From assembly GCA_963827685.1 (NCBI GenBank), contig CAWHBU010000008.1, forward strand, positions 1 through 64,000: a DNA stretch of 64,000 nt, written 5' to 3'. The stretch's first letter is position 1. Every line of letters begins with the position of its first letter. Source of the stretch: an uncultured delta proteobacterium (GTDB lineage: Bacteria; Desulfobacterota; BSN033; UBA1163). Below the pieces are notes generated by a model that did no database searches, was not told the origin of the DNA, and saw only the letters and a list, made by a program, of their open reading frames with translations. A program made the translations under genes and the position numbers. Positions 1-64,000 of the stretch are shown piece by piece.

Positions 1-2153
1 TGTCTGGGGCCAAGTACGAGTGCTATTGTTGGAGCTGCGCGCGCCCGAAAAATCCCGGTGCTCAGACTTAATTCCGGCAGTCTTGTCATGTTTGGATACG
101 GCTGTCGCCAGCGTCGCATCCTTGCTTCTGAGACCGATCAAACCAAGGCGATTGCCGAAGAGATTGTCCAGGATAAACAGGTAACCAAAACGCTTTTGAA
201 GGCAGTGGGTGTTCCGGTGCCGAAAGGGCCGGATCGTACATAATGAAGAAGATGCTTGGGCGGCGGCGAGTGAAATTGGTCTGCCGGTGGTAGTCAAACC
301 GCTTGATGGCAATAAAGGACGAGGTGTTTCCGTGAATCTCATGTGCCAGAAAGAGGTCATTACCGCCTATACCTCCGCAGCCTCCGAAGGATCTTCTGTC
401 CTGGTTGAGAAATTTATTCCCGGGCAGGATTATCGTCTGTTAGTGGTGGGAGATCGATTGGTTGCTGCGGCGCGGAGGGAACCTGCTCACGTGATTGGGG
501 ATGGAACTCATACGGTTTCGGAGCTGATCGAAAAGGAGAATGAAAACCCTCTTCGGGGCAATCACCACGCGCTTCCCCTGAGTAAAATTCCCCTCGATTC
601 GGTCTCAATGGCGGTGCTCGCTGAACAGGGGCTTACCGTGCAGTCAATACCTCCCGCGGGGACGATGGTTCTAATTCGCCGCAATGGTAACCTCAGCACC
701 GGGGGAACTGCTGTTGATGTGACCGATGAGGTCCATCCTGAGGCGGCCACGGCAGTGGTTGATGCCGCGCGGGTGGTTGGTTTGGATGTGGCGGGGGTCG
801 ACCTGGTTGTTTCGGACATCGGTCATCCGCTTGGAGAACAGGGAGGCGCAGTCGTGGAAGTTAATGCCGCTCCTGGCTTACGGATGCACACCCAACCTTC
901 TCACGGGATCGCGAAGGCCCGTGGGGGAGGCAATCATCTCCACGTTGTTTGCTGAAGGCCAAACCGGAAGAATTCCAATCGTTGCCGTAACCGGCGTAAA
1001 CGGCAAGACCACGACGACTCGGTTTATCGCCCATATCCTCAACAGCAGTGGTCTTAAGGTGGGAATGGCTTGCACTGACGGGGTTTATATAGACGGTCGC
1101 CGTATTGACAATGAGGATTGCAGTGGGCCTCAAAGCGCGCGGGGAGTTTTGTTGAATCCGGTTGTCGAAGCCGCTGTTTTGGAAACGGCACGAGGCGGTA
1201 TTCTCCGTGAAGGGTTAGGATTTGATTTTTGTGATGTCGCGGTAGTAACCAATATCGGCCAAGGAGACCATCTCGATCAGTACGACATCGACACCGTGGA
1301 AAAACTGGCGGTGGTAAAAAGAACGGTAGTAGAAGCGATTTTACCCGAGACGGGTACCGCGGTGTTGAATGCTGCCGATCCTTTGGTGGCAGCGATGGCA
1401 CCCCACTGTCCGGGCCGGGTAGTATTTTTTGCCTGCAACTGTGGCCACCGGGTTATTGTGGAACACCGCCGCAAATCCGGCCGTGGGGTCTTCATGTGAC
1501 ATGACGCTGTTATCCTTGCCGACGGAGATCACGAGCAGCACCTGGTCTCGCTTGACTGTGTCCCTCTTACCCTTGATGGCAGAGTGCGATTCCAAATCGA
1601 AAACGCATTGGCGGCAATCGCGGCGGCGTGGTCTTTGGAGATCCCCCTGGAAAAAATCGTGGCCTCGGTAGCATCCTTTACCGCTGATATCAACAACGTT
1701 CCGGGCCGGTTTAATCTGGTTAAACTCAATGGCGCTACCATGGTCGTTGATTATGGGCATAATGCCTCGTCATTAGAAGCTATTATCGAGGCTCTTGATA
1801 ATTTCTCGTCGCCCCATCGGGCCATTGTTTACTCCACCGCAGGCGACCGGCGTGATTCCGATATTATTCTTCAAGGATTACTCCTTGGTGAAGCATTTGA
1901 CTCGGTTATTCTCTATGAGGGTCATTATATGCGGGGGCGGGAAAAAGGAGAAATTATCAGTTTGTTTCGCAAGGGCATGAACGGCACGGCGCGGGCCAAG
2001 GAAGTCAAGGAGGTTTATGGTTCACTCAACGCGATCGACCAGGGTCTGCGGTTTTTGCGTCCCAACACCTTAGTGGTGATTCAGGCAGATGTTGTTGACG
2101 AAACCATAGCGCATCTTCAAAATTACCTCAGTGCTTATCCGCATCCTGCATGA
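1..2153 (+). CDS. cphA: Cyanophycin synthetase (5'-truncated by window edge; split over several frames by frameshifts at ~230, ~915, ~1495)
   Basis: ATP-grasp motifs (VVVKPLDGNKGRGV, GNLSTGG, EVNAAPGLRMH) followed by a Mur-ligase domain (VTGVNGKTTT, ETARGGILREGLGFD, DYGHN) across ORFs 58-243, 209-955, 726-1499 and 1584-2153. Confidence 0.92.
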
Positions 2154-2218
2154 AAGGTCACGATCTCTCTCGTGTTCTCGATCAGGTCATTTCAGCATAA
2201 AAGAAGGAGCGTCATCAG

Positions 2219-4528
2219 GTGTCGGAGAATAAGGACTTCCCGGTCGAGTTCCATGCACAGATAAATGGTCTCTTAAGTGAGGGTGAGATTCCCTTAGCCT
2301 GGTTTGCGCCGGACTTAGACAACCGTCTCCATTATGTCTATGGCTTAGTGGGCCTCACCAACCGCGCGCTGATCAGCATTCAACCTCAGTCTCAGGCAAA
2401 GCATCATGCTTTTTCACCATCATTTATTTCAAAGTTTTTGAGAAGGACAAAAAAAGGGAACGCGCCTCGATAGCGATAGAGTTTTCAAGACCTGGTCACT
2501 CCCTTCAATCGTCTCGTTACGGACTACTGAACACAAAGGAATTGGAACCCTTCATCTCCTCGATACCTCTCATCTGCTTTTCCAGTGGACATTCACCACC
2601 AGTCAAAAAGTCCACGCGCATCGTCTGGTAGAACGTTTTCTGGGCCTTAAGGAAAACGATAAAGAAAAAGCTGCCCCGACCGCATCCTTACCGGAAACTA
2701 CTACGGGGGTACCGCGTGATGGAGAACACGCGGTATTGTTGGACTACGCTCCTGCGGCGGCTCCTCCGCCGGCGCGATCGTTATTCCGGTTGTTTAAATT
2801 TGCCCGGCCGTGGACCCGCATGATCATCTTAGGCTTTCTGCTGAGCGTGGGCAGTATCGCCGCTGGTCTGGTACCACCCTATATTACCATGCCGCTTCTT
2901 GATAAAGGCCGGATTCCTTACCAGAGCGGGAAGACGGTGGATTTCCATCAGGTGGGATGGTACCTCTTCGGTTTGGCAGGCGCTTCGCTCCTTGCCTGGC
3001 TTCTCGGCTGGGCGCGCACCTATGCTCTGGCATGGGTCAGCGAGCGCGTCAGCGCCAACTTAAGAACCATTACCTATACTCATTTGCACCGCTTATCAAT
3101 AGAGTTTTTCGGGGAGTAACTCAACCGGTGACCTTATTTCCCGGGTCAGTACTGATAGCGACCGTATTTGTTATTTCTTGTCCGTCTATTTAATGGAGTT
3201 TGGCTCTGATGTGTTGATGATCATAAAAAAAATCATTATTTTATGATTAATCCTTTTCTGGCACTGGTGATGCCTTCCCGCCCGTTTCCTTTGATCATGT
3301 GGCTTACCCATCGGGTAAGAACGATTCTCCGTCGTGGTTTTTCCCTGGGAAGTCGGGCGTGGGCTTAACACCACGAGCGTGCTGGCGGACACGATTCCCG
3401 GCATTCGGGTGGTTAAGGCATTCGCTCAGGAACAGCGTGAAATTGACCGATTTCAGGAATGCAATACGCGGGTTCTCCAGGCTAACGATCGTATCAATAC
3501 TACTTGGTCTTTTTTTGGGCCGATGGTGACTTTGCTCACGGATGCGGGTTTGCTGGTTGTTTGGATTTTTGGAGCCTGGCAGGTTTTTCAGCACCACATT
3601 ACGGTGGGTGTTCTCACCGCTTTTCTGGCGTATATAAGCCCGCTTTTATGCGCGGTTAGAAGCGATGATCAAAATGGTTTCAGCGGTACAGCGTACTGCC
3701 GCGAGCGCGCACCGGGTGTTTGAAATTCTGGATCGAGTGCCGAGTGTTCCTGAGGTTGTTAATCCGATCGTTCCCGGATGATTCCGCGGCGAGATCGAAT
3801 TTTCCCATGTCGGGTTTCGTTATGGCAGCCGCCAGGTAATTGATAACGTGAATTTAAAGATCCCGCCGGGAGAGATGATTGGTTTGGTTGGGCCCACGGG
3901 CGCCGGCAAAAGCACTTTGATTAATTTAGTGTGCCGGTTCTATGATGTCTCCGAGGGCGCGCTTATGGTTGATGGTACTGACATCAGACGGTTTTCCATC
4001 GAAGGATACCGGCACAATATCGGGATCGTTCTGCAGGAATCTTTTTTATTTTACGGGACCATTGCCGAGAATATCGCCTATGGGAAGCCCGATGCCACGC
4101 GAAGCGAAATTATCAAGGCGGCACGAGCTGCCTGCGCGCAAGAGTTTATTCTCAGACTTCCCGATGGCTACGATACCTTGGCGGGCGAACGCGGTCAATT
4201 TCTCTCCGGAGGCGAGCGCCAGCGAATCGGCATTGCCCGGGCGCTTCTTATTGATCCGGCTATACTCATCCTTGATGAGGCAACCTCTTCCGTAGATGTG
4301 GAAACGGAGAAAGAGATTCAACGGGCGCTTGAAAATCTGGTTCAGGGCCGGACAACTATAGCGATTGCTCACCGCTGAGCACCCTCCGGCGTGCCGACCG
4401 TTTGGTTGTCATCGAACGTGGTCAAATCATTGAAGTTGGTCGTCATGCTGAGTTGCTTGAAAAACGAGGGTCGTATGCCCGGTTGCATCGGGTAAACCTG
4501 GAAATGGCCCAATCAATGGCACAGTAAT
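2219..4528 (+). CDS. Cyanophycin-cluster ABC transporter, fused permease/ATPase (multiply frameshifted)
   Basis: Fragments 2219-2473, 2736-3119, 3334-3723 and 3848-4378. Walker A GPTGAGKS, signature LSGGERQR, Walker B ILDEATS; end approximate. Confidence 0.85.
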
Positions 4529-4543
4529 GAAAGGAATTTTTGT

Positions 4544-5067
4544 GTGAAAAATTCTTTTGAGAGAGATGACGAGCACCACGAGAAGAAGGATAATGTGAAT
4601 CTGAAAGAAGGTTTTTCTCTTTCCCGGGATTCTTTGGGCCGGTTGGTGCTTTGTATCATGAGGGGCGGGAGCACATTGATGTGAAGCCAATCCGCATATT
4701 CCCGATTTCCGATCCGGAACACTGGGTTTCCCTTTGTGACGCTGATGGTAATGAAGTGATCTGCATAGAGGATTTAAATCAACTTCCCGGCCAGGTTCGT
4801 CAAATACTGTCGGAAGAATTGGGTGTTCGCGAATTTCTTCCGATCATTAAAAAGATTATGGGGATATCATCGCGCTTTGAACCATCGGAGTGGCAGGTTG
4901 AAACCGACCGGGGTGAGACCTGTTTTATCCTCAATGATGAAGATGATATCCACCGGCTGAGCACCTACCGGATTCTTATTATTGACGCCCACCGAATCCG
5001 ATACCTTATCCCGGATATGCGCCGACTCGATTCCGCCAGCCGCCGAGTCCTTGCCCACTACATTTAA
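4544..5067 (+). CDS. DUF1854 family protein (cyanophycin-cluster associated), frameshift near 5' end
   Basis: ORF 4651-5067 with FPISDP, REFLP, WQVETDRG, RYLIPD motifs; follows the ABC gene; GTG start approximate. Confidence 0.8.
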
Positions 5068-5178
5068 CCCTCAGTTCATGAACTTTATCCTTTGGATTAC
5101 CGTGTTGATGAGGCACATAGTCAGCAATGGTTACATGCCGCAGCGGTCACCTGCCCATGAGGGAAAGTTAGCGGGTAC

Positions 5179-5492
5179 CTATTTCATGATCAGATTATTC
5201 TTTACGTCTCTGACCCCTTTGACGCTCCGGGCGATCTGCCCCGCTTTAGTAACGGCCTTTTGCGAATCCACGAAGCCGCTCAGCTGAACGATGCCTTTGT
5301 AAGTTTCGACACTGATCTCGAATGACTTGAGAAAATCATCAGCTGCAATCAGAGATTTTACCTTGGTGGTGATGACCGAATCGTCAACGTATTGACCGGT
5401 GCTTTCATGTTTGCGTGACGAGACACAGGCCACAAAAGCGGCGATCAGAAGAAGAAGGATAAAATAGCGAATGAAGATAGTTTTTTTTTCAT
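5179..5492 (-). CDS. BON-domain lipoprotein (OsmY-like), homopolymer frameshift near start
   Basis: ESTGQYVDDSVITTKVK...VQLSGFV; ATG at 5492 is out of frame across a poly-T run; paralog at 13280-13594. Confidence 0.85.
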
Positions 5493-5514
5493 ATGGATTA
5501 CTCCTTTCTGTTAA

Positions 5515-5795
5515 TCAAAGGTTAGCATAAACTTCTATACAAGCTAAGTTATCATGCCTTCTCACTCTAACCTGCCGGAAGCCGAGATCCCGAAGAAATT
5601 TTTTTTCCACCCGCTTTTCCCAGCGTAAAACGTACCCCTGGGGGAACTGCGAGGCCAGGCAGGCCATTGCAGGTAAACCTCTGGTTGGAAGGCCTATTTC
5701 TCTCGACAATTCAGTAATCTCATTTTTTCTGAACCTGGCCGCGATAAGCGGACTCCTAATACCGGCTTACTTTGGCGCATTCGGTCTGCATTGTT
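5515..5795 (-). pseudogene. larE: LarE-family sulfur transferase, C-terminal remnant
   Basis: ACLASQFP...LGFRQVRVRRH motifs; no N-terminal half present. Confidence 0.65.
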
Positions 5796-6249
5796 CTCAT
5801 AAAACCATGAAAACCCTCGCTTGTAAGACACCCATTTTCTTTTAACTTCGATTATCTTTTTTATGGTTGATAGTGTTCATTCTTTTATTCATTTAAGGCA
5901 GCAAGAAGTCAAGAATAAGAATAGGTTTTGCCTTGTTCCTGGGAGTTAATAACCTTAGGACACCCCCTCCCTCTAACCAATTTTTTGAACAATGAACCCT
6001 GCTAAAACAGGGGGGTTAGGCTAAAAGAAGAACAAAACAAAAACTCCAGAGCTGTTTCATGTTGGACCCAGAGGTTCTTTTATGTAATTTTAAAATAGTT
6101 GTAATAAACTAATTAAAAGTATGAAATCCATTTACTGTATCAACTAAAATACATGCACCTCGAATGACCTATTGACCATAAACATTGAGGTAGGAGGGGG
6201 GCAAGATAAAATGGACGAAAAGATTTCGGCTATAACAAGAAGTTTGGTA

Positions 6250-6859
6250 TGCATATTAGCGTTAAACACACTTTCTTTTTTTCTCTTATAATAATCATTA
6301 TAGTTTTATTTTTTTATTCGCCTAGTTACTTAATTTTTAAGGACTCCTCCTGTTAAATCCGATGCTGTTATTCTTCTATTATGTCCAGATTATAAAGTAA
6401 GGAAAGAAGAGGCTTACCGGTTGGATCAGTGATGGTTACACAAATACTTTAATTATTCCTGCCCAAAAGAAAATTTTTAATATTACTATTAAAGGGAACT
6501 TATCTCTTTTGCAACAAAGTCTTGCAGACAAAAACAGTTTAACTCCAAAAAGGGAAGGTAACCAAAGTCATCGATTTTATGAAAACACCCACCTTGAACT
6601 GATAGCTAGCAAAGCTATGATGGATAGTTTAGATTTTACCTCAGCTATTTTTGTGAGCTCACCTTATCATTTGAGAAGAATCAAAATAATGGCCGGTAGA
6701 GTTTTTACAGGAAAGACATACAAATTATCGTTTGCTTCACCGCGCTTTCAAAAGAAAGAAAAAATCTTATGGGGGATTAACAAAAATGATCTGAAAATGA
6801 TAGTTAGTGAATACCTAAAAATAGTCTGGTTTTTAATTTATGAAGCATTTTGCAGATAG
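6250..6859 (+). CDS. YdcF/DUF218 (ElyC/SanA-like) family protein, frameshifted
   Basis: ENT...VSSPYHLRR...EYLK motifs in ORF 6509-6859; upstream hydrophobic segment in another frame. Confidence 0.65.
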
Positions 6860-7619
6860 GCTCTTCTCTCTTTGGCAATTTATTGTCAGTTTAGTCTCTG
6901 AAATAAATTAGTTGATTTTAAGTCTGAAAGGTTTTAATATTTTTTTTGCAATTGCAAAACAATCCCTGAATCCAAAAAGAAGACTCAGGGATATAATTGG
7001 AGGAGAGAGGGTTAATGATTCCGTGAGATAAAATAGGCCGGATTGCCCAAGAGGGATGATCGGGCTTTTTAGTTTATTGATTTTAAGGGGGGAAATGTGG
7101 ATTAGGTGATAAGCAAGTAATAAACAGACAACAGTTTGGCATAAGCCTGATTCGTGAAGTAATTAAGGATTGTTAGACGAAACGGCGCATAACAAAGCAT
7201 CATAAAAGGTTCGTGCCTTACGGCAATCATCCAAAATTCTTGCTTTCCAAAAACCTGTTTTTCTGGTAATGCTATTTGTCGCCTCTGTGGAAAAAGACGA
7301 CAGAAAGTATTCCGACTTCCTGAACCTTTCACCTAAAAAAAATTATAGATGGTGTAGCATACAAGTGCAAATCATAACAGGCCTGTTCTGGGCTAAGCCA
7401 TCGATTTATAGCAGACATTGAAACTTCTGCGATATCGTAATGTCTGCTCTAATTGAGATCAGAGATTAGGTCATACGCAGCAACAGGCCCAAGTCCAGAT
7501 TAAGCGGCTCCCTATGTAATAAACAATATTGTAAGGGGACCTGTTTATATACTATAATGCTATCCAACGTTATGCAGTTGGCAAAGGATAATGATTGCCA
7601 CCAGCGAAAGGAGGGGATG

Positions 7620-8366
7620 ATGAATATGTTTCCAGTCATTTTCGGCACGCTCACATTTATTTCCACAATAGCTTGGCGGGTTGTTTGCTGTCCGGTACAG
7701 AAAGAGATTCGGGATACTTGCGGCTTTTGCGGCCGGGGTTCTTATAGCAGTGTCATTTTTCGATCTGCTTCCGGAGGCTTTCAGGACTGGCTACGAATGC
7801 CGGGATAGCACTTGAGCAGGTCATGTATGTAACCGCTGTAGGTTTCATATTTCTCCTCATACTCGAACGCTATTTTTCTGTTCACAGGGTATGCCTTTCT
7901 GACGGGTCATGCACGAATGTGCGTCACCCTAAGGGAGGGTTTTTCGCGGCTGCTGAGCTTTCTGCTCACAGCTTCATGGACGGATTGGCAATCGGAATAG
8001 CATTTCAGCTGGATTTCCATGTTGGTATAATAGTGGCATTTGCAGTAATAGCCCATGATTTTTCGGATGGCCTTAATACAGTAGCCGTCATGCTAAAATC
8101 AGGAAAGTCCTTGAGGTCTTCGTTTAAGATGCTCTTGCTGGATGCCATTGCTCCCGTGTTGGGTGTATTATCCACCCTGGTCATCGGGATCCCCGAGAAT
8201 TATCTCATATTGTTCCTGCCGTTCTTTGCCGGGGGATTCCTGTATTTGGGATCTTCAGATCTGCTTCCACAAGCTCATGAAAAGAGTGCATCCGCTGGTT
8301 TCCATAACATTCACGCTTTTGGGGTTCCTGCTGATTTTTGTGATCACAAGATTACTGGGAGTTTAG
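7620..8366 (+). CDS. ZIP family metal transporter (frameshifted)
   Basis: HSFMDGLAIG and AHDFSDGLN motifs; pieces 7557-7808, 7823-8371, 8142-8366. Confidence 0.85.
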
Positions 8367-8404
8367 AGTAGAAAAAACCTCGGAGGGAGGCCCCTACGTC
8401 ATCT

Positions 8405-8841
8405 TCACTTCCTCTTACTCTTCTCAGGGGCTCCAATGACTTTGCTTGCATTGAAATCTGATCTAATCCATCGGGGCATCCTGGAAAACTCGTGATCTAT
8501 GCCCAATTGTGACAGCTTCTGGTAAACAAAATGCTCTTTGATTTCAATCCGTTGTGTTGTCGAAATCGCATTTGCCAGATCGCCTGAGCCTTTCCTTCGA
8601 CCTTCTCCATGAGCTTTACAAAGGTGATCCGAATATTTGAAATAAGATAGTATTTCCATAGGCTCAACTTGTTCGGTTTTGCATCCTGACGAGTATATTT
8701 CTTCCAGAAATCATAATGTTTCAGTTCATCGTCCGAAATTTGTTTTAAGACGCTTTTGTTATGAGAATCCATCGCCGATTGTGACAGCTTCTGGTAAACA
8801 AGATGCTCCGTGATTTCACTCTTTTGCGCATCTAAAATCAC
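8405..8841 (-). pseudogene. Rubrerythrin-like N-terminus of a VIT1/CCC1 family protein, fragmented, with internal duplication
   Basis: QKSEITEHLVY...DDELKHYDFWKKYT; ~30 bp (ttgtgacagcttctggtaaacaa.atgctc) repeated at ~8507 and ~8780. Confidence 0.6.
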
Positions 8842-8875
8842 ATTTTCTATTTTCTTTTTCTACCATCTTTTGAAA

Positions 8876-9877
8876 TTAACCCTCCCTCAGGAATTGAGCC
8901 GTCTCCTCGGGAAAGGAAACGTTGATATAGATGCCGGATCCCATTTCAAATCCAGCCGGGGTAGTCAGTCTTGGGATAATCTGAAGATGCCAATGGTAGT
9001 AATCTTCTTGTTCATCCTTAATGGGAGCGGTATGGATGACATAGTTGTAATCGGGATTGTTCAGTTTGGAATAGAGTTTCAATAAGGTTGTCTTTAAGAC
9101 CTTTGCAAATCTTTTTGAATCCTCCATGGAGATTAAACCGAAAGAGGCCTGATGCTCTTTGGGAACGATCCAGGTTTCGAAGGGAGACCGGGATGCAAAG
9201 GATTGGAGGACAACAAATCTCTCGGTATCCATCACGATCCTCTTCCCGAACTTAAGTTCCTCCTGAATCGAATCGCAATAGACACACCTCCCGTGGTCAT
9301 CATAATATCGAGCTGCCTCTTCTAATTTCTTTCGAATATTGGATGGGACGACCGAAGTTCCGACGAGTTGGGAATGGGTGTGATCCAGTGATGTCCCGGC
9401 GGCCTCCCCATGGTTTTTAAAGACGATGATCAATTTGATCCTGGGGTCCTCTCTTAAAGCAAGATACCTTTCCCGATAGGCGAGAAGGACCTCCTCCACC
9501 TGTGTATCCTCCATCAGGGGAAGGAGTTGGTTATGGATGGGGCTTTCGATCACCACTTCATGGATTCCCACTCCATCCATCATCCTGAAAAACCCCGTCT
9601 CTTCTCTCTCCAAACTCCCCTCCGGGGAGAGGGCAGGAAATTTATTGGGAATGACCCTTACCCACCATCCTTTACTATCTGCCGGACCACCGCTTCGATA
9701 GGCCAGGGACTCATGAGGAGTGAGATGCTCATTGCCCTGACAGAAGGGGCAGTCTTCTTTATAGGGAGGTTTTTCGATCAAAGTTTTAGTCTTTATAAAA
9801 TCGTGGGGTCTCTTTGAACGCTCTGCAGCAATGATAACCCACTCTTTCGTTGTGGGATCTTGTCTTAATTGAGGCAT
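8876..9877 (-). CDS. galT: Galactose-1-phosphate uridylyltransferase (GalT/HIT family)
   Basis: MPQLRQDP, CPFC, NKFPAL, FKNHGEAAGTSLDHTHSQ, AGFEMGSG. Confidence 0.9.
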   Translation of the reverse strand: MPQLRQDPTTKEWVIIAAERSKRPHDFIKTKTLIEKPPYKEDCPFCQGNEHLTPHESLAYRSGGPADSKGWWVRVIPNKFPALSPEGSLEREETGFFRMMDGVGIHEVVIESPIHNQLLPLMEDTQVEEVLLAYRERYLALREDPRIKLIIVFKNHGEAAGTSLDHTHSQLVGTSVVPSNIRKKLEEAARYYDDHGRCVYCDSIQEELKFGKRIVMDTERFVVLQSFASRSPFETWIVPKEHQASFGLISMEDSKRFAKVLKTTLLKLYSKLNNPDYNYVIHTAPIKDEQEDYYHWHLQIIPRLTTPAGFEMGSGIYINVSFPEETAQFLREG

Positions 9878-10014
9878 AGGGACCTCCTGCAAAACCTATT
9901 GAGTTTCATCTTCCCATCCCTCTCCATGATGGAGGTCGGGGAAAGGTTTTTGATTTGATATCATATCATATCATTACTGGAGTTTATGAAAAAATTAAGA
10001 TTTTGTAGTCAATC

Positions 10015-10119
10015 CCTTCGACTACCCGTTCTGAAGACCAGGGCTTGCTCAGGGTTGACCCTGAGCCGCGCTTTCTCGCCGCGTCTTTAAAGACGGGGCT
10101 TGGCGCAGCCGAGTGGATT
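10015..10119. repeat. Palindromic REP/MITE-like intergenic element
   Basis: cccttcgact...gctcagggttgaccctgagc hairpin and ccgcgtctttaaagacgggg hairpin. Confidence 0.5.
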
Positions 10120-10349
10120 AATTTCTTCTCAAAAGTGATTCCCTATCATTCTTGACATTTTACGTTTTCATCGTGCCTTCCTTTGATTGGCAATGGGTTG
10201 CTCGGCTTTCGCTATTGCTTCGGGATCGCCAAGGTAATAATCACGATGGGTTTCAAATGCTCGGTTGAGTTCGTAGACCAGCGATTTCTCGGTGCAACCC
10301 AATTCTTAACTGTTTGGTCTAGTTTCGTACCAGACATTCCTCATAGTCA

Positions 10350-11771
10350 CTATGTCCGGGAAACCTCAATAATCTCCATGCGGTTGTTCATCTCGGGATG
10401 CCTGCTAGAAGGTCCTTCTGTTAAGACAACAAGGTTTCCTTTCACATCATGAGCATGGAGCCAGTCACGGATATAGGCGTTCCAGTCTTCCGGATGATCA
10501 GGCTCGAATTAGGACAGACTCCATAGGAGAACTGGAGTCGCTGGCAGGTCGATTCCTGAAAACTCACAGCCGTTATCCAGACAGATAGCCTGAAGCGAGT
10601 AATGCTCCTGGCCGTTGTTCCACCGTGAGTGGGGACGAATAGGGCTGCAGGGGAAATACAGTCCAGGGTCGTCTCGACACTTAGGGCGATGAGATCTGAC
10701 GCTAATCTTGCGTTGCACTTGCAGCCTTCAGGGTTTCCCGGACATAGGGAAGGACGATGAGGTTCGATCGCTGCGGCGATTTTGGCCAGCATGGCCACAG
10801 CATCGACTGGATATTTCCCCATGGCGGACTCTTCGGAGAGCATGACACAGTCTGTCCCATCCAAAATGGCGTTGGCCACATCTGTGGCTTCTGCTCGGGT
10901 CGGGCGCCGGTTGTTGATCATGGACTCAAGCATCTGAGTGGCTGTGATGACTGGTTTCCCGAGCATATTCGCCTGACGCATGAGCTGTTTCTGGACAAGG
11001 GCGATCTTCTCGATGGGTATTTCCACACCCAGGTCCCCTCGGGCTATCATGATGCCGTCAGCAGCATCGAGAATGAAATCTATCTGGTCGAGAGCTCTGG
11101 AGCGTTCAATCTTGGCTATGATGAAGGGACTAAAACCGAGAGCAGTGGCTGCGTTGCGGACAGCCGCAATATCTGCTCCTGACTCGACAAAGGACTGGCT
11201 GACCGCGTCCACCCCTTGTTCCAAGGCGAATTTCAGGAACTGGTAGTCACGATCGGTAAAGGCATTGATGCCGAGATCGATACCCGGCAAGTTGAGCCCT
11301 TTGCGAGAGCGAAGTTCGCCGCCCACCAATACTCGACACCTGACGTCCTTACCTTCGATCTTTACGGCTTCGAGCTGAATGAAGCCGTCATTCAAGAACA
11401 GAGTATCCCCTGGCTTTACAGCTTGGGGAAGGCGACCAAAATTCACCGACACCCTGCTGGCATCGCCCACAATCTCCTCCGTCGTGAGGGTGAAGGCATC
11501 ACCCGGCTTCAACTCGATCGGCTCCTTGGCCAGTTCGCCAATGCGCATCTTAGGCCGGGCAGGTCAGCCATGATGGCCAATCGTCGTCCAGCTACATCGG
11601 CCGCTGCGCGGAGATTTTCGATCACTTTCTGGTGACTCGTAAAATCGCCATGTGCGAAATTGATTCGGGCCACATTCATCCCGCTTGAATCATCTGCTCC
11701 ATAACGCCGGGCGAATCGGAAGCCGGCCCGATGGTACAAACGATCTTTGTCTTGTTAGTTGGAAGTTTCAT
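10350..11771 (-). CDS. pyk: Pyruvate kinase (frameshifted)
   Basis: KTKIVCTIG start, ARINFAHG, IAKIER, MIARGDLGVE, ATQMLESM, PTRAEATDVANAILDGTD. Confidence 0.93.
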
Positions 11772-11827
11772 AATCCATACCTTTCTCAAATCTGTTTTCC
11801 TTCCATTCTTATCCTCCCAACCGCCTT

Positions 11828-12120
11828 TCATTCAGCATTCGTTGCCGCATTTCTCGATCGATGATTCCCTATGTCTCCCCGATAAGCGTGAGGAATAAAC
11901 ATTACTAATGTTGACCCCCCTGTAATTGCAACCTTTCCGTCCACGATTAAAATCTTCAGATGGTCGCGTTGGTTCAACATCCATCTTTTCCCACGTATTT
12001 TCGAACGATTAATCGGATTAAATTCAAGTGCCTGAATCCCGCCGCCGTGCGCGGTCGGATGCAGGAAGAACGCTGGAACAAAGCCAACACCGCTCCGACC
12101 GAAAAACCACCGCAACATAC
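11828..12120 (-). pseudogene. Cardiolipin synthase/phospholipase D fragment
   Basis: FNPIN...NQRDHLKILIVDGKVAITGG (HKD-type motif); rest missing. Confidence 0.6.
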
Positions 12121-12269
12121 TCTATTCCCTTTTTGCACCAATGCTCGACCACGACCATGCCGGCCAAAATCCGCTCCGGCGGGCCACAGCAAAACTCTTA
12201 GGCGCGCAGGCGCGAAGCGGGTTTGGCCGATATGGCCCGCCATGGGCAAATCTGCGCGCTTCGCGAAGG

Positions 12270-12476
12270 CTATTTTTTATTGGCGTCTTTTGCCGCATCC
12301 TCGATTTTCTCACCAGCCTTTTCGATCTGCTGCCCGGCTTTTTCTACCGCCTTATCGATTTGCTTGCCGGCGCGCTCCACGGGGCCCTCTTTCTTCTGGC
12401 AGCAGAATAGCCCTGCAATCAGAGCACTCATTACTAATGCCGCCATGACACTCTTACCCAGTTTTATCATTTGCAT
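12270..12476 (-). CDS. Small lipoprotein (EGPVERAGKQID type)
   Basis: Signal peptide, Cys, then charged helical repeats; RBS ggag upstream. Confidence 0.75.
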   Translation of the reverse strand: MQMIKLGKSVMAALVMSALIAGLFCCQKKEGPVERAGKQIDKAVEKAGQQIEKAGEKIEDAAKDANKK

Positions 12477-12715
12477 CTCCTTTAGCGGGTGGATGAACAT
12501 GTCTTGAATCTTGCGCCCGAGGGGATGAGCGCCCGATCGAAGAACCAGGTAATACTGAAGTCCTCTAACTTCCCTCCTGGGTGTAACAAGAACCACCTCA
12601 GACCGGACGCTCTTTTCCCTTCCGTTGGATGATGAGAGAGGTCAAAATGGAGGTGAAAGAAAGATGGACCGAAAAATCATCCCTTTCCTTCTGCGCAAAT
12701 GGCGAAGTCCAGCAA

Positions 12716-12850
12716 TCAGCGGACCAACCCGAGGATGCCAGTTATAATGAGATAGATGGCAACGATATAACTCAATAGTCTCGGGACAAGGAGAATCAAT
12801 ATCCCCGCGATTAGAGCAATCACTGGGTGTGCCGACATACCGAAATGCAT
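12716..12850 (-). CDS. DUF3096 family small membrane protein
   Basis: PVIALIAGILILLVPRLLSYIVAIYLI. Confidence 0.8.
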   Translation of the reverse strand: MHFGMSAHPVIALIAGILILLVPRLLSYIVAIYLIITGILGLVR

Positions 12851-13032
12851 GACATCTGGCCTCCTTTCTAAGGTCTGTATGAGCCGAGATTTCCCCAATT
12901 CATGGGCTGCGATTAGGGGCCTATCGGTTTTACCAAATCCTGTTTATGTCCCTTTCACGCGAATCAAGTCGTCTCAAAATCTCTCTTTTTTCTAGGTCGT
13001 TGGCGATGAGGACTAATTCATGTGCCCCAAAA

Positions 13033-13191
13033 CTACCTCAAATCTCGCCCCAGCAGTAACAGGATGATCAAGATCAGGAGGATCAATCCGAGTCCGCCGC
13101 TGGGATAAGGTCCCCAGGACTTACTGTGGCGCCAGGTGGGAAGAACGCCGATGAGCAGGAGGACTAAGATGACGACCAAGATGATTCCCAT
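13033..13191 (-). CDS. DUF3309 family small membrane protein
   Basis: LPTWRHSKSWGPYPSGGLG. Confidence 0.85.
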   Translation of the reverse strand: MGIILVVILVLLLIGVLPTWRHSKSWGPYPSGGLGLILLILIILLLLGRDLR

Positions 13192-13279
13192 GACATTTTT
13201 CTCCTTTCCTCTTTTCTGAAATCCATGATTCGGGTCAACAGCGGCCGCCATGCTCCATCCGGGAAAGGATAACGGTCGC

Positions 13280-13594
13280 CTATTTCACGATCAGATTATT
13301 CTTTACGGATTTGACCCCTTTGACGCTCCTTGCGATTTGACCCGCTTTATCGACGGCCTGTTGAGAATTAACGAAGCCGCTCAGTTGAACGATGCCCTTG
13401 TAAGTTTCGACACTGATCTGGAATGACTTGAGAAAATCATCTTCTGCAAGCAGAGATTTTACCTTGGTCGTGATGACCGAATCGTCAACGTATTCACCTG
13501 TACTTTCATGTGTGCGTGTCGATGCACAGGCTGCAAAGGTGGCGATCAGCATAAGAAGCACAAAATAGTGGATAACGATATTTCTCTTTTTCAT
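13280..13594 (-). CDS. BON-domain lipoprotein
   Basis: Lipobox-like FAAC then ESTGEYVDDSVITTKVK; RBS ggagga. Confidence 0.9.
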   Translation of the reverse strand: MKKRNIVIHYFVLLMLIATFAACASTRTHESTGEYVDDSVITTKVKSLLAEDDFLKSFQISVETYKGIVQLSGFVNSQQAVDKAGQIARSVKGVKSVKNNLIVK

Positions 13595-13739
13595 AGCGGT
13601 TACTCCTCCCTGTAAGTTTGTGGTGAAATGGTTGGTTACGAGACCTTTTCTACTGAAGGTACTAAGATTCGGCAAAATCTTTCTGGACCTGCTGACCACC
13701 TCCTTTCCAAATACCTTACCTTCTCCGGCAAGGGTCCAA

Positions 13740-13893
13740 ATCGCTACTATCTCTTCGTCCCTGAATAAGTTGGACCACTACCACGATGATGGCAATGACC
13801 AGCAGGATATGAATGAGTCCACCACCCGTATAGCCACTCAATAAATCCCAACAACCACAAAATTAAGAGAATCACACATATGGTCCAAAGCAT
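13740..13893 (-). CDS. lmo0937-family small membrane protein (frameshifted)
   Basis: MLWTICVILLILWLLG, then GGLIHILLVIAIIVV in the shifted frame; end approximate. Confidence 0.7.
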
Positions 13894-14080
13894 GTTCGAC
13901 TCCTTTCTGAGGACAGAATTGCGTCCATCCATTTCAATCTACTTTTGGGGGCCCTTAAGACCATGATTTTCTATAAAAATGGCCTAAAATGTATATAAGG
14001 TAATACCTGTATTTTTTCATAAGAAATACTGTATTTTCAGGCTGGTTTTCCCTGGAGACGAGACAAGTACAACTTGCCTT

Positions 14081-14423
14081 TCAAACTTTAGGAATTAAAT
14101 AACCCAAACTCAGCCGCCCGTCTTTGCGTCGGCAGGCGGTTGTTCGGTGCAGCAACCCTGAATGGTGTGCTCGATTGCAGAAAGGGGTCGGTAACAACTG
14201 AAAACGATATTGAGTAGTAAGAGGTTTACGGATCGTTTCCACGATGCCCTCAGTGTATTTTTGAGCTTTCTCAAAGGGTTCCTCTGATCGTTTGCGCTCG
14301 GCGATTTGAGCCTGCAATAGTTCGTTAGCCTCCTGGAAGCGCCGCTCCGTGGCAGCAAGTCTCGTCCGAAGCTCTTCCATCTCAGGGAGGAGGCTCCTGT
14401 TTTGTTCTGGTCTTCTTTTTATA
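14081..14423 (-). pseudogene. Coiled-coil/PAS sensor N-terminal fragment
   Basis: ELLQAQIAERKRSEE...GIVETIRKPL, then similarity to a PAS protein breaks off. Confidence 0.5.
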
Positions 14424-14691
14424 ATATCCCCCCGCCCTAATCGCTCTCAGATCATTAACGTTTATTCTCCACATATCATTGATTTTATAGAGAAGGTTTA
14501 AATAAATTGCAACTCGAATAAGAATCTAGCTTCTGTTGACTTTTTCATCACCATTTTTTAGAATACGACCAAAGGGTTTTCCTTACTTAATTTCTTATAA
14601 TTTTTGTTTCCCAAAACGATAATTAGAAGTTCATGTCTTGAGACCAGCGATGCTCGAGAGAGGACAGACGAGCCAAGGGAGGGCCGATCAT

Positions 14692-15543
14692 ATGAGAAAA
14701 AAGCCCAAAACAAAGAAAGAACTTCTTGGCGAGATTGCAGGCCTCGGAAAAAGGCTTGAAGCCGCAGAGCAACGGTCAGAGAAGGCTGAAAATAATAGGG
14801 TTGGACGAGACACGCAGAAGAAGCACTCATGCAATCAGAAATTGGGCGTAAGAAGGTAGAGAATGCGTTGACGGAATCCGAAACACAAGTCAAGAATCTC
14901 ACTAACAAGGTCTTATTGGTTGAGGAGAGGGAGCGGAAACGGATCGCCAATGAACTCCACGATGGCATTGGACAATCCCTGAATAGCATCAAGTTTAAGG
15001 TGGAGAACATTCTCCAACAAACGAATGTAAAAAAGGCCAAGACAAACGCCGAATCATTGGAGACCATCATTCCCATGATTCAGCAAAGTATCGAAGAAGT
15101 CCGAAGGATCGCAATGGACTTACGGCCACTGTCTTGGATGATCTGGGTATCCTAGCCACTCTTGCATGGTTCTGTCGGGAGTTTCAGAAGACTTATCCGG
15201 GCATTCATATCGAAAAAGAGACCGATATACAAGAGCACGAAGTGCCTGAAATTCTGAAGGCAGTAGCCTACAGAATTTCGCAGGAAGCCCTGAACAACAT
15301 CCTAAAGCATAGCAAAACAAATCTGCGTCTCTCTCCTTGCGAAAAACGGACAATACGATAGAATTGGCTATCCAGGATAACGGTCGGGGATTCGATGTAC
15401 AGGAAGTTCTCTCTATGGAGAGGTCCATGCGGGGATTGGGGCTTTCCAGTATGAGAGAGCGAGCCGAGCTTTCAGGTGGGTCATTTGTTATTGAATCCGT
15501 CAGGGATAGAGGAACAGTTATCCGTGCATCATGGCCGACATAA
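14692..15543 (+). CDS. NarX-like (HisKA_3) sensor histidine kinase, frameshifted
   Basis: EERERKRIANELHDGIGQSL, QEALNN, IQDNGRGFD, GLGLSSMRERA. Confidence 0.8.
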
Positions 15544-15729
15544 ATCCAATCGATTACCTCTCCGCAATTCCCCCCCCAAGTTAAAAAAATAAAAGAACCG
15601 GTTTGTGCAATCTTTTTTTAGATACACGCTGAATCGACAGATATTCAGGATAAGACTGCTTCTGATTGCCATGAAGATGATATTTGCCAGATGGTCAAAT
15701 GATGCCCACATTTTAGGGAATGATTCCGT

Positions 15730-18251
15730 ATGAACCACAGCCAAACTCTTTTTTGGAGCGTCCCCTCTCTTGAATTGCTTCAGCAACTTCAAACCACCCC
15801 TCAAGGCTTGACGAGCGATGAGGCTCAACAACGACTCTTACGCTATGGATCCAATCTCCTGAAGCCTAAGAAGAAATCGGACGCGCTGACACTTCTGTTA
15901 GCTCAATTTAAGAGTCCGATTATTCTCATTCTTATTTTTGCAGCAGGATTATCCTTCTTCCTCCGTAATCCCATTGATGCCACGATCATCCTGGTGATTG
16001 TTTTGGTCAGCGGTTTCCTTGGATTCTGGCAGGAACGGGGAGCGGTCAATGCTGTTGAGAAGCTGTATGCAATCGTGCAGATCAGAGCGACGGTGTTTCG
16101 CAATGGAGACTCAAAAGAAGTTCCCATCGAAGAGGTCGTCCCAGGCGATATTGTGTTCATCAAGGCAAGCGATGTCATCCCTGGAGACTGTCTTCTTCTG
16201 GAATCCAAAGACCTCTTTGTCGATGAAGCAACCTTGACAGGTGAAACCTATCCTGTCGAAAAATCAATCGGCACTTTACCGCCGGAAACACCGCTCAGCC
16301 AGCGGACAAACTCGCTCTTTATGGGAACCCATGTGGTCAGCGGGAGTGCCACGGCGGTGGTCATCCGAACAGGGAAGGAGACCGAATTCGGAAAGGTGTC
16401 CGAACGGCTGAGACTAAGACCTCCGGAGACAGAGTTTGAGCATGGTGTCAGGCGATTTGGGTATCTCCTCATGGAGATCACGCTGGTGCTGGTGATCGCC
16501 GTCTTTGCCATCAATGTCTATTTTACGCGACCGGTATTAGAATCTTTTCTCTTTGCACTGGCGCTTGCCGTCGGACTGACTCCAACACTCTTACCTGCGA
16601 TCATCAGCATTAACCTCGCTCATGGTGCCAAGCGGATGGCCCTCGATAAGGTCATCGTAAAACGGCTGGCATCGATTGAAAACTTCGGCAGCATGAACGT
16701 GCTCTGTTCCGATAAGACCGGCACCCTGACTGAAGGATGGTGAAATTACACTCTGCCTTAAATGTGGACGGCCATGAGAGTGAAAAAGTCCTTCTCTATG
16801 CCTTTGTCAATGCTTCTTATGAAACAGGCTTCATGAATCCAATCGATGAAGCGATCCGTAAATATCGCCCATTTGATCTGTCAGGCTATAAGAAATTGGA
16901 TGAGGTGCCTTACGATTTTATTCGCAAGCGATTGAGCATTTTGATTTCAAAAGGTGACACGCATCTGATGGTAACGAAAGGGGCCCTGTCAAATGTGCTC
17001 GCTGTCTGCTCTTCCGCAGAAATTGCTGAAGGAAGGATTGTGGACATCGTTACCGTGAAGGAACAGGTCCAGCAGCACTTTGAAGAGTTCGGTCGCAAAG
17101 GCTTTCGTACTCTGGGAGTGGCTTACAAGGATGTTGGCTCCGACACGGTCATCACCAGGGAGCAAGAAGCCGACATCACTTTTTTGGGATTTCTGATTCT
17201 TTTTGATCCGCCCAAGCCCGGAATCATCGAAACCATCAGAGAGCTGAAACATCTCGGCGTTTCATTGAAGATCATCACCGGAGATAACCGGCTGCTTGCC
17301 GCCAATGTCAGTCAACAGGTGGAGTTATTGAATCCCCACATCCTCACAGGTGGAGATCTTCACCAGATGAGTGATGAGGCGCTTCTCAAACGGGTCAATG
17401 AGGTGGATGTCTTCGCTGAGGTGGAGCCCAACCACAAAGAACGTATCATTCTCGCCTTGAAGAAAGCCGGGCATGTCGTCGGATACATGGGAGATGGTAT
17501 CAATGACGCCTCGGCACTTCATATTGCTGATGTCGGCATCTCCGTGGATAGCGCGGTCGATGTGGCCAAAGAGGCGGCTGACATTGTACTGCTTGAAAAA
17601 GATCTCGGCGTTCTGGTACAGGGCGTACGCGAAGGGAGGAGAACTTTTGCCAACACACTGAAATATGTGTTTATGGCGACCAGTGCGAATTTTGGAAATA
17701 TGTTCAGCATGGCAGGAGCCTCCCTCTTTCTGCCTTTTCTTCCTCTTCTGCCCAAGCAGATTCTACTGACCAATTTGCTGACAGACTTTCCGGAGATGAC
17801 CATTGCCACGGACAGTGTCGATCGTGAACTGGTTGAGAAACCTCGACGCTGGAATATCCAGTTCATAAGAAACTTTATGCTGACTTTCGGCATTCTAAGC
17901 TCGGTATTTGATTATCTTACCTTTGGTGTGCTTCTGCTTCTCCTCCATGCCACGACGGATCAATTCAGAACAGGCTGGTTTATAGAGTCTGTGATTTCAG
18001 CCTCGGTCATTGTCCTCGTTATTCGCACCCGGAGGTCTTTCTTCAGAAGTAAACCCGGGAAGTATCTGCTGATAGCCACTCTGCTGATTGTTGCTGTGAC
18101 GACCCTATTTCCGTTCACGCCGCTTGCAGGACTTTTAGGTTTTCAACCGTTGCCAATGACTATCCTTCTGGTCATCGGCATGATTGTGGTGCTTTATATT
18201 ATTGCAGCAGAAATAACAAAAAGGTCCTTTTACAAAAGAGTAAATTTTTAA
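15730..18251 (+). CDS. mgtA: Mg2+-transporting P-type ATPase (frameshift at ~16740)
   Basis: LTGET, DKTGTLT, GDGINDA, SANFGNMFS, FRTGWFIES. Confidence 0.9.
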
Positions 18252-18308
18252 AAAGGTACCAGCAGATTATAAAAAGGAGCATATTATAGTTTGCATTAGC
18301 CCCAGCAG

Positions 18309-18530
18309 GTCATTGCGAGGAGCGACAGCGGTTGCGAGGCGCAGTCGAAGCAAACTCGGAGATTCCTCGCTCCGCTTGGAACAAGCTCCGCAATCTCAAA
18401 ACGAGATTGCCACGCTTGCGCGCCGGAGCGCTTCAGCGCGCAGGCACGCCTGCGTGCCGTAACTTTTTTTTGCACTATAGTCAAGACAAGCACTCCGGCG
18501 TGCAGGCACGCCCTTTGGGCTCACAATGAC
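18309..18530. repeat. GTCATTGCGAG...CTC[A/G]CAATGAC palindromic repeat with nested GC(C/T)TGC...GCAGGC mini-elements
   Basis: Terminal inverted repeats, internal gcaatctc/gagattgc arms, and two tandem inserts each bordered by AC. Confidence 0.65.
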
Positions 18531-18607
18531 AACTTTTATCGTTCCGAATCTAAACTATTTTATGCTCTCGGTAATAATTCATTTTATCCCATAGGGGGAG
18601 GAGTTAA

Positions 18608-20095
18608 ATGGACCGTGATCATAGAAGACATCGAGCAGATCTCAAGGCCATTGCTCGCCGGGCAATGATCGACCGCGGCCTGCTGCCAGATTTCTCGGAT
18701 GCGGTGAAGGGAGAAGTTGGGAGAATCAAATCCCCTGCTATTGATAACGATCCTCGAATTCGCGATCTGAGGGGTTTGCTTTGGGCCTCGATCGACAACG
18801 ACAACTCCGAAGACCTGGATCAGCTTACAGTGGCGGAACCGCTGTCGGGTGGAGCGGTGAAAATATTGGTTGCAATCGCTGATGTCGACGCTATCGTAAA
18901 GAAAGAAACGGCCATCGACGGCCACGCCAAGTACAACACAACTTCCGTCTACACCGCTGCGCAAATCTTCTCGATGTTACCCGAGACGCTGTCCACCGAT
19001 CTTACATCTCTTCGTCAAGACGAAGAACGATCGGCAATTATCATCGAGATCGTCATCGGTGAGGAGTCTTCAATTGCCAAATGGGATCTCTACCGAGCCG
19101 TTGTTTGTAACCGCGCAAAGCTCACCTATAATGGTGTTGCCGCATGGCTTGAAGGCAAAGGGCCTGCTCCGGAGCGGGTCGCGGCGCTGCCTGGCCTTGA
19201 CCAACAGATCCGCATTCAGGATGAAGTTGCCCAGAGATTGAAGAATCTCCGAGTTCACTGCGGCGCTCTTCAGCTCGAAACCATTGAAGCGAGGCCGGTG
19301 TTTAAGGGAGACTCCCTAACCGATCTGGAAGTGGAGAGGACCAATCAGGCCAAAGAGTTGATAGAAAACTTTATGATCGTGGCGAATGAGGTGACAGCAA
19401 GATATCTTGAAGCCAAAAGGTTTCCGTCTCTTCGCCGCGTCCTCCGCTCCCCGGAGCGTTGGACGCGAATCGTCGAGCTGGCGTCAAGTCTGGGCGGGCA
19501 TCTGCCCCCGGAGCCCGACTCAGGTGCACTGGAAGAGTTTCTGTCGAAGCAGAAGAAGGCCGACCCGATTCGATTTCCTGATCTTTCCCTCAGCGTGGTC
19601 AAGCTGATGGGTTCAGGGGAATATGTGGTTGATCTCCCCGGCGATACATCCCCCGGCCACTTTGGGCTTGCTGTCAAGGATTATACTCATTCCACTGCCC
19701 CCAACCGGCGATTTCCAGATCTTATCACCCAGAGGCTTATCAAGGCAGCCATGGCAGAGCAGCCGGTTCCTTACAGCAAAGATGAGTTGACAGGGCTCGC
19801 TCAACACTGTACGCAAAAGGAGGATGATGCCAACAAGGTTGAGCGGCTGGTGAGAAAGTCAGCTGCCGCCTTGCTCCTGGAATCAAGTATCGGGCAGCGG
19901 TTCGATGGCATCGTTACGGGCGCCTCAGAAAAAGGAACGTGGGTTCGCCTCTTTCACCCGCCGGTCGAAGGAAAGCTGATGCGAGGATTTGAAGGTCTTG
20001 ATGTCGGAGATCGAGTTCGCGTTCAGCTCATCGGGACTGATGTAGAACGAGGATTCATCGACTTTGCCCGAGTAGAAAGAGGGCAGGGGAATTGA
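18608..20095 (+). CDS. RNB-domain (RNase II/R family) exoribonuclease
   Basis: SIDNDNSEDLDQ, VAIADV, IENFMIVAN, HFGL..KDYTHSTAPNRRFPDL, C-terminal S1-like domain. Confidence 0.9.
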   Translation: MDRDHRRHRADLKAIARRAMIDRGLLPDFSDAVKGEVGRIKSPAIDNDPRIRDLRGLLWASIDNDNSEDLDQLTVAEPLSGGAVKILVAIADVDAIVKKETAIDGHAKYNTTSVYTAAQIFSMLPETLSTDLTSLRQDEERSAIIIEIVIGEESSIAKWDLYRAVVCNRAKLTYNGVAAWLEGKGPAPERVAALPGLDQQIRIQDEVAQRLKNLRVHCGALQLETIEARPVFKGDSLTDLEVERTNQAKELIENFMIVANEVTARYLEAKRFPSLRRVLRSPERWTRIVELASSLGGHLPPEPDSGALEEFLSKQKKADPIRFPDLSLSVVKLMGSGEYVVDLPGDTSPGHFGLAVKDYTHSTAPNRRFPDLITQRLIKAAMAEQPVPYSKDELTGLAQHCTQKEDDANKVERLVRKSAAALLLESSIGQRFDGIVTGASEKGTWVRLFHPPVEGKLMRGFEGLDVGDRVRVQLIGTDVERGFIDFARVERGQGN

Positions 20096-20317
20096 GATTC
20101 GCCTGTCCCAGCACGGGGATAGATCATTCTAATAATAGAAATTTATGATTTTATGGACGTCCTCCTTGTCCACCAAACTGCGGTGATTGTCGTTCGGCCA
20201 AGTGTGTTTAACCATTACGTCTGCTCGTTTAAGAAAGCCGGAACAATCTGGTCTTGATTATCCAGGGGGTAGAATTGTATAAGAATAATACGATAATGTT
20301 CATAGATAATAGCATCA

Positions 20318-20632
20318 ATGAAAGGAGAAGCTAAAATGCAAGCCTCATCCTTAGCAGAAGAAATGAGAAAGGAGATACTTTCTCGTCTTAAAAAGATTGA
20401 AGGACAGGCACGTGGAATCCGGGGGATGGTGGAAAAAGACGGTAATTGTACCGATATTCTCATCCAGATTTCAGCCCTTTCCTCTGCGGCCCGAAGACTG
20501 GGGATGGTCATCATGGAGGGGTGCATGCGAGATTGTGCCTCTTCCATCCCGAGCATGCGTGACGAGGTAGATGTAAAGGAGAAGGTCGACAATATGGCCA
20601 AAGCCATCTATCGGTTCATCAACATGAAATGA
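20318..20632 (+). CDS. CsoR/RcnR family metal-sensing repressor
   Basis: RLKKIEGQARGIRGMVE...CTDILIQISA. Confidence 0.85.
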   Translation: MKGEAKMQASSLAEEMRKEILSRLKKIEGQARGIRGMVEKDGNCTDILIQISALSSAARRLGMVIMEGCMRDCASSIPSMRDEVDVKEKVDNMAKAIYRFINMK

Positions 20633-20767
20633 AGCTCAAGTTGCGTTCGGTTTGATGGCGCAATAGGGGGGAACAGCAATGGGTGAACACTTAGCGACAA
20701 AGGGAGAATGCAACAGGATCGCATCTTGAGATGTTATGAATTTGCCTGAGCCCTGTGTCTTTCGCCA

Positions 20768-20850
20768 TTGATGTCGGAGATCGAGTTCGCGTTGAGCTCA
20801 TAGGGACTGATGTAGAACGAGGATTCATCGACTTTGGGAGAGCAGGATGA
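20768..20850 (+). repeat. Second copy of the RNB gene 3' end
   Basis: 20768-20836 nearly identical to 19998-20066; ends in an alternative stop. Confidence 0.9.
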
Positions 20851-20860
20851 AGAGAGGGGG

Positions 20861-20928
20861 GAAGGCGGATTATTTGTAATTGTCTTGAACGATACTTAAT
20901 CTGACAGACACTGTCAAATTACCTCTTG
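20861..20928 (-). promoter_or_regulatory. Repeat E copy 1 with sigma70-like promoter TTGACA-17-TATCGT (20917-20889)
   Basis: Closely similar to 57970-58036; internal tgacag/ctgtca palindrome. Confidence 0.7.
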
Positions 20929-21128
20929 ATTAAAGATTGTACCTACAAAGAGTGATCATCATGCCCTATTAAGAGTTGTCGATTTGCGATTGGAAGAGAG
21001 AGCGCAAAGCGAAGAAGTGGAGTCATGGCAAAACGGTCAACCTGTCAGCTCCGGCAAATTGCTAGGACGAATCAGTATTAGGTTTTTCAAATAAGGGCAA
21101 ATCCCAATGACCCATTTGGGACACAAAA

Positions 21129-22613
21129 TCAAGCAGGCAATGTAACCGTAAATGTTGTATCTTTACCGATCTCGGATTTCAAGTCAATTTGCCCACCGTA
21201 AGCACTTACGAGACGTTTAACAAGTGCGAGGCCTAAGCCGGCACCTTCTACGTTTCCAGTAAAGAATTTTTCTATCTGGTAGAATTTTTCGAATACTTTC
21301 CCTTGGTCCTCGGCAGGTATACCGCGTCCATTATCGTAGATTGAAATCTCGAGCTCTTGCGCGGATTTCTTGACAGAGATGCTGATTTTAATAACTTCCT
21401 TATCGTTAAACTTAATTGCATTTTCGACGAGATTTTTCATGATCATGTCCATATGGGATTTATTTATACGGACGATATAACCTTGATCGGGGCAATCAAT
21501 TTTCAATTCTGTTTTTTTATCCTTTATTCCTTCGATCATGGGATTGACAAGGAGAGGCAGATAATCACACAGCACGATCTCCTCCTTCTGTAGATCAAGC
21601 TTCATCGTATTCAATTCCGTGAACTTTAATAGTCCGTCAATCAAAGTTGTATGTAAACGCGCCTGTCTTAAAACAGACTCTATATATTTTTTCTGTTTGT
21701 CATTAAGTGGACCGCAAATATTTTCTTTCTGAAGTATGGATGCACTTTGAGTGATGACGGTAAGAGGCGTGCGCAGCTTATGCGACATGAGGCCTAAGAA
21801 ATCCTGCTTCATTAGCTCTTCTGTGCGCGTATCCGTTACATCGCGTATCGTCATGATGATATTCGAGACTTTCTCTTGGGCATCTTTTAATACATCCAAA
21901 CTTGCCTCTAAATATAATGCTTTGAATTGTTCTGTCTCCTCTCTGATGACATCAAAAGCTTTATGCGACCGGGAAACATCAATCATTTCTTCCTTTGGGA
22001 TTGAAACAGAATAATTTAGAAAAATAAAATCGACTAAATTAATGGTTTCCGGGTCGGTAATATTTAAGTACTTCTGGGCAGATGAATTAATCGCCGCTAT
22101 TTTCCAATCGGCCGTACAGACCACGACTCCATCGCCCATCTCTTGAATAACCCTATCGAACTTTTGCCTTTCAGCTTCCTCTTTCACCCTTTGTAATTCT
22201 TTCAATTCGCGCCGCTGACGCTGGAGTTCCAGATGGGCACTGACCCGGGCGTTCACCTCTTCAAACTGGAACGGCTTGGTCACGTAGTCCACGCCGCCGG
22301 TACCGAAGGCCCTGACCTTGTCCATCGTCTCGTTCAGAGCGCTAATGAAAATGACCGAGATCTCTTTCAGTTTTTCGTCTTTCTTCAGCCGCTCGCATAC
22401 CTCATAACCATCCATTTCCGGCATCATGATATCGAGAAGGATAAGGTCGGGCGGGTCGTTTTTCGCCGCCTGCAGGGCGAGTTTTCCGCTCGGCACCGGC
22501 CGGACCCTATATCCCCGTTCCTTAAGCATCCCGGTCAGCAATTGGAGATTCGCCGGTGTGTCATCGACGACGATGATATTCGGTACGTCCTCACGACTCG
22601 TTCGTTGTTCCAT
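21129..22613 (-). CDS. Hybrid REC-PAS-histidine kinase
   Basis: REC (VVDD, LLDIMMP), H-box SHKLRTPL, ENAIKF, GAGLGLA. Confidence 0.9.
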   Translation of the reverse strand: MEQRTSREDVPNIIVVDDTPANLQLLTGMLKERGYRVRPVPSGKLALQAAKNDPPDLILLDIMMPEMDGYEVCERLKKDEKLKEISVIFISALNETMDKVRAFGTGGVDYVTKPFQFEEVNARVSAHLELQRQRRELKELQRVKEEAERQKFDRVIQEMGDGVVVCTADWKIAAINSSAQKYLNITDPETINLVDFIFLNYSVSIPKEEMIDVSRSHKAFDVIREETEQFKALYLEASLDVLKDAQEKVSNIIMTIRDVTDTRTEELMKQDFLGLMSHKLRTPLTVITQSASILQKENICGPLNDKQKKYIESVLRQARLHTTLIDGLLKFTELNTMKLDLQKEEIVLCDYLPLLVNPMIEGIKDKKTELKIDCPDQGYIVRINKSHMDMIMKNLVENAIKFNDKEVIKISISVKKSAQELEISIYDNGRGIPAEDQGKVFEKFYQIEKFFTGNVEGAGLGLALVKRLVSAYGGQIDLKSEIGKDTTFTVTLPA

Positions 22614-25600
22614 TAGTTGTTCCTCCGGTTGGTATCAGGTCGAGCAGTTTCTGGTAGTCGAATCGCTCCGCCAGGCTCCGCATCCCATCGGCAGCGTGAG
22701 CATCGTGAGTTGCGGCCTGCTGAATCAACTCCAGCATGCGATCCAAGTCCGCATTGATGGTGGCTTCGCGGATCTGACGGACGAGTTCACCCGGGAGACC
22801 GTTCAATGACTCCGGCGTTAGTGCTCCAAATGCCTCCGGCTCGGCGGCCACTGATACAGCCTCCTCCACGTAAATGTACTTCGCGCCCAGCAACCGGCCG
22901 ATTTTCTCGAACAACTCGGTCTCCCGGAACGGTTTCGAGATGAAGTTGTCGGCGCCGGTGGCAAGCACCTCCTGCCGCGTATCCTCAAAGGCGCTGGCGG
23001 TCACAGCAATGATCCTGGTATCCTTGCCGCCGACACTGGCGCGGATGCGCCGGATGGCCTCGTAGCCGTCCACCACGGGCATACGCAAATCCATGAGGAT
23101 CAGGCTGGGATTCCACATTTCGAACTCTTTAACCGCCTCTTCCCCGTCGGCCACTTGCCGAATCTGGAACCCAACAGGGCCAAGCATCTGGGAAAGGAGC
23201 TCGCGGTTGTCTTCTTTGTCGTCGGCAACCAGCACTCGGTACTGCGGTTGTCCGGGCTGGAGTCCTGTCACGCAGCGTGATTCCGCCTTCACGACCACGG
23301 CCGCCGGGTCCGCTTCTTTTAACGCGATATTGAACCCGAAAAGGCTGCCCCTGCCCACTTGACTGCTGACCGTGATGTCCCCGCCCATCAGCCGTACAAA
23401 CTCGCGACTGATCGCCAGACCTAACCCCGTGCCGGTTCCCGCATCGCGCCCGGCCTGCATCTGCTCGAAGTGATGGAACAACCGATCCATATCCTCTGCC
23501 GCTATACCCGGGCCGGTGTCCTCGATTTCGGCCCGTAGACGAAGTTCTTTTGTCTCCTCATGTAGGGCACGAACGCGCAAAATGATCCCACCTTTCTTGG
23601 TGAACTTTACGGCATTCCCGAGGAGGTTGATGAGCACCCCCCGCAGTTTGCCCTCATCGGACACAACAAAGCGTGGCACCTCGCCTATGCGCTCCACTGA
23701 GAACTGCAGATTCTTCGCATCGGTGCGCGGCCGGAACATCATCTCCAGATCGTTGAGCAGTGCGTGGAGGTCGAAGGCAGTCGGGTTCAGGGTCACTCGA
23801 CCGGCTTCGATCTTCGATATCTCCAAAATATCGTTGATCAGCGCCAGAAGGTGCTCTCCGCTCCGGTTGATGGTGTCAAGCTGCTGTCGCTGCCGAGGCG
23901 TGACGGTCGGGTCGCGCTGCATCAATTGCGAGAAGCCCAGGATAGCATTCATTGGAGTGCGGATTTCGTGTGACATGTTGGCAAGGAAGATGGTCTTAGC
24001 GCGGTTGGCGCGTTCGGCTTCCTCTTTAGCCTTGTGCAGGGCGGCCTCCAACTCCTTCTGTTCAGTGATATCGAGTGAGACGTTGGCCAGAAAAAGCGGC
24101 GCTCCAGTAACCGCGTCTTTGATTATGAAGCTCATCGTGTGCACGTCGGTCAACTGCCCGGTCTTGAGGTTTAGGTATTGCAGGTCACCCTCCCATGTAC
24201 CATTGTTCATCAGTGCTGGCAGGAGTTCATTTTGAACCTTCTCCTTCAGGTGATCAGGTATAATCTGTATGATATTGGTTTGTTCAATCTCTGTGGGAGA
24301 TATACCGAGCATCTTGGCGCCGGCCTCGTTGAGGAAGACCATCTTTCCGTCGAGGGTGGTCAGGTTGATGAGTTCGCTTGAGTACCGAACCACTGCTGCC
24401 AGTTTCTGCAGTTCCTCCTCGGCACGCTTGCGTTCAGTGATGTCTCTTAACGTGCCCTCAACGCCGATTGGCTTTCCAGCCAAGTCAAAAAGGACGTGTG
24501 CATTGGCAGAAGCATAGATCAGACGATTGTCTTTCGATTTCAACCGAAGTTCATAATCAACGACCTCTCCCTTTTCTTGGATTGCCTTCAAAAGTCTTAT
24601 TCTATCTTCCGGATTAAAATAGACCTCTCCAACAGATTTGCCAATCAGCTCTCCACGAGGATATCCTGAATATCTTTCTATAGATGGACTGATGTCAGTA
24701 ATGTTCCCCTCATTATCAGTTTGATAGAATGCATCTTGAACATTTTCAAATATTTTCCTATATTTGTTTTCGCTCTCCCTCAAGGCCTCCTCAGCCTGCT
24801 TGCGTTCGGTGATATCTTGAGCCACATACACGATTCCTCGAATGACCTTGTTGGCGTCATGCATGACCGAGGCTGAAAGCAGAACGGGTATTTCCCGACC
24901 ATTTTTTGTCAGGTATGTTTCTTCAATATTACTGACATGGTTATCTGTCAACATGGTCTTCATCCATGGATCTTTGCTTGACCCGTTCCCCCCGAAAATC
25001 GTTTCAACCGGCCGTCCGACAAGTTCCTTCTCTTCGTAGCCTAGAAGCACACAGGTAGCCGTGTTTGTTCTTATGATTTTATTGTCCGGCGAAACAACGA
25101 TTAACGAGTTAATCATGCTCTTGATGATGTTATCCACGTAATCTTTTGAAACGGTCGTCTTGTCCAGGTCTTCAGCCATCTGATTAAAACCTTCAAGCAA
25201 CATCTGAACCTCTCCCGTAGCCTTAACGGCAATCCTGGTCGAGAGGTCGCCTTTAGCAAGCCGGGCTATGGCATGGGCAAGCTCAGTGATCGGATCAAAT
25301 ATTATCTGTCTTGAGACAATAAACACTACTGCAGCAAGCACAATCGCCACCATTACATTCAGAACAAGTACAAACAGTACCGTTTTCACAATTTGTTGAT
25401 GAATATTGTATCGCGACATGCAAATAGTAACTTTGCCGATGGTATAGGTGCCCGTGAGAATTGGGACAGAAAGTTCTGTAATGGCCTCTTTATTCCTGAT
25501 GGCTGCTATAATATCTTCAACCTCACTCTTTTTTGACAGCCCTGCAAGGATCACCTTTAGTCTCGGCGACCGATAATTAATGCTGGCATATTGAGAGGTC

Positions 25601-25893
25601 ACAAGGTTTCCCTGTGTATCATAAATAGCGATATACATGATGTCTTCATCTTTATTCGCTTGGCTGACAATTGAATCCAGCTGAATGCTGTCCTTCATGA
25701 TCAAAGGCTCTTGACTGAGCATCGCTATATAAGATGCAAAGTTTTTCCCCTTGGTCACCAAGGACTGCCTGAGCATCTTTCCTTCATTGATCGCAATGAC
25801 AGTGCTTAACAAAATGGTGCCAACAAAAAGGATAAGGAAGATCTCTTTCAGAAACTTATATCGGATGCTTTTTTCATAAGGCTTTCTGAACAT
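22591..25893 (-). CDS. Membrane hybrid sensor kinase (HAMP, 3 PAS, HisKA, HATPase, REC)
   Basis: Two TM segments, DITERK repeats, FLANMSHEIRTP, GTGLGLAIS, REC domain. Confidence 0.92.
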   Translation of the reverse strand: MFRKPYEKSIRYKFLKEIFLILFVGTILLSTVIAINEGKMLRQSLVTKGKNFASYIAMLSQEPLIMKDSIQLDSIVSQANKDEDIMYIAIYDTQGNLVTSQYASINYRSPRLKVILAGLSKKSEVEDIIAAIRNKEAITELSVPILTGTYTIGKVTICMSRYNIHQQIVKTVLFVLVLNVMVAIVLAAVVFIVSRQIIFDPITELAHAIARLAKGDLSTRIAVKATGEVQMLLEGFNQMAEDLDKTTVSKDYVDNIIKSMINSLIVVSPDNKIIRTNTATCVLLGYEEKELVGRPVETIFGGNGSSKDPWMKTMLTDNHVSNIEETYLTKNGREIPVLLSASVMHDANKVIRGIVYVAQDITERKQAEEALRESENKYRKIFENVQDAFYQTDNEGNITDISPSIERYSGYPRGELIGKSVGEVYFNPEDRIRLLKAIQEKGEVVDYELRLKSKDNRLIYASANAHVLFDLAGKPIGVEGTLRDITERKRAEEELQKLAAVVRYSSELINLTTLDGKMVFLNEAGAKMLGISPTEIEQTNIIQIIPDHLKEKVQNELLPALMNNGTWEGDLQYLNLKTGQLTDVHTMSFIIKDAVTGAPLFLANVSLDITEQKELEAALHKAKEEAERANRAKTIFLANMSHEIRTPMNAILGFSQLMQRDPTVTPRQRQQLDTINRSGEHLLALINDILEISKIEAGRVTLNPTAFDLHALLNDLEMMFRPRTDAKNLQFSVERIGEVPRFVVSDEGKLRGVLINLLGNAVKFTKKGGIILRVRALHEETKELRLRAEIEDTGPGIAAEDMDRLFHHFEQMQAGRDAGTGTGLGLAISREFVRLMGGDITVSSQVGRGSLFGFNIALKEADPAAVVVKAESRCVTGLQPGQPQYRVLVADDKEDNRELLSQMLGPVGFQIRQVADGEEAVKEFEMWNPSLILMDLRMPVVDGYEAIRRIRASVGGKDTRIIAVTASAFEDTRQEVLATGADNFISKPFRETELFEKIGRLLGAKYIYVEEAVSVAAEPEAFGALTPESLNGLPGELVRQIREATINADLDRMLELIQQAATHDAHAADGMRSLAERFDYQKLLDLIPTGGTTNGTTNES

Positions 25894-25935
25894 TGATCAT
25901 TGCTCCATTCGGGCCATAGCTAAATGTCGTAGCAG

Positions 25936-26889
25936 CTATTCTATTGTCCTTGTTACCGTCTTCATAAGATTAGGCGGGATCTGAAACCGGCCTTTTTTGG
26001 CTGTCTTCATGTTCAGAATCACATCGGATTTTTTTGCAGATTCTATGGGAATAGACGACGGTTTCACACCTTTTAGAATCTTCACTGCCTTCTCCCCGGC
26101 AAGCTGGCCCATCGAATACGCGTCTGCGCACACGCCCAGAAGTACCCCTTTCTCTACCAGGTCGTCGAGGTGGGTTATTGTGATCACTTTAGCCTTGGTC
26201 GCCATATCCGTGATTACCGAAACCTGACTGTCGACTAGATTGCTGCCGGTAACATAAATAGCGTCTGCGGTACGCAAGACTTCTGGAAGCAGTTGATTAA
26301 CCTCTTTAATCTCGGTCAAAGGAACCGGGATAACCTTAATCTTATAATTTGCGTCAATTCTCTGCAGATCTTTCAGTACTGACTCGGAGTTTTTTTCACC
26401 TGGCGTATAGAGCACTGCCAACCTCTTTACCTGCGTAAAGTTTTTCAGGCTTTCCATAAGCCTCGGCATGGGAATCTTAGAACTGCTGCCGGTAGTGTTG
26501 TTTCCCGAACTCTTCCAATCCTTAGCTATTCTAGCCTCCACCGGATCATAAACCACGCTGAAGACTATCGGCACGTCCTTAATCTCCCGGCTAACGGCTA
26601 CGGTTACAGAAGTGCCCAACGTGATAATCAAATCCAGTTTTTCTGCGGCAAACTTCTTTACCAGTTCCGCTGCCCTTGCCTTGTTTGCACCCGCCTGTTC
26701 TACAATAAAAGTTGTTTTCGGCTCTCCAAAGCCCCCTTCTCTGAGCTTATCTTTAATGCCTTTTTCGGCCTCGATGTATCGGGCCTCTTCACTAAACATC
26801 AGGACCCCGATTTTTCTCTGTGCCTGCGCCTCCATGGAAAACAGAGCTAAAGTCAGAAAGATCACAGCACTAACCAAGAATCTTTTCAT
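25936..26889 (-). CDS. ABC-type substrate-binding protein (ABC_sub_bind/DUF534-like)
   Basis: Signal peptide, PIVFSVVYDPV, SGNNTTG, NMKTAKK. Confidence 0.85.
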   Translation of the reverse strand: MKRFLVSAVIFLTLALFSMEAQAQRKIGVLMFSEEARYIEAEKGIKDKLREGGFGEPKTTFIVEQAGANKARAAELVKKFAAEKLDLIITLGTSVTVAVSREIKDVPIVFSVVYDPVEARIAKDWKSSGNNTTGSSSKIPMPRLMESLKNFTQVKRLAVLYTPGEKNSESVLKDLQRIDANYKIKVIPVPLTEIKEVNQLLPEVLRTADAIYVTGSNLVDSQVSVITDMATKAKVITITHLDDLVEKGVLLGVCADAYSMGQLAGEKAVKILKGVKPSSIPIESAKKSDVILNMKTAKKGRFQIPPNLMKTVTRTIE

Positions 26890-27030
26890 TGTCCGCATAC
26901 CTTTCTACCCCCTTTATATCCTTATATTTGTTAGATCGTTGAACTTCCAGATGGAATGCCCGATTATCTCTCCTTCTGTGTAGCATTTCATGATCCATTG
27001 TGGTTGGTTTCCTGTTACCAAAGCGGCGAT

Positions 27031-27237
27031 TTATGCCGGGTCGTTCTCTCCTTTCGATCTCCTCTTTCCACTCTTTAAAAACTTGTTTAGTTCTGTCTGG
27101 AGGACCCTCCAGCCACTCCCTACTTTGATGGCGTTTATCTTGCCAGCGCGGATGCACTTAAAATAGGTGGGTTTTGAGATCTTTAGGTATCTGATTGCTT
27201 CGTCCGTAGTTAAGACCTCATCGTTACTTTTTCCCAT
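27031..27237 (-). CDS. HTH_17 (excisionase-like) DNA-binding protein
   Basis: LTTDEAIRYLKISKPT...GKINAIKVGSGWRV. Confidence 0.85.
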   Translation of the reverse strand: MGKSNDEVLTTDEAIRYLKISKPTYFKCIRAGKINAIKVGSGWRVLQTELNKFLKSGKRRSKGENDPA

Positions 27238-27305
27238 AGGATGCCTTGTCTCCCTTTTCTTTGGTTTTATTAAGTTTGGTTTAGCGTGCTTGATTTTGAT
27301 AGGCA

Positions 27306-27321
27306 GCAAGATATGTACCGG
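27306..27321 (-). promoter_or_regulatory. Putative sigma54 promoter (-24/-12)
   Basis: Minus strand CCGGTACATATCTTGC (GG-N10-GC), ~70 bp upstream of the HTH_17 start. Confidence 0.5.
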
Positions 27322-27567
27322 AAAAGAGGGATGAAGGTTTCTGTTTTGTAAGTATTTAATTTAATAAGGATTTTTTATATTGTGGCAGAGTTGTTGACGG
27401 CGATTTAATACAGAAAGCCCCGGCTTAAAATGCCATTTTGTCCAAGGTATGACGAATCTTGTAAATCCAAGCTGAAATGGTGGCTCAGCGGGTACCCCTA
27501 CAAGTATTCATTTCAAAATAGGCAGGAAAGTTAATGAGTCAAGTAGCGCGGTGGAATTTCCCTCGTT

Positions 27568-27640
27568 GAATGTCAAGCCGAAAGGACCACAAGATATGAA
27601 GGAAGGTTTTAGGCCAAGATCGCAGATAACGATTACCAAA
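27568..27640 (-). repeat. Repeat F copy 1 (retains -35, lacks -10)
   Basis: gaatgtcaagccgaaaggaccacaagatatgaaggaaggttttaggcc identical to 29251-29298. Confidence 0.85.
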
Positions 27641-28190
27641 TGAAATGTGAATAATTTATGAAAAGAGGGCGGAAACATTTGTATCTCCGTCTATGGCTCT
27701 TTTAACTATTAGCCCACTAAGCTCTAAGGGTTCGACAAGCTGACCATTGATTCAGCCTGAGCGTACCGAAGGGCCACCCGCACCTTATCCGCTCCGTCCC
27801 TAAAGCTCTGGAGCGTCAGTGACTTCCCCCATCGAAAGAGGAGGAATGGGTCAGGGAGATTTCCAATATCTTTGGTTAGTCCTAAGAGCTTCTGACATTT
27901 AGCGAGATAGTTCCAGTAGCACCGCTTTTACCTTCTTGGGAGGGGAAATTTAGCTCCTTAATTCCTCCGATGATACATTGCTCCAATTTCTTTTCTGCCA
28001 GTTAGCTGTGCTTCCGAACCTTTAGCAAGTGGTCTTTTCTATGGTTTGAGGATAACATGCGATGTTGACCGAGGTGTTCTTGATGTAACCGGAAACAAGG
28101 CAGCAAAACGTTCAAAGGTGCCTTTTGGAGGGTTTTTTATGCAAGTGTGGGGAGACCCTTTTGTTAAGTTAATTGGAGGGTGGACCCAAT

Positions 28191-28550
28191 TTAATTATAC
28201 TTTTTGGGCCACTGTTTGACGATTTGGATAATTTCTCTGACATAGGCGCATTCACATTTTGCAAGGCAGTGCTCGATATTATCCTTATAAAGACAGTATT
28301 GTGGACAATCTTCAGTATTGTCTAATCTCCCGGAGAAGATTGGACCATCATAAAGATCCTTGAATTCACTTACCTTAATGGCGAGCGTTGTTTCGCAGCT
28401 ATGATTGAAAAGAAATAAACCTTCTTCCAAGGAAGGAAAATTCACCTGGTAGCCGACAATATCAATTCCTGGATCCCCGACAAACCTCTCTCGTGTTTCC
28501 CATATTTGTCCACAAGATGAACATTTTTTGAATTCCTTGTCGGCAGCCAC
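28191..28550 (-). CDS. Cys-rich hypothetical protein
   Basis: CSSC, FNHSCETTL, CPQYC, CLAKCECA; GTG start with RBS aggt. Confidence 0.7.
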   Translation of the reverse strand: MAADKEFKKCSSCGQIWETRERFVGDPGIDIVGYQVNFPSLEEGLFLFNHSCETTLAIKVSEFKDLYDGPIFSGRLDNTEDCPQYCLYKDNIEHCLAKCECAYVREIIQIVKQWPKKYN

Positions 28551-28569
28551 TGTATACCTTCTTTTCTTT

Positions 28570-29052
28570 CTAAACTGCAGATCTGGAGTCTTTGTCCAGT
28601 ACTTGCCTTACTTTTCCAGCTAGCCCTTCCAGCGCAAAGGGTTTCTGGATGTAATTGATCTCTTGCTCAAGGACCCCGTGATGGACAATCGCGTCTTCTG
28701 TGTAGCCTGACATATAGAGGACCTTCATCTGTGGGTGAAGGAGCCTTAGAGGCTCATATAATGCGCGACCGTTCATTTTTGGCATCACGACATCGGTTAG
28801 CATTAGAGGAATGGGATCCCTATGCTTCTCACAGATACGTAAGGCATCATCTCCATCACATGCCTGCAAAACTTTATATCCCTGGTTCTCTAAGAGATAA
28901 GCGGCCAATTGCCGGACTCTCTCTTCATCCTCAACCACCAGAATTGTCTCGCTTCCATGCGGAAGCTCTTCAGTGACCACTTTCTCCTCGAGATCCTCAA
29001 GGGCCTCCTCTACCCGAGGAAGATAGATCTTAAAGGTTGTCCCCTTACCCGG
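28570..29052 (-). pseudogene. C-terminal part (HATPase end + REC) of a hybrid histidine kinase, truncated next to repeat C
   Basis: PGKGTTFKIYLPRVEE followed by REC (VVEDE, LTDVVMP, KPF); upstream replaced by repeat. Confidence 0.8.
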
Positions 29053-29065
29053 AGGATTTGTCTTC

Positions 29066-29162
29066 GGGGTCAGACTTAATTATTGAGATTTTTTCTTGCT
29101 CTCTTTAAAAACAAGATAATCTTTCGTTCTGTTCTTAAATGTCAATATTTAAGTCTGACCCC
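29066..29162. repeat. Repeat C copy 1: 97-bp MITE-like unit GGGGTCAGAC...GTCTGACCCC
   Basis: Terminal inverted repeats; near-identical copy at 35164-35260. Confidence 0.9.
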
Positions 29163-29230
29163 AGGGTTTTTATCAAGTCAAAGTGTTCTTTTTCTAACGA
29201 TATGATAAGAACTCGCTATCGGATGAGTTG

Positions 29231-29298
29231 AATGTATGAAAAACGGAGTCGAATGTCAAGCCGAAAGGACCACAAGATATGAAGGAAGGTTTTAGGCC
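29231..29298 (-). promoter_or_regulatory. Repeat F copy 2 with promoter TTGACA-17-TACATT (29259-29231)
   Basis: Hexamers and 17-bp spacer read directly; related copies at 27568 and 59833. Confidence 0.7.
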
Positions 29299-29341
29299 GG
29301 TAGAGAAATAAACGGGACGGCTGTTCTATACTCCCCAAGGG

Positions 29342-29513
29342 TTTGAAGGTCTTGATGTCGGAGATCGAGTTCGCGTTGAGCTAATAGGGACTGATGTAGA
29401 ACGAGGATTCATCGACTTTGCCCGAGTAGAAAGAGGGCAGGGGGATTGAGATTCGCCCGTCTCAGCAGGGGAATAGATCATTATATAAGTAGAAATTTAT
29501 AATTTTGTGGACG
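29342..29513 (+). repeat. Third copy of the RNB 3' end plus downstream flank (172 bp)
   Basis: Aligns without gaps to 19988-20159. Confidence 0.9.
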
Positions 29514-29535
29514 CCCCCCCTTTTTTATCACAACA

Positions 29536-30189
29536 TCAAGTCTCTTCTGGCTGAGCCATCAACAAATTGGGTTGAATTCTCTTATTTCCCTCAATTGATA
29601 CCCTAAATAGATTAATCAGCCTCAGTCTTTCGGATTCTCTCTTTTTTTCAATCGGACACAGTTGATATCGCAGATGAAATAAAAAAAGGAACGCATTATT
29701 TATTCCTCCCCCTATTCTAATTTCATGCTGGTCAATAGGTGCTTCAATGTGTTGGTGTGTGTGAGGGTGACAGACTAACCCATCAATCACAGCTACCATG
29801 TCATATTCATCCATCCTTCGGATTGCATCTTTGCGCCTATTGTGCTTCGTTAGAAATGATTGCTCCGGAAATGAAAAATAATGTGAATCAACACCATGTA
29901 TCCACATCAACTCATTTTGCTTGTTAGCAGGACAGTATAAAAAATGTACCTCGTAATTGCCTATACCTGTGATATACATATCAAAATCAATACAAAACTG
30001 CTTACAGGATATTTTTACCTGGCCATCTATAAACGGCTGTTTAAATGGGTGTTCTCCTATCTCCCAAAATTTCCCTAAGCTATTCCTATATTGCAGCAGC
30101 CACCGTTTTCGATCTTTTGAGCCTAAGGGACAGAAACCTAGCCGAATAGCATCACGCCAAAGGTAGGCACGAATGATGTCTCTATCCAT
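29536..30189 (-). CDS. Hypothetical protein with HPxxHxH motif (DUF2290-like?), 4th gene of the SIR2-HerA operon
   Basis: HPHTHQHI...IRIGG...FLFLF; start overlaps the upstream stop by 8 bp. Confidence 0.7.
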   Translation of the reverse strand: MDRDIIRAYLWRDAIRLGFCPLGSKDRKRWLLQYRNSLGKFWEIGEHPFKQPFIDGQVKISCKQFCIDFDMYITGIGNYEVHFLYCPANKQNELMWIHGVDSHYFSFPEQSFLTKHNRRKDAIRRMDEYDMVAVIDGLVCHPHTHQHIEAPIDQHEIRIGGGINNAFLFLFHLRYQLCPIEKKRESERLRLINLFRVSIEGNKRIQPNLLMAQPEET

Positions 30190-32056
30190 TCGAGGACCCT
30201 CTTTTAGCATGTTTAAGATATTCTAAAACGATTTTTAGATTGTCTAGCACATTTGATTCGGAACTTTTCTTCTTTTGAACCAAATCCTTAAAATAATTTA
30301 TATCAGATTGGATATCCTCTATACTCAGGCTTGCCAGTAGTTCATCTTCCAAAATAAATACTCGGAAAAGCTGACGAAGCTGGGTCCAAAAATGTAGGTT
30401 CCTTGAAAGACTATTTTCTGGAATCCACCAGATCATTTGATGCCCGAGCAGGTTATCTCGCATTTTATCTATTTCAATTAAACTCTTCTCCTCCCATTTA
30501 TTACCAATGAACTCAAGTGAGAGGATATCTGCATCCTTCTCCAATAATTCCAGCAACTTTATAACTGGAGGGATGACCTTGTCGTCTTCTATTTTATAAT
30601 GCTTGAATGACTGATGTTCATAAGTGTTAGCCATGGCAAACAGATATGCCCGGGCAGCCTCAAGAACTTCAGGATTACGATACGCAACGATCATCCATTC
30701 AGCTCGGTCTTTAGACAACAAAGAATTTTTAAGAATCTCTAGAATTTCAACCAAATTGGTTGCAATTGGCTGTTCAATTTCCGTTTTAAAAATCTCCCTC
30801 CATAAATCGAGTGAGATTATATCTCGATTCAAATCCAGCCCAACTGGGCTGATGTGCTTCTGCTTAGCATAGCGCTTTAGATAACGCCTTAGCAATTGAA
30901 CCTCCGGATCATTTATCTTCACCTTCAATCTCACGGAATAGAGTACAATAGGATTGACGATTGCCCTCAGTTTTCGTCCATCTTCTTCTTTTTTTTGTAA
31001 CAATACCCAATTGCCATAGACTGCTCGCTGTGCCGTTTCTTTATCTCCGGGGAGAGATAATATCGTCGGTTCCAAATAGTTCTGCTTTCTTACCACGTTC
31101 AGCAAATCGTCATCGGGTTTAGGAGAATAGGCAAAGTATTCCAAAAACAAGTTCCGAATGGCTTTAATAATGATTTCATCCTCTGTTCCCCCTTTTGCAT
31201 TTCGCAGCGCCATAAGCATACGGATCGCCTGTCGAGGATTCCCGCCGGACCATTTCATCGCCGTCCCAATTAATTTATTTTCACTTTTGAAATAAATCCC
31301 CATTCTTTTTTGAAGCAACTTACGGATTTCTTCTCTCTGCATGGTGTAGACAAGAAGCCACCGGTCTGATTCAAATGAAAACAGTGGCTGAAAAAGATGC
31401 ACCACATTTAATTCAAAGAGTGTTTTCTTGGATAATAGGAACTTTAAGGGCCCTCTAAGATCGAAAAAAGCAGGGCTATCTGGGGAGTATTTATCAACCC
31501 CGGAAGCAAACAAAATAGGATTTCGAGTAATCTTTGTTTTAATACTTTTAAGTAGGTAAGAACAAGCTTCTTCAATGAACCCCGGCATTTCCGCAATTTT
31601 GTCCTGAACACTTTTTCTTTTTGAATAGAGTTTTAAAGAAATCTTAGGAGGCCTAAGAATATCTAATAATTTTTGCCACTTTTGATAACCCAATCCTGCC
31701 AATTCCTCTGGTAATCTCAAAACGGATAGATCGGCATCAAAATCAAGGGCCTTTTTGATCAGCTCAGCAAGTATGATTCGCCAAAAATCACCAAGAGAAA
31801 GATTAGATCCCTCTCTATCGAAGTGAAATTCCATGTCGGGTCTAATACCTGATGTGTGCCAAAGGTTTTGTATTAAAGTTGATTTTCCAGAACCAATCTG
31901 CCCCCCCACGAAGATAGCTTCTCCCTCATATTTCAACCAATATTCTAGCTTTGATAACAGCTGTTTTTGAACCGGTATATAGAGGTTCTGCAATTCCCAT
32001 TCGGATTCAAGTGGAAGGCCCAAATCGAAATTTATCCCAGAGCGGTTTCTTTGCAT
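30182..32056 (-). CDS. P-loop ATPase, 3rd gene of the SIR2-HerA operon
   Basis: Walker A GQIGSGKS, SGGNPRQ motif; ATG overlaps the herA stop (TGATG). Confidence 0.8.
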   Translation of the reverse strand: MQRNRSGINFDLGLPLESEWELQNLYIPVQKQLLSKLEYWLKYEGEAIFVGGQIGSGKSTLIQNLWHTSGIRPDMEFHFDREGSNLSLGDFWRIILAELIKKALDFDADLSVLRLPEELAGLGYQKWQKLLDILRPPKISLKLYSKRKSVQDKIAEMPGFIEEACSYLLKSIKTKITRNPILFASGVDKYSPDSPAFFDLRGPLKFLLSKKTLFELNVVHLFQPLFSFESDRWLLVYTMQREEIRKLLQKRMGIYFKSENKLIGTAMKWSGGNPRQAIRMLMALRNAKGGTEDEIIIKAIRNLFLEYFAYSPKPDDDLLNVVRKQNYLEPTILSLPGDKETAQRAVYGNWVLLQKKEEDGRKLRAIVNPIVLYSVRLKVKINDPEVQLLRRYLKRYAKQKHISPVGLDLNRDIISLDLWREIFKTEIEQPIATNLVEILEILKNSLLSKDRAEWMIVAYRNPEVLEAARAYLFAMANTYEHQSFKHYKIEDDKVIPPVIKLLELLEKDADILSLEFIGNKWEEKSLIEIDKMRDNLLGHQMIWWIPENSLSRNLHFWTQLRQLFRVFILEDELLASLSIEDIQSDINYFKDLVQKKKSSESNVLDNLKIVLEYLKHAKRGSSNG

Positions 32057-33789
32057 CAATCTCTGCCCTGCCTGCGCATATTTTCAACAGATTTCACAAA
32101 ATCCGGAGCCTGTGCCTTTTTCATCCATTCAGACCAAATATCAATGGTGGCGCTCAGCGGTTTTTCATTTGGAGGATTAACTTTAATCCGGCTAGACAAC
32201 AAAACCGCGTCGCCAAGTACCAAGGCTTCTCCGATATCCATAATTGGCAGCACATCCAGCAAACTCTCCAGGCTCTCTGGCATAAGCTTACGGACTGTGG
32301 TTTGGTCATCTGCATTGCTCAGGCGCAAGGCAATTACATTGTTGCATTGACTTAAAACTGTTGGACTAACATCTGAAGGCCTCTGACTGACAATGAGCAA
32401 TGCTACTCCGTACTTCCTGCCTTCTTTGGCAATCTTTTCAAAAGCCTCAACGGCCCGCTGCTCAACTGGATTTTTCCCTTCCTTTTTCGGTATATAGAGA
32501 TGGGCTTCATCACAAATGAATGCAAGGGGGCGACGTTTGTCATGATCGGTCCAAAATTGAATCTGGTAGATAATCCGTGCAACCAATCCCACAATGACCG
32601 GAAGGATATCTGCGGGCACCTCGGAGAAGTCGATTACTTTGATCTGCGCCCCTGGAGTATCATAGTCCATCAAGTTAGCGGCAGTGCGTGCCATAGATTC
32701 ATATTTATGCTCAGAGTCTGGGGCCTGGAACAGGAAACCATATCGCTTATCGCTCAACTTGCTCCGAATGCGGGTTAGTAAGCGACTGAACTGCCCGTAG
32801 AAGTCTCCCTGTTTAAGGCCTCGGGCTCCCTGGACCATTTCTTCATTCATATTTCTAAGCTCTTCCAATACTGCGTTAAGTGAGAATGGAATTGGGCTAT
32901 CGAGCGTGAATGCATTAAGAACTTCCGTTTTTCGCAAATCCTCAAGTGTTTTCTTTTTCTGTGCAATTACCGCATCCTGAAACGCCATCACCTGATTATG
33001 GGCACTGAATTCGGTTCGATCAATAAACATGGCCTGCATTTCTTCGGCATTTAAAAGCCAATATGGTAGATAAAGAAGCTCCTCAGAAGTTCTCCGCAGA
33101 TCCTCAGGGCCGGGAATCCGAAGATGTCGGGCATAAGTTAGATCCCGGTATTCCCCGTGCAGATCAAAGATAATCAAATTGGCGGAGGGTAGTTTGGCCG
33201 CTCGTTCCAAAATTGAGGCGACTGCCCAGGATTTACCTGACCCTGTGCTTCCTAGTAACGCTGCGTGACGTTGGAAAAGTTTGTTTCCATCCAAATAGGC
33301 TATAGCATTTTCGTCAATGGTATACTTTCCCAACTCAAGAGAATGCGCTTTATCGCCCTCTTCTGAAAGAACTCCCATGAAATTTTCCAGTTGGGCATCC
33401 CGTAAAATGTGGCACTCAGCGTCTATCTCAGGCACATGTACAAGTGAACGAGAAAATGTCGGCCTCCCTTTGTTGGCATCCCACCGAACCGTTCCTACAA
33501 GCGTTAAACGGACCGTATTAACAACATTTTCAATTTTATTAATTTCGTTTTCAGTACTTTCTTGTATGTCGTCCAATTCTTTTTCTTGGATCGCAACTGA
33601 CTTTATTACTTTTTCAATAATACCAATCAACCAGGACTCCACGGCACCCATAAGCCTCAAAGCCACCAATTGCCCAACTCGCGCTTTCCTTAGGTCTTCA
33701 TCAGTTTTTACAAAGATGGATACCCTTCGAGTGTCAACTTCGCGAACTTGTCCTAAAAGATGTGAAGTATCAAAAGTGAATATTGTCAT
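32056..33789 (-). CDS. herA: HerA/FtsK-like ATPase (DUF87/DUF853)
   Basis: RHAALLGSTGSGKS, FDLHGEY, CDEAHLY, IAKEGRKYG, SQRPS; N-terminal HAS-barrel-like region. Confidence 0.92.
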   Translation of the reverse strand: MTIFTFDTSHLLGQVREVDTRRVSIFVKTDEDLRKARVGQLVALRLMGAVESWLIGIIEKVIKSVAIQEKELDDIQESTENEINKIENVVNTVRLTLVGTVRWDANKGRPTFSRSLVHVPEIDAECHILRDAQLENFMGVLSEEGDKAHSLELGKYTIDENAIAYLDGNKLFQRHAALLGSTGSGKSWAVASILERAAKLPSANLIIFDLHGEYRDLTYARHLRIPGPEDLRRTSEELLYLPYWLLNAEEMQAMFIDRTEFSAHNQVMAFQDAVIAQKKKTLEDLRKTEVLNAFTLDSPIPFSLNAVLEELRNMNEEMVQGARGLKQGDFYGQFSRLLTRIRSKLSDKRYGFLFQAPDSEHKYESMARTAANLMDYDTPGAQIKVIDFSEVPADILPVIVGLVARIIYQIQFWTDHDKRRPLAFICDEAHLYIPKKEGKNPVEQRAVEAFEKIAKEGRKYGVALLIVSQRPSDVSPTVLSQCNNVIALRLSNADDQTTVRKLMPESLESLLDVLPIMDIGEALVLGDAVLLSSRIKVNPPNEKPLSATIDIWSEWMKKAQAPDFVKSVENMRRQGRD

Positions 33790-33791
33790 AA

Positions 33792-34892
33792 TTATCCTCC
33801 CATAATTTCTTTTGTAAATTCGTGGAAATCCCAAAGTCGTTTATCTGCTAAAGTAAGCCTGTCAGTATACTTACGGTTGAAGATGCATGTGCTTTCGTCC
33901 CTTTCATTCTGATGTTTACATACTGACCAAAGGTTGTCGCAATCGCGTAGCAACTCCTCAATCTTTTTATTGATGTCTCTGGTAATAATTAACCCAGGGC
34001 ATTTTTGTTCCTTCAACTTCCGCATTAAGGAACTATTGTTAAGTTGAGAGTCATTGAAACCAAAACCAATAAAAAGAAACGCATTGTGCTTCTCTATAGC
34101 ATCATCATATTTTCCCAAAAGATCATTGCGGTTTTGATGAAGTCGTTTGTATTTTAATGTACCGGGTGTAATAATAATGCGTTCCACGCCATCAGGTACA
34201 TCGAACAACCAAGCATTGTTTTCAACGACTAAATTATCTATTTTGAAAGTGTTAAGAGAACCATGGACTTTATAGAGTCGAATATGCTTCCTGAATTTTG
34301 GAGCCTTCTTGAGCTTACTTGCTATTGGAATACTTTCAACAAAAGTAACCCCTCGCTCGCACTGTTGCCAATCAAGGTGGCGGCATATCCCACCCACAAA
34401 ACCCGTAATGTATGAAATACCAGCTTTCTCAAAAGCATATTCTGCCAGAAGGTCATAGTTTGGTGTAGCTACATGCAAGACAGGATCAGTTCCCTGAAGA
34501 CCATCAATAAGTTTCTTAAATAAGCCCGTAGCAGGCCATTCAACGATTCCGGTCATGATCTTGTGCGAATATTCCTTGTCGAGAGTTGAAACGAAATCGG
34601 CAGTAATTCTTATTATATGTTTAACAATTTGATCATCCCGAATCATATCCATGGCTGATTCAAGGTCTTTACCATTGCGTATGGCGCTTACTACTGCTTT
34701 CCACTGTTCTTCTTGGGGTTTTGAAAGACATATTTTAAGCATCTCGGAAAAGAGCTGATCCTGTAATCCGGGCATCCCATAGCGGGAATCCAAAGCACAT
34801 GATGTTCCCGTTCCGAAAAGAACCATTGGGGTTTCGCCAAAAAACTTTTGCAGTTCCTTGTAAGCTATATCTTTAGTAAGCGTAGGACTCAT
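33792..34892 (-). CDS. SIR2-like (SIR2_2) NADase effector
   Basis: GTGTS, ATPNYDLLAE, YKVHGSLN, IGFGFNDSQL; ends 2 bp before the herA start. Confidence 0.88.
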   Translation of the reverse strand: MSPTLTKDIAYKELQKFFGETPMVLFGTGTSCALDSRYGMPGLQDQLFSEMLKICLSKPQEEQWKAVVSAIRNGKDLESAMDMIRDDQIVKHIIRITADFVSTLDKEYSHKIMTGIVEWPATGLFKKLIDGLQGTDPVLHVATPNYDLLAEYAFEKAGISYITGFVGGICRHLDWQQCERGVTFVESIPIASKLKKAPKFRKHIRLYKVHGSLNTFKIDNLVVENNAWLFDVPDGVERIIITPGTLKYKRLHQNRNDLLGKYDDAIEKHNAFLFIGFGFNDSQLNNSSLMRKLKEQKCPGLIITRDINKKIEELLRDCDNLWSVCKHQNERDESTCIFNRKYTDRLTLADKRLWDFHEFTKEIMGG

Positions 34893-34966
34893 AAAGTTTT
34901 TTTCTGGAGCCTCCGTTCGTCTACCCTTCTGACAAACTCTGCCATAAGGTTAAATGAATGCAATAA

Positions 34967-35082
34967 GGCCACATCTTCAGATGCCATGAATTTGTCCGAT
35001 GTTTTTTGGTGTCTCCCCGTGTTCCGGCACTTCCTGGTTCAGAGAATACACCTCTCAGATTTCTATGTCAAACATAAGTTTT
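34967..35082 (-). promoter_or_regulatory. Repeat B copy 1 with promoter TTGACA-17-TATTCT (35071-35043), facing SIR2
   Basis: ~115-bp repeat also at 36535-36650 and 57133-57251. Confidence 0.8.
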
Positions 35083-35163
35083 CTTGTTTCCGAAGCTTGA
35101 AAGAAGGTTTTGAAAAGAGGCCCGAGCACCAGGTTGGGACGTGAGGCATATAGAAGTGTCTTC

Positions 35164-35268
35164 GGGGTCAGACTTAATTATTGAGATTTTTTCTTGCTCT
35201 CTTTAAATACAAGATAATCTTTCGTTCTGTTCCTAAATGTCAATATTTAGGTCTGAGCCCATGACCCC
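35164..35268. repeat. Repeat C copy 2
   Basis: Near-identical to 29066-29162, same tgtcttc left flank. Confidence 0.9.
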
Positions 35269-35286
35269 AGGCTTTTTCTCCCTTTT

Positions 35287-36481
35287 TCATAGCTCCCTCT
35301 TAATTGGAAATTGAATGGTATTCGTGGTCAAGTTTCTGTCCTTTTGCCCTCGCGTGCGGGCCCATCTTTCGGTAGCACGAACCAGAACGTACTTCCTTTG
35401 TCGACTTCGCTTTTCACCCCAATGGAGCCACCGTGGGCCTCCACGGCCAACTTGCAGAATGTGAGCCCGAGCCCGTCGAGAACTTCCGTTGGCTGGCGCG
35501 TGCCTCAACTTGTCCAAACTTCTCGAAAATCTTCTCCAAGTATTCCGCCGGGATCCCAGGGCCGTTGTCCCGCACCGTCACGCATATACGATCCTCATGC
35601 GGCTCGATACCCAACCGGATCCAACCATCGGAGGGGGTGAACTTCAGTGCGTTTCCCAGAAGGTTCTGGATCACACGGAGAAGGAGATCCCCATCGGCAA
35701 CCACGGTCACGGGTGCAGGCGGCGCATCCAGAACCATCTCCCGTCCTTCTTTGAGTGACTGCATGTCAGACATGAGGTCGGCGGCAATACGGACCAGATC
35801 ACACTCCGCAAGATGGAGTTTCATTTCCCCTGCCTCCATTTTGCTCACGTCCAGCACAGCGCTGACCATGCCAATCACTGCTGTTGTTGAGCGCTTCGCT
35901 GTCTGGAGATACTCGAGGCCATCTTCCGTGAGAGTTTCCTTTCCGAGCTCCAACGCCAAGTCCAGGAAACCGGAGATCCCGGTCAGCGGACTACGAAGGT
36001 CATGCACGATCATATGCACCAGGTTGTCCCGCAGCTCTTCAAGCCTGCGCATCCGCTCGTAGTTCTCTCTCAATTTGCGCCGCTGACGCTGGAGTTCCAG
36101 ATGGGTACTGACCCGGGCGGCCACCTCTTCAAACTGGAACGGCTTGGTCACGTAGTCCACGCCGCCAACGCCGAAGGCCCTGACCTTGTCCATCGTCTCG
36201 TTCAGAGCGCTGATGAAAATGACCGGGATCTCTCTCAGTTTTTCGTCAGCCTTCAGCCGCTCGCACACCTCATAGCCATCCATTTCCGGCATCATGATAT
36301 CGAGAAGGATAAGGTCGGGCGGGTCGTTTTTCGCCGCCTGCAGGGCGAGTTTTCCGCTTGGCACCGGCCGGACCTTATATCCCCGTTCCTTAAGCATCCC
36401 GGTCAGCAATTGGAGATTCGCCGGTGTGTCATCGACGACGATGATATTCGGTACGTCCTCACGACTCGTTCGTCGTTCCAT
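35287..36481 (-). CDS. Hybrid REC-histidine kinase (frameshift at ~35470)
   Basis: REC nearly identical to that of 21129-22613; [14 protein letters not shown]; likely true C-terminus in ORF 35287-35517. Confidence 0.85.
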
Positions 36482-36534
36482 TAGTCGTCCCTCCAGTTGG
36501 TAGTAGGTCGAGCAGTTTCTGGCGGGAGGAACAC

Positions 36535-36650
36535 GGTCACATCTTCAGATGTCATCAATTTGTCTTATTATTTTTTGTGTCTCTCCGTATGCGGGCACTT
36601 CCTGGTTCAGAGAATACACCTCTCAAATTTCTATGTCAAACATAAGTTTC
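36535..36650 (-). promoter_or_regulatory. Repeat B copy 2 with promoter (36639-36611)
   Basis: TTGACA-17-TATTCT on the minus strand. Confidence 0.8.
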
Positions 36651-36736
36651 AATTTTTCCAAAGAAAGTTTGGAGATGAATCTACGTCAAGATCTGTCGAT
36701 TTTGGATTAGAAGAGAGTGAATCTCTTGGGGACATC

Positions 36737-36784
36737 TCTTGGGGACGGTTCTTATATTCTGATTCAATAACAATTAGATACAAA
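36737..36784. repeat. Repeat I (GGGGACGGTTCTT type), uninterrupted copy
   Basis: Same sequence at 49364-49517, where it is split by an insertion. Confidence 0.85.
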
Positions 36785-36861
36785 CTATTTTATTGGTCTC
36801 TCCATTTTTGTCCTATGTCAAGGGCAGATCTTGTGTTCTTATTTTTGGCGTTTCCTGCATC

Positions 36862-37335
36862 TCAGAAGGTCCAGTGCTCCCGTCGCATCAGCCCCAGCAA
36901 GTTTATGCATGGGATGCCGAGATCACGGCATACGTCGGGTATGTAGTGAGTTCTCTTGGCGCTCTTCTTCTCTGCAGCCGAGGTTTCCTGCGACACAACT
37001 GTGCCGCCTTTCACCTTGGCAAGCGCTATAACGTAAGCATCGGCTGACTGATGAAGGCTCTTGGGATCCATCAAATCCGGATATTTGGATTCGATGTTTG
37101 CTGCTTCCGTCTGTACCAGGGGATCAAGCGTCACAAAAAGAGCCGGATTCTTTTTCGCCCACGCCCGCAATTCGGGGGTTCCCACAGCGTCGATTTCTTC
37201 TTTCACAAGCTCAACGGCAGAGCATTGACCAGCGACAACCAGTCCCTCGATTTTTGCTACCAGTGAGATAAAAACATCAGGCGGATAAAACCGTGCCTGC
37301 CAATCCATAAACACACTGGTATCGAAAGAGTACAT
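36862..37335 (-). CDS. DUF4411 family (PIN-like) protein
   Basis: YSFDTS, ADAYVIALA, VVSQE, IPDVC motifs; alternative TTG start at 37362. Confidence 0.85.
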   Translation of the reverse strand: MYSFDTSVFMDWQARFYPPDVFISLVAKIEGLVVAGQCSAVELVKEEIDAVGTPELRAWAKKNPALFVTLDPLVQTEAANIESKYPDLMDPKSLHQSADAYVIALAKVKGGTVVSQETSAAEKKSAKRTHYIPDVCRDLGIPCINLLGLMRREHWTF

Positions 37336-37345
37336 TCTTTTTCCG

Positions 37346-38551
37346 TTATTCTCCGTCGTCAAAGGCGCCCGCAGGTCCCATAGGCTCCATGCGGAGTTCA
37401 TTCCGTAGCTTGTCGAAGTGATCGAACCGCAAATCAAGATATCGGCTCGCCTGGACTGCCGTGATTCGATTCATATCCAACGCTTCCAGTACCAACTGAA
37501 CAAAGGACCGGCCGCTTCTTCCGAGCGTCTTGCCTACAGGGGACGCAAAGCCCTTCCGTTTCGGGAGTGTGCCGACGTATTGGTTCCATTCTAATTTCCA
37601 CCGGTTGTAACCTTCCCACGACAGCGCACCGGCGGTCCGCAACCGTGTTGCCATCGCCAACGGTGTTATATTGAATTTGCCGGCGAGCGATCGCATCGAG
37701 GAAATATCCCATGCATCAGGTGAAACATCCATTCTCTGCAAAATTGAGGAAAGCATTTCCTGAGGAATGAGTGCGGCACTGGCGGCCTCCTCGGCGAATC
37801 GTTCGACTTCCAGCCAGCCGGCATCATCGCGGGTCTCACCGAGGGCAGCGCGTTCCTCATTGCCAACCGCAAGCGCAAGGTGAGTAAGCTCATGCAATAA
37901 AGTAAAACTCCGTGCGCCGGGAGACGACTCTTTGCTGTTAATACCTATCGCAGGCAATGGGAACTTAAACAACGTGACTCCCCGTGCCTGGGCAAGGCTC
38001 ACTCTAGGAAACTGAAACACCAGCACGCCTGCTGTTTCGACGGCCTCTCGCCAGCGGCGCCATGCCTGCCAATCGGACGTCCATCCGAGCTGTTCATCCC
38101 CGGTAATGCCAAGAGCTTCGCGCAGTCGTGCGCCAACGCCTGCTGTGCTTTCGGACAGATGAGCGTTAAAGTTGAAGTCCTCCACGCGCGCACCCAGTTC
38201 TTCACTCAACTCCAGTGCCACTTCCCGTCGCTGCGACATGACCCTCAGGGCAAGCCGGAATTCCGGCGATTCAACGCCCGGCCGGACACCCGGCAACCGA
38301 CGGTACTCTGCCGCAAGGGGGGGCAGAGTCGGAGGTTCAGGGAGGAAGAAAACGCCGAACGGCCGGCGGTAGAACTTGGCAAGATCTTGGGCTTGCCGCA
38401 CTGTGGGCTTTAAATCACCACGCTCCCAGGCAAGCAGGCGTTCCAGCTTTACATTCAGCCGCTTGGCCACCGGCTCCGGCGGATACCCGCTCTCTTGCCG
38501 CGCCCAGGTGAGCACAGTTGGATTGACGAGTGCTTGTGTAGAAGTTCTCAT
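37346..38551 (-). CDS. XRE-HTH + ImmA/IrrE metallopeptidase
   Basis: N-terminal HTH (WARQESG...WERG) and FTLLHELTH HExxH motif. Confidence 0.88.
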   Translation of the reverse strand: MRTSTQALVNPTVLTWARQESGYPPEPVAKRLNVKLERLLAWERGDLKPTVRQAQDLAKFYRRPFGVFFLPEPPTLPPLAAEYRRLPGVRPGVESPEFRLALRVMSQRREVALELSEELGARVEDFNFNAHLSESTAGVGARLREALGITGDEQLGWTSDWQAWRRWREAVETAGVLVFQFPRVSLAQARGVTLFKFPLPAIGINSKESSPGARSFTLLHELTHLALAVGNEERAALGETRDDAGWLEVERFAEEAASAALIPQEMLSSILQRMDVSPDAWDISSMRSLAGKFNITPLAMATRLRTAGALSWEGYNRWKLEWNQYVGTLPKRKGFASPVGKTLGRSGRSFVQLVLEALDMNRITAVQASRYLDLRFDHFDKLRNELRMEPMGPAGAFDDGE

Positions 38552-38608
38552 ATTTAAATTATACCCAATCTTCAGTGCTATCGGCAATCCAAGAAAGAAT
38601 CAGGATTT

Positions 38609-38686
38609 GGGATCAGATCTTCACGGGTTGTTGATTGGAATATATCTATTTTATGAAAATTGGTCAACCGAAACTTTTGGAAAGAA
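38609..38686 (-). promoter_or_regulatory. Repeat A copy 1 (partial) with promoter TTGACC-17-TATATT (38667-38639)
   Basis: Conserved core gattggaatatatctattttatgaaaattggtcaaccgaaact. Confidence 0.8.
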
Positions 38687-38730
38687 GTCCTCCTTGTAGG
38701 ACCATCTCCAAGCTATTTTACCCGCACTTC

Positions 38731-39213
38731 TCATAGGTTTCCGGTAGTGTTTTGCCTCGACTTGCTGTCTTTAATCCTTTGAGTAAAATCCTTCAAGGTT
38801 TGATTCATTGGTTCCCCAAGAATATAGCGTACCTCAACTTTGTCTTTTTCAATAAGTATCTTACCAGCACGACCTTTTACGATAGTATTTCTCTCGTCTA
38901 TCAAAAAAATGCACCGTTCGTTAAGCACGAAACGGGCCTCAAAATTCGAGCGTGGATAGTAGGTTATATCAATTTGTTTGCCTTCGTAGTTTCCCACTAT
39001 AATCTGCTCAATCTCGATTGTCGCAACTGCCATCTTATGAAAAATGGGGTCCTCGATTCTGAGCACTTTTCCGATAACTACTATTTTAGATTCCTTAATC
39101 ATTTCGTCCAATGGGATTTCATGCAACTTCGCTTTCCTGTGTGGAGGACCCGGGAGAAAAGCGGCCAACAAAGTGAGAAAATGGTCGAGAAAATCGAGAA
39201 AATCGCCGGGCAT
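38731..39213 (-). CDS. Hypothetical protein
   Basis: 160-aa ORF between two repeat A copies; N-terminus uncertain. Confidence 0.6.
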   Translation of the reverse strand: MPGDFLDFLDHFLTLLAAFLPGPPHRKAKLHEIPLDEMIKESKIVVIGKVLRIEDPIFHKMAVATIEIEQIIVGNYEGKQIDITYYPRSNFEARFVLNERCIFLIDERNTIVKGRAGKILIEKDKVEVRYILGEPMNQTLKDFTQRIKDSKSRQNTTGNL

Positions 39214-39299
39214 TCGAATAAAACCCCTTTTCAGGAAAAATTCATTTAATCCAAGTCTGCGGGGATTCTTAATACCTGATGCAAACTATACGTGGTTCC

Positions 39300-39465
39300 G
39301 GGGTCGGATCTTTATCCTTATTGCCTATATTTCACGAAAGTTTTCTTCTGACCCCAGGCTTTTTTCCTAAAAACGAAAAAATATCTGCACCGCCACCCTG
39401 GGGTTTAATGATTGGAATATATCTATTTTGTGAAAATTGGTCAACCGAAACTTTCAGAAAGAAAG
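39300..39465 (-). repeat. Repeat A copy 2 (GGGGTC...GACCCC unit + promoter core 39444-39416)
   Basis: Aligns with copies at 40679, 46175/47785 and 51632. Confidence 0.9.
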
Positions 39466-39595
39466 CAAGGAAAAACTGGTTGCCAATTTCCACGAACAAA
39501 TCATCTTGAGCTTTTTCTGGACTAACGGTATATAGAGTTAAGCATCATCTAAGAAATCAACGAAGAGTTGAAGTGACCGAGTCGAAGGAGAGAAT

Positions 39596-40330
39596 ATGGA
39601 CTCCCTTATGGATCCTTTTGCAATGGCTGAAAGATTAAGGAAGATCGTTAGCTTTGGGGAAAAAAGGAAATATTACCGATTTCGCCCTGCTCCGTTTTAT
39701 GGAGGGATTGCCACTGCTGATTGTGTGGGATGTTGTCTGAAATGTCTTTTTTGCTGGTCCTGGAATATCATCGTTCAACCAGAAAAGGCCGGGCGATTCT
39801 ATTCCCCTCAGGAAGTGGCCAGAAACCTCCTCTCCATCGTTAAAAAGAAAGGATTTCGCCAGGTCAGAATCAGCGGGAACGAACCTACCCTTCATCGTTC
39901 TCACCTCTTACAGGTTCTTCAGGTCATCCCTAAAGAAATCCATTTCATCCTGGAAACCAATGGCATTTTAATTGGCGATGACCCTTCTTATGCAAAAGAC
40001 CTCTCCCGTTTTCCTAATCTTTATGTCCGGGTGAGCTTGAAGGGTGCCTGTCCCGAAGAGTTCTCACGTCTCACCGGTACAAGGTCTGAAGGATTCGCCT
40101 TGCAATTAAAAGCACTGGAGAACCTTTTAGGGGAAGGAGTGGACTGTTTCCCAGCGGTCATGGCCAATTTTTCCTCGCCGGGGGAAATTGAGCAATTGAG
40201 ACAAATATTGAAAGAGATCCGGTCAGATTTTGCTGACTTTGAAGAAGAGGAACTGATCCTCTATCCTTTTGTTGTGGACCATCTCCAGAGGGCCGGGCTA
40301 AAATGGACCGGAGGTTGCACTCCCAATTAG
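39596..40330 (+). CDS. Radical SAM protein
   Basis: ADCVGCCLKCLFCW, ISGNEPT, LETNG. Confidence 0.88.
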   Translation: MDSLMDPFAMAERLRKIVSFGEKRKYYRFRPAPFYGGIATADCVGCCLKCLFCWSWNIIVQPEKAGRFYSPQEVARNLLSIVKKKGFRQVRISGNEPTLHRSHLLQVLQVIPKEIHFILETNGILIGDDPSYAKDLSRFPNLYVRVSLKGACPEEFSRLTGTRSEGFALQLKALENLLGEGVDCFPAVMANFSSPGEIEQLRQILKEIRSDFADFEEEELILYPFVVDHLQRAGLKWTGGCTPN

Positions 40331-40333
40331 ATT

Positions 40334-40646
40334 ATGGAAAAAGAAGCGTATCTATACCATGAACTCGACCAAGGAAAGGTCTTGTGCCTCACCTGTCAGA
40401 GAAAATGTATTATTCCCGAAGGCCAAAAGGGTTGGTGTCAAACAAGAGAGAACAAAGGCGGAAAACTATTTAGCCTGATCTATGGAGAGGTCTCTATACT
40501 CTCCATAAACCCTATCGAAAAGAAACCTGTCTTTCACTTTTACCCCGGATCCAGCTGGCTTTCCCTGGGAAGCCTGGGATGCAATTTCCGCTGTCCCGGA
40601 TGTCAGAATTGGGATATCGCCCACTGGAAGGACAGATGGGAGACCC
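40334..40646 (+). pseudogene. amrS: AmmeMemoRadiSam-system radical SAM enzyme, 3'-truncated at a GGGGTCAGGTCTTG motif
   Basis: CLTCQRKC, PIEKKPVFHFYPG, GCNFRCPGCQNWDI, then abrupt end. Confidence 0.8.
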
Positions 40647-40678
40647 GGGGTCAGGTCTTGCAATAATACAATGGCTCT

Positions 40679-40933
40679 GGGGGCGAATCTTTATTCTTGA
40701 TTTTATCTATATTTCACGAAAGTTTCCCTCTGGCACCAGGTTTTTTCCCCTGAAATTGAAGAAATATCTGCACCGCCACCCTGTGGATTCCTGATTGGAA
40801 TATATCTATTTTATGAAAATTGGTCAACCGAAACTTTCAGATCGAAAGAGTCAAAGAAGTGGGATACTTGTAACATCTACAACGAGTGAAGATATGCTCT
40901 CTGTATGATCTGAAGATTTACGATTGAAATCGA
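40679..40933 (-). repeat. Repeat A copy 3 with D-type tail
   Basis: Same unit and promoter core; tail abuts the R' box of an interrupted attC. Confidence 0.88.
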
Positions 40934-40940
40934 GTATAAC

Positions 40941-42743
40941 GAGCCTGTAGAAAAAGTCACTTTTTTAAAAACTGCTTCTTCTGCTGGATCAAAAATAGGA
41001 AATTATTTTCTGTCATCAAAAGTTTTTCCGATTCTTGGCGAAATGTTCGTCTTTTCATGATATTTTTCTTACCCCAATACCCTATCACCCAATCCGGCTC
41101 CTTCACGCAAGCTCCAGACCGTATCGATGCACTTTAAATAGATTGTGCACCGCACAGTAGAGTAACCACTGGGTGTTCACTTTTCGTTTCCCTCGAAGGG
41201 TAAATCGGTTCAACCCTAAGGTAGAGCAGATATTCCCAAATACAGGTTCTGCCGTTCCGAGTCTCCTGTCGTAGATGAGTCTGCCTTTTATCGAATCGAT
41301 CTTGCGCTTCATCTTCTGGGTAAACGTCTCCGGCTTCGACTCCGCACTCCCCTGAAAGAAGTACACCTGTCTTGCCTCCGTTCTGTCCGGATGTCTCAGG
41401 CATCTCTCCCGTAGTCCGCAGATCCGACAGTCGGTCTTTCTCCCATGAAACTTGATGGCCCGCTGACCGTTGACCACCACATTCCCCCCATTGCGATACA
41501 GGCGCTTACCCCCAGGACAGATGCAATGAGTCTTGTCTTCGCTGATCGTAAAATCCCTGTGTGGCCTGTATAAGTCGGCCACTCCGTAGTACTCAGCCCT
41601 CTCCTTTCTGAATTGCTCTTTGTATTTGTCAACGTCCGAAAACCGCGGGTCCCGCTTCCGAAACTGCGTGTCTGCAATATAGGCATCGATCCCTTGCCCC
41701 ATGACCTCCTTCATATTCGCCTCGGTATGAAACCCACTGTCCGCTGTGAGCTTTGCTTTCTCGAAGATATCCTGTTTAATGCCGACGGCCTCGAAGTTCT
41801 CCCTCGTCCCCTCGAGCATAGGAAGAAGAAGATCATGTTCCTGCGCTGCTCCAAATGCCTCCGCATGTACAACCACCTGGTGCTTTCCGTCTACCACCGC
41901 TACCCCATCGTAACCCTGGATCACCCCGTGCGAGGTCTTCATCTTGGCGCTCTCATTGTCCGTGATGTTGCTCTTCACGGGCTTACCGCTCTTGCCAGGT
42001 TTGTCCTCGTTTTCTCGTAGCCATGCCTTTATCTTCTTTACCTTCCCCCGAAGGGTCTCCACATACTGCTCTTCTTGCTCCATCACTCCCCGGTCCGCCT
42101 CGGTAACATCCACCTCCCGATGCCGCTTGACAATCTGCCTGATCACCTTCTCCATCTTCTCTCTTTTCTTCTCCAGTTCTTTCTTCGTCCCGCTCCATTC
42201 TTTCGAGGCGTTTGAAGGCAGCTTGCAGCCATCCACTGCAAACATCTCTTTCCCGATCAGCCCCATCTCATCGCAGATCAACAGTATCTCTAGAAACAGA
42301 TGGATGATCTCCTGGCCCGAGGTCGAAATGAAGTCTGAGATCGTTGTAAAATGCGGCTGCGTATCTGCCGACAGTGCCATGAAGATAACATTCTCTTGAC
42401 AACACTGCGCTATCTTTCGGCTCGAGGTGATTCCTCGTGAGTAGGCATACAGGATAATCTTTAATAGGATGGTGGGATCGTAGGCCGGCGCTCCCATCTC
42501 GTCGTTTCGGTACCGGCAATCAAAAATCGACAGGTCTATCTCGTTGTCAATGAGGTAATGAAGGCTATACTCAAACGTCCCGGGTAAGATCTGTCGGTCA
42601 AAGTGGATCGGTATGAACTTTCCCTGTGAATAATCAAACTCTTTGTATCTCGCCATCCAGTCCCTCCTAAGCGGTCTCCGCTCTCTTTGCCGCTACTGAT
42701 ATGGCGATTTTATCATGCTTTTAAGACTTTTTTCTACAGGCTC
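40941..42743 (-). mobile_element. IS1182-family insertion sequence
   Basis: Terminal IRs GAGCCTGTAGAAAAA(A)GTC; 3-bp target duplication AAC. Confidence 0.9.
41103..42656 (-). CDS. IS1182-family DDE transposase
   Basis: GAPAYDP..LLKIILYAY, SSRKI, AVDGCK, ADSGF, AEPVFG. Confidence 0.92.
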   Translation of the reverse strand: MARYKEFDYSQGKFIPIHFDRQILPGTFEYSLHYLIDNEIDLSIFDCRYRNDEMGAPAYDPTILLKIILYAYSRGITSSRKIAQCCQENVIFMALSADTQPHFTTISDFISTSGQEIIHLFLEILLICDEMGLIGKEMFAVDGCKLPSNASKEWSGTKKELEKKREKMEKVIRQIVKRHREVDVTEADRGVMEQEEQYVETLRGKVKKIKAWLRENEDKPGKSGKPVKSNITDNESAKMKTSHGVIQGYDGVAVVDGKHQVVVHAEAFGAAQEHDLLLPMLEGTRENFEAVGIKQDIFEKAKLTADSGFHTEANMKEVMGQGIDAYIADTQFRKRDPRFSDVDKYKEQFRKERAEYYGVADLYRPHRDFTISEDKTHCICPGGKRLYRNGGNVVVNGQRAIKFHGRKTDCRICGLRERCLRHPDRTEARQVYFFQGSAESKPETFTQKMKRKIDSIKGRLIYDRRLGTAEPVFGNICSTLGLNRFTLRGKRKVNTQWLLYCAVHNLFKVHRYGLELA

Positions 42744-42793
42744 AACGATCGAAATCAGCGGTGGCTGGAAGCCATCCGCTGGAGTTGTTAGCC
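42744..42793 (-). other. attC-like site interrupted by IS1182 (remainder at 40934-40940)
   Basis: Reconstructed minus strand GGCTAAC-AACTCCAGCGGATGGCTTCCAGCCACCGCTGATTTCGATC-GTTATAC. Confidence 0.65.
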
Positions 42794-42889
42794 AAACCTA
42801 CGGTTGATATACGGGTACAAATCGCTTGAATTCTGGCATCCAGACCATAAGCGGAGTAGGCGCTTCAGGCTCATCGAAAATTGCAATTA

Positions 42890-43600
42890 TTACTGCTTTG
42901 CCTGTTGATATATTTGGTTCATGTTCTGCACGTACTCCTCTAATGGCATAAGCGGACGACTGATAGCTGCCATGATCTGACTAGACATCTTACCTTCCCG
43001 AACCAACTGATGGCCAGCCTCCCTTGCTGCCTCGAATATATCATTGACCGGAGCGCCTCTGGACTTCATTATCTTCAAGGCTGAGCTATGAGGTCGCAGC
43101 AATGCTCCAGCAAATTCTCGATTCATATTCCTGCATCTTGCTTTCACGTGAGCAAGCATTGGATCAAAGTTGTCCATCTCCCAATAGCCGCAACTGGATA
43201 CCAACACTACCTTACCTGTGTCGCTATCTTTCCTTCGACGTTTGTAGCAATGACCATTGCGCAGCTCGAATAAAGGATTCGCCAGAGGAACTGTTCGTTC
43301 CCAAAGGCATTTCAAAGAACCAGCTATACCATCCACATACACCGGTGTCGCAAATACTTGGATGTCTGCCTCAACAAGCTTGGGAAGTAACATCTCCATG
43401 TCGTCTTTCTGAAAGCATTTGCCAGGTGTCTTGATCTGACAGTTGAACTCGCCTTGGCATGGCTTAATGTTGAGCTGCTTGGTGTAATAAAGTTCGACTT
43501 CAGCTCCAGCCTCTCTCATCCCATCCAAGAAAGGGATTAAGATAGTAGCCGTGTTACCCTTGTCCATCATAGGGCTTGCGTTGATTGCAATTGCTTTCAT
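42890..43600 (-). CDS. Flavodoxin-family (iron-sulfur flavoprotein-like) protein
   Basis: INASP..GNT, PCQGEFNC..CFQKDDM, ATPVY. Confidence 0.88.
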   Translation of the reverse strand: MKAIAINASPMMDKGNTATILIPFLDGMREAGAEVELYYTKQLNIKPCQGEFNCQIKTPGKCFQKDDMEMLLPKLVEADIQVFATPVYVDGIAGSLKCLWERTVPLANPLFELRNGHCYKRRRKDSDTGKVVLVSSCGYWEMDNFDPMLAHVKARCRNMNREFAGALLRPHSSALKIMKSRGAPVNDIFEAAREAGHQLVREGKMSSQIMAAISRPLMPLEEYVQNMNQIYQQAKQ

Positions 43601-43832
43601 CTTCGATTACTCCTTTCTGTGCGAATCTAACAATTGACCAAGTCCACACTCGGACGATGGCCACATGATTAAACTTTCACGATATTTCACATAATCCCAA
43701 ATCTCCTGCCTATGTTTCTCCATTTCACGAAAGCCTTTCTCTAAGCTACACAAATCTACAATTAGATTGCCAACCCTCTTCCATCTCCCCCCAGGTCCAT
43801 CGATGCAATCGTCATCCATTTTGCCCTTCATG

Positions 43833-44231
43833 TTATTTTTTATATAACCCTTTGAGTAGAATCGAAATACCGAATGGATTATCACCCGTTTCTAACAAAG
43901 CCAAGGTATGGAAGGTGTTTGGAGGAATGTATACGGTAACGGGGGCTTCTATTAAATAGGTTTCCATCTCATCAGCGTTTTCTCCGAGATTCACCTCTGC
44001 CTTGATGTCCTGGCTGAAGCAATATATTTGAGCGACATCATGGGCGTGAGGCTCCTCCGCAGCCCCCATTTTTACCTTCAATGATTTAGGAAGCTTGGGA
44101 ATCATCACCCATATGTCGGCATCTTGACAGAGCTCTTTATCAATAAAAACGGGAACATTTCGCATGGTGCTGTGGTAAGGTAACTCTGGAACAATTTTAG
44201 GACTGAAAATATATTTTTCAAATCGTTTCAC
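43833..44231 (-). CDS. Cupin-like protein
   Basis: PHAHDVAQIY...VYIPPNTFH. Confidence 0.7.
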   Translation of the reverse strand: MKRFEKYIFSPKIVPELPYHSTMRNVPVFIDKELCQDADIWVMIPKLPKSLKVKMGAAEEPHAHDVAQIYCFSQDIKAEVNLGENADEMETYLIEAPVTVYIPPNTFHTLALLETGDNPFGISILLKGLYKK

Positions 44232-44332
44232 AACGATCCCTCCTTGGGTTTAGAATGAGGCTCGTTGACTCTAATTAAATCACAATTAGGAGAGGAAGGG
44301 AATCACCCATTTGGGGGATAGGGAGCAGACGG

Positions 44333-45007
44333 TCAGATCAACCTTTTTTGAGCGGCCCACAGAACTGCCTGGGTTCGGTCTCGAAGATCCAATTTATCAA
44401 AGATATGAATGATATGGCTTTTTATTGTATGAGAGCTAATAGAGAGGAGTTCTGCAATTTCCTTATTTGAAAAGCCTTTTGACATCAGCCTAAGGACCTC
44501 AATTTCTCGCTTCGTAAGATTGGGGGCTACCTTTTTACCCTTGTGTCGCCTGAGATTTCGGACCTCTTTTTGTGTTATTTCCTTCACCGTTCTCTCAAGA
44601 GATTTGAAGTACCTTCTCTGGTTTTCAAAGTCGGACTTCTTCTCCGTAATGTCAATAGCAATTTCAATGGCATAAGCTACATCTCCACGGGTATTAAAAA
44701 CAGGGTAAGCCCGCACTTCCCCCCACCTTCGTGAGCCATCAGGTAGGTCAACCCATCTCTCCATAACACACACTTTTCCCGAATTGAAAACAACTTTTAC
44801 CGGACATTCAGGACAAGGCTCGGTTCTCCTTTGGAACATCTCATAACAGAACTTCCCGACCATTTCCGCCACACTTCGTTGGTGAATCCGAGCCCTTGCC
44901 TCGTTAGCCCAGAGGATTCGAAAATCCAGGTCAAGAATATTAAGAGGGTCTTTTATGCTGCGGAAAAGAATAGGATATAAATCAGGTGATATTTTCCCCA
45001 AATTCAT
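44333..45007 (-). CDS. PAS-LuxR transcriptional regulator
   Basis: PAS with CY..PCPECP; LTKREIEVL...NKEIAELL HTH. Confidence 0.9.
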   Translation of the reverse strand: MNLGKISPDLYPILFRSIKDPLNILDLDFRILWANEARARIHQRSVAEMVGKFCYEMFQRRTEPCPECPVKVVFNSGKVCVMERWVDLPDGSRRWGEVRAYPVFNTRGDVAYAIEIAIDITEKKSDFENQRRYFKSLERTVKEITQKEVRNLRRHKGKKVAPNLTKREIEVLRLMSKGFSNKEIAELLSISSHTIKSHIIHIFDKLDLRDRTQAVLWAAQKRLI

Positions 45008-45122
45008 TTTTCATGCGGCTCTCTGCTGATTACTGGTAAAAATCTACACCTTTTGAAAAAAATGTCAATTGCATATTTCAGGAAGAAACATTGCATCTCT
45101 GCCCTCTTGAGTTGCGGGTCCT

Positions 45123-45193
45123 GGGGTCGAATCTTTATCATTGATTTTCCCCGTATTTCACGAACATTTCCTTCTGACCCCAGGCTTTTCCCC
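45123..45193. repeat. Repeat A copy 4 (GGGGTC...GACCCC unit only)
   Basis: ggggtcgaatctttatc...cttctgaccccaggctttt. Confidence 0.85.
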
Positions 45194-45223
45194 TCGATTG
45201 TCGCCCACACCTTTTTCTTTATT

Positions 45224-46099
45224 TTAAAAATTATAAATAATGGGAGCATTTAAAGATACTTGATGAATACTACAATAAGGGTGGCATTTAGCTAAAAAGA
45301 GAAAAGAAACCTTTCCTTTCAGCCCTTCCTCCTCGGTCAACGAGTCATAGTTTCCTCCTCCTTTTGAAATAACCAAGTCCGATACCTCTATCTGCCCCTT
45401 CAATTCCTGACTGATCTTTTTCAGAAAGGTGCCAGGTAAAGGCTCATGCATTCCATTTTCCATAATTTGAGCCACTTTCCCAATGCCCACTGACATAGCA
45501 TCTTGTATGGTAGCGTCATTCATTATAGGAAGGGTTCTGGTGACAAAAATTATCTTTAAATTATACATCTCACGAAGGACCTCGATCAAAAGCTTGTCAA
45601 AAACAATCTCACCACAATTATCACCGAGGTATACAAGCCTCCGGGTCTTTTTTAGCCTCCCCTTTAAACGATTTAAATTTCCTACATCGATGTCAAACTT
45701 GCCAAACCTATTGAGTTTTTTTTCGGGTGTTCCCCCTCCTATATCCATCATCGCGTCTATTGAGTTGCCTGCTATGGCCAATTTAATGGCTTCAAGAAAC
45801 GGATCACGGCTTTTCAAAACCAACTCTTTCGCAGCAGGATAAATCTCCAATGCCTCGTTATTCTGTTCCTTCTTTATTCCTTTCATAGGGTCTACTTCTC
45901 CTGAAATCTCAAGGATCTTGAACCAGACGTTCTTGATTACCTCGGGTGATGTCACCCTCCAGTCTTCTCCTCTAAAATAGTTTAACTTTAATATTTGTTT
46001 CATAAATCTTCTAACCTGATTTTCGTCTTTCATTACCAAGTGGGCGATTCCCAAAGACATCTTTAAAATACAGGGAATACAATCAGGCCATATTTTCAT
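45224..46099 (-). CDS. ARMT1-like/DUF89 damage-control phosphatase
   Basis: DCIPC, AIAGNSID, GDNCGEIVFD, NDAT, SKGGGNY. Confidence 0.88.
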   Translation of the reverse strand: MKIWPDCIPCILKMSLGIAHLVMKDENQVRRFMKQILKLNYFRGEDWRVTSPEVIKNVWFKILEISGEVDPMKGIKKEQNNEALEIYPAAKELVLKSRDPFLEAIKLAIAGNSIDAMMDIGGGTPEKKLNRFGKFDIDVGNLNRLKGRLKKTRRLVYLGDNCGEIVFDKLLIEVLREMYNLKIIFVTRTLPIMNDATIQDAMSVGIGKVAQIMENGMHEPLPGTFLKKISQELKGQIEVSDLVISKGGGNYDSLTEEEGLKGKVSFLFLAKCHPYCSIHQVSLNAPIIYNF

Positions 46100-46189
46100 G
46101 AATACCTTTCCCCATTCTTTAAAAGGAATAAGATTCTAAGTAATTTGTGTTGTTAAAAGGATGAATGGGTTGCTGGGGTCGAATCTTTA

Positions 46190-47784
46190 CAGTCTGTTGA
46201 AAAACTCTATTCAATAAATTCTTTGCTTTAATATATCACAATGGTAGAATATGGCAACTTTTGAATAAAGGAGGAGCCATTGTTAGGAGAAAACCCACGA
46301 AGTGAGCGCATGTTCTACTATGTCCGGATGGAAGATATCGTTCCAGAGAACCATCTTCTAAGATTGATCGACAGACATATCGATCTAAAATTCATTCGGG
46401 ACAAAGTGAAGCATCTATACAGTCATACAGGGCGTCCATCGATTGATCCGGAGGTATTACTCAGGATGCTTTTAATTGGGTATCTGTATGGAATCACATC
46501 AGAGCGTCGCCTATGCGAAGAAGTACAGATGCACATTGGGTACAGGTGGTTTGTGGGCTTGAACCTTGAAGACAAGGTGCCAGATCATTCGACCTTCTCC
46601 AAGAATCGGCATGAGCGGTTTTCAGAGAGCGATCTATTTCAGAGAATCTTTGACGAGATTGTGAATCAATGTGTCTCTCAGGGGTTGTTAACAGGAAAGC
46701 ATCTGACGGTGGACAGCACCTATGTACAAGCCAATGCGGCCTTAAAGAGTCTAGAACCAATAGTGGTGACCATGGGGACAGGAGAATACATAGAGAAATT
46801 AGAGAGAGAAAACCCTGTAACAGAAGAGCCTTGGGAGCCTGGGGACGACTATCCCCATCGGGGTCAGAAAATAAGCAATGGGACTCATCGGTCCAAGACC
46901 GATCCGGATGCCCGTCTGGCAAGGAAATCGTTGAAAGCAAACACCCAACTTTATCATGGAGTGACCTATATCATGGACAACCGGAGCCGGATCATCGTAG
47001 GGGCGGATGTGGGAAAACCAGATCGGAAAACTGACTGCGAAAAGGCGTTGAAGCAGATACGAAGGATTCCATTTGCTTTTGGGATAAAGCCGGAGAGCTT
47101 AGGAGCAGATAAGGGGTACTCCACGGGAGAATTTATCAATGCACTGGTCAAAGAGAAGGTACAGCCTCACATTCCAATCATGGATTCTCGGAGTCAAAAC
47201 GATCGAGGGATCTACTCGATAGAACAATTTAGCTTTGATCCGGGTGAAAACCGGTTTCTCTGTCCGTCGGGGAAGGAGTTGAAATATTGGGGAATTCATA
47301 AACCCAGTAAGCAGCATGTCTATAGGGCGAGGGCGAAGGATTGCAAAGTGTGTTCGAGGAAGGCGGAGTGTACGAGGGACAGGTCCAGATCACTCAGTTA
47401 TCACATTTATGAGGAGTTTATCAATCAAGCGAGGCAAATCAATCAAACAAGGGCTTATCGGATATCGCAGAGGATGAGGAAGAGGATTGAGGAGCTATTT
47501 GGAGAAGCAAAGGAGTGGATGGGACTGAGGAGGGCTAAATTCCGGAGGCGGAAGTTTATCAGAGAACAGGTATTAATGACGGCGACAGCGCAGAATATAA
47601 AAAGGATGGTAAAGCTGTTATCCAAAGGAGGATACACAAAGCAAGCCCAGGTGGCCCAACAGCTTGGGGAATCGTTTCTTTCAAAGACATTTTCTAAATT
47701 ATTTGGTTTGATGACTCTTTTCAGGTTTCGAACTCAATATTTTCTTCAGGGTTGCTGATAAATGCTTAGTTTTTCAACAGACTG
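46190..47784 (+). mobile_element. IS1182-family insertion sequence inside repeat A copy 5
   Basis: Perfect 17-bp IRs CAGTCTGTTGAAAAACT; TTTA duplicated at 46186-46189 and 47785-47788. Confidence 0.92.
46280..47758 (+). CDS. IS1182-family DDE transposase
   Basis: GRPSIDPEVL, SERRLC, PDHSTFS, VDST, ADKGY, IEELFGEAK. Confidence 0.92.
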   Translation: MLGENPRSERMFYYVRMEDIVPENHLLRLIDRHIDLKFIRDKVKHLYSHTGRPSIDPEVLLRMLLIGYLYGITSERRLCEEVQMHIGYRWFVGLNLEDKVPDHSTFSKNRHERFSESDLFQRIFDEIVNQCVSQGLLTGKHLTVDSTYVQANAALKSLEPIVVTMGTGEYIEKLERENPVTEEPWEPGDDYPHRGQKISNGTHRSKTDPDARLARKSLKANTQLYHGVTYIMDNRSRIIVGADVGKPDRKTDCEKALKQIRRIPFAFGIKPESLGADKGYSTGEFINALVKEKVQPHIPIMDSRSQNDRGIYSIEQFSFDPGENRFLCPSGKELKYWGIHKPSKQHVYRARAKDCKVCSRKAECTRDRSRSLSYHIYEEFINQARQINQTRAYRISQRMRKRIEELFGEAKEWMGLRRAKFRRRKFIREQVLMTATAQNIKRMVKLLSKGGYTKQAQVAQQLGESFLSKTFSKLFGLMTLFRFRTQYFLQGC

Positions 47785-47961
47785 TTTATCCTTGACTTTG
47801 CCCATATCTCACGAAAGTTTCCTTCTGACCCCAATCTTTTTTTCCCTGAAAACGAAGAATATCTGCGCCGCCACCCTGCGGATTCCTAATTGAAATATAC
47901 ATATTTTACGAAAATTGGTCAACCGAAACTTTCAGAAAGAAAGAGTCAAAGAAGCAGGCTG
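47785..47961 (-). repeat. Repeat A copy 5 (left 15 bp at 46175-46189)
   Basis: Removing the IS restores ggggtcgaatctttatccttgactttg... Confidence 0.9.
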
Positions 47962-48195
47962 TTCGTTCCGCCTACGAGTCTACAGTCTGAGATGACTCTA
48001 AGGATTGACGATTACTGGTACAAATGTGCCTAAAAAAGACAGAGTCATTTCTGATAATCATATAATAGGGACCTTGAAATATCTCATGTGATAGTTCATG
48101 GTATGCTTGGAAAAGAAACCAATCCCCACACTGCCTGCATTTTTTCACAAACGAACATCGGTTATTTCAGAAGATAGTCTGAAACCGGCACCGAG

Positions 48196-49146
48196 TTACT
48201 GCAGATAGGTCTTGAGGAATCGCTGGACCTGATCATGCGCGTCTTTTGCCGCAGTCCGGTCGTACCCCAAGTGATATGTACGTCCAGAGACGCGGACGAC
48301 GCGGTCCGGGCTAGGTTGGTCAAATCCGTGCATCGCACCTTTATAGACCTTCCACTCAACCGGAACGCTGCCGCTCTGCAGGCCCTTGCCGCGCGCGACA
48401 CACTGGTCAGGAGGTGTCCAGTCATCGGCGCTCCCCATGAGCATGAGCAGCGGGCTTGAGAGATTACCATCCTGGAACGTTGCACAGGGCGGAAAGAAGG
48501 CGATAGCGGCTTGATAGCCGCCGCCCACGGGGCGGGTTGTGTTAATGAAGCGGGCGCTGGCGGAGATAAGGGTAGCGCCGCCCCCATGGGACCATCCCAT
48601 GACCGCGACTTTGGTGGGGATTACATCGGGTTGGCTTCGGAGGTACGAAAGCGCTCCTAGACCGTCGAGGGCATGTTCCCGGAATGTCAGGCCACTAACG
48701 CCGCAGGCGGTGGACATATTTCGCGGGGAGAGGCTATCCGGAAGGATGGCGACGTAGCCTAATGTTTCCAACCACTCAGCCCAGTTGGAATCGCATTCCC
48801 TGATGCCAGAGCAGACGTGCAGGAGCACAACGCCTGGGAACGGGCCAGTACCTTTAGGCCGAAACACCGTGGCCGGTATCTGTGCGCCCACGGCGGAATC
48901 CGTACTCTTGAAGGTGATCCGTTCACTGCCGGACGCGGCGTATCCCCGGAGGCTGACGCCGAGCACACACATCATTGCTAGGAAGATCACGAGACCCGTT
49001 CGAAGCATGATAGTGTCAAAAGGTACCCTTGGGTGTCCTCCTGGTCGAGCGGGTGCCGCTCCCGACGGCCATCCAGACAGGAATTTCTGATATGCACCCA
49101 TGTTCTCGTTCCTCTTATGCCGCTGAGTGATTTGATTTGCTTTCAT
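48196..49146 (-). CDS. Dienelactone hydrolase-family alpha/beta hydrolase, probably exported
   Basis: GWSHGG nucleophile elbow, DDWTP, HGFD; true start uncertain. Confidence 0.85.
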   Translation of the reverse strand: MKANQITQRHKRNENMGAYQKFLSGWPSGAAPARPGGHPRVPFDTIMLRTGLVIFLAMMCVLGVSLRGYAASGSERITFKSTDSAVGAQIPATVFRPKGTGPFPGVVLLHVCSGIRECDSNWAEWLETLGYVAILPDSLSPRNMSTACGVSGLTFREHALDGLGALSYLRSQPDVIPTKVAVMGWSHGGGATLISASARFINTTRPVGGGYQAAIAFFPPCATFQDGNLSSPLLMLMGSADDWTPPDQCVARGKGLQSGSVPVEWKVYKGAMHGFDQPSPDRVVRVSGRTYHLGYDRTAAKDAHDQVQRFLKTYLQ

Positions 49147-49256
49147 GGTTGACCCTCCTCTCTATAAAAGCTCGGTTAGTTGGTTTCGCTCAAAAAAAAA
49201 TAAACGCAGATCAAGGTGGTTTGACAAATAAAAAGCCCACCCTACCAAAGCTTCAT

Positions 49257-49337
49257 CCCTCGGCAGCTCGGCCATCTTACTTCAAAAGACGCGTCGCTTT
49301 CCGCCCCTCCTCACGGAAGGTTTGCCTTTGTCGGGTA
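49257..49337 (-). ncRNA. Cyclic di-GMP-I (GEMM-I) riboswitch
   Basis: Minus strand CCCGACAAAGGCAAACCTTCCGTGAGGAGGGGCGGAAAGC...TCT...AGATGGCCGAGCTGCCGAGGG matches the GEMM-I layout. Confidence 0.85.
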
Positions 49338-49391
49338 AGTTGTTTTTCGTGACACGGATTTAATCTTGGGGACGGTTCTTATATTCTGATT

Positions 49392-49497
49392 GAAGCTCCC
49401 CGCCCACAGGGCGGGACTTCCCGGCATTGTATAATATCATTTATATTGTGCCCCTTAACCCCGCTAACAAGGCGGGACTTGCGGGGCACGTTCCGGC
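49392..49497 (-). mobile_element. IS200/IS605-type MITE (PATE), ~106 bp
   Basis: Subterminal GC-rich hairpins, right end ...GGGCGGGGAGCTTCA, no target duplication; empty site at 36737-36784. Confidence 0.75.
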
Positions 49498-49529
49498 CAA
49501 TAACAATTAGATACAAAGGGGACAGGAGA

Positions 49530-50249
49530 CTATGTGGTCTGTCCCCGGCTCTTTCTGGCCCAGGCTTCGTATTTCGCCGAGATTTCCAGGTATTGTTCCC
49601 CTGTCACTATCGGTCTGCTAATCTCTTCCAAAAGGGTTGGCTCTATTTTCTCATGGAGGGCAAGCATTTTCCCCGCCCGTTGAATCTTATCAAGGCAAGG
49701 TTCGAGAAGTTGCGGCGCCATCTGTAGAGCAAGTGAGCCGGGTATGCAGATTTCTCCGATGGATTCGCAACCAAAGTTCGCTGCCTGGGCCCTGAACGTC
49801 ACGATCAGGGGCAGAAAAGTCTCCATCTCCGGGAATCCCGACGTTGAGACGAGTAAGAATTTTGAAGGCATGGTCCAACTGTAGGGGTGCCTCACCCGGT
49901 TTGCAGGGTCGAGCCGCAAAAATGGATCCATAGCGCAGATACAGCGGTCCATTACGGTCTTCATCTGGGCGCTCATATTGTCTGTATACACGGGCGTACC
50001 CATAACAAACAGATCCGACTCTCTCAGGAACGGATAGAGCCCGTCCATATCATCCCGTTGAGCACATTGACCTGGTGTTTTATGCATACACGTAAGACAT
50101 GCCCGGCAGTATGAGATATTCATTTCCTTGAGCTGGAATTCTCTTACGGTGGCCCCTCCCTCCGACAGCCCCTTCAAAAGAGAATCCAGCAATCTCCACG
50201 TTACCCCTTTCTTCCCCCTCGCGCTTCCATTCAACGCAACAACCTTCAT
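49530..50249 (-). CDS. Flavodoxin-family (iron-sulfur flavoprotein-like) protein
   Basis: LNGSAR, CRACLTC..CAQRDDM, GTPVY. Confidence 0.88.
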   Translation of the reverse strand: MKVVALNGSARGKKGVTWRLLDSLLKGLSEGGATVREFQLKEMNISYCRACLTCMHKTPGQCAQRDDMDGLYPFLRESDLFVMGTPVYTDNMSAQMKTVMDRCICAMDPFLRLDPANRVRHPYSWTMPSKFLLVSTSGFPEMETFLPLIVTFRAQAANFGCESIGEICIPGSLALQMAPQLLEPCLDKIQRAGKMLALHEKIEPTLLEEISRPIVTGEQYLEISAKYEAWARKSRGQTT

Positions 50250-50322
50250 GATTCCCCTTTTACAGGTCTCAACAATCAACAAACGTTTGACTCCTTAAGT
50301 TAACACTAAGCCTTTCTGTATG

Positions 50323-50542
50323 GTCTAATCCTTGTTTTCATATCGCTGCGGCGAAATAAACTTTTTTCAAAATTGACCAATCACTTAGAAATATTATTCA
50401 TTAGTGAAGACGAAGAAATATCTGCGCCGCCACCCTGCGGATTCTTGATTGGAATATATCTATTTTATGAAAATTGGTCAACCGAAACTTTCAGAAAGAA
50501 AGAGTCAAAGAAAAGGGCTGGTTGTTACATCTACAAGTCCTC
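50323..50542 (-). repeat. Repeat A copy 6: promoter core plus attI-like arm ending A|TTAGAC
   Basis: Arm aligns with 55493-55615 exactly up to TTAG. Confidence 0.8.
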
Positions 50543-50758
50543 ACTGAAAGAGAATCTTGCAAGTTGACGATTACGGATAGAAACATTCGCTATCATTCAT
50601 TAGCTGCGGGGCATGGGCCTTGGGAGTGGGTCTTGATTTGACGAGCCACAGCCCCAGGTGTTTCAGGATGGTCTTGATGACCAGCGTAGATTGACTCATC
50701 TCTCAGCAGACGAAAGATAGCACAAAACATGGTATAAGGTTGCTGGAGGAGGATCGGA

Positions 50759-51475
50759 TTAACGTAGGGGTTGATGCTGGCTAAGCATCTTTTTGGTGCG
50801 CTGCCATGCATCAGCGGAGTCTTCAGGTCTATAAGTAGGGGTGTTTACCCAGGTGAAGGCGTGACCCGCGTTCGGGTAGACCACAAGTTCGAATGGTGCC
50901 CCACCCTGCTTCGCCGCAGCCTCCATGGCCCTCATGGATTCGATCAGACAGCAATTGTGATAACTGTCTCGTTCGCCGGCCAGAACAAGGACTGAAACTT
51001 GGAATTTGGCGGCGAAGGCTCTCATGTCCGACACGAAACTGGTCGCCGGGTAGTAGGCAACGACGGCAGAGACAAGATCCGGCATGGATGCGGCATGCGT
51101 GAGCGCACCGCCACCACCCCTTGAGAAACCGATTACTGCAGCTTTACCCGGAAGTGCCTTCGCCGAGCTTTGTGCCCGCTCAATAACACGCCTCAAATCA
51201 TCCGCAGCAGATTTGCCATATTTGGCTTGGAAGTCATTACCATCGAGAAGAACAGCATAATAACCGAGTCGGGCTACCTCGGCCGCATAGCTGCTGTACA
51301 CAACGTTCATGCCCGAGGCACCAGAAAGCAGAATCACTATTGGGCCTCGGCCACTGGGCGGATCATACGTCCTCTGCGATAGACCTTCCATGGTCGCGCA
51401 GGACCATGTTAACGCCACCACAAAGGAAATGACAAAAATTCGCCAATCAATGAATCCATCAGGGTGCTGTTTCAT
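50759..51475 (-). CDS. Dienelactone hydrolase-family protein (possible lipoprotein)
   Basis: GFSRGG, GERD, YPNAGHAF; RBS ggagggag. Confidence 0.85.
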   Translation of the reverse strand: MKQHPDGFIDWRIFVISFVVALTWSCATMEGLSQRTYDPPSGRGPIVILLSGASGMNVVYSSYAAEVARLGYYAVLLDGNDFQAKYGKSAADDLRRVIERAQSSAKALPGKAAVIGFSRGGGGALTHAASMPDLVSAVVAYYPATSFVSDMRAFAAKFQVSVLVLAGERDSYHNCCLIESMRAMEAAAKQGGAPFELVVYPNAGHAFTWVNTPTYRPEDSADAWQRTKKMLSQHQPLR

Positions 51476-51631
51476 AATGTCTCCCTCCTTTGACAAGAAT
51501 TTATTTTGGCCACCCGTGCCATTATGAGATTTCAAAGTTGAAATTTCAGTTTGACGCGAACTGACTTTCTTGTACCGATAGAATACAGGGAAGGCACCCC
51601 CAAAGGGAAATCATAAGCCCTTTGCGGTTTC

Positions 51632-51842
51632 GGGGTCGAATCTTTATCCTTGGCTTTGCCTAAATTTCACGAAAGTTTCCTTCTGACCCCAGCCTTTTTT
51701 CCCCTGAAAACGAAGAAATATCTTCACCGCCACCCCTGCGGATTCCTGATTGGAATATACATATTTTATGGAAATTGGTCAACCGAAACCTTCAGAAATG
51801 GATAGTTAAAAGGTGGGTTGGTTGTGACACCTACAAGTCCTC
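51632..51842 (-). repeat. Repeat A copy 7
   Basis: Full GGGGTC unit, promoter core and tail ending ctacaagtcctc. Confidence 0.9.
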
Positions 51843-51896
51843 GGAGGGAGGCTAATTGGAGAACTGAAGATTTCCATTTGAAAGTAATGATCTGAG

Positions 51897-52622
51897 TCAG
51901 AAAAACCAGCTCACGCCGACTTGAAACATCTCCGTGTTCGTCCCGTTGTTGGGTAACCGGGTATGCGCGTTGGAGAAGTGCAACCAGCGGTATTGCACGG
52001 TCAGTGCAGTCCGGTCACTCAGAAAATAATGTATACCTGCGCCCCCCTGGATATTAAACTGGAAATTTCCGGTAAGATCACGACCGTCAATATTGGTGCT
52101 TGAAACCCCAGCCCCGGCGTCAACAAACGGCACCCAGCGGCTGCCAGTGGCAAAGTTATAGCGAATTAATGGCGTCAGACCAATAAAATAACGATCATTA
52201 GGTTTGAACTGCTCCCCACCGAAAAGTTCAACCAACAGTTCAAAGTTGCCACGATACCATTTATCGGATGCCATTACGTCCCTAAATACCCAGCCAAGAT
52301 TCGCTGACGCCAGTGCCAAATCGTGGGCAACCGCGGTGCCGAAAACTCTGATGCCAAAACCCGCCCCAACCGTGCCCCCCACTTGGAACAGGCCCTTACG
52401 AAACCCGCTGCCGATGCCATCCACCCAGATTTTCTCTGGTGACGAGCTCGTTTTTAATCCGGGTTCGTCGGAGTAGGCCCACTCCCCTGAAAGTCCTATT
52501 ATCATCAGGATGCCCAACATCACCGAGGTCACCTTTCCTCTGGCCCAATGAGCACGGGCCTTCTCGCGTTTAGCCCGCGGGCACTTGCCACGAGCACGAC
52601 ACCCTTCAGATTTAGTTTGCAT
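51897..52622 (-). CDS. PagL-like acyloxyacyl hydrolase, outer-membrane beta-barrel
   Basis: FQFNIQGGAG, HFSNA...NNGTN, C-terminal Phe; start uncertain. Confidence 0.8.
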   Translation of the reverse strand: MQTKSEGCRARGKCPRAKREKARAHWARGKVTSVMLGILMIIGLSGEWAYSDEPGLKTSSSPEKIWVDGIGSGFRKGLFQVGGTVGAGFGIRVFGTAVAHDLALASANLGWVFRDVMASDKWYRGNFELLVELFGGEQFKPNDRYFIGLTPLIRYNFATGSRWVPFVDAGAGVSSTNIDGRDLTGNFQFNIQGGAGIHYFLSDRTALTVQYRWLHFSNAHTRLPNNGTNTEMFQVGVSWFF

Positions 52623-52732
52623 TTCTTCCCACAATCCTTCCTGTAATTAATGCTCCATGCTTCAGATCATCGTAAACTAAATTCTTTTTTCTCTGCAAGC
52701 ATCCCTGTAAGGGCTTTCAGAAAGTCAAATTA

Positions 52733-52996
52733 TTACAACGACTCTTCGAACCTTATCAAAATCGAACCTGTTGGGCAATTGTCACGACATTTCATGCATG
52801 CATGCAAAAGACATTTATGAAGGTTTTCTTTCACCAAATGGGATTTGGGGCCAGATTTGAATATATCCACTGGACAGCTAATAACACACATGCCTGCCCC
52901 AACACATGTTTCCTGGTTTATCTTTATGGCTACCTTTCTACCTTGGTATTCCACCTCCCCTTCTGTCACATAAGTTAGAGCATCACCGAGTCCCAT
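52733..52996 (-). CDS. 4Fe-4S ferredoxin-like protein
   Basis: CVGAGMCVISCP and CLLHACMKCRDNCP. Confidence 0.75.
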   Translation of the reverse strand: MGLGDALTYVTEGEVEYQGRKVAIKINQETCVGAGMCVISCPVDIFKSGPKSHLVKENLHKCLLHACMKCRDNCPTGSILIRFEESL

Positions 52997-53424
52997 CTCC
53001 TGATCCTTTTCCCCTTTTTTTCTGATCAATCTACCTTAACCAAATTCGAATTGCAACTTTTAGCGTCATAGCAATTCCCAAAATTAGAGATGATTTGTAA
53101 ATCTGATAGAAAACTTAAGGGAAAAAGATTAACAGGCATTAGGTTTGGATGAGGATTTCTTAAGCTTGATAAATGAATTTTTTTGAAGAGGGCAATTATA
53201 TGGTGCAGGTTAAATCTTGGACTCGGCTCCTTTCAAACCTCAATTCCTTCGTACCACAGAGAACTATTCCATCTTGTCGATTATCGTTTGAAACATTCAT
53301 CTTGGGGTCAGATTTGAGATTCGCGATTACAGGAAGAAAGAGTTAAGAAATGGGATCGCACTTCAAGCCACAAAGTTTGGAGATCAATCTGTGTTAAGAG
53401 CTTTTGGTTTTAGATTGGGGGAGA

Positions 53425-53461
53425 GGATAACGGGGAAAATCAGCCGCCGCTGCAGGCGGTC
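53425..53461 (-). other. 3' half of an attC site
   Basis: Minus strand GACCGCCTGCAGCGGCGGCTGATTTTCCCC-GTTATCC directly after the endonuclease stop; R'' end missing. Confidence 0.55.
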
Positions 53462-53465
53462 ATTT

Positions 53466-54155
53466 TTATTTTTTGAGCCGTTCAATTTCCTGTCTTATCT
53501 CGGCAATCACTTCTTTATTTCTAATTTTGTCTTCAACGCTGAACACGATAAAGACTTTTCCGCCGAACTGTTCCTCGAAGTCACGAAATGATTGCTCCAT
53601 GCGAGCTGTAACCGAAAAATTGCCGAGGCTGGCGTGAGCGGTAATAGGTTTGATCTGGAGGCCAAATGCTTTATTGCCAACCTTGCCGATAAAATCAATG
53701 TCTCCGGCATGGTCGAGATCTGGATCCGTTTCTTCAAATACAATATCGGGAAACTCCTTAGCAAGAGTATCATGAACAACCGACTTCTCGGCCAAATATC
53801 CGTCAAATGTCCGATGGATCGTCAATCCGTATATATAATCGACGCAATCCTGTAAGGTCAGCGTAGATAGCGCTTCGCGCAATTGTGGGGCAACAATTTC
53901 AGTAATCTTTTCATACAAACGTTGGCCAAGCTCAGTTAGTATTTCTCTGGTTATTTTTATTGGTTGTTTAGTATTTGTAAAAGCATTCTTGAAATACCAA
54001 TCTTCCCATTCTTGGAATGTTCTCGGCTGGCATTGGCGTATCATCGCCATGACTTGACCAACCTTATTAGTCTTGGTAAAGCCCCACCGCCTATTTCCAT
54101 AATTCAGGATGATCTCTTTGCTTCCAAAATCCTTAGCGAACTTTTTGAAGGTCAT
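53466..54155 (-). CDS. MjaI-family type II restriction endonuclease
   Basis: VGQVM..IRQC..EW..WY, DIDFIG...GLQIKP (PD-D/ExK type); coupled to the MTase. Confidence 0.75.
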   Translation of the reverse strand: MTFKKFAKDFGSKEIILNYGNRRWGFTKTNKVGQVMAMIRQCQPRTFQEWEDWYFKNAFTNTKQPIKITREILTELGQRLYEKITEIVAPQLREALSTLTLQDCVDYIYGLTIHRTFDGYLAEKSVVHDTLAKEFPDIVFEETDPDLDHAGDIDFIGKVGNKAFGLQIKPITAHASLGNFSVTARMEQSFRDFEEQFGGKVFIVFSVEDKIRNKEVIAEIRQEIERLKK

Positions 54156-55440
54156 GAGGCGGGTCACCCCGAAGTTTTATGAATTTATCCTTGTATTTGA
54201 AATCAATAGAGCAGTCTACCTCTGCAAGACCTTCTTTTATGAGATGTGCATTAAGAAATGTTTTGTTTTTTAAATAGATATAACAAAGCAGGCGATTCTC
54301 ATTATCGTGCTTTTGAGTATCAAATTTCAGAAATACTTTTTGCCCCTTCGTTTTTTCAGTAATGAAATTAACCGCCAAACCATTCAATGCCTTATCCTCT
54401 CTTACTCCGATAAGGCGGACAAGCAATCCGTTGCTGAGTCTAATCAGCTCAGGGCTGATCACTTCCTTAACCGAGTAATACTCTTCGCGTTCCCCGCTGT
54501 TTTCGTCAATTCTGGAGCCGAATTGAAGCTTTTTCGGATCAATCTTCTTATCGAGTTTATGAGGGTCTTTGAAGATATAGGGCAGCCTTGCAATGTCTTC
54601 GTTCAAGTCGGTTTTTATATTGTCTTTTAAAAAGATGTATTCTGTTCCGTAAAGATCGGCTTGTTCGATTCGCAGCTTTTTTCTGATGGTTGGAATAAAA
54701 TTCTCGTTAATTTCATAACCGATTGAATGCCGCCCCAGATTGCGGGCAGCCATTGAAGTCGTGCCGCTGCCAAGGAAGGGATCAAGAACCGTATCCCCTG
54801 CAAAAGAAAACATTTTGATAAGCCGGGCGGGCAGTTCTTCGGGGAACATTGCAATATGCCCTTCCTGTTTAGCGCCTGCAAAATACCAGTGGCCCGAAAA
54901 ATAAGTATTCCAATCTTCCTTTGATATGACCGACAGTTCTTTTTGCTCTCGGGTTGGTTTTGGCGGGTTGCCTTGTTTCTTAAACAACAGAATAAACTCA
55001 TAATCGAGTTTCAGAATTCCGTTGCGGGGATAAGGAAAACTTCCCATTATAGTGGCTCCGCCTGTTGTATTGGTCGTTGTCACCTTTTGCCAGATGATCG
55101 CCCCCATGTAGTCAAACCCGATTGTCTCGCAGAATTTAATGATTTCGGTTCGAATCGGGATTACCTTGTACCGTCCGTAATAAACCGAGCGAGCGAACTG
55201 ATCCCCGATGTTTATGCAAAGCCGGCAGCCTGAGTGTAAAACCCGATGACATTCCTTCCAGACAAGGCTTAGGTTATTTATATAGCTCTCATAAGTCTCA
55301 TGGTATCCGATTTGATCGCTTGTCCCGTAATCTTTAAGCTGCCAGTACGGGGGTGACGTAATGATCAAATGAACCAATTCATCGGTCACCAGATTCATTT
55401 GTCTGGAATCGCCATGAATTATTTTGTGTATGGTTTTCAT
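54133..55440 (-). CDS. Beta-class N4/N6 DNA methyltransferase fused to a C-terminal thermonuclease (SNase-like) domain
   Basis: TSPPY and VLDPFLGSGTT motifs; C-terminus VRLIGV...RLLCYIYL...NAHLIKEGLA. Confidence 0.85.
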   Translation of the reverse strand: MKTIHKIIHGDSRQMNLVTDELVHLIITSPPYWQLKDYGTSDQIGYHETYESYINNLSLVWKECHRVLHSGCRLCINIGDQFARSVYYGRYKVIPIRTEIIKFCETIGFDYMGAIIWQKVTTTNTTGGATIMGSFPYPRNGILKLDYEFILLFKKQGNPPKPTREQKELSVISKEDWNTYFSGHWYFAGAKQEGHIAMFPEELPARLIKMFSFAGDTVLDPFLGSGTTSMAARNLGRHSIGYEINENFIPTIRKKLRIEQADLYGTEYIFLKDNIKTDLNEDIARLPYIFKDPHKLDKKIDPKKLQFGSRIDENSGEREEYYSVKEVISPELIRLSNGLLVRLIGVREDKALNGLAVNFITEKTKGQKVFLKFDTQKHDNENRLLCYIYLKNKTFLNAHLIKEGLAEVDCSIDFKYKDKFIKLRGDPPHDLQKVR

Positions 55441-55492
55441 TTTTGTAATTTATTGTAGCTTAAATCAGTTGTGTTTGTAAATTGGTTGTTGT

Positions 55493-55615
55493 CGCTAACA
55501 TTTATTTTTATATTGCTGCGGCGAAATAAGCCTTTATCAAAAGTTGACCAAGTACTGATTAATATTTTTCGTTGCTGAAAACGAAGAAATATTTCCGGCC
55601 TCCACCCTGTGGATT
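55493..55615 (-). repeat. Repeat A copy 8: attI-like arm ending ATAAAAATAAATG|TTAGCG
   Basis: Homologous to 50323-50440; GTT ~55 bp upstream of the MTase start. Confidence 0.7.
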
Positions 55616-55664
55616 ACCGAGCTGTGATTCAAGCCGTCAAAGTGAAACAGCAGGTTAGGCAATC

Positions 55665-56673
55665 TTAAGACTTGCGCGCTGAGACAATACCCAACCCGTC
55701 TGACATCGCGTTATGTTCAATAGATATATCAACAAATCCAGCTTCGAGCAACAAATCACGGTGCTCCTTTTCCGTGTAGGACTTTCCATCATCATAAACA
55801 TTGAGGAATACAAGACTGAAAGCCACAGATGCAATCGGAGATAATCGCGTGTCATTTAGAATACTCCCGACGATATAGATAGAACTGCCAGGTTCCATCA
55901 CTTGAGAAATATTCTTCAATGCTTTCTTGGCATCCTGGGATGGCAAAACCTGGATCAACGCACGCAGAATCGCAACGTCATAACTTCCTTCAGGTGGCCT
56001 ATTGATAAGATCGGCGGCCATTACCGATATCCTTTTAGACATACCAGCTTCCGATATGAATCGTTCTGAGATCGACACCACCGCAGGCAAGTCGACCACT
56101 GTTGCCTCAAGATCAGGATATGTCCCACAAATTCCGATCGAGAGTCCACCTGTCCCACCACCCGCATCTAACAGACGCTTAAACCTAGAAAAATCGATTT
56201 TCCCTGCCTAGTTGTCTCCCGGCGCTTAGACTGCCGGGATATTGGCCCTTAAAGTACTTGATCAGATCATCTTTCGGCAAAGACATCCAGTCAAGTTTTG
56301 CCTGAGGTTTGCCGGTGCGAATGCTTTCTGAAGTCTTAAGAGTGGCTTGCCACAAACCGTTATAAAAACCAGCCAATCCACCCATATATTCCGGGCGGCC
56401 ACGCACTAGAAACCGGTTGGCTTCGTCAGTATTGGAGAAGACTCCGTCTTCAACGATCAGAAGGCCAGCCGTTACCAGAACGTAAAGAAGGGGTGAGAGC
56501 TTGTCCGCCTGAACGTGCAATGCTTTGGCAAGACTTTCGACATTCATAGATCCACCCTTGAGCGGCGTAAAAACGTCAAGCTGCATCCCAGCCAACATCG
56601 CGAAAGACGGATAAACAGCGTAGGCATTACGCATAATGGCAGTGGGGCTAATGCTATTATTGTTCTTAGTCAT
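55665..56673 (-). CDS. O-methyltransferase (dimerisation + Methyltransf_2), frameshift at ~56200; integron cassette
   Basis: LLDAGGGTGG in the shifted frame; begins after attC GTTATGC and is followed by GCCTAAC (55654-55660). Confidence 0.85.
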
Positions 56674-56740
56674 CTTTTTCCCTTTTCGCTATCGTGCTTC
56701 ATTTGGAGGTAGTACACGGTGCGATAATCACGCATTGGGT

Positions 56741-56804
56741 GCATAACGCGAGAATTCAGCCACGCGGGCCGAAGGTCTGCGACGGCTGGAATGAAGGGTT
56801 AGGC
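56741..56804 (-). other. Canonical integron attC site (64 bp)
   Basis: GCCTAAC-CCTTC-ATTCCAGC-CGTCGCAGACCTTCGGCCCGCGTG-GCTGAATT-CTCGC-GTTATGC; the GIY-YIG stop codon lies in R''. Confidence 0.88.
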
Positions 56805-57110
56805 ACAATGTTCACTAAAGATGATTTGCTCTTTCTTGGACCGAGGCATCGCTTTTATCTGTGCTTCTCGAATAAGAGCTTTGGAACGCGTCAGCCCTTC
56901 TTGTTGATATAACAGCTTGACGGGCAGGCGAGTTCGGGTGTAGGTTGCCCCCCGACCCTCACTATGTTGCTTGACCCGAGCCCGCACATCTTTTGCTATC
57001 CCAGTGTAGAGCGACCCATCCCCGCAGCGGAGGATATAGACTGTCCAATCCTTTCGCCCCCTTCTCTTCATCCCTTGGATCATTCTTAGGTATTTAGTCT
57101 CCACATTCAT
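56799..57110 (-). CDS. GIY-YIG nuclease (UPF0213/YhbQ-like)
   Basis: VYILRCGDGSLYTGI..R..QH..G.GATYTR...A..RE..IK. Confidence 0.9.
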   Translation of the reverse strand: MNVETKYLRMIQGMKRRGRKDWTVYILRCGDGSLYTGIAKDVRARVKQHSEGRGATYTRTRLPVKLLYQQEGLTRSKALIREAQIKAMPRSKKEQIIFSEHCA

Positions 57111-57132
57111 CCTCTCTAGGGGAAACACAATT

Positions 57133-57251
57133 GAGTCAGATCTTCAGATGTCTTGAATTTATCCGATGTTTTTTCGGTGTCTCCCCGTGTTCCGGCACTT
57201 CCTAGTTCAGAGAATATACCTCTCAGATTTCTATGTCAAACATGAGTTTCC
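57133..57251 (-). promoter_or_regulatory. Repeat B copy 3 with promoter (57239-57211)
   Basis: TTGACA-17-TATTCT facing GIY-YIG. Confidence 0.8.
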
Positions 57252-57254
57252 ATG

Positions 57255-57755
57255 TCATATGCTGAGACCTGCCCCCTGTGTCCTTCGGTTTAATATTCTA
57301 TCTAATAACTCTTTCCGCTTTTTAAAAAACGGGCTTATAATAAAAAAACCTCCAGGAAACGAACTTTCAGCAACAATAACTTTTTTGTATCGCATGAACG
57401 CTGGATAGTAGATTAGCGAAAACCAGAAATGAGTTTTAACCCCCTGAATTTCTCTTATTGGAATCGCTGACAGTTTACCGAATATTCTCTTTAAATATAC
57501 ATATTCCTTTTCGTTATCAACAAATATTGCATGAGGGACACGGACGTAAATTTCCCAGAAGTATTGTTCTATTACTATGCAAAATAAGGAAAATATCGCC
57601 ATCTCAAAAGATTCTTTCAAATTCTGCTTCTCAATAAGTATGAGAATAGCTGCAGCCATGAAAATTAAACACCCGAGGGGGATGAATACTACCAAAAAGA
57701 ATCCCAAATACCAATCGCATGCTTTCATAAATAGATGCAATTCATATTTTTCCAT
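57255..57755 (-). CDS. Hypothetical membrane protein between 30-bp direct repeats
   Basis: Two hydrophobic segments; repeats at 57252-57281 and 57919-57948. Confidence 0.6.
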   Translation of the reverse strand: MEKYELHLFMKACDWYLGFFLVVFIPLGCLIFMAAAILILIEKQNLKESFEMAIFSLFCIVIEQYFWEIYVRVPHAIFVDNEKEYVYLKRIFGKLSAIPIREIQGVKTHFWFSLIYYPAFMRYKKVIVAESSFPGGFFIISPFFKKRKELLDRILNRRTQGAGLSI

Positions 57756-57961
57756 AGAGTCCCCATTCAGATATTTACTTGTCGATAAAGAAGTCTCGAT
57801 TCTTGTTTTGATATTTGTCGCTTAATGCACCAATATCTTGGCATCCCCCTATAAGTAAGAAGATCCAAAGAGTGTTGGTAATATTTTAAGAATCCGATGT
57901 TGTCTTGAAGCAATACCAATGTCATATGTTGAGACCTGATCCCTGTGTTCTTGTCCTCATT

Positions 57962-58036
57962 GATAGACGAAGGCGGATTATTTGTATTTGCCCTGAATGA
58001 TACTTAATCTGACAGACCCTGTCAAATTACCTCTTG
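57962..58036 (-). promoter_or_regulatory. Repeat E copy 2 with promoter TTGACA-17-TATCAT (58025-57997)
   Basis: Matches 20861-20928; lies downstream of a transposase tail. Confidence 0.72.
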
Positions 58037-58127
58037 CCTAACGAGTACACCGACTACCATTCAATTCTAGGTTGCTTTGGAAAGTGAAGATTGCGGATTG
58101 AAATACTCAACAGATAACTCGGTGGAA

Positions 58128-58325
58128 TCGTGAACTCATATAGGAATCCATCGGGTAATCCGGGTCCGGATAGAAGGAAGGGGCAGAAAATGGAAGCTGG
58201 GAATCTGAATCATCGATGGAAATCGTTACGGGGATGTGCCTTCACCTTGGGCGGGGGTCTGACCTTCACCTCCCAGAGGCCAAGATGCTTGAGCATCTTC
58301 TCGATCACTTCTTCATCTTCGATGT
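58128..58325 (-). pseudogene. C-terminal remnant of an IS91-family transposase
   Basis: Minus strand reads IEDEEVIEKMLKHLGLWEVKVRPPPK...DSDSQLP...PDPDYPMDSY. Confidence 0.7.
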
Positions 58326-58348
58326 CAAATCTGTAACCGACTATCGGC

Positions 58349-58864
58349 TCAGTCTGCGGGAAAGCCCATGGCTTGCTTCTCTATAGCCTTGCCATCTTTG
58401 AAATCAATCCAAACCCTTGCTTTCTTGCTGTTCTTCCACTCATAACGTTTCACATCGTATTTTTCTCCAGGTTTCCCGACTACCCTCACGACATCCTTGT
58501 AACTGAGACTATCTGGACTCTTTCGGGCCTGCATAAGTTTCTGGATTTCACTATCAAGTCGGTCGTGCCCTGGACCTGTTTTCCCAGGACTGATCAGTGA
58601 AGTTCCGTACCATTTGTTGTTCTGGAAGCCAACCTTGAGATTATCGTCCTTCCAGATATAAAAAACGATGCCCAAATCGACACCTTCACCTCCCAATATC
58701 TTCACAATCTCAGGATAGGACATGCCTAATCTCACCCGCTCATAGTCCACATTGCTGAAATCTTTAGGTGGACTCTGAGCCCATGCATTTCCTCCGCAAA
58801 TTCCCACCGAAATCCCAAGTAATGCCAGAAGACACATGCCTGCAAACAGTTTCACTTTTTTCAT
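58349..58864 (-). CDS. Exported protein with duplicated BLIP/DUF3862-like motif
   Basis: Signal peptide; GMSYPEIVKILGGEG..YIW and LSYKDVVRVVGKPG..YEW. Confidence 0.7.
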   Translation of the reverse strand: MKKVKLFAGMCLLALLGISVGICGGNAWAQSPPKDFSNVDYERVRLGMSYPEIVKILGGEGVDLGIVFYIWKDDNLKVGFQNNKWYGTSLISPGKTGPGHDRLDSEIQKLMQARKSPDSLSYKDVVRVVGKPGEKYDVKRYEWKNSKKARVWIDFKDGKAIEKQAMGFPAD

Positions 58865-59014
58865 TTTCCCTCCTTACGATTCAAATGATAAGTTTCCCAA
58901 GCCGACAGATTGGCTGGCCCTTGCCAAGACCTCATCCGTATATTCGAAGGACCCCTTTAAAGGACCATTTCGCGCAGGGATTGGTTTGCACGCAATTGTT
59001 TAAAATGAAAAAAA

Positions 59015-59761
59015 TTACTTCTCCTTTTCGGAATGAGTATCTTTAGACCCTGTACCACCTGTTTTCACAGCGCCTTGCCCTCCGCCTCCTGAGGTTTTAG
59101 CTGTTCCCGTTTTTGTTCCCGTTCCTACTTTTGTTCCTGTTTCAACCTTTGTTCCTGTCCCTACTTTTGTTCCTGTTCCTACAGTCTTGTTACTAGACCC
59201 TACTTTACTTCTTGTATCCTTCCCACCCTTGTCAGTGGACTCTTTGCCGTGATGAACATCTCCACCACGATGAGCTTCTGTGGGCCTATGAAACTCTCTA
59301 CCACCCCAATGATGCTGGGAGTGATCTCTATACCAAGGCTGTCTGTTCCAGTAGTGATTGCGACCCCAATTCCTCCAATGGCCATGGAAGTCACCGTAGT
59401 GTATCCGATGATATCCTGGCGGCACTCCGAGAATATAATCAGGTGGTATAACCACGACGGCCGGGGGGATACGAGGTGTCTCAACATAAGCCCATGGTCC
59501 GTTGTAGATGGAAGACCTGAACCAATGATCTTCATGGAAGCGATACCAGAAGCCTCCGAAAAAATAGAGACCTACAGTGTTCGGCACCAAATAGACATCG
59601 TTTGCTTCACTGGGAACTACCACGACATCGGGCGGTGCTGGAAATACCAGAGGCGGGGGAGGGGGAACGCCAATGCTGATGTTCACCTCGGCCCTACCAA
59701 CAAGCGCCATGCCAACGACAAAAAACAGACAAACCATAAGAAATACTACGATCTGCTTCAT
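59015..59761 (-). CDS. Exported Pro/Trp/His-rich protein with a KVGTGT-repeat tail
   Basis: Signal peptide, VNISIGVPPPPP, 18-bp tandem repeats at ~59100-59185. Confidence 0.8.
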   Translation of the reverse strand: MKQIVVFLMVCLFFVVGMALVGRAEVNISIGVPPPPPLVFPAPPDVVVVPSEANDVYLVPNTVGLYFFGGFWYRFHEDHWFRSSIYNGPWAYVETPRIPPAVVVIPPDYILGVPPGYHRIHYGDFHGHWRNWGRNHYWNRQPWYRDHSQHHWGGREFHRPTEAHRGGDVHHGKESTDKGGKDTRSKVGSSNKTVGTGTKVGTGTKVETGTKVGTGTKTGTAKTSGGGGQGAVKTGGTGSKDTHSEKEK

Positions 59762-59832
59762 AAAATGATCCCTCCTTTTGGCTAATAACGAGTAAGTAAG
59801 AATGATAAGAACTCCCTTTAGAGCCAGGGATG

Positions 59833-59925
59833 AATATATGAAAAACGGGGTTGTATGTCAAACAAAAAAAACTGTAAGATATGAAGGACGGTTTTGGGCC
59901 AGTTTTCCAGATGACGATTACCAAC
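59833..59925 (-). promoter_or_regulatory. Repeat F copy 3 with promoter TTGACA-17-TATATT (59861-59833)
   Basis: Shares agatatgaagga.ggtttt.ggcc...gattaccaa with the 27568 copy. Confidence 0.7.
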
Positions 59926-59986
59926 TGACCTTCCCCCGAGTTGATGGACACACCTGAGAATTTGTATCATTGGACAGGAGGTGCGT

Positions 59987-60283
59987 ATGGGGGAAAAGAA
60001 TCGTCATTTCAGCCGTGAGTTCAAACGAGATGCAGTGCAGTTGGTCACAGAGAAAGGGATGCCGGTAGGCAAGGTGGCCCGAGAGCTTGATATCCATCCC
60101 AATCTTCTTCATCTATGGAGGAGGAGGTTCTTAGCTAAAGGGGATAAAGCCTTCGTAGGGAAGGGCCGTGTAACGCCAGAGGAAGCGGAAATAAAGGGGC
60201 TCCGGAAGGAATTAGAAAAGGTGAAGGAAGAGAGGGACATTTTAAAAAAAGCCTTGGCCGTATTCTCCAAACGAAACAGATGA
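59987..60283 (+). CDS. IS3 OrfA
   Basis: FSREFKRDAV...VARELDI HTH, ERDILKKA. Confidence 0.92.
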   Translation: MGEKNRHFSREFKRDAVQLVTEKGMPVGKVARELDIHPNLLHLWRRRFLAKGDKAFVGKGRVTPEEAEIKGLRKELEKVKEERDILKKALAVFSKRNR

Positions 60284-61137
60284 AGTATCGGTTGATAGAA
60301 GAGCACAGAGAGACCTACAAGATAAGGAGTATGAGTGAAGTGTTGAAGGTATCCAGAAGTGGTTATTATGCGTGGAAGACGCGTCAACCGAGCACACGTC
60401 AGAAAGACGATGAGGAGTTGCTGGGGCACATACGGGAGATCCACACTCAAAGCAGAAGGCTCTATGGGAGTCCGCGGATCGCAGCGGAGCTCAATAAGCA
60501 GGGTCTTAGATGTGGGAAGAACCGGGTAGCCAGGATCATGAAAGAGCACTCCATATGGGCAGAAGTGAAGAAAAAGAGATTCAGGCGGACTACCGATTCA
60601 CGGCATCATTATGCCTTGGCTGCAAACTTACTGATTGACCAGAGGCAGACAGAGGGGGTATGGGCATCTGATATTACGTTTGTGCCCACTTCTGAGGGAT
60701 GGCTCTATGTGGCAGCAGTGATGAATGTGAAAAGCAGAAAGATCATTGGGCTGTCCATGAGCGATAAGCTCTCTCAGGAGCTAGCTTCTGCTGCGCTCAG
60801 GGACGCGGTGGGCAGGCAAAGCCCCTCTGAAGGGTTGATCCACCATTCTGATCGAGGCAGGCAGTATGCAAGCTATGCCTATCAGGAGCTTTTAAGAGAA
60901 TACGGCATGACTCCTAGTATGAGCAGAAGTGGCAATTGTTATGATAATGCCTATGTGGAGTCTTTCTTTGGCACGCTCAAGACGGAGTTGGTCCATGGTG
61001 AGCGGTACCGTTCAAGGCTGGAGGCGAGGCTTAGTATTTTTGAGTACGTGGAAGTGTTTTATAATCGTCAGAGGAGTCATTCGGCATTAGGGTACAGGAG
61101 CCCAGAGCAGTATGAAAAGCTCCTTAATGAAACTTAA
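60280..61137 (+). CDS. IS3 OrfB (DDE integrase core)
   Basis: WASDIT, HSDRGRQY, DNAYVESFF. Confidence 0.93.
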   Translation: MKYRLIEEHRETYKIRSMSEVLKVSRSGYYAWKTRQPSTRQKDDEELLGHIREIHTQSRRLYGSPRIAAELNKQGLRCGKNRVARIMKEHSIWAEVKKKRFRRTTDSRHHYALAANLLIDQRQTEGVWASDITFVPTSEGWLYVAAVMNVKSRKIIGLSMSDKLSQELASAALRDAVGRQSPSEGLIHHSDRGRQYASYAYQELLREYGMTPSMSRSGNCYDNAYVESFFGTLKTELVHGERYRSRLEARLSIFEYVEVFYNRQRSHSALGYRSPEQYEKLLNET

Positions 61138-61211
61138 TCATGTGTCCACTTTTTCAGGGGAAGGTCAAACCGAAATCTTGCATCATGGTCGAAATCTGTC
61201 AGACAACGACT

Positions 61212-61310
61212 TCAGTAAGAAAGAGTCAAAAAAACGGACTACCTCTTCAACCTACAAAGTTTGAAGATGAATCTACGTTAAGAGCTGTTGATTTTAGATT
61301 GGGGGAGAGG
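61212..61310. repeat. Degenerate D-tail repeat
   Basis: gaagatgaatctacgttaagagctgttgattttagattgggggagagg; relatives at ~36668-36718, ~53375-53426, ~20940-21000. Confidence 0.7.
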
Positions 61311-61458
61311 GGGCAGAAGGGACATCCTATATTGCTCCTGTCAAGAGGGGAAACGAAACAATTTCATCTTTTGCAAAACAGGTGGTGAATCCGTCGGTTC
61401 CTGCAAAACGCTCCACAACTTATTTTCCCCTCAAAAGGCAAGAAATCTTTCGGGTCGT

Positions 61459-62928
61459 CTATGGTATTTTGTTCTCCTCATTAAGATGCGGTTCATCGTT
61501 TTCATACGGGCTACCATCTTTTAAAGTCTGAAACGGAAGAGGGGATTCAGGTAAAGGGAAGACGGTGCTCCCTTTTAAGACTTCATCATCGGGCCGAATC
61601 TCCTGGGAAGTCCACTTTTCGTTGTTATCAGCCCAATCCAGGGATGTATCGATGTATCTCGCCACGCTTTTGCCAGCGATATTAAGTAACAGGAAAAGCA
61701 AGGCCCGCCTGAGGTTGATGGGAGAAACCCTTAAAAGAAATGGAATATGCCGAAGGATCGAGGAGAAAGAATAAAACTCGCTTTGGACATGATGGTGTCC
61801 CTCGGCAAGCTCCTGGGGAGTCATGTTTTTAGGTTGAAATACGACGGTATGGTGGTCGTAATGGCTCCAATCGTGAGAAATGATTCGTCCCTGATCTTTG
61901 AAACGCTGGTATATTCGTGTTCCGGGATAGGGCGTCAGAACATGTAAAGCCATTGTTGGAAGTTTGGTTCTTGCCAAAAATTCCAGGGTATCATCAAAAA
62001 TGGCTTTCGTATCCGTATCAAACCCCAAAATAATGGAAGGGTGAAAGGCGATACCATTGTCCTGGATAATCTTAATCGCCCCCTCCGTCTCTTCTACAGA
62101 TTTGAGCGTTTTTTTCATTCCCATCAGGCTTGAAGGCGATACAGACTCAAGCCCAAAGAATAAGGCCGCACAGCCCGAGAGGCGACATAATTTCAACATT
62201 TCTTTGTCTTTCGCCAAGGAGACGGAACTTTGTCCTACCCATTCGATGCCCAGGGGTATCAACGCTTCAAATAATTCTTTGGAATATTCCGGGTGTCCAG
62301 CAACATTATCGTCTAAGATCAAAAACGTCTTTGAGCCAGATCGTTTGATATCCTCAACAACCATGGAAACCGGTCTATGCCTGATTTTCCTCCCATAGAA
62401 ATCCGTCACCGAACAGAATTCACAGGCGTACGGACACCCTCTGGTTGTCAATAGCCCTACACAGTTAGATAGCGCCTTGTCAATATGAAAATCTCGCCTT
62501 GGGAAAGGAAGCTTTGAAAGATCAGGTTCTGGTACATGGTAAAATTTCTGGAGGTTGCTCTTCCTAAAATCGTTGATGACATCTGCCCAGCAGCCTTCTG
62601 CCTCTCCGATGACAACGGCATCGGCGTGCTCTATGGCTTCTTGCGGTAAGATAGTAGGATGAATTCCACCGAGAACGACTTTGGAACCTCTCTGTCTAAA
62701 TATGTCGGATAATTGATAGCTTCTATTTGCCGTCGCGGTCATGCAGGAAATCCCAACCAGGTCGAAATCCAAAGAAAAATCGATCTCTCTGATTTCTTCA
62801 TCTACAACGGTAATATCAACATCATTTGGCGTCAGTGAGGCCAGAATGTGTAGACTTAATTGAGGTATCTTAATAGCTCTTAGTTTCTTACGGAACTTAT
62901 GAGAAGGTGAAATCAGTAGGAGTTTCAT
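61459..62928 (-). CDS. B12-binding radical SAM protein
   Basis: LGGIHPT, GEAE, TRGCPYACEFC, LTPYPGT. Confidence 0.9.
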   Translation of the reverse strand: MKLLLISPSHKFRKKLRAIKIPQLSLHILASLTPNDVDITVVDEEIREIDFSLDFDLVGISCMTATANRSYQLSDIFRQRGSKVVLGGIHPTILPQEAIEHADAVVIGEAEGCWADVINDFRKSNLQKFYHVPEPDLSKLPFPRRDFHIDKALSNCVGLLTTRGCPYACEFCSVTDFYGRKIRHRPVSMVVEDIKRSGSKTFLILDDNVAGHPEYSKELFEALIPLGIEWVGQSSVSLAKDKEMLKLCRLSGCAALFFGLESVSPSSLMGMKKTLKSVEETEGAIKIIQDNGIAFHPSIILGFDTDTKAIFDDTLEFLARTKLPTMALHVLTPYPGTRIYQRFKDQGRIISHDWSHYDHHTVVFQPKNMTPQELAEGHHHVQSEFYSFSSILRHIPFLLRVSPINLRRALLFLLLNIAGKSVARYIDTSLDWADNNEKWTSQEIRPDDEVLKGSTVFPLPESPLPFQTLKDGSPYENDEPHLNEENKIP

Positions 62929-63433
62929 CACTGCGCCCTCGTTTCTTATAGAGATTTTTAAAAGTTGGTGCCCCCTCTAACACAACATCGACGTTTGGGA
63001 GGAGTTTAAACGCGCCTATTCATGCAGAGAGTAAAGTGAATGCCTTAGAAACCGGGATAACCTCCCCGAAGGGATTCTTTAGAATATGGCTTAGGTTATT
63101 CCTTCTCCTTCTTTTGCAAGAATGCTGTAAGCAAGTCTATCGGCAGAGGGAGGATCGTCGTTGAGTTTTTCTCGGCCGAAGGATCCATCTTAAAGTATCT
63201 GTTCAAGAGGATCTAATATTCCTTATCCTTTCCCTTAGTTTCCGGGTCTTTGTGCGGCCAAAACGGACTTTCGCCCGTGCCTCGGATTTCTTCCATGTCT
63301 ACTACCCCTTCTGAATCTTTTCGGCAATTCAGGGACGATTGAGGTGAAGGTATGTTCTAAAACATTTTTAGGCATTTGTCTACATTTGCCGCTTCTTTAA
63401 AAATAACCCACCGGGGTCAAGTTGTTTTGGAAT

Positions 63434-63856
63434 CTACGTCTCCTTCTTATCGCTATTTTCTTGGAAGTACCGTCGAACTTTCGCCGCAATTTGACGATCA
63501 GTCATCCTGTCAATGGTTTCAATACCGACAATGCGTCCACGCAGTTTGTTTCTCACGAGACGTTTCTTCAGCTCGCCCTTGGCCTCACCAGGACCAAATA
63601 TCAGAATAGATTCTGCATCACGAATACACGCAATGACCGCATTGTAGTAAATGTTGAGAAGTCCAGTAGACCTTCTCTCGCGGCTATCATCTGCGGGTAC
63701 TAGCTGGGATTCATAGGGCGTCGTAGAACGTATACCACTAGAACGTCCGGGCTGTTCAACCTTTGATATGATTAGTCTTATTTCTTCCCCTTTGTCCGTA
63801 ACCGCCACGATCAGGGCCTTCCTATGGTCAATCCACAAACCCACTTTTGTCCTCAT
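63434..63856 (-). CDS. baeRF/host-attachment-like (eRF1 domain 2-like) protein
   Basis: VGLWIDHRKA...ILIFGPGEAKGEL. Confidence 0.7.
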   Translation of the reverse strand: MRTKVGLWIDHRKALIVAVTDKGEEIRLIISKVEQPGRSSGIRSTTPYESQLVPADDSRERRSTGLLNIYYNAVIACIRDAESILIFGPGEAKGELKKRLVRNKLRGRIVGIETIDRMTDRQIAAKVRRYFQENSDKKET

Positions 63857-64000
63857 CGATCTCTCCTCTGTCTATTAGCTTCAACTAACATTATATTCTA
63901 TGTTGATGCTATATTTTCCTTAACGATCAAACCTTTCGGCGTCTTTAGAGACTCCCTTGCGTCCTAAAATACTCTTACGCAGTCCTTTTTGCATGAAAAT

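Follow-up and report, generated by a model that had tools for sequence, protein, structure and literature searches.

Organization of the locus

The window analyzed here is a stretch of 64,000 nucleotides at the start of contig C8 of G000, the metagenome-assembled genome (94.5% complete, 8% contamination) of an uncultured soil bacterium of the sulfate-reducer type, belonging to a genus within Thermodesulfobacteriota. An array adjoining a conserved RNase II-family gene (Table 1) yielded 40 ORFs in a scan between 21.1 and 63.9 kb, 35 of them on the minus strand, that is, transcribed towards the RNase II-family gene. The five plus-strand ORFs are the radical-SAM pair (39596-40666), an IS1182-family transposase (46280-47758) and an IS3 pair (59981-61137); the one-way organization originally predicted, with the radical-SAM pair and IS genes as its exceptions, is confirmed. 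IS transposases are the only recombinases among the 40 ORFs, again as anticipated.

Array units comprise one to four genes each, most being headed by a module of type A, B, F or G, and the gaps between genes contain repeat families A, B, C, E, F and G along with D tails. A repeat search of the window returned 18 direct-repeat families, and all dispersed repeats of the original prediction (eight A, three B, two C, two E, three F and the D tails) were recovered. The A copies, located by nhmmer, stand at 38.6, 39.3, 40.7, 45.1, 47.8, 50.4, 51.6 and 55.5 kb. Some cargo is truncated, as had been noticed: a histidine-kinase fragment (35414-36481, also called response-regulator/kinase gene), a radical-SAM gene cut at 40632 and a split O-methyltransferase (55665-56673).

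Two different IS1182-family elements have inserted at the identical nucleotide of A, and contig X3 record 10 carries the IS-free form of the A copy split in the window. The whole array was never recovered in a single piece because the assembly of G000 breaks at IS copies. The repeats were also considered as ends of IS200, IS1182 or IS3 elements and rejected as such for want of similarity: comparison with the ends of four IS types gave only chance matches of 9-15 nt and the remnant of the split A.

Table 1. Repeats, insertion sequences and genes of the array and its flank, by position in the window
Feature	Position	Strand	Remark
RNase II-family gene (RNB + S1 domains)	18608-20095	+	conserved anchor facing array
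Native D tail	19984-20165	+	last ~110 nt of RNase II-family gene + ~70 nt downstream
D-tail copy 1	20768-20860	+	88% identity to native tail
Repeat G copy	20861-20946	-	TTGACA-17-TAAGTA-type motif at 20917
Repeat F copy	27565-27643	-	direct-repeat search
Response-regulator gene	28570-28980	-	downstream of repeats C and F
Repeat C	29059-29171	-	between repeat F and response-regulator gene
Repeat F	29186-29311	-	motif at 29259; upstream of repeat C and gene 28570-28980
D-tail copy 2	29338-29519	+	91% identity; 17 nt behind stop of minus-strand gene 29536-30210
SIR2-HerA defence operon		-	headed by repeat B 34957-35133
Repeat B	34957-35133	-	heads SIR2-HerA operon
Repeat C copy	35157-35261	-	fused to fragment of A 3' module
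Repeat B	36530-36717	-	heads truncated response-regulator/kinase gene 35414-36481
ImmA/IrrE-DUF4411 pair	36862-38587	-	headed by core-only repeat A
Repeat A, core promoter only	38624-38687	-	heads ImmA/IrrE-DUF4411 pair
160-aa gene	38731-39213	-	headed by full-length repeat A
Repeat A, full length	39282-39517	-	heads 160-aa gene; radical-SAM pair divergent
Repeat A, full length	40661-40898	-	abuts truncated radical-SAM gene; no downstream gene
IS1182-family IS, 517-aa transposase	40937-42747	-	empty site in X5, joint 41014->42678
Repeat A, 3' module only	45117-45193	-	nhmmer
DUF89 gene	45224-46099	-	behind last ~29 nt of IS-split repeat A
IS1182-family IS, 492-aa transposase	46189-47785	+	inside repeat A, TTTA duplication
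Repeat A, IS1182-split	47760-47997	-	last ~29 nt at 46160-46188
REP/REPIN-like hairpin doublet	49391-49500	.	genome-wide, not array-specific
FMN reductase gene	49530-50282	-	headed by A 5' module + module E
Module E	50325-50426	-	joined to A 5' module 50405-50549
Dienelactone hydrolase gene	50759-51535	-	headed by full-length repeat A
Repeat A, full length	51615-51849	-	heads dienelactone hydrolase gene
DNA methylase/MjaI-type endonuclease pair	53466-55440	-	headed by partial A + module E
Partial A + module E	55495-55620 (E 55495-55597)	-	heads methylase/endonuclease pair
GIY-YIG gene	56799-57128	-	headed by repeat B
Repeat B	57128-57285	-	heads GIY-YIG gene
Gene	57255-57755	-	headed by repeat G
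Repeat G	57919-58103	-	motif at 58025; heads gene 57255-57755
Gene	59015-59761	-	headed by repeat F
Repeat F	59802-59928	-	motif at 59861; heads gene 59015-59761
IS3-family IS	59916-61177	+	14 near-identical copies in genome

The flank of the array is conserved. Orthologs of the RNase II-family gene match Pfam RNB and RNase_II_C_S1 and, at 87-94% nucleotide identity, are followed by variable DNA in G010, G012, G004 and G006. In G010 the gene (92% identical) precedes at least six D-tail copies and then the array of that genome, a pattern also found in G012, G004, G006, G011 and G005. D-tail copies differ widely in where they begin and end; the first one in the window encloses a 0.6-kb unit with a CsoR-like gene (20318-20632), and this unit (20265-20651) matches C6:307664-308050 at 87% identity. 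Across the genus, the array forms a hypervariable zone of accessory genes beside the conserved RNase II-family gene.

Anatomy of the putative promoter modules

In segment 20768-63856 the motif TTGAC[AC]-N16-18-TAnnnT has 14 matches on the minus strand and one on the plus strand, against a mean of 1.2-1.5 per strand (about 1.3) and a maximum of 7 in 200 mononucleotide shuffles. Thirteen of the 14 minus-strand motifs fall inside repeats (six in A, three in B, two each in F and G; the exception is at 45068), which agrees with the earlier proposal that most repeats supply a putative leftward promoter. Three motif-bearing copies out of the window's 14 are not followed by a gene: those at 20917, 40827 and 47922, the last cut by an IS.

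Modules A, B, F and G measure 100-235 bp; behind a predicted sigma-70-type -35/-10 pair they carry a conserved unstructured leader (in B, a TTGACA-17-TATTCT pair and a leader of ~90 nt). Module A further contains a 9-bp palindrome, GAAA(G/C)TTTC, in two copies that resemble operator sites. In an alignment of 37 A copies from at least eight genomes, TTGACC and TATA.T are among the columns that are invariant or at least 90% conserved, and conservation peaks at the -35/-10 boxes and the two palindromes. RNAalifold assigned A only -1.2 kcal/mol with 0 of 13 pairs covarying, neither a hairpin nor an inverted-repeat core was found in A, and neither A nor B matched an Rfam family even at E<=1. The window holds no inverted repeat pairs of at least 30 nt at seed 12. 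Repeat C, ~97 nt long, is bounded by imperfect 21-bp terminal inverted repeats and has a DNA fold of -19.6 kcal/mol (z -6.1); it is present twice in the window and at five places on C3. The 3' module of A terminates in the same 8-11 nt as C.

Of 57 A copies that include a promoter core, at least 42 are followed within 450 nt by the start of an ORF on the same strand, a count based on crude ORF calls. Judging from their sequence, the modules would provide transcription for whichever gene stands behind them and probably confer common regulation on these genes.

Distribution and age of repeat A

Of 22 nhmmer matches to A in G000, nine are on C8, seven at C2:13-39 kb and six elsewhere, those on C8 and at C2:13-39 kb all lying on one strand. 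One-strand arrangement also holds for 22/22 copies in G010:C1:207-270 kb and 28/28 in G002:C17:265-316 kb. A is clustered and co-oriented, not scattered, in keeping with the original prediction. Thirteen of 14 congeners carry it, as do 2 of 10 further genera in the family; a search of 16 genomes from other families gave no match. The exact A core pattern occurs in 73 stretches, 70 of them in Thermodesulfobacteriota or 'delta proteobacterium' MAGs and three in differently labelled MAGs, each at most 0.7 kb from a contig end. Mean identity is 0.73-0.81 within genomes versus 0.76-0.79 between genomes, the nearest neighbour comes from the same genome in 15 of 29 cases, and the copies diverge in star-like fashion around their consensus, the closest pair being 88% identical and near-identical copies absent. 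The A copies are old and devoid of genome specificity.

These properties bear on the idea that the modules are non-autonomous MITE-like elements with an outward promoter, moved by a transposase encoded elsewhere and inserted ahead of genes in a single orientation. Promoter-bearing Correia, ERIC and REPIN elements are known precedents (PMC3575422), the genome is IS-rich, and the terminal inverted repeats of C, shared at their last nucleotides by the A 3' module, would fit. We nevertheless consider this idea very unlikely: the window repeat search and the alignments revealed no terminal inverted repeats in A or B, A lacks near-identical copies, the repeats are unlike the ends of the four IS types compared, and the clustering and co-orientation of A contrast with the REP/REPIN-like element of the same genome, which has 42 sharp-ended copies on seven contigs (26 plus, 16 minus) and presence/absence joints in X3 and X5.

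Variation of genes and modules between genomes

Gene order is not kept among the 14 congeners, in line with the variability originally foreseen, and between-genome homology breaks at module edges. The swapping of cargo at repeat boundaries that the original prediction envisaged is seen in G005 and in the metagenome contig X3. The A copy at 39.3 kb and its radical-SAM pair are 93% identical to an orthologous A copy and pair in G005:C269, and the genes behind A, of 160 aa in G000 and 171 aa in G005, are unrelated (BLASTP E=25). Conversely, the GIY-YIG gene stands behind module B in G000 and G010 and behind module A in G002, whose homology to the B-headed version begins ~12 nt before the ATG; across the genus, the match includes B in four genomes and ends at the start codon in six. 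Modules are portable both ways, one module heading unrelated genes and one gene following different modules.

Unit junctions are very tight around some ORFs, the first lying at the RBS and the second 12-65 nt beyond the stop codon, and the cargo is mosaic at the level of single genes. The FMN reductase segment 49519-50260 is 89-93% identical in seven congeners with constant ends, from the RBS to 12 nt past the stop, and unit 36765-38684 is 96% identical to G009:C33. In the genus-wide cargo comparison (14 congeners, E<=1e-70), PagL was matched in three congeners and Fer4 in one, and DLH2, DLH1, the SIR2-HerA operon and the O-methyltransferase in none of the 14. In X3 record 12, from an independent metagenome, A-like pieces and ~750 nt of other sequence connect the GIY-YIG/O-methyltransferase region (18 differences in 1508 nt) with the 3' half of the A copy at 51.6 kb and the start of DLH2 (9 differences in 376 nt); the 3.9 kb bearing the restriction system, Fer4 and PagL is missing. 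Several joints in metagenome contigs may be mosaic mapping of A copies from other genomes rather than rearrangements.

Could the modules owe their conservation simply to the action of one regulator and RNA polymerase, the array varying by the usual turnover of islands (IS activity, illegitimate recombination and uptake of DNA with homologous flanks), without any causal role of the modules in the rearrangements? The prominence of promoter boxes and palindromes, the star-like divergence and the three IS elements within 43 kb are what such a regulon would leave, and a small integrative element also has an A-core promoter, with a divergent ribbon-helix-helix gene, a putative regulator. As a full account this is rather unlikely, since blocks of 200 nt at 75-92% identity exceed the need of operators and promoter boxes, homology breaks at module edges, the X3 contig joins units inside A, and the 50-kb array of G002 has the same architecture with zero IS.

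Search for integrases and recombination sites

The original prediction described a gene-capture platform that combined integron parts with HUH-type ends. Its portable promoter modules and gene turnover have stood up; its attC/attI-like sites and RAYT/IS91 ends have not, and that reading, for which a cassette-like variability could be invoked, is largely refuted and now most improbable. No RYYYAAC...GTTRRRY hairpin sites were found in C8:20-75 kb, where the only two consensus pairs (32752-32881, inside the HerA gene, and 67124-67200) fold weakly, whereas the same scan detected two sites beside a genuine intI in the relative G013. Intact IntI and attC-like sites exist in the genus. IntI presence is, however, inverse to A abundance: it is intact in 4 of 15 genus genomes, all A-poor, and missing from A-rich G002 and G012. 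In G000, an IntI fragment (191 bits against a cut-off of 265) sits at C3:782919-783275, on another contig and away from any array, and none of 19 tyrosine recombinase matches (PF00589) is on C8. None of the 25 Y1 transposase loci of the genome is near any repeat family of the window, and no IS91-type gene was detected in a search whose control was uninformative. Integron cassettes rarely have promoters of their own (PMC4889954), whereas the units described here carry promoter-bearing modules.

The arrays of G000, G010 and G002 have no integrase within or next to them, and no recombinase other than DDE transposases was found among 104 ORFs of G010, 64 other ORFs of G000, 115 from six other loci and 82 of G002. 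An enzyme encoded elsewhere might still use modules or D tails as sites and move [module + gene] units, much as an integron acts on attC but with promoter-bearing sites; CALINs are a precedent for arrays that last without a neighbouring integrase (PMC4889954). Such a dedicated cassette system would explain the tight unit ends around ORFs, the module proper to each unit, the att-like 3'-end copies and the one-way arrays at the same anchor gene in several species, and the two IS1182-family insertions at one nucleotide suggest that this spot in A is somehow exposed. We judge it improbable all the same: three arrays lack a candidate enzyme inside or alongside them, A has no hairpin or inverted-repeat core, the old paralogous copies show no sign of recent bursts, and D-tail copies start and stop at many points. 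Similarity between A copies likewise ends at scattered positions along the module (160 matches), no single point being favoured.

Proposed recombination between direct repeats

On balance, we lean towards host homologous recombination between direct repeats as the process that would rearrange the array, with no dedicated recombinase, attC or HUH enzyme. The repeats in question would be the promoter modules, together with the extra copies of the 3' end of the RNase II-family gene. Exact shared runs reach 50 nt in A (at least 25 nt in 9 of 28 pairs), 17-32 nt in B and 34-57 nt in D tails, and with runs of 25-57 nt host recombination could loop out, re-insert and exchange units between genomes. 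A crossover inside a module would leave each gene with its own module while modules become mosaic, and the reaction would proceed by RecA-type homology rather than by a trans-acting enzyme. Exchange of this type would be rare because paralogous A copies are only ~78% alike, and plain homologous recombination alone leaves the first acquisition of a module by a gene unexplained.

Phage PeSLs possess a terminator half that the modules here lack (23 terminator-like sites observed versus 22.1 expected); with this difference, the array most resembles, among known systems, putative mobile promoters and phage PeSL cassettes.

ORGANIZATION AND CARGO OF THE ARRAY

The window corresponds to the leading 64 kb of contig C8 (75 kb), which belongs to a MAG of 5.2 Mb in 14 contigs (genome G000). 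When the ORFs were scanned against Pfam, 35 of the 40 located between 21.1 and 63.9 kb proved to lie on the minus strand, the five on the plus strand being a radical-SAM pair, one IS1182-family transposase and an IS3 pair. The one-way array of the original prediction is thus confirmed, and so are its dispersed repeats: a repeat search returned 18 direct-repeat families matching A (eight copies), B (three), C (two), E (two), F (three) and the D tails, and detected no long inverted repeat in the window. The leftward promoter motifs that had been claimed were recovered as well. The minus strand carries the motif TTGAC[AC]-N16-18-TAnnnT 14 times and the plus strand once, shuffled sequences giving about 1.3 per strand, and 13 of the 14 minus-strand motifs are found inside repeats.

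The cargo of the array is listed in the table below. The SIR2-HerA pair was identified by PADLOC (E 7.6e-147 and 5e-226); further along the operon are genes for a protein of 625 aa, which resembles AAA_16 weakly, and for a 224-aa protein matching nothing in Pfam or PADLOC.

Several features of the array deserve a separate description. The unit of one dienelactone hydrolase carries its own leader in place of a promoter module, its gene being preceded by a c-di-GMP-I riboswitch (39.8 bits against a gathering score of 35). Two response-regulator/kinase genes share 94% identity over 457 nt at their receiver-domain ends and have unlike kinase parts; the kinase part of the first finds a 95% match in the congeneric genome G008. 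These genes are mosaic through recombination within coding sequence. Behind an HTH_17 (excisionase-type) gene lies a gap of 881 nt with no ORF of at least 90 aa; a 124-nt piece of this gap has copies at 72-77% on contigs C2 and C4, and no integrase remnant was detected on contig C8.

Location of the features of the array and of related loci (positions on contig C8 of G000 unless another contig is named)
Feature	Location	Strand
RNase II-family gene	18608-20095	+
Interval from native RNase-gene tail to first tail copy	20166-20767
Gene-sized CsoR-like piece; its relative on C6	20265-20651; C6:307664-308050
CsoR-like metal-repressor gene	20318-20632	+
D-tail copies	20768-20860; 29338-29519
Two hybrid kinases and binding protein	array
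Receiver-domain ends of response-regulator/kinase genes	22198-22654 (first); 36066-36522
Gap behind HTH_17 gene	27310-28190
Repeated piece inside the gap	27999-28122
SIR2-HerA defence operon	29536-34892	-
ImmA/IrrE-DUF4411 pair	array
Two FMN reductases, two dienelactone hydrolases	array
PagL; ferredoxin	array
Type II restriction-modification pair	array
Split O-methyltransferase; GIY-YIG gene	array
Several orphan genes	array
Segmental duplication	45134-47786; C2:36481-39130
IS1182 insertions in A (n = 4, both orientations)	46160-47997; C2:14201-15797; C2:37534-39130; C2:~26.1-27.75 kb
Dienelactone hydrolase gene behind riboswitch	48196-49146
c-di-GMP-I riboswitch	49259-49336	-
REP/REPIN-like doublet	49391-49500
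FMN reductase with constant ends	49519-50260
IntI C-terminal fragments	C3:782919-783275; genome G010, C1:720662-721045
Integrative element with A promoter core	C4:148074-150608

ANATOMY OF THE PREDICTED PROMOTER-LEADER MODULES

Repeat A is ~213-235 nt long and comprises, in the direction of the gene strand, a variable 5' part, the segment CTGAAAGTTTCGG-TTGACC-17 nt-TATATT, one to several CAATCAn heptads and a leader in which the blocks GGGTGGCGG.GCAGATATTTCTTCG, CAGAAGGAAACTTTCGTGAAATATAGGCAAAG and AAGGATAAAGATTCG are near-invariant. Two palindromic sites form a pair within it: the 9-mer GAAAGTTTC coincides with the -35 box, and the complementary sequence GAAACTTTC follows ~105 nt downstream. 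Repeat B constitutes a second module, unrelated to A, which combines TTGACA-17-TATTCT with a ~90-nt leader and has sharp edges. Because variation in the alignment of A is lowest at the key -35/-10 bases and in the two palindromes, the modules most plausibly act as promoters sharing a regulatory leader. The operator-like palindromes common to the modules point to one putative regulator over a large, fast-changing gene set, which would consist of hydrolases, redox enzymes and phage-defence genes of wetland and soil anaerobes.

Among 37 copies of A from at least eight genomes, no conserved secondary structure was found (-1.2 kcal/mol, none of 13 predicted pairs covarying), and A matches no Rfam family; it is therefore regarded as a DNA-level element and not as a riboswitch-like RNA. 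At E ≤ 1, the Rfam hits were limited to the c-di-GMP riboswitch and, on repeat C, a miRNA match due to chance. A structured RNA in the A leader was rejected on an alifold energy of about 0, the lack of compensatory pairs and hand-checked stems (CCTGGGGTC/GACCCCAG) devoid of covariation. A leader peptide (GTG AAA TAT ...) also appears doubtful: the frame spans 2-8 codons and is broken in some copies by 5- and 12-nt deletions.

Repeat A is itself modular, many copies consisting of the core promoter alone, the 5' part alone or the 3' part alone, and its similarity ends are spread across many positions (160 hits). Its 3' part and repeat C terminate in an identical stretch of 8-11 nt. Repeat C measures 97 nt and is bounded by terminal inverted repeats of 21 bp, so that small hairpin elements are nested within the leaders. 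Terminator-like sites between 38 and 58 kb number 23 against 22.1 expected, and by their coordinates none falls within a copy of A.

DISTRIBUTION OF MODULE A

Of the 22 A hits of G000, 16 fall into two clusters that each keep to one strand, located at C8:38.6-65.1 kb and C2:13-39 kb. The module is present in 13 of the 14 congeneric genomes compared (G001 to G014), and weakly in two of 10 other genera of the family; a search of 16 genomes from other families gave no hit. G000, G002, G004, G009, G010 and G012 are rich in the module, whereas G001, G008, G013 and G014 are poor in it. Single-strand clusters occur in G010, an assembly of two contigs (22 copies at C1:207-270 kb), and in G002 (28 copies at C17:265-316 kb). 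Scatter in random orientation, which had been named beforehand as a reason to abandon the array reading, is thus not the pattern of A, which clusters on one strand. In a species-representative collection, the exact A core pattern was encountered in 73 stretches, 70 of them in MAGs labelled uncultured Thermodesulfobacteriota or 'delta proteobacterium'. The other three, in MAGs bearing other labels, are each located at most 0.7 kb from a contig end and may be mis-binned.

Mean identities between A copies are equal within genomes (0.73-0.81) and between genomes (0.76-0.79), the best pair reaching 0.88. Genome-specific homogenization of A by concerted evolution was not seen in this comparison, and a MITE burst was rejected on the same values together with the lack of terminal inverted repeats in A and B.

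The array also contains a REP/REPIN-like doublet of GC-rich hairpins (110 bp) with sharp ends, of which 42 copies are found on seven contigs, 26 in plus and 16 in minus orientation; it thus displays the scatter that A lacks. Forms missing exactly this doublet occur in X3 and X5, two sets of contigs assembled from metagenomes, with position 49388/9 joined to 49498.

PORTABILITY AND TURNOVER OF THE UNITS

In G000, G010 and G002, a same-strand ORF starts within 450 nt downstream of at least 42 of the 57 A copies with a promoter core, a lower bound because the ORF calls are crude. Comparison with relatives, from which cargo swaps at repeat boundaries had been expected, revealed changes ending at modules. 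The A copy at 39.3 kb and the radical-SAM pair divergent from it are 93% identical to G005:C269; homology does not extend past A on its downstream side, and the two copies are followed by unrelated genes. The GIY-YIG gene is preceded by module B in G000 and G010 and by module A in G002, homology beginning ~12 nt before the ATG; across the genus, its match takes in B in four genomes and ends at the start codon in six. Finally, a contig of X3, an independent metagenome, links the GIY-YIG/O-methyltransferase region to the 3' half of the A copy at 51.6 kb and the hydrolase start, the two being bridged by pieces resembling A together with ~750 nt of other DNA; the 3.9 kb with the restriction system, the ferredoxin and PagL is missing from it. 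Among the metagenome contigs, two sites were also represented without their IS. This metagenome evidence at 38-58 kb concerns the contig-covered parts, and some other joints were left uncounted since they may reflect mosaic mapping of foreign A copies.

The individual genes differ in their occurrence. One FMN reductase is 89-93% identical in seven congeners with constant ends, its G010 counterpart being the final gene of a three-gene unit; PagL is found in three congeners and the ferredoxin in one. No congener match at E ≤ 1e-70 was obtained for either hydrolase, the first FMN reductase, PAS-LuxR, the O-methyltransferase or the SIR2-HerA operon, all four genes of which lack a nucleotide match at this threshold in the 14 congeners. 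The array genes have separate histories.

THE RNASE II-FAMILY ANCHOR

The left flank of the array, composed of a P-type ATPase gene and the array-facing RNase II-family gene, is syntenic among congeners (87-94%). The last ~110 nt of the RNase gene and ~70 nt downstream of it recur in the array as D tails. In G010, the ortholog (92% identical) immediately precedes the array, with six or more tail copies behind it; the same succession of RNase gene and tail copies is observed in G012, G004, G006, G011 and G005. The DNA behind the gene is unlike in every genome compared, and the boundaries of the tail copies fall at many positions on either side.

Accreted integrative elements and cis-mobilizable remnants are foreign blocks flanked by directly repeated copies of a target gene's 3' end. 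The locus resembles them in that each RNase-gene repeat bounds a block of foreign genes. It differs from them since no integrase was found downstream of the RNase gene in G000 and the six genomes just named, some blocks measure just 0.2-3 kb and the ends of the copies vary. A tRNA or tmRNA anchor was rejected, none being found in the window, and a conserved platform at the upstream end of the arrays is contradicted by the differing flanks of G000, G010 and G002.

The native RNase-gene tail and the first of its copies enclose a single CsoR-like metal-repressor gene. Around this gene, a gene-sized piece is 87% identical to a segment of contig C6.

INTEGRON AND HUH HYPOTHESES

The original prediction had combined integron parts with HUH-type ends, and neither component found support. 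An attC site is an imperfect palindrome with R''/R' boxes and the consensus RYYYAAC...GTTRRRY. A regex-and-fold scan on this consensus, which recovered sites of 67 nt (dG -20.5) and 58 nt (dG -17.6) beside the intI gene of G013:C108 used as positive control, returned no attC-like site in C8:20-75 kb. Only two consensus pairs were encountered, at 32752-32881, inside the HerA gene, and at 67124-67200 (dG -9.6 and -2.2). No integrase adjoins the array either: PF00589 (tyrosine recombinases) yields 19 matches in G000 and none on C8, and the best TIGR02249 match in G000 is a 141-aa fragment on another contig, with 191 bits against a cut-off of 265. Intact IntI is encoded by four of the 15 genus genomes (G013, G001, G011 and G006), which have 0-14 A matches each; the A-rich G002 and G012 are without IntI. 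The contrast drawn with the single Pc of integrons does hold, and separates the array further from them: the cassettes are not promoterless, as judged from 14 strand-specific predicted promoter motifs, 13 in repeats. Cassette-like variation of content between relatives is present.

The intact IntI genes of the genus are accompanied by attC-like sites. An IntI C-terminal fragment (135-141 aa, ~191 bits) occurs in both G000 and G010, distant from the arrays.

The claim of RAYT ends fared no better. None of the 25 Y1_Tnp loci of G000 is on C8, and no non-coding repeat family lies within 1.5 kb of one, three hits near such loci being gene paralogs or a non-family segment. PF04986 (IS91/ISCR, HUH Y2) has no match in G000, nor in the 14 control genomes, which makes this control uninformative. 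The hairpins and the occurrence in both orientations expected of HUH elements are not features of A, which has no conserved structure and clusters on one strand. In the arrays of G000, G010 and G002, no recombinase was detected beyond DDE transposases, and the G002 array has none whatever. An origin of the repeats as IS200 neighbours was discarded, no copies being near.

PROPOSED RECOMBINATION BETWEEN MODULES AND COMPARISON WITH KNOWN SYSTEMS

The turnover of the units is most likely due to recombination of the RecA type, which requires ~25-30 bp of identity. The longest exact runs common to direct repeats reach 50 nt in A, 32 nt in B and 57 nt in the D tails, and are therefore long enough for this pathway. 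Two neighbouring modules would loop out the unit between them as a circle that could re-insert at another module, and DNA taken up from outside would undergo double crossovers at modules. Together, such events would provide each gene with its own, often chimeric module, allow units to be gained, lost and reordered, and duplicate the anchor tails, in full agreement with the observed pattern.

Homologous recombination leaves without explanation the first acquisition of a module, with junctions so close to the ORF, and a dedicated, unrecognized mechanism behind the units is for this reason retained as a rival, though we consider it improbable. It also seems rather unlikely that the modules and RNase-gene tails are recombination sites of an integrase-independent gene capture, in which circles of module and gene re-insert at any module through a trans enzyme or a repeat-specialized pathway, as a functional counterpart of the integron that arose separately in Thermodesulfobacteriota. 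If this were the case, each captured gene would arrive with a standard, co-regulated promoter.

The modules have parallels elsewhere. Putative mobile promoters (PMPs) were reportedly the subject of work by Matus-Garcia, Nijveen and van Passel in 2012. They are described as highly similar non-coding DNA (at least 80% over at least 50 nt) ahead of unrelated genes, corresponding neither to known mobile elements nor to Rfam RNAs, moving by an unknown route and thought to rewire transcription (PMC3575422). The modules share these properties, with at least 80% over at least 50 nt upstream of unrelated coding parts and no known IS or RNA family. Most PMP families, however, are pairs scattered within a genome (PMC3575422), whereas the families observed here, with 20 or more copies per genome, are packed into arrays of 40-80 kb that occupy a conserved locus and keep to one strand; several families are interleaved, and module-gene swapping across species is documented.

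The PeSL (promoter-early stem-loop) cassettes of T4-type phages are short, conserved promoters of sigma-70 type repeated between non-essential genes in hyperplastic regions; recombination between them generates insertions, deletions and replacements with no dedicated recombinase (Arbiol et al. 2010, PMC2839356; Comeau et al. 2014, PMC4122927). Similarly, the repeats here contain a predicted sigma-70-like promoter motif, and indels or replacements between relatives end at them. PeSLs couple the promoter to a terminator stem-loop, reside in phage genomes and have yielded mini-circles shown physically (PMC2839356, PMC4122927), whereas the modules lack the terminator half, measure 100-235 nt, have long leaders, lie in a bacterial chromosome and were examined as assembled DNA contigs. 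The proposed mechanism follows the logic of PeSLs (PMC2839356, PMC4122927) and agrees with the broader concept of PMPs (PMC3575422).

Integron cassettes rarely carry promoters, and arrays without a neighbouring integrase are termed CALINs (Cury et al. 2016, PMC4889954). The array resembles integrons, sedentary chromosomal ones included, and CALINs in its single direction, unrelated and often single-gene units, unit-level variation, defence genes and TA pairs; it differs from integrons in lacking attC and an attI/Pc platform, in its unlinked IntI and in repeats placed 5' of the genes with predicted promoters. REP/REPIN, Correia and ERIC sequences are intergenic repeats able to supply promoters (PMC3575422). 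The REP-like doublet and the TIR-bounded element C belong to this kind, unlike A and B, which are non-palindromic, not scattered in both orientations and devoid of TIRs.

The concept has precedents in PMPs and PeSLs; what is unusual is the scale, the interleaving of several module families, the anchor conserved throughout the genus and the evidence of module-gene swaps in both directions. Our full-text searches brought up no account of arrays of this kind in Thermodesulfobacteriota or Desulfobacterota. Horizontally acquired genes usually face a problem of expression, which integrons answer with a single platform promoter. Here, units would each bring, or receive, a standard promoter-leader module. 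If modules also guide recombination, integron-like shuffling would be possible with ordinary host recombination and reusable regulatory DNA, and PMPs, mostly isolated pairs so far, would become an organized system open to testing, each genome holding dozens of copies. In this phylum, for which few genetic tools exist, the modules would also provide ready expression parts.

INSERTION SEQUENCES AND AN INTEGRATIVE ELEMENT WITH MODULE A

Two IS1182-family elements, with transposases of 492 and 518 aa, share their insertion nucleotide in A, after ...CAAGGATAAA, with a TTTA/TAAA duplication. From these same-nucleotide insertions, repeat A is a target hot spot for IS1182, which uncouples the promoter from its gene. 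The repeats as relics of IS ends were rejected, only chance matches of 9-15 nt and a split A remnant being found.

A recent segmental duplication (98-100%) between C8 and C2 comprises a 3' fragment of A, a DUF89 gene, IS1182 and A, the IS having opposite orientations in the two copies. On contig C4, an A promoter core with two tandem GAAACTTTC sites is found inside a small integrative element. On one side of the core lies a divergent ribbon-helix-helix gene, itself next to a tyrosine integrase, and on the other a series of small genes, beyond which a primase gene follows. The ribbon-helix-helix protein, encoded beside the core at C4:149.5-150.1 kb, is a first candidate for a protein binding the modules. 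This element is a possible source of the A promoter, or of the regulator of A.
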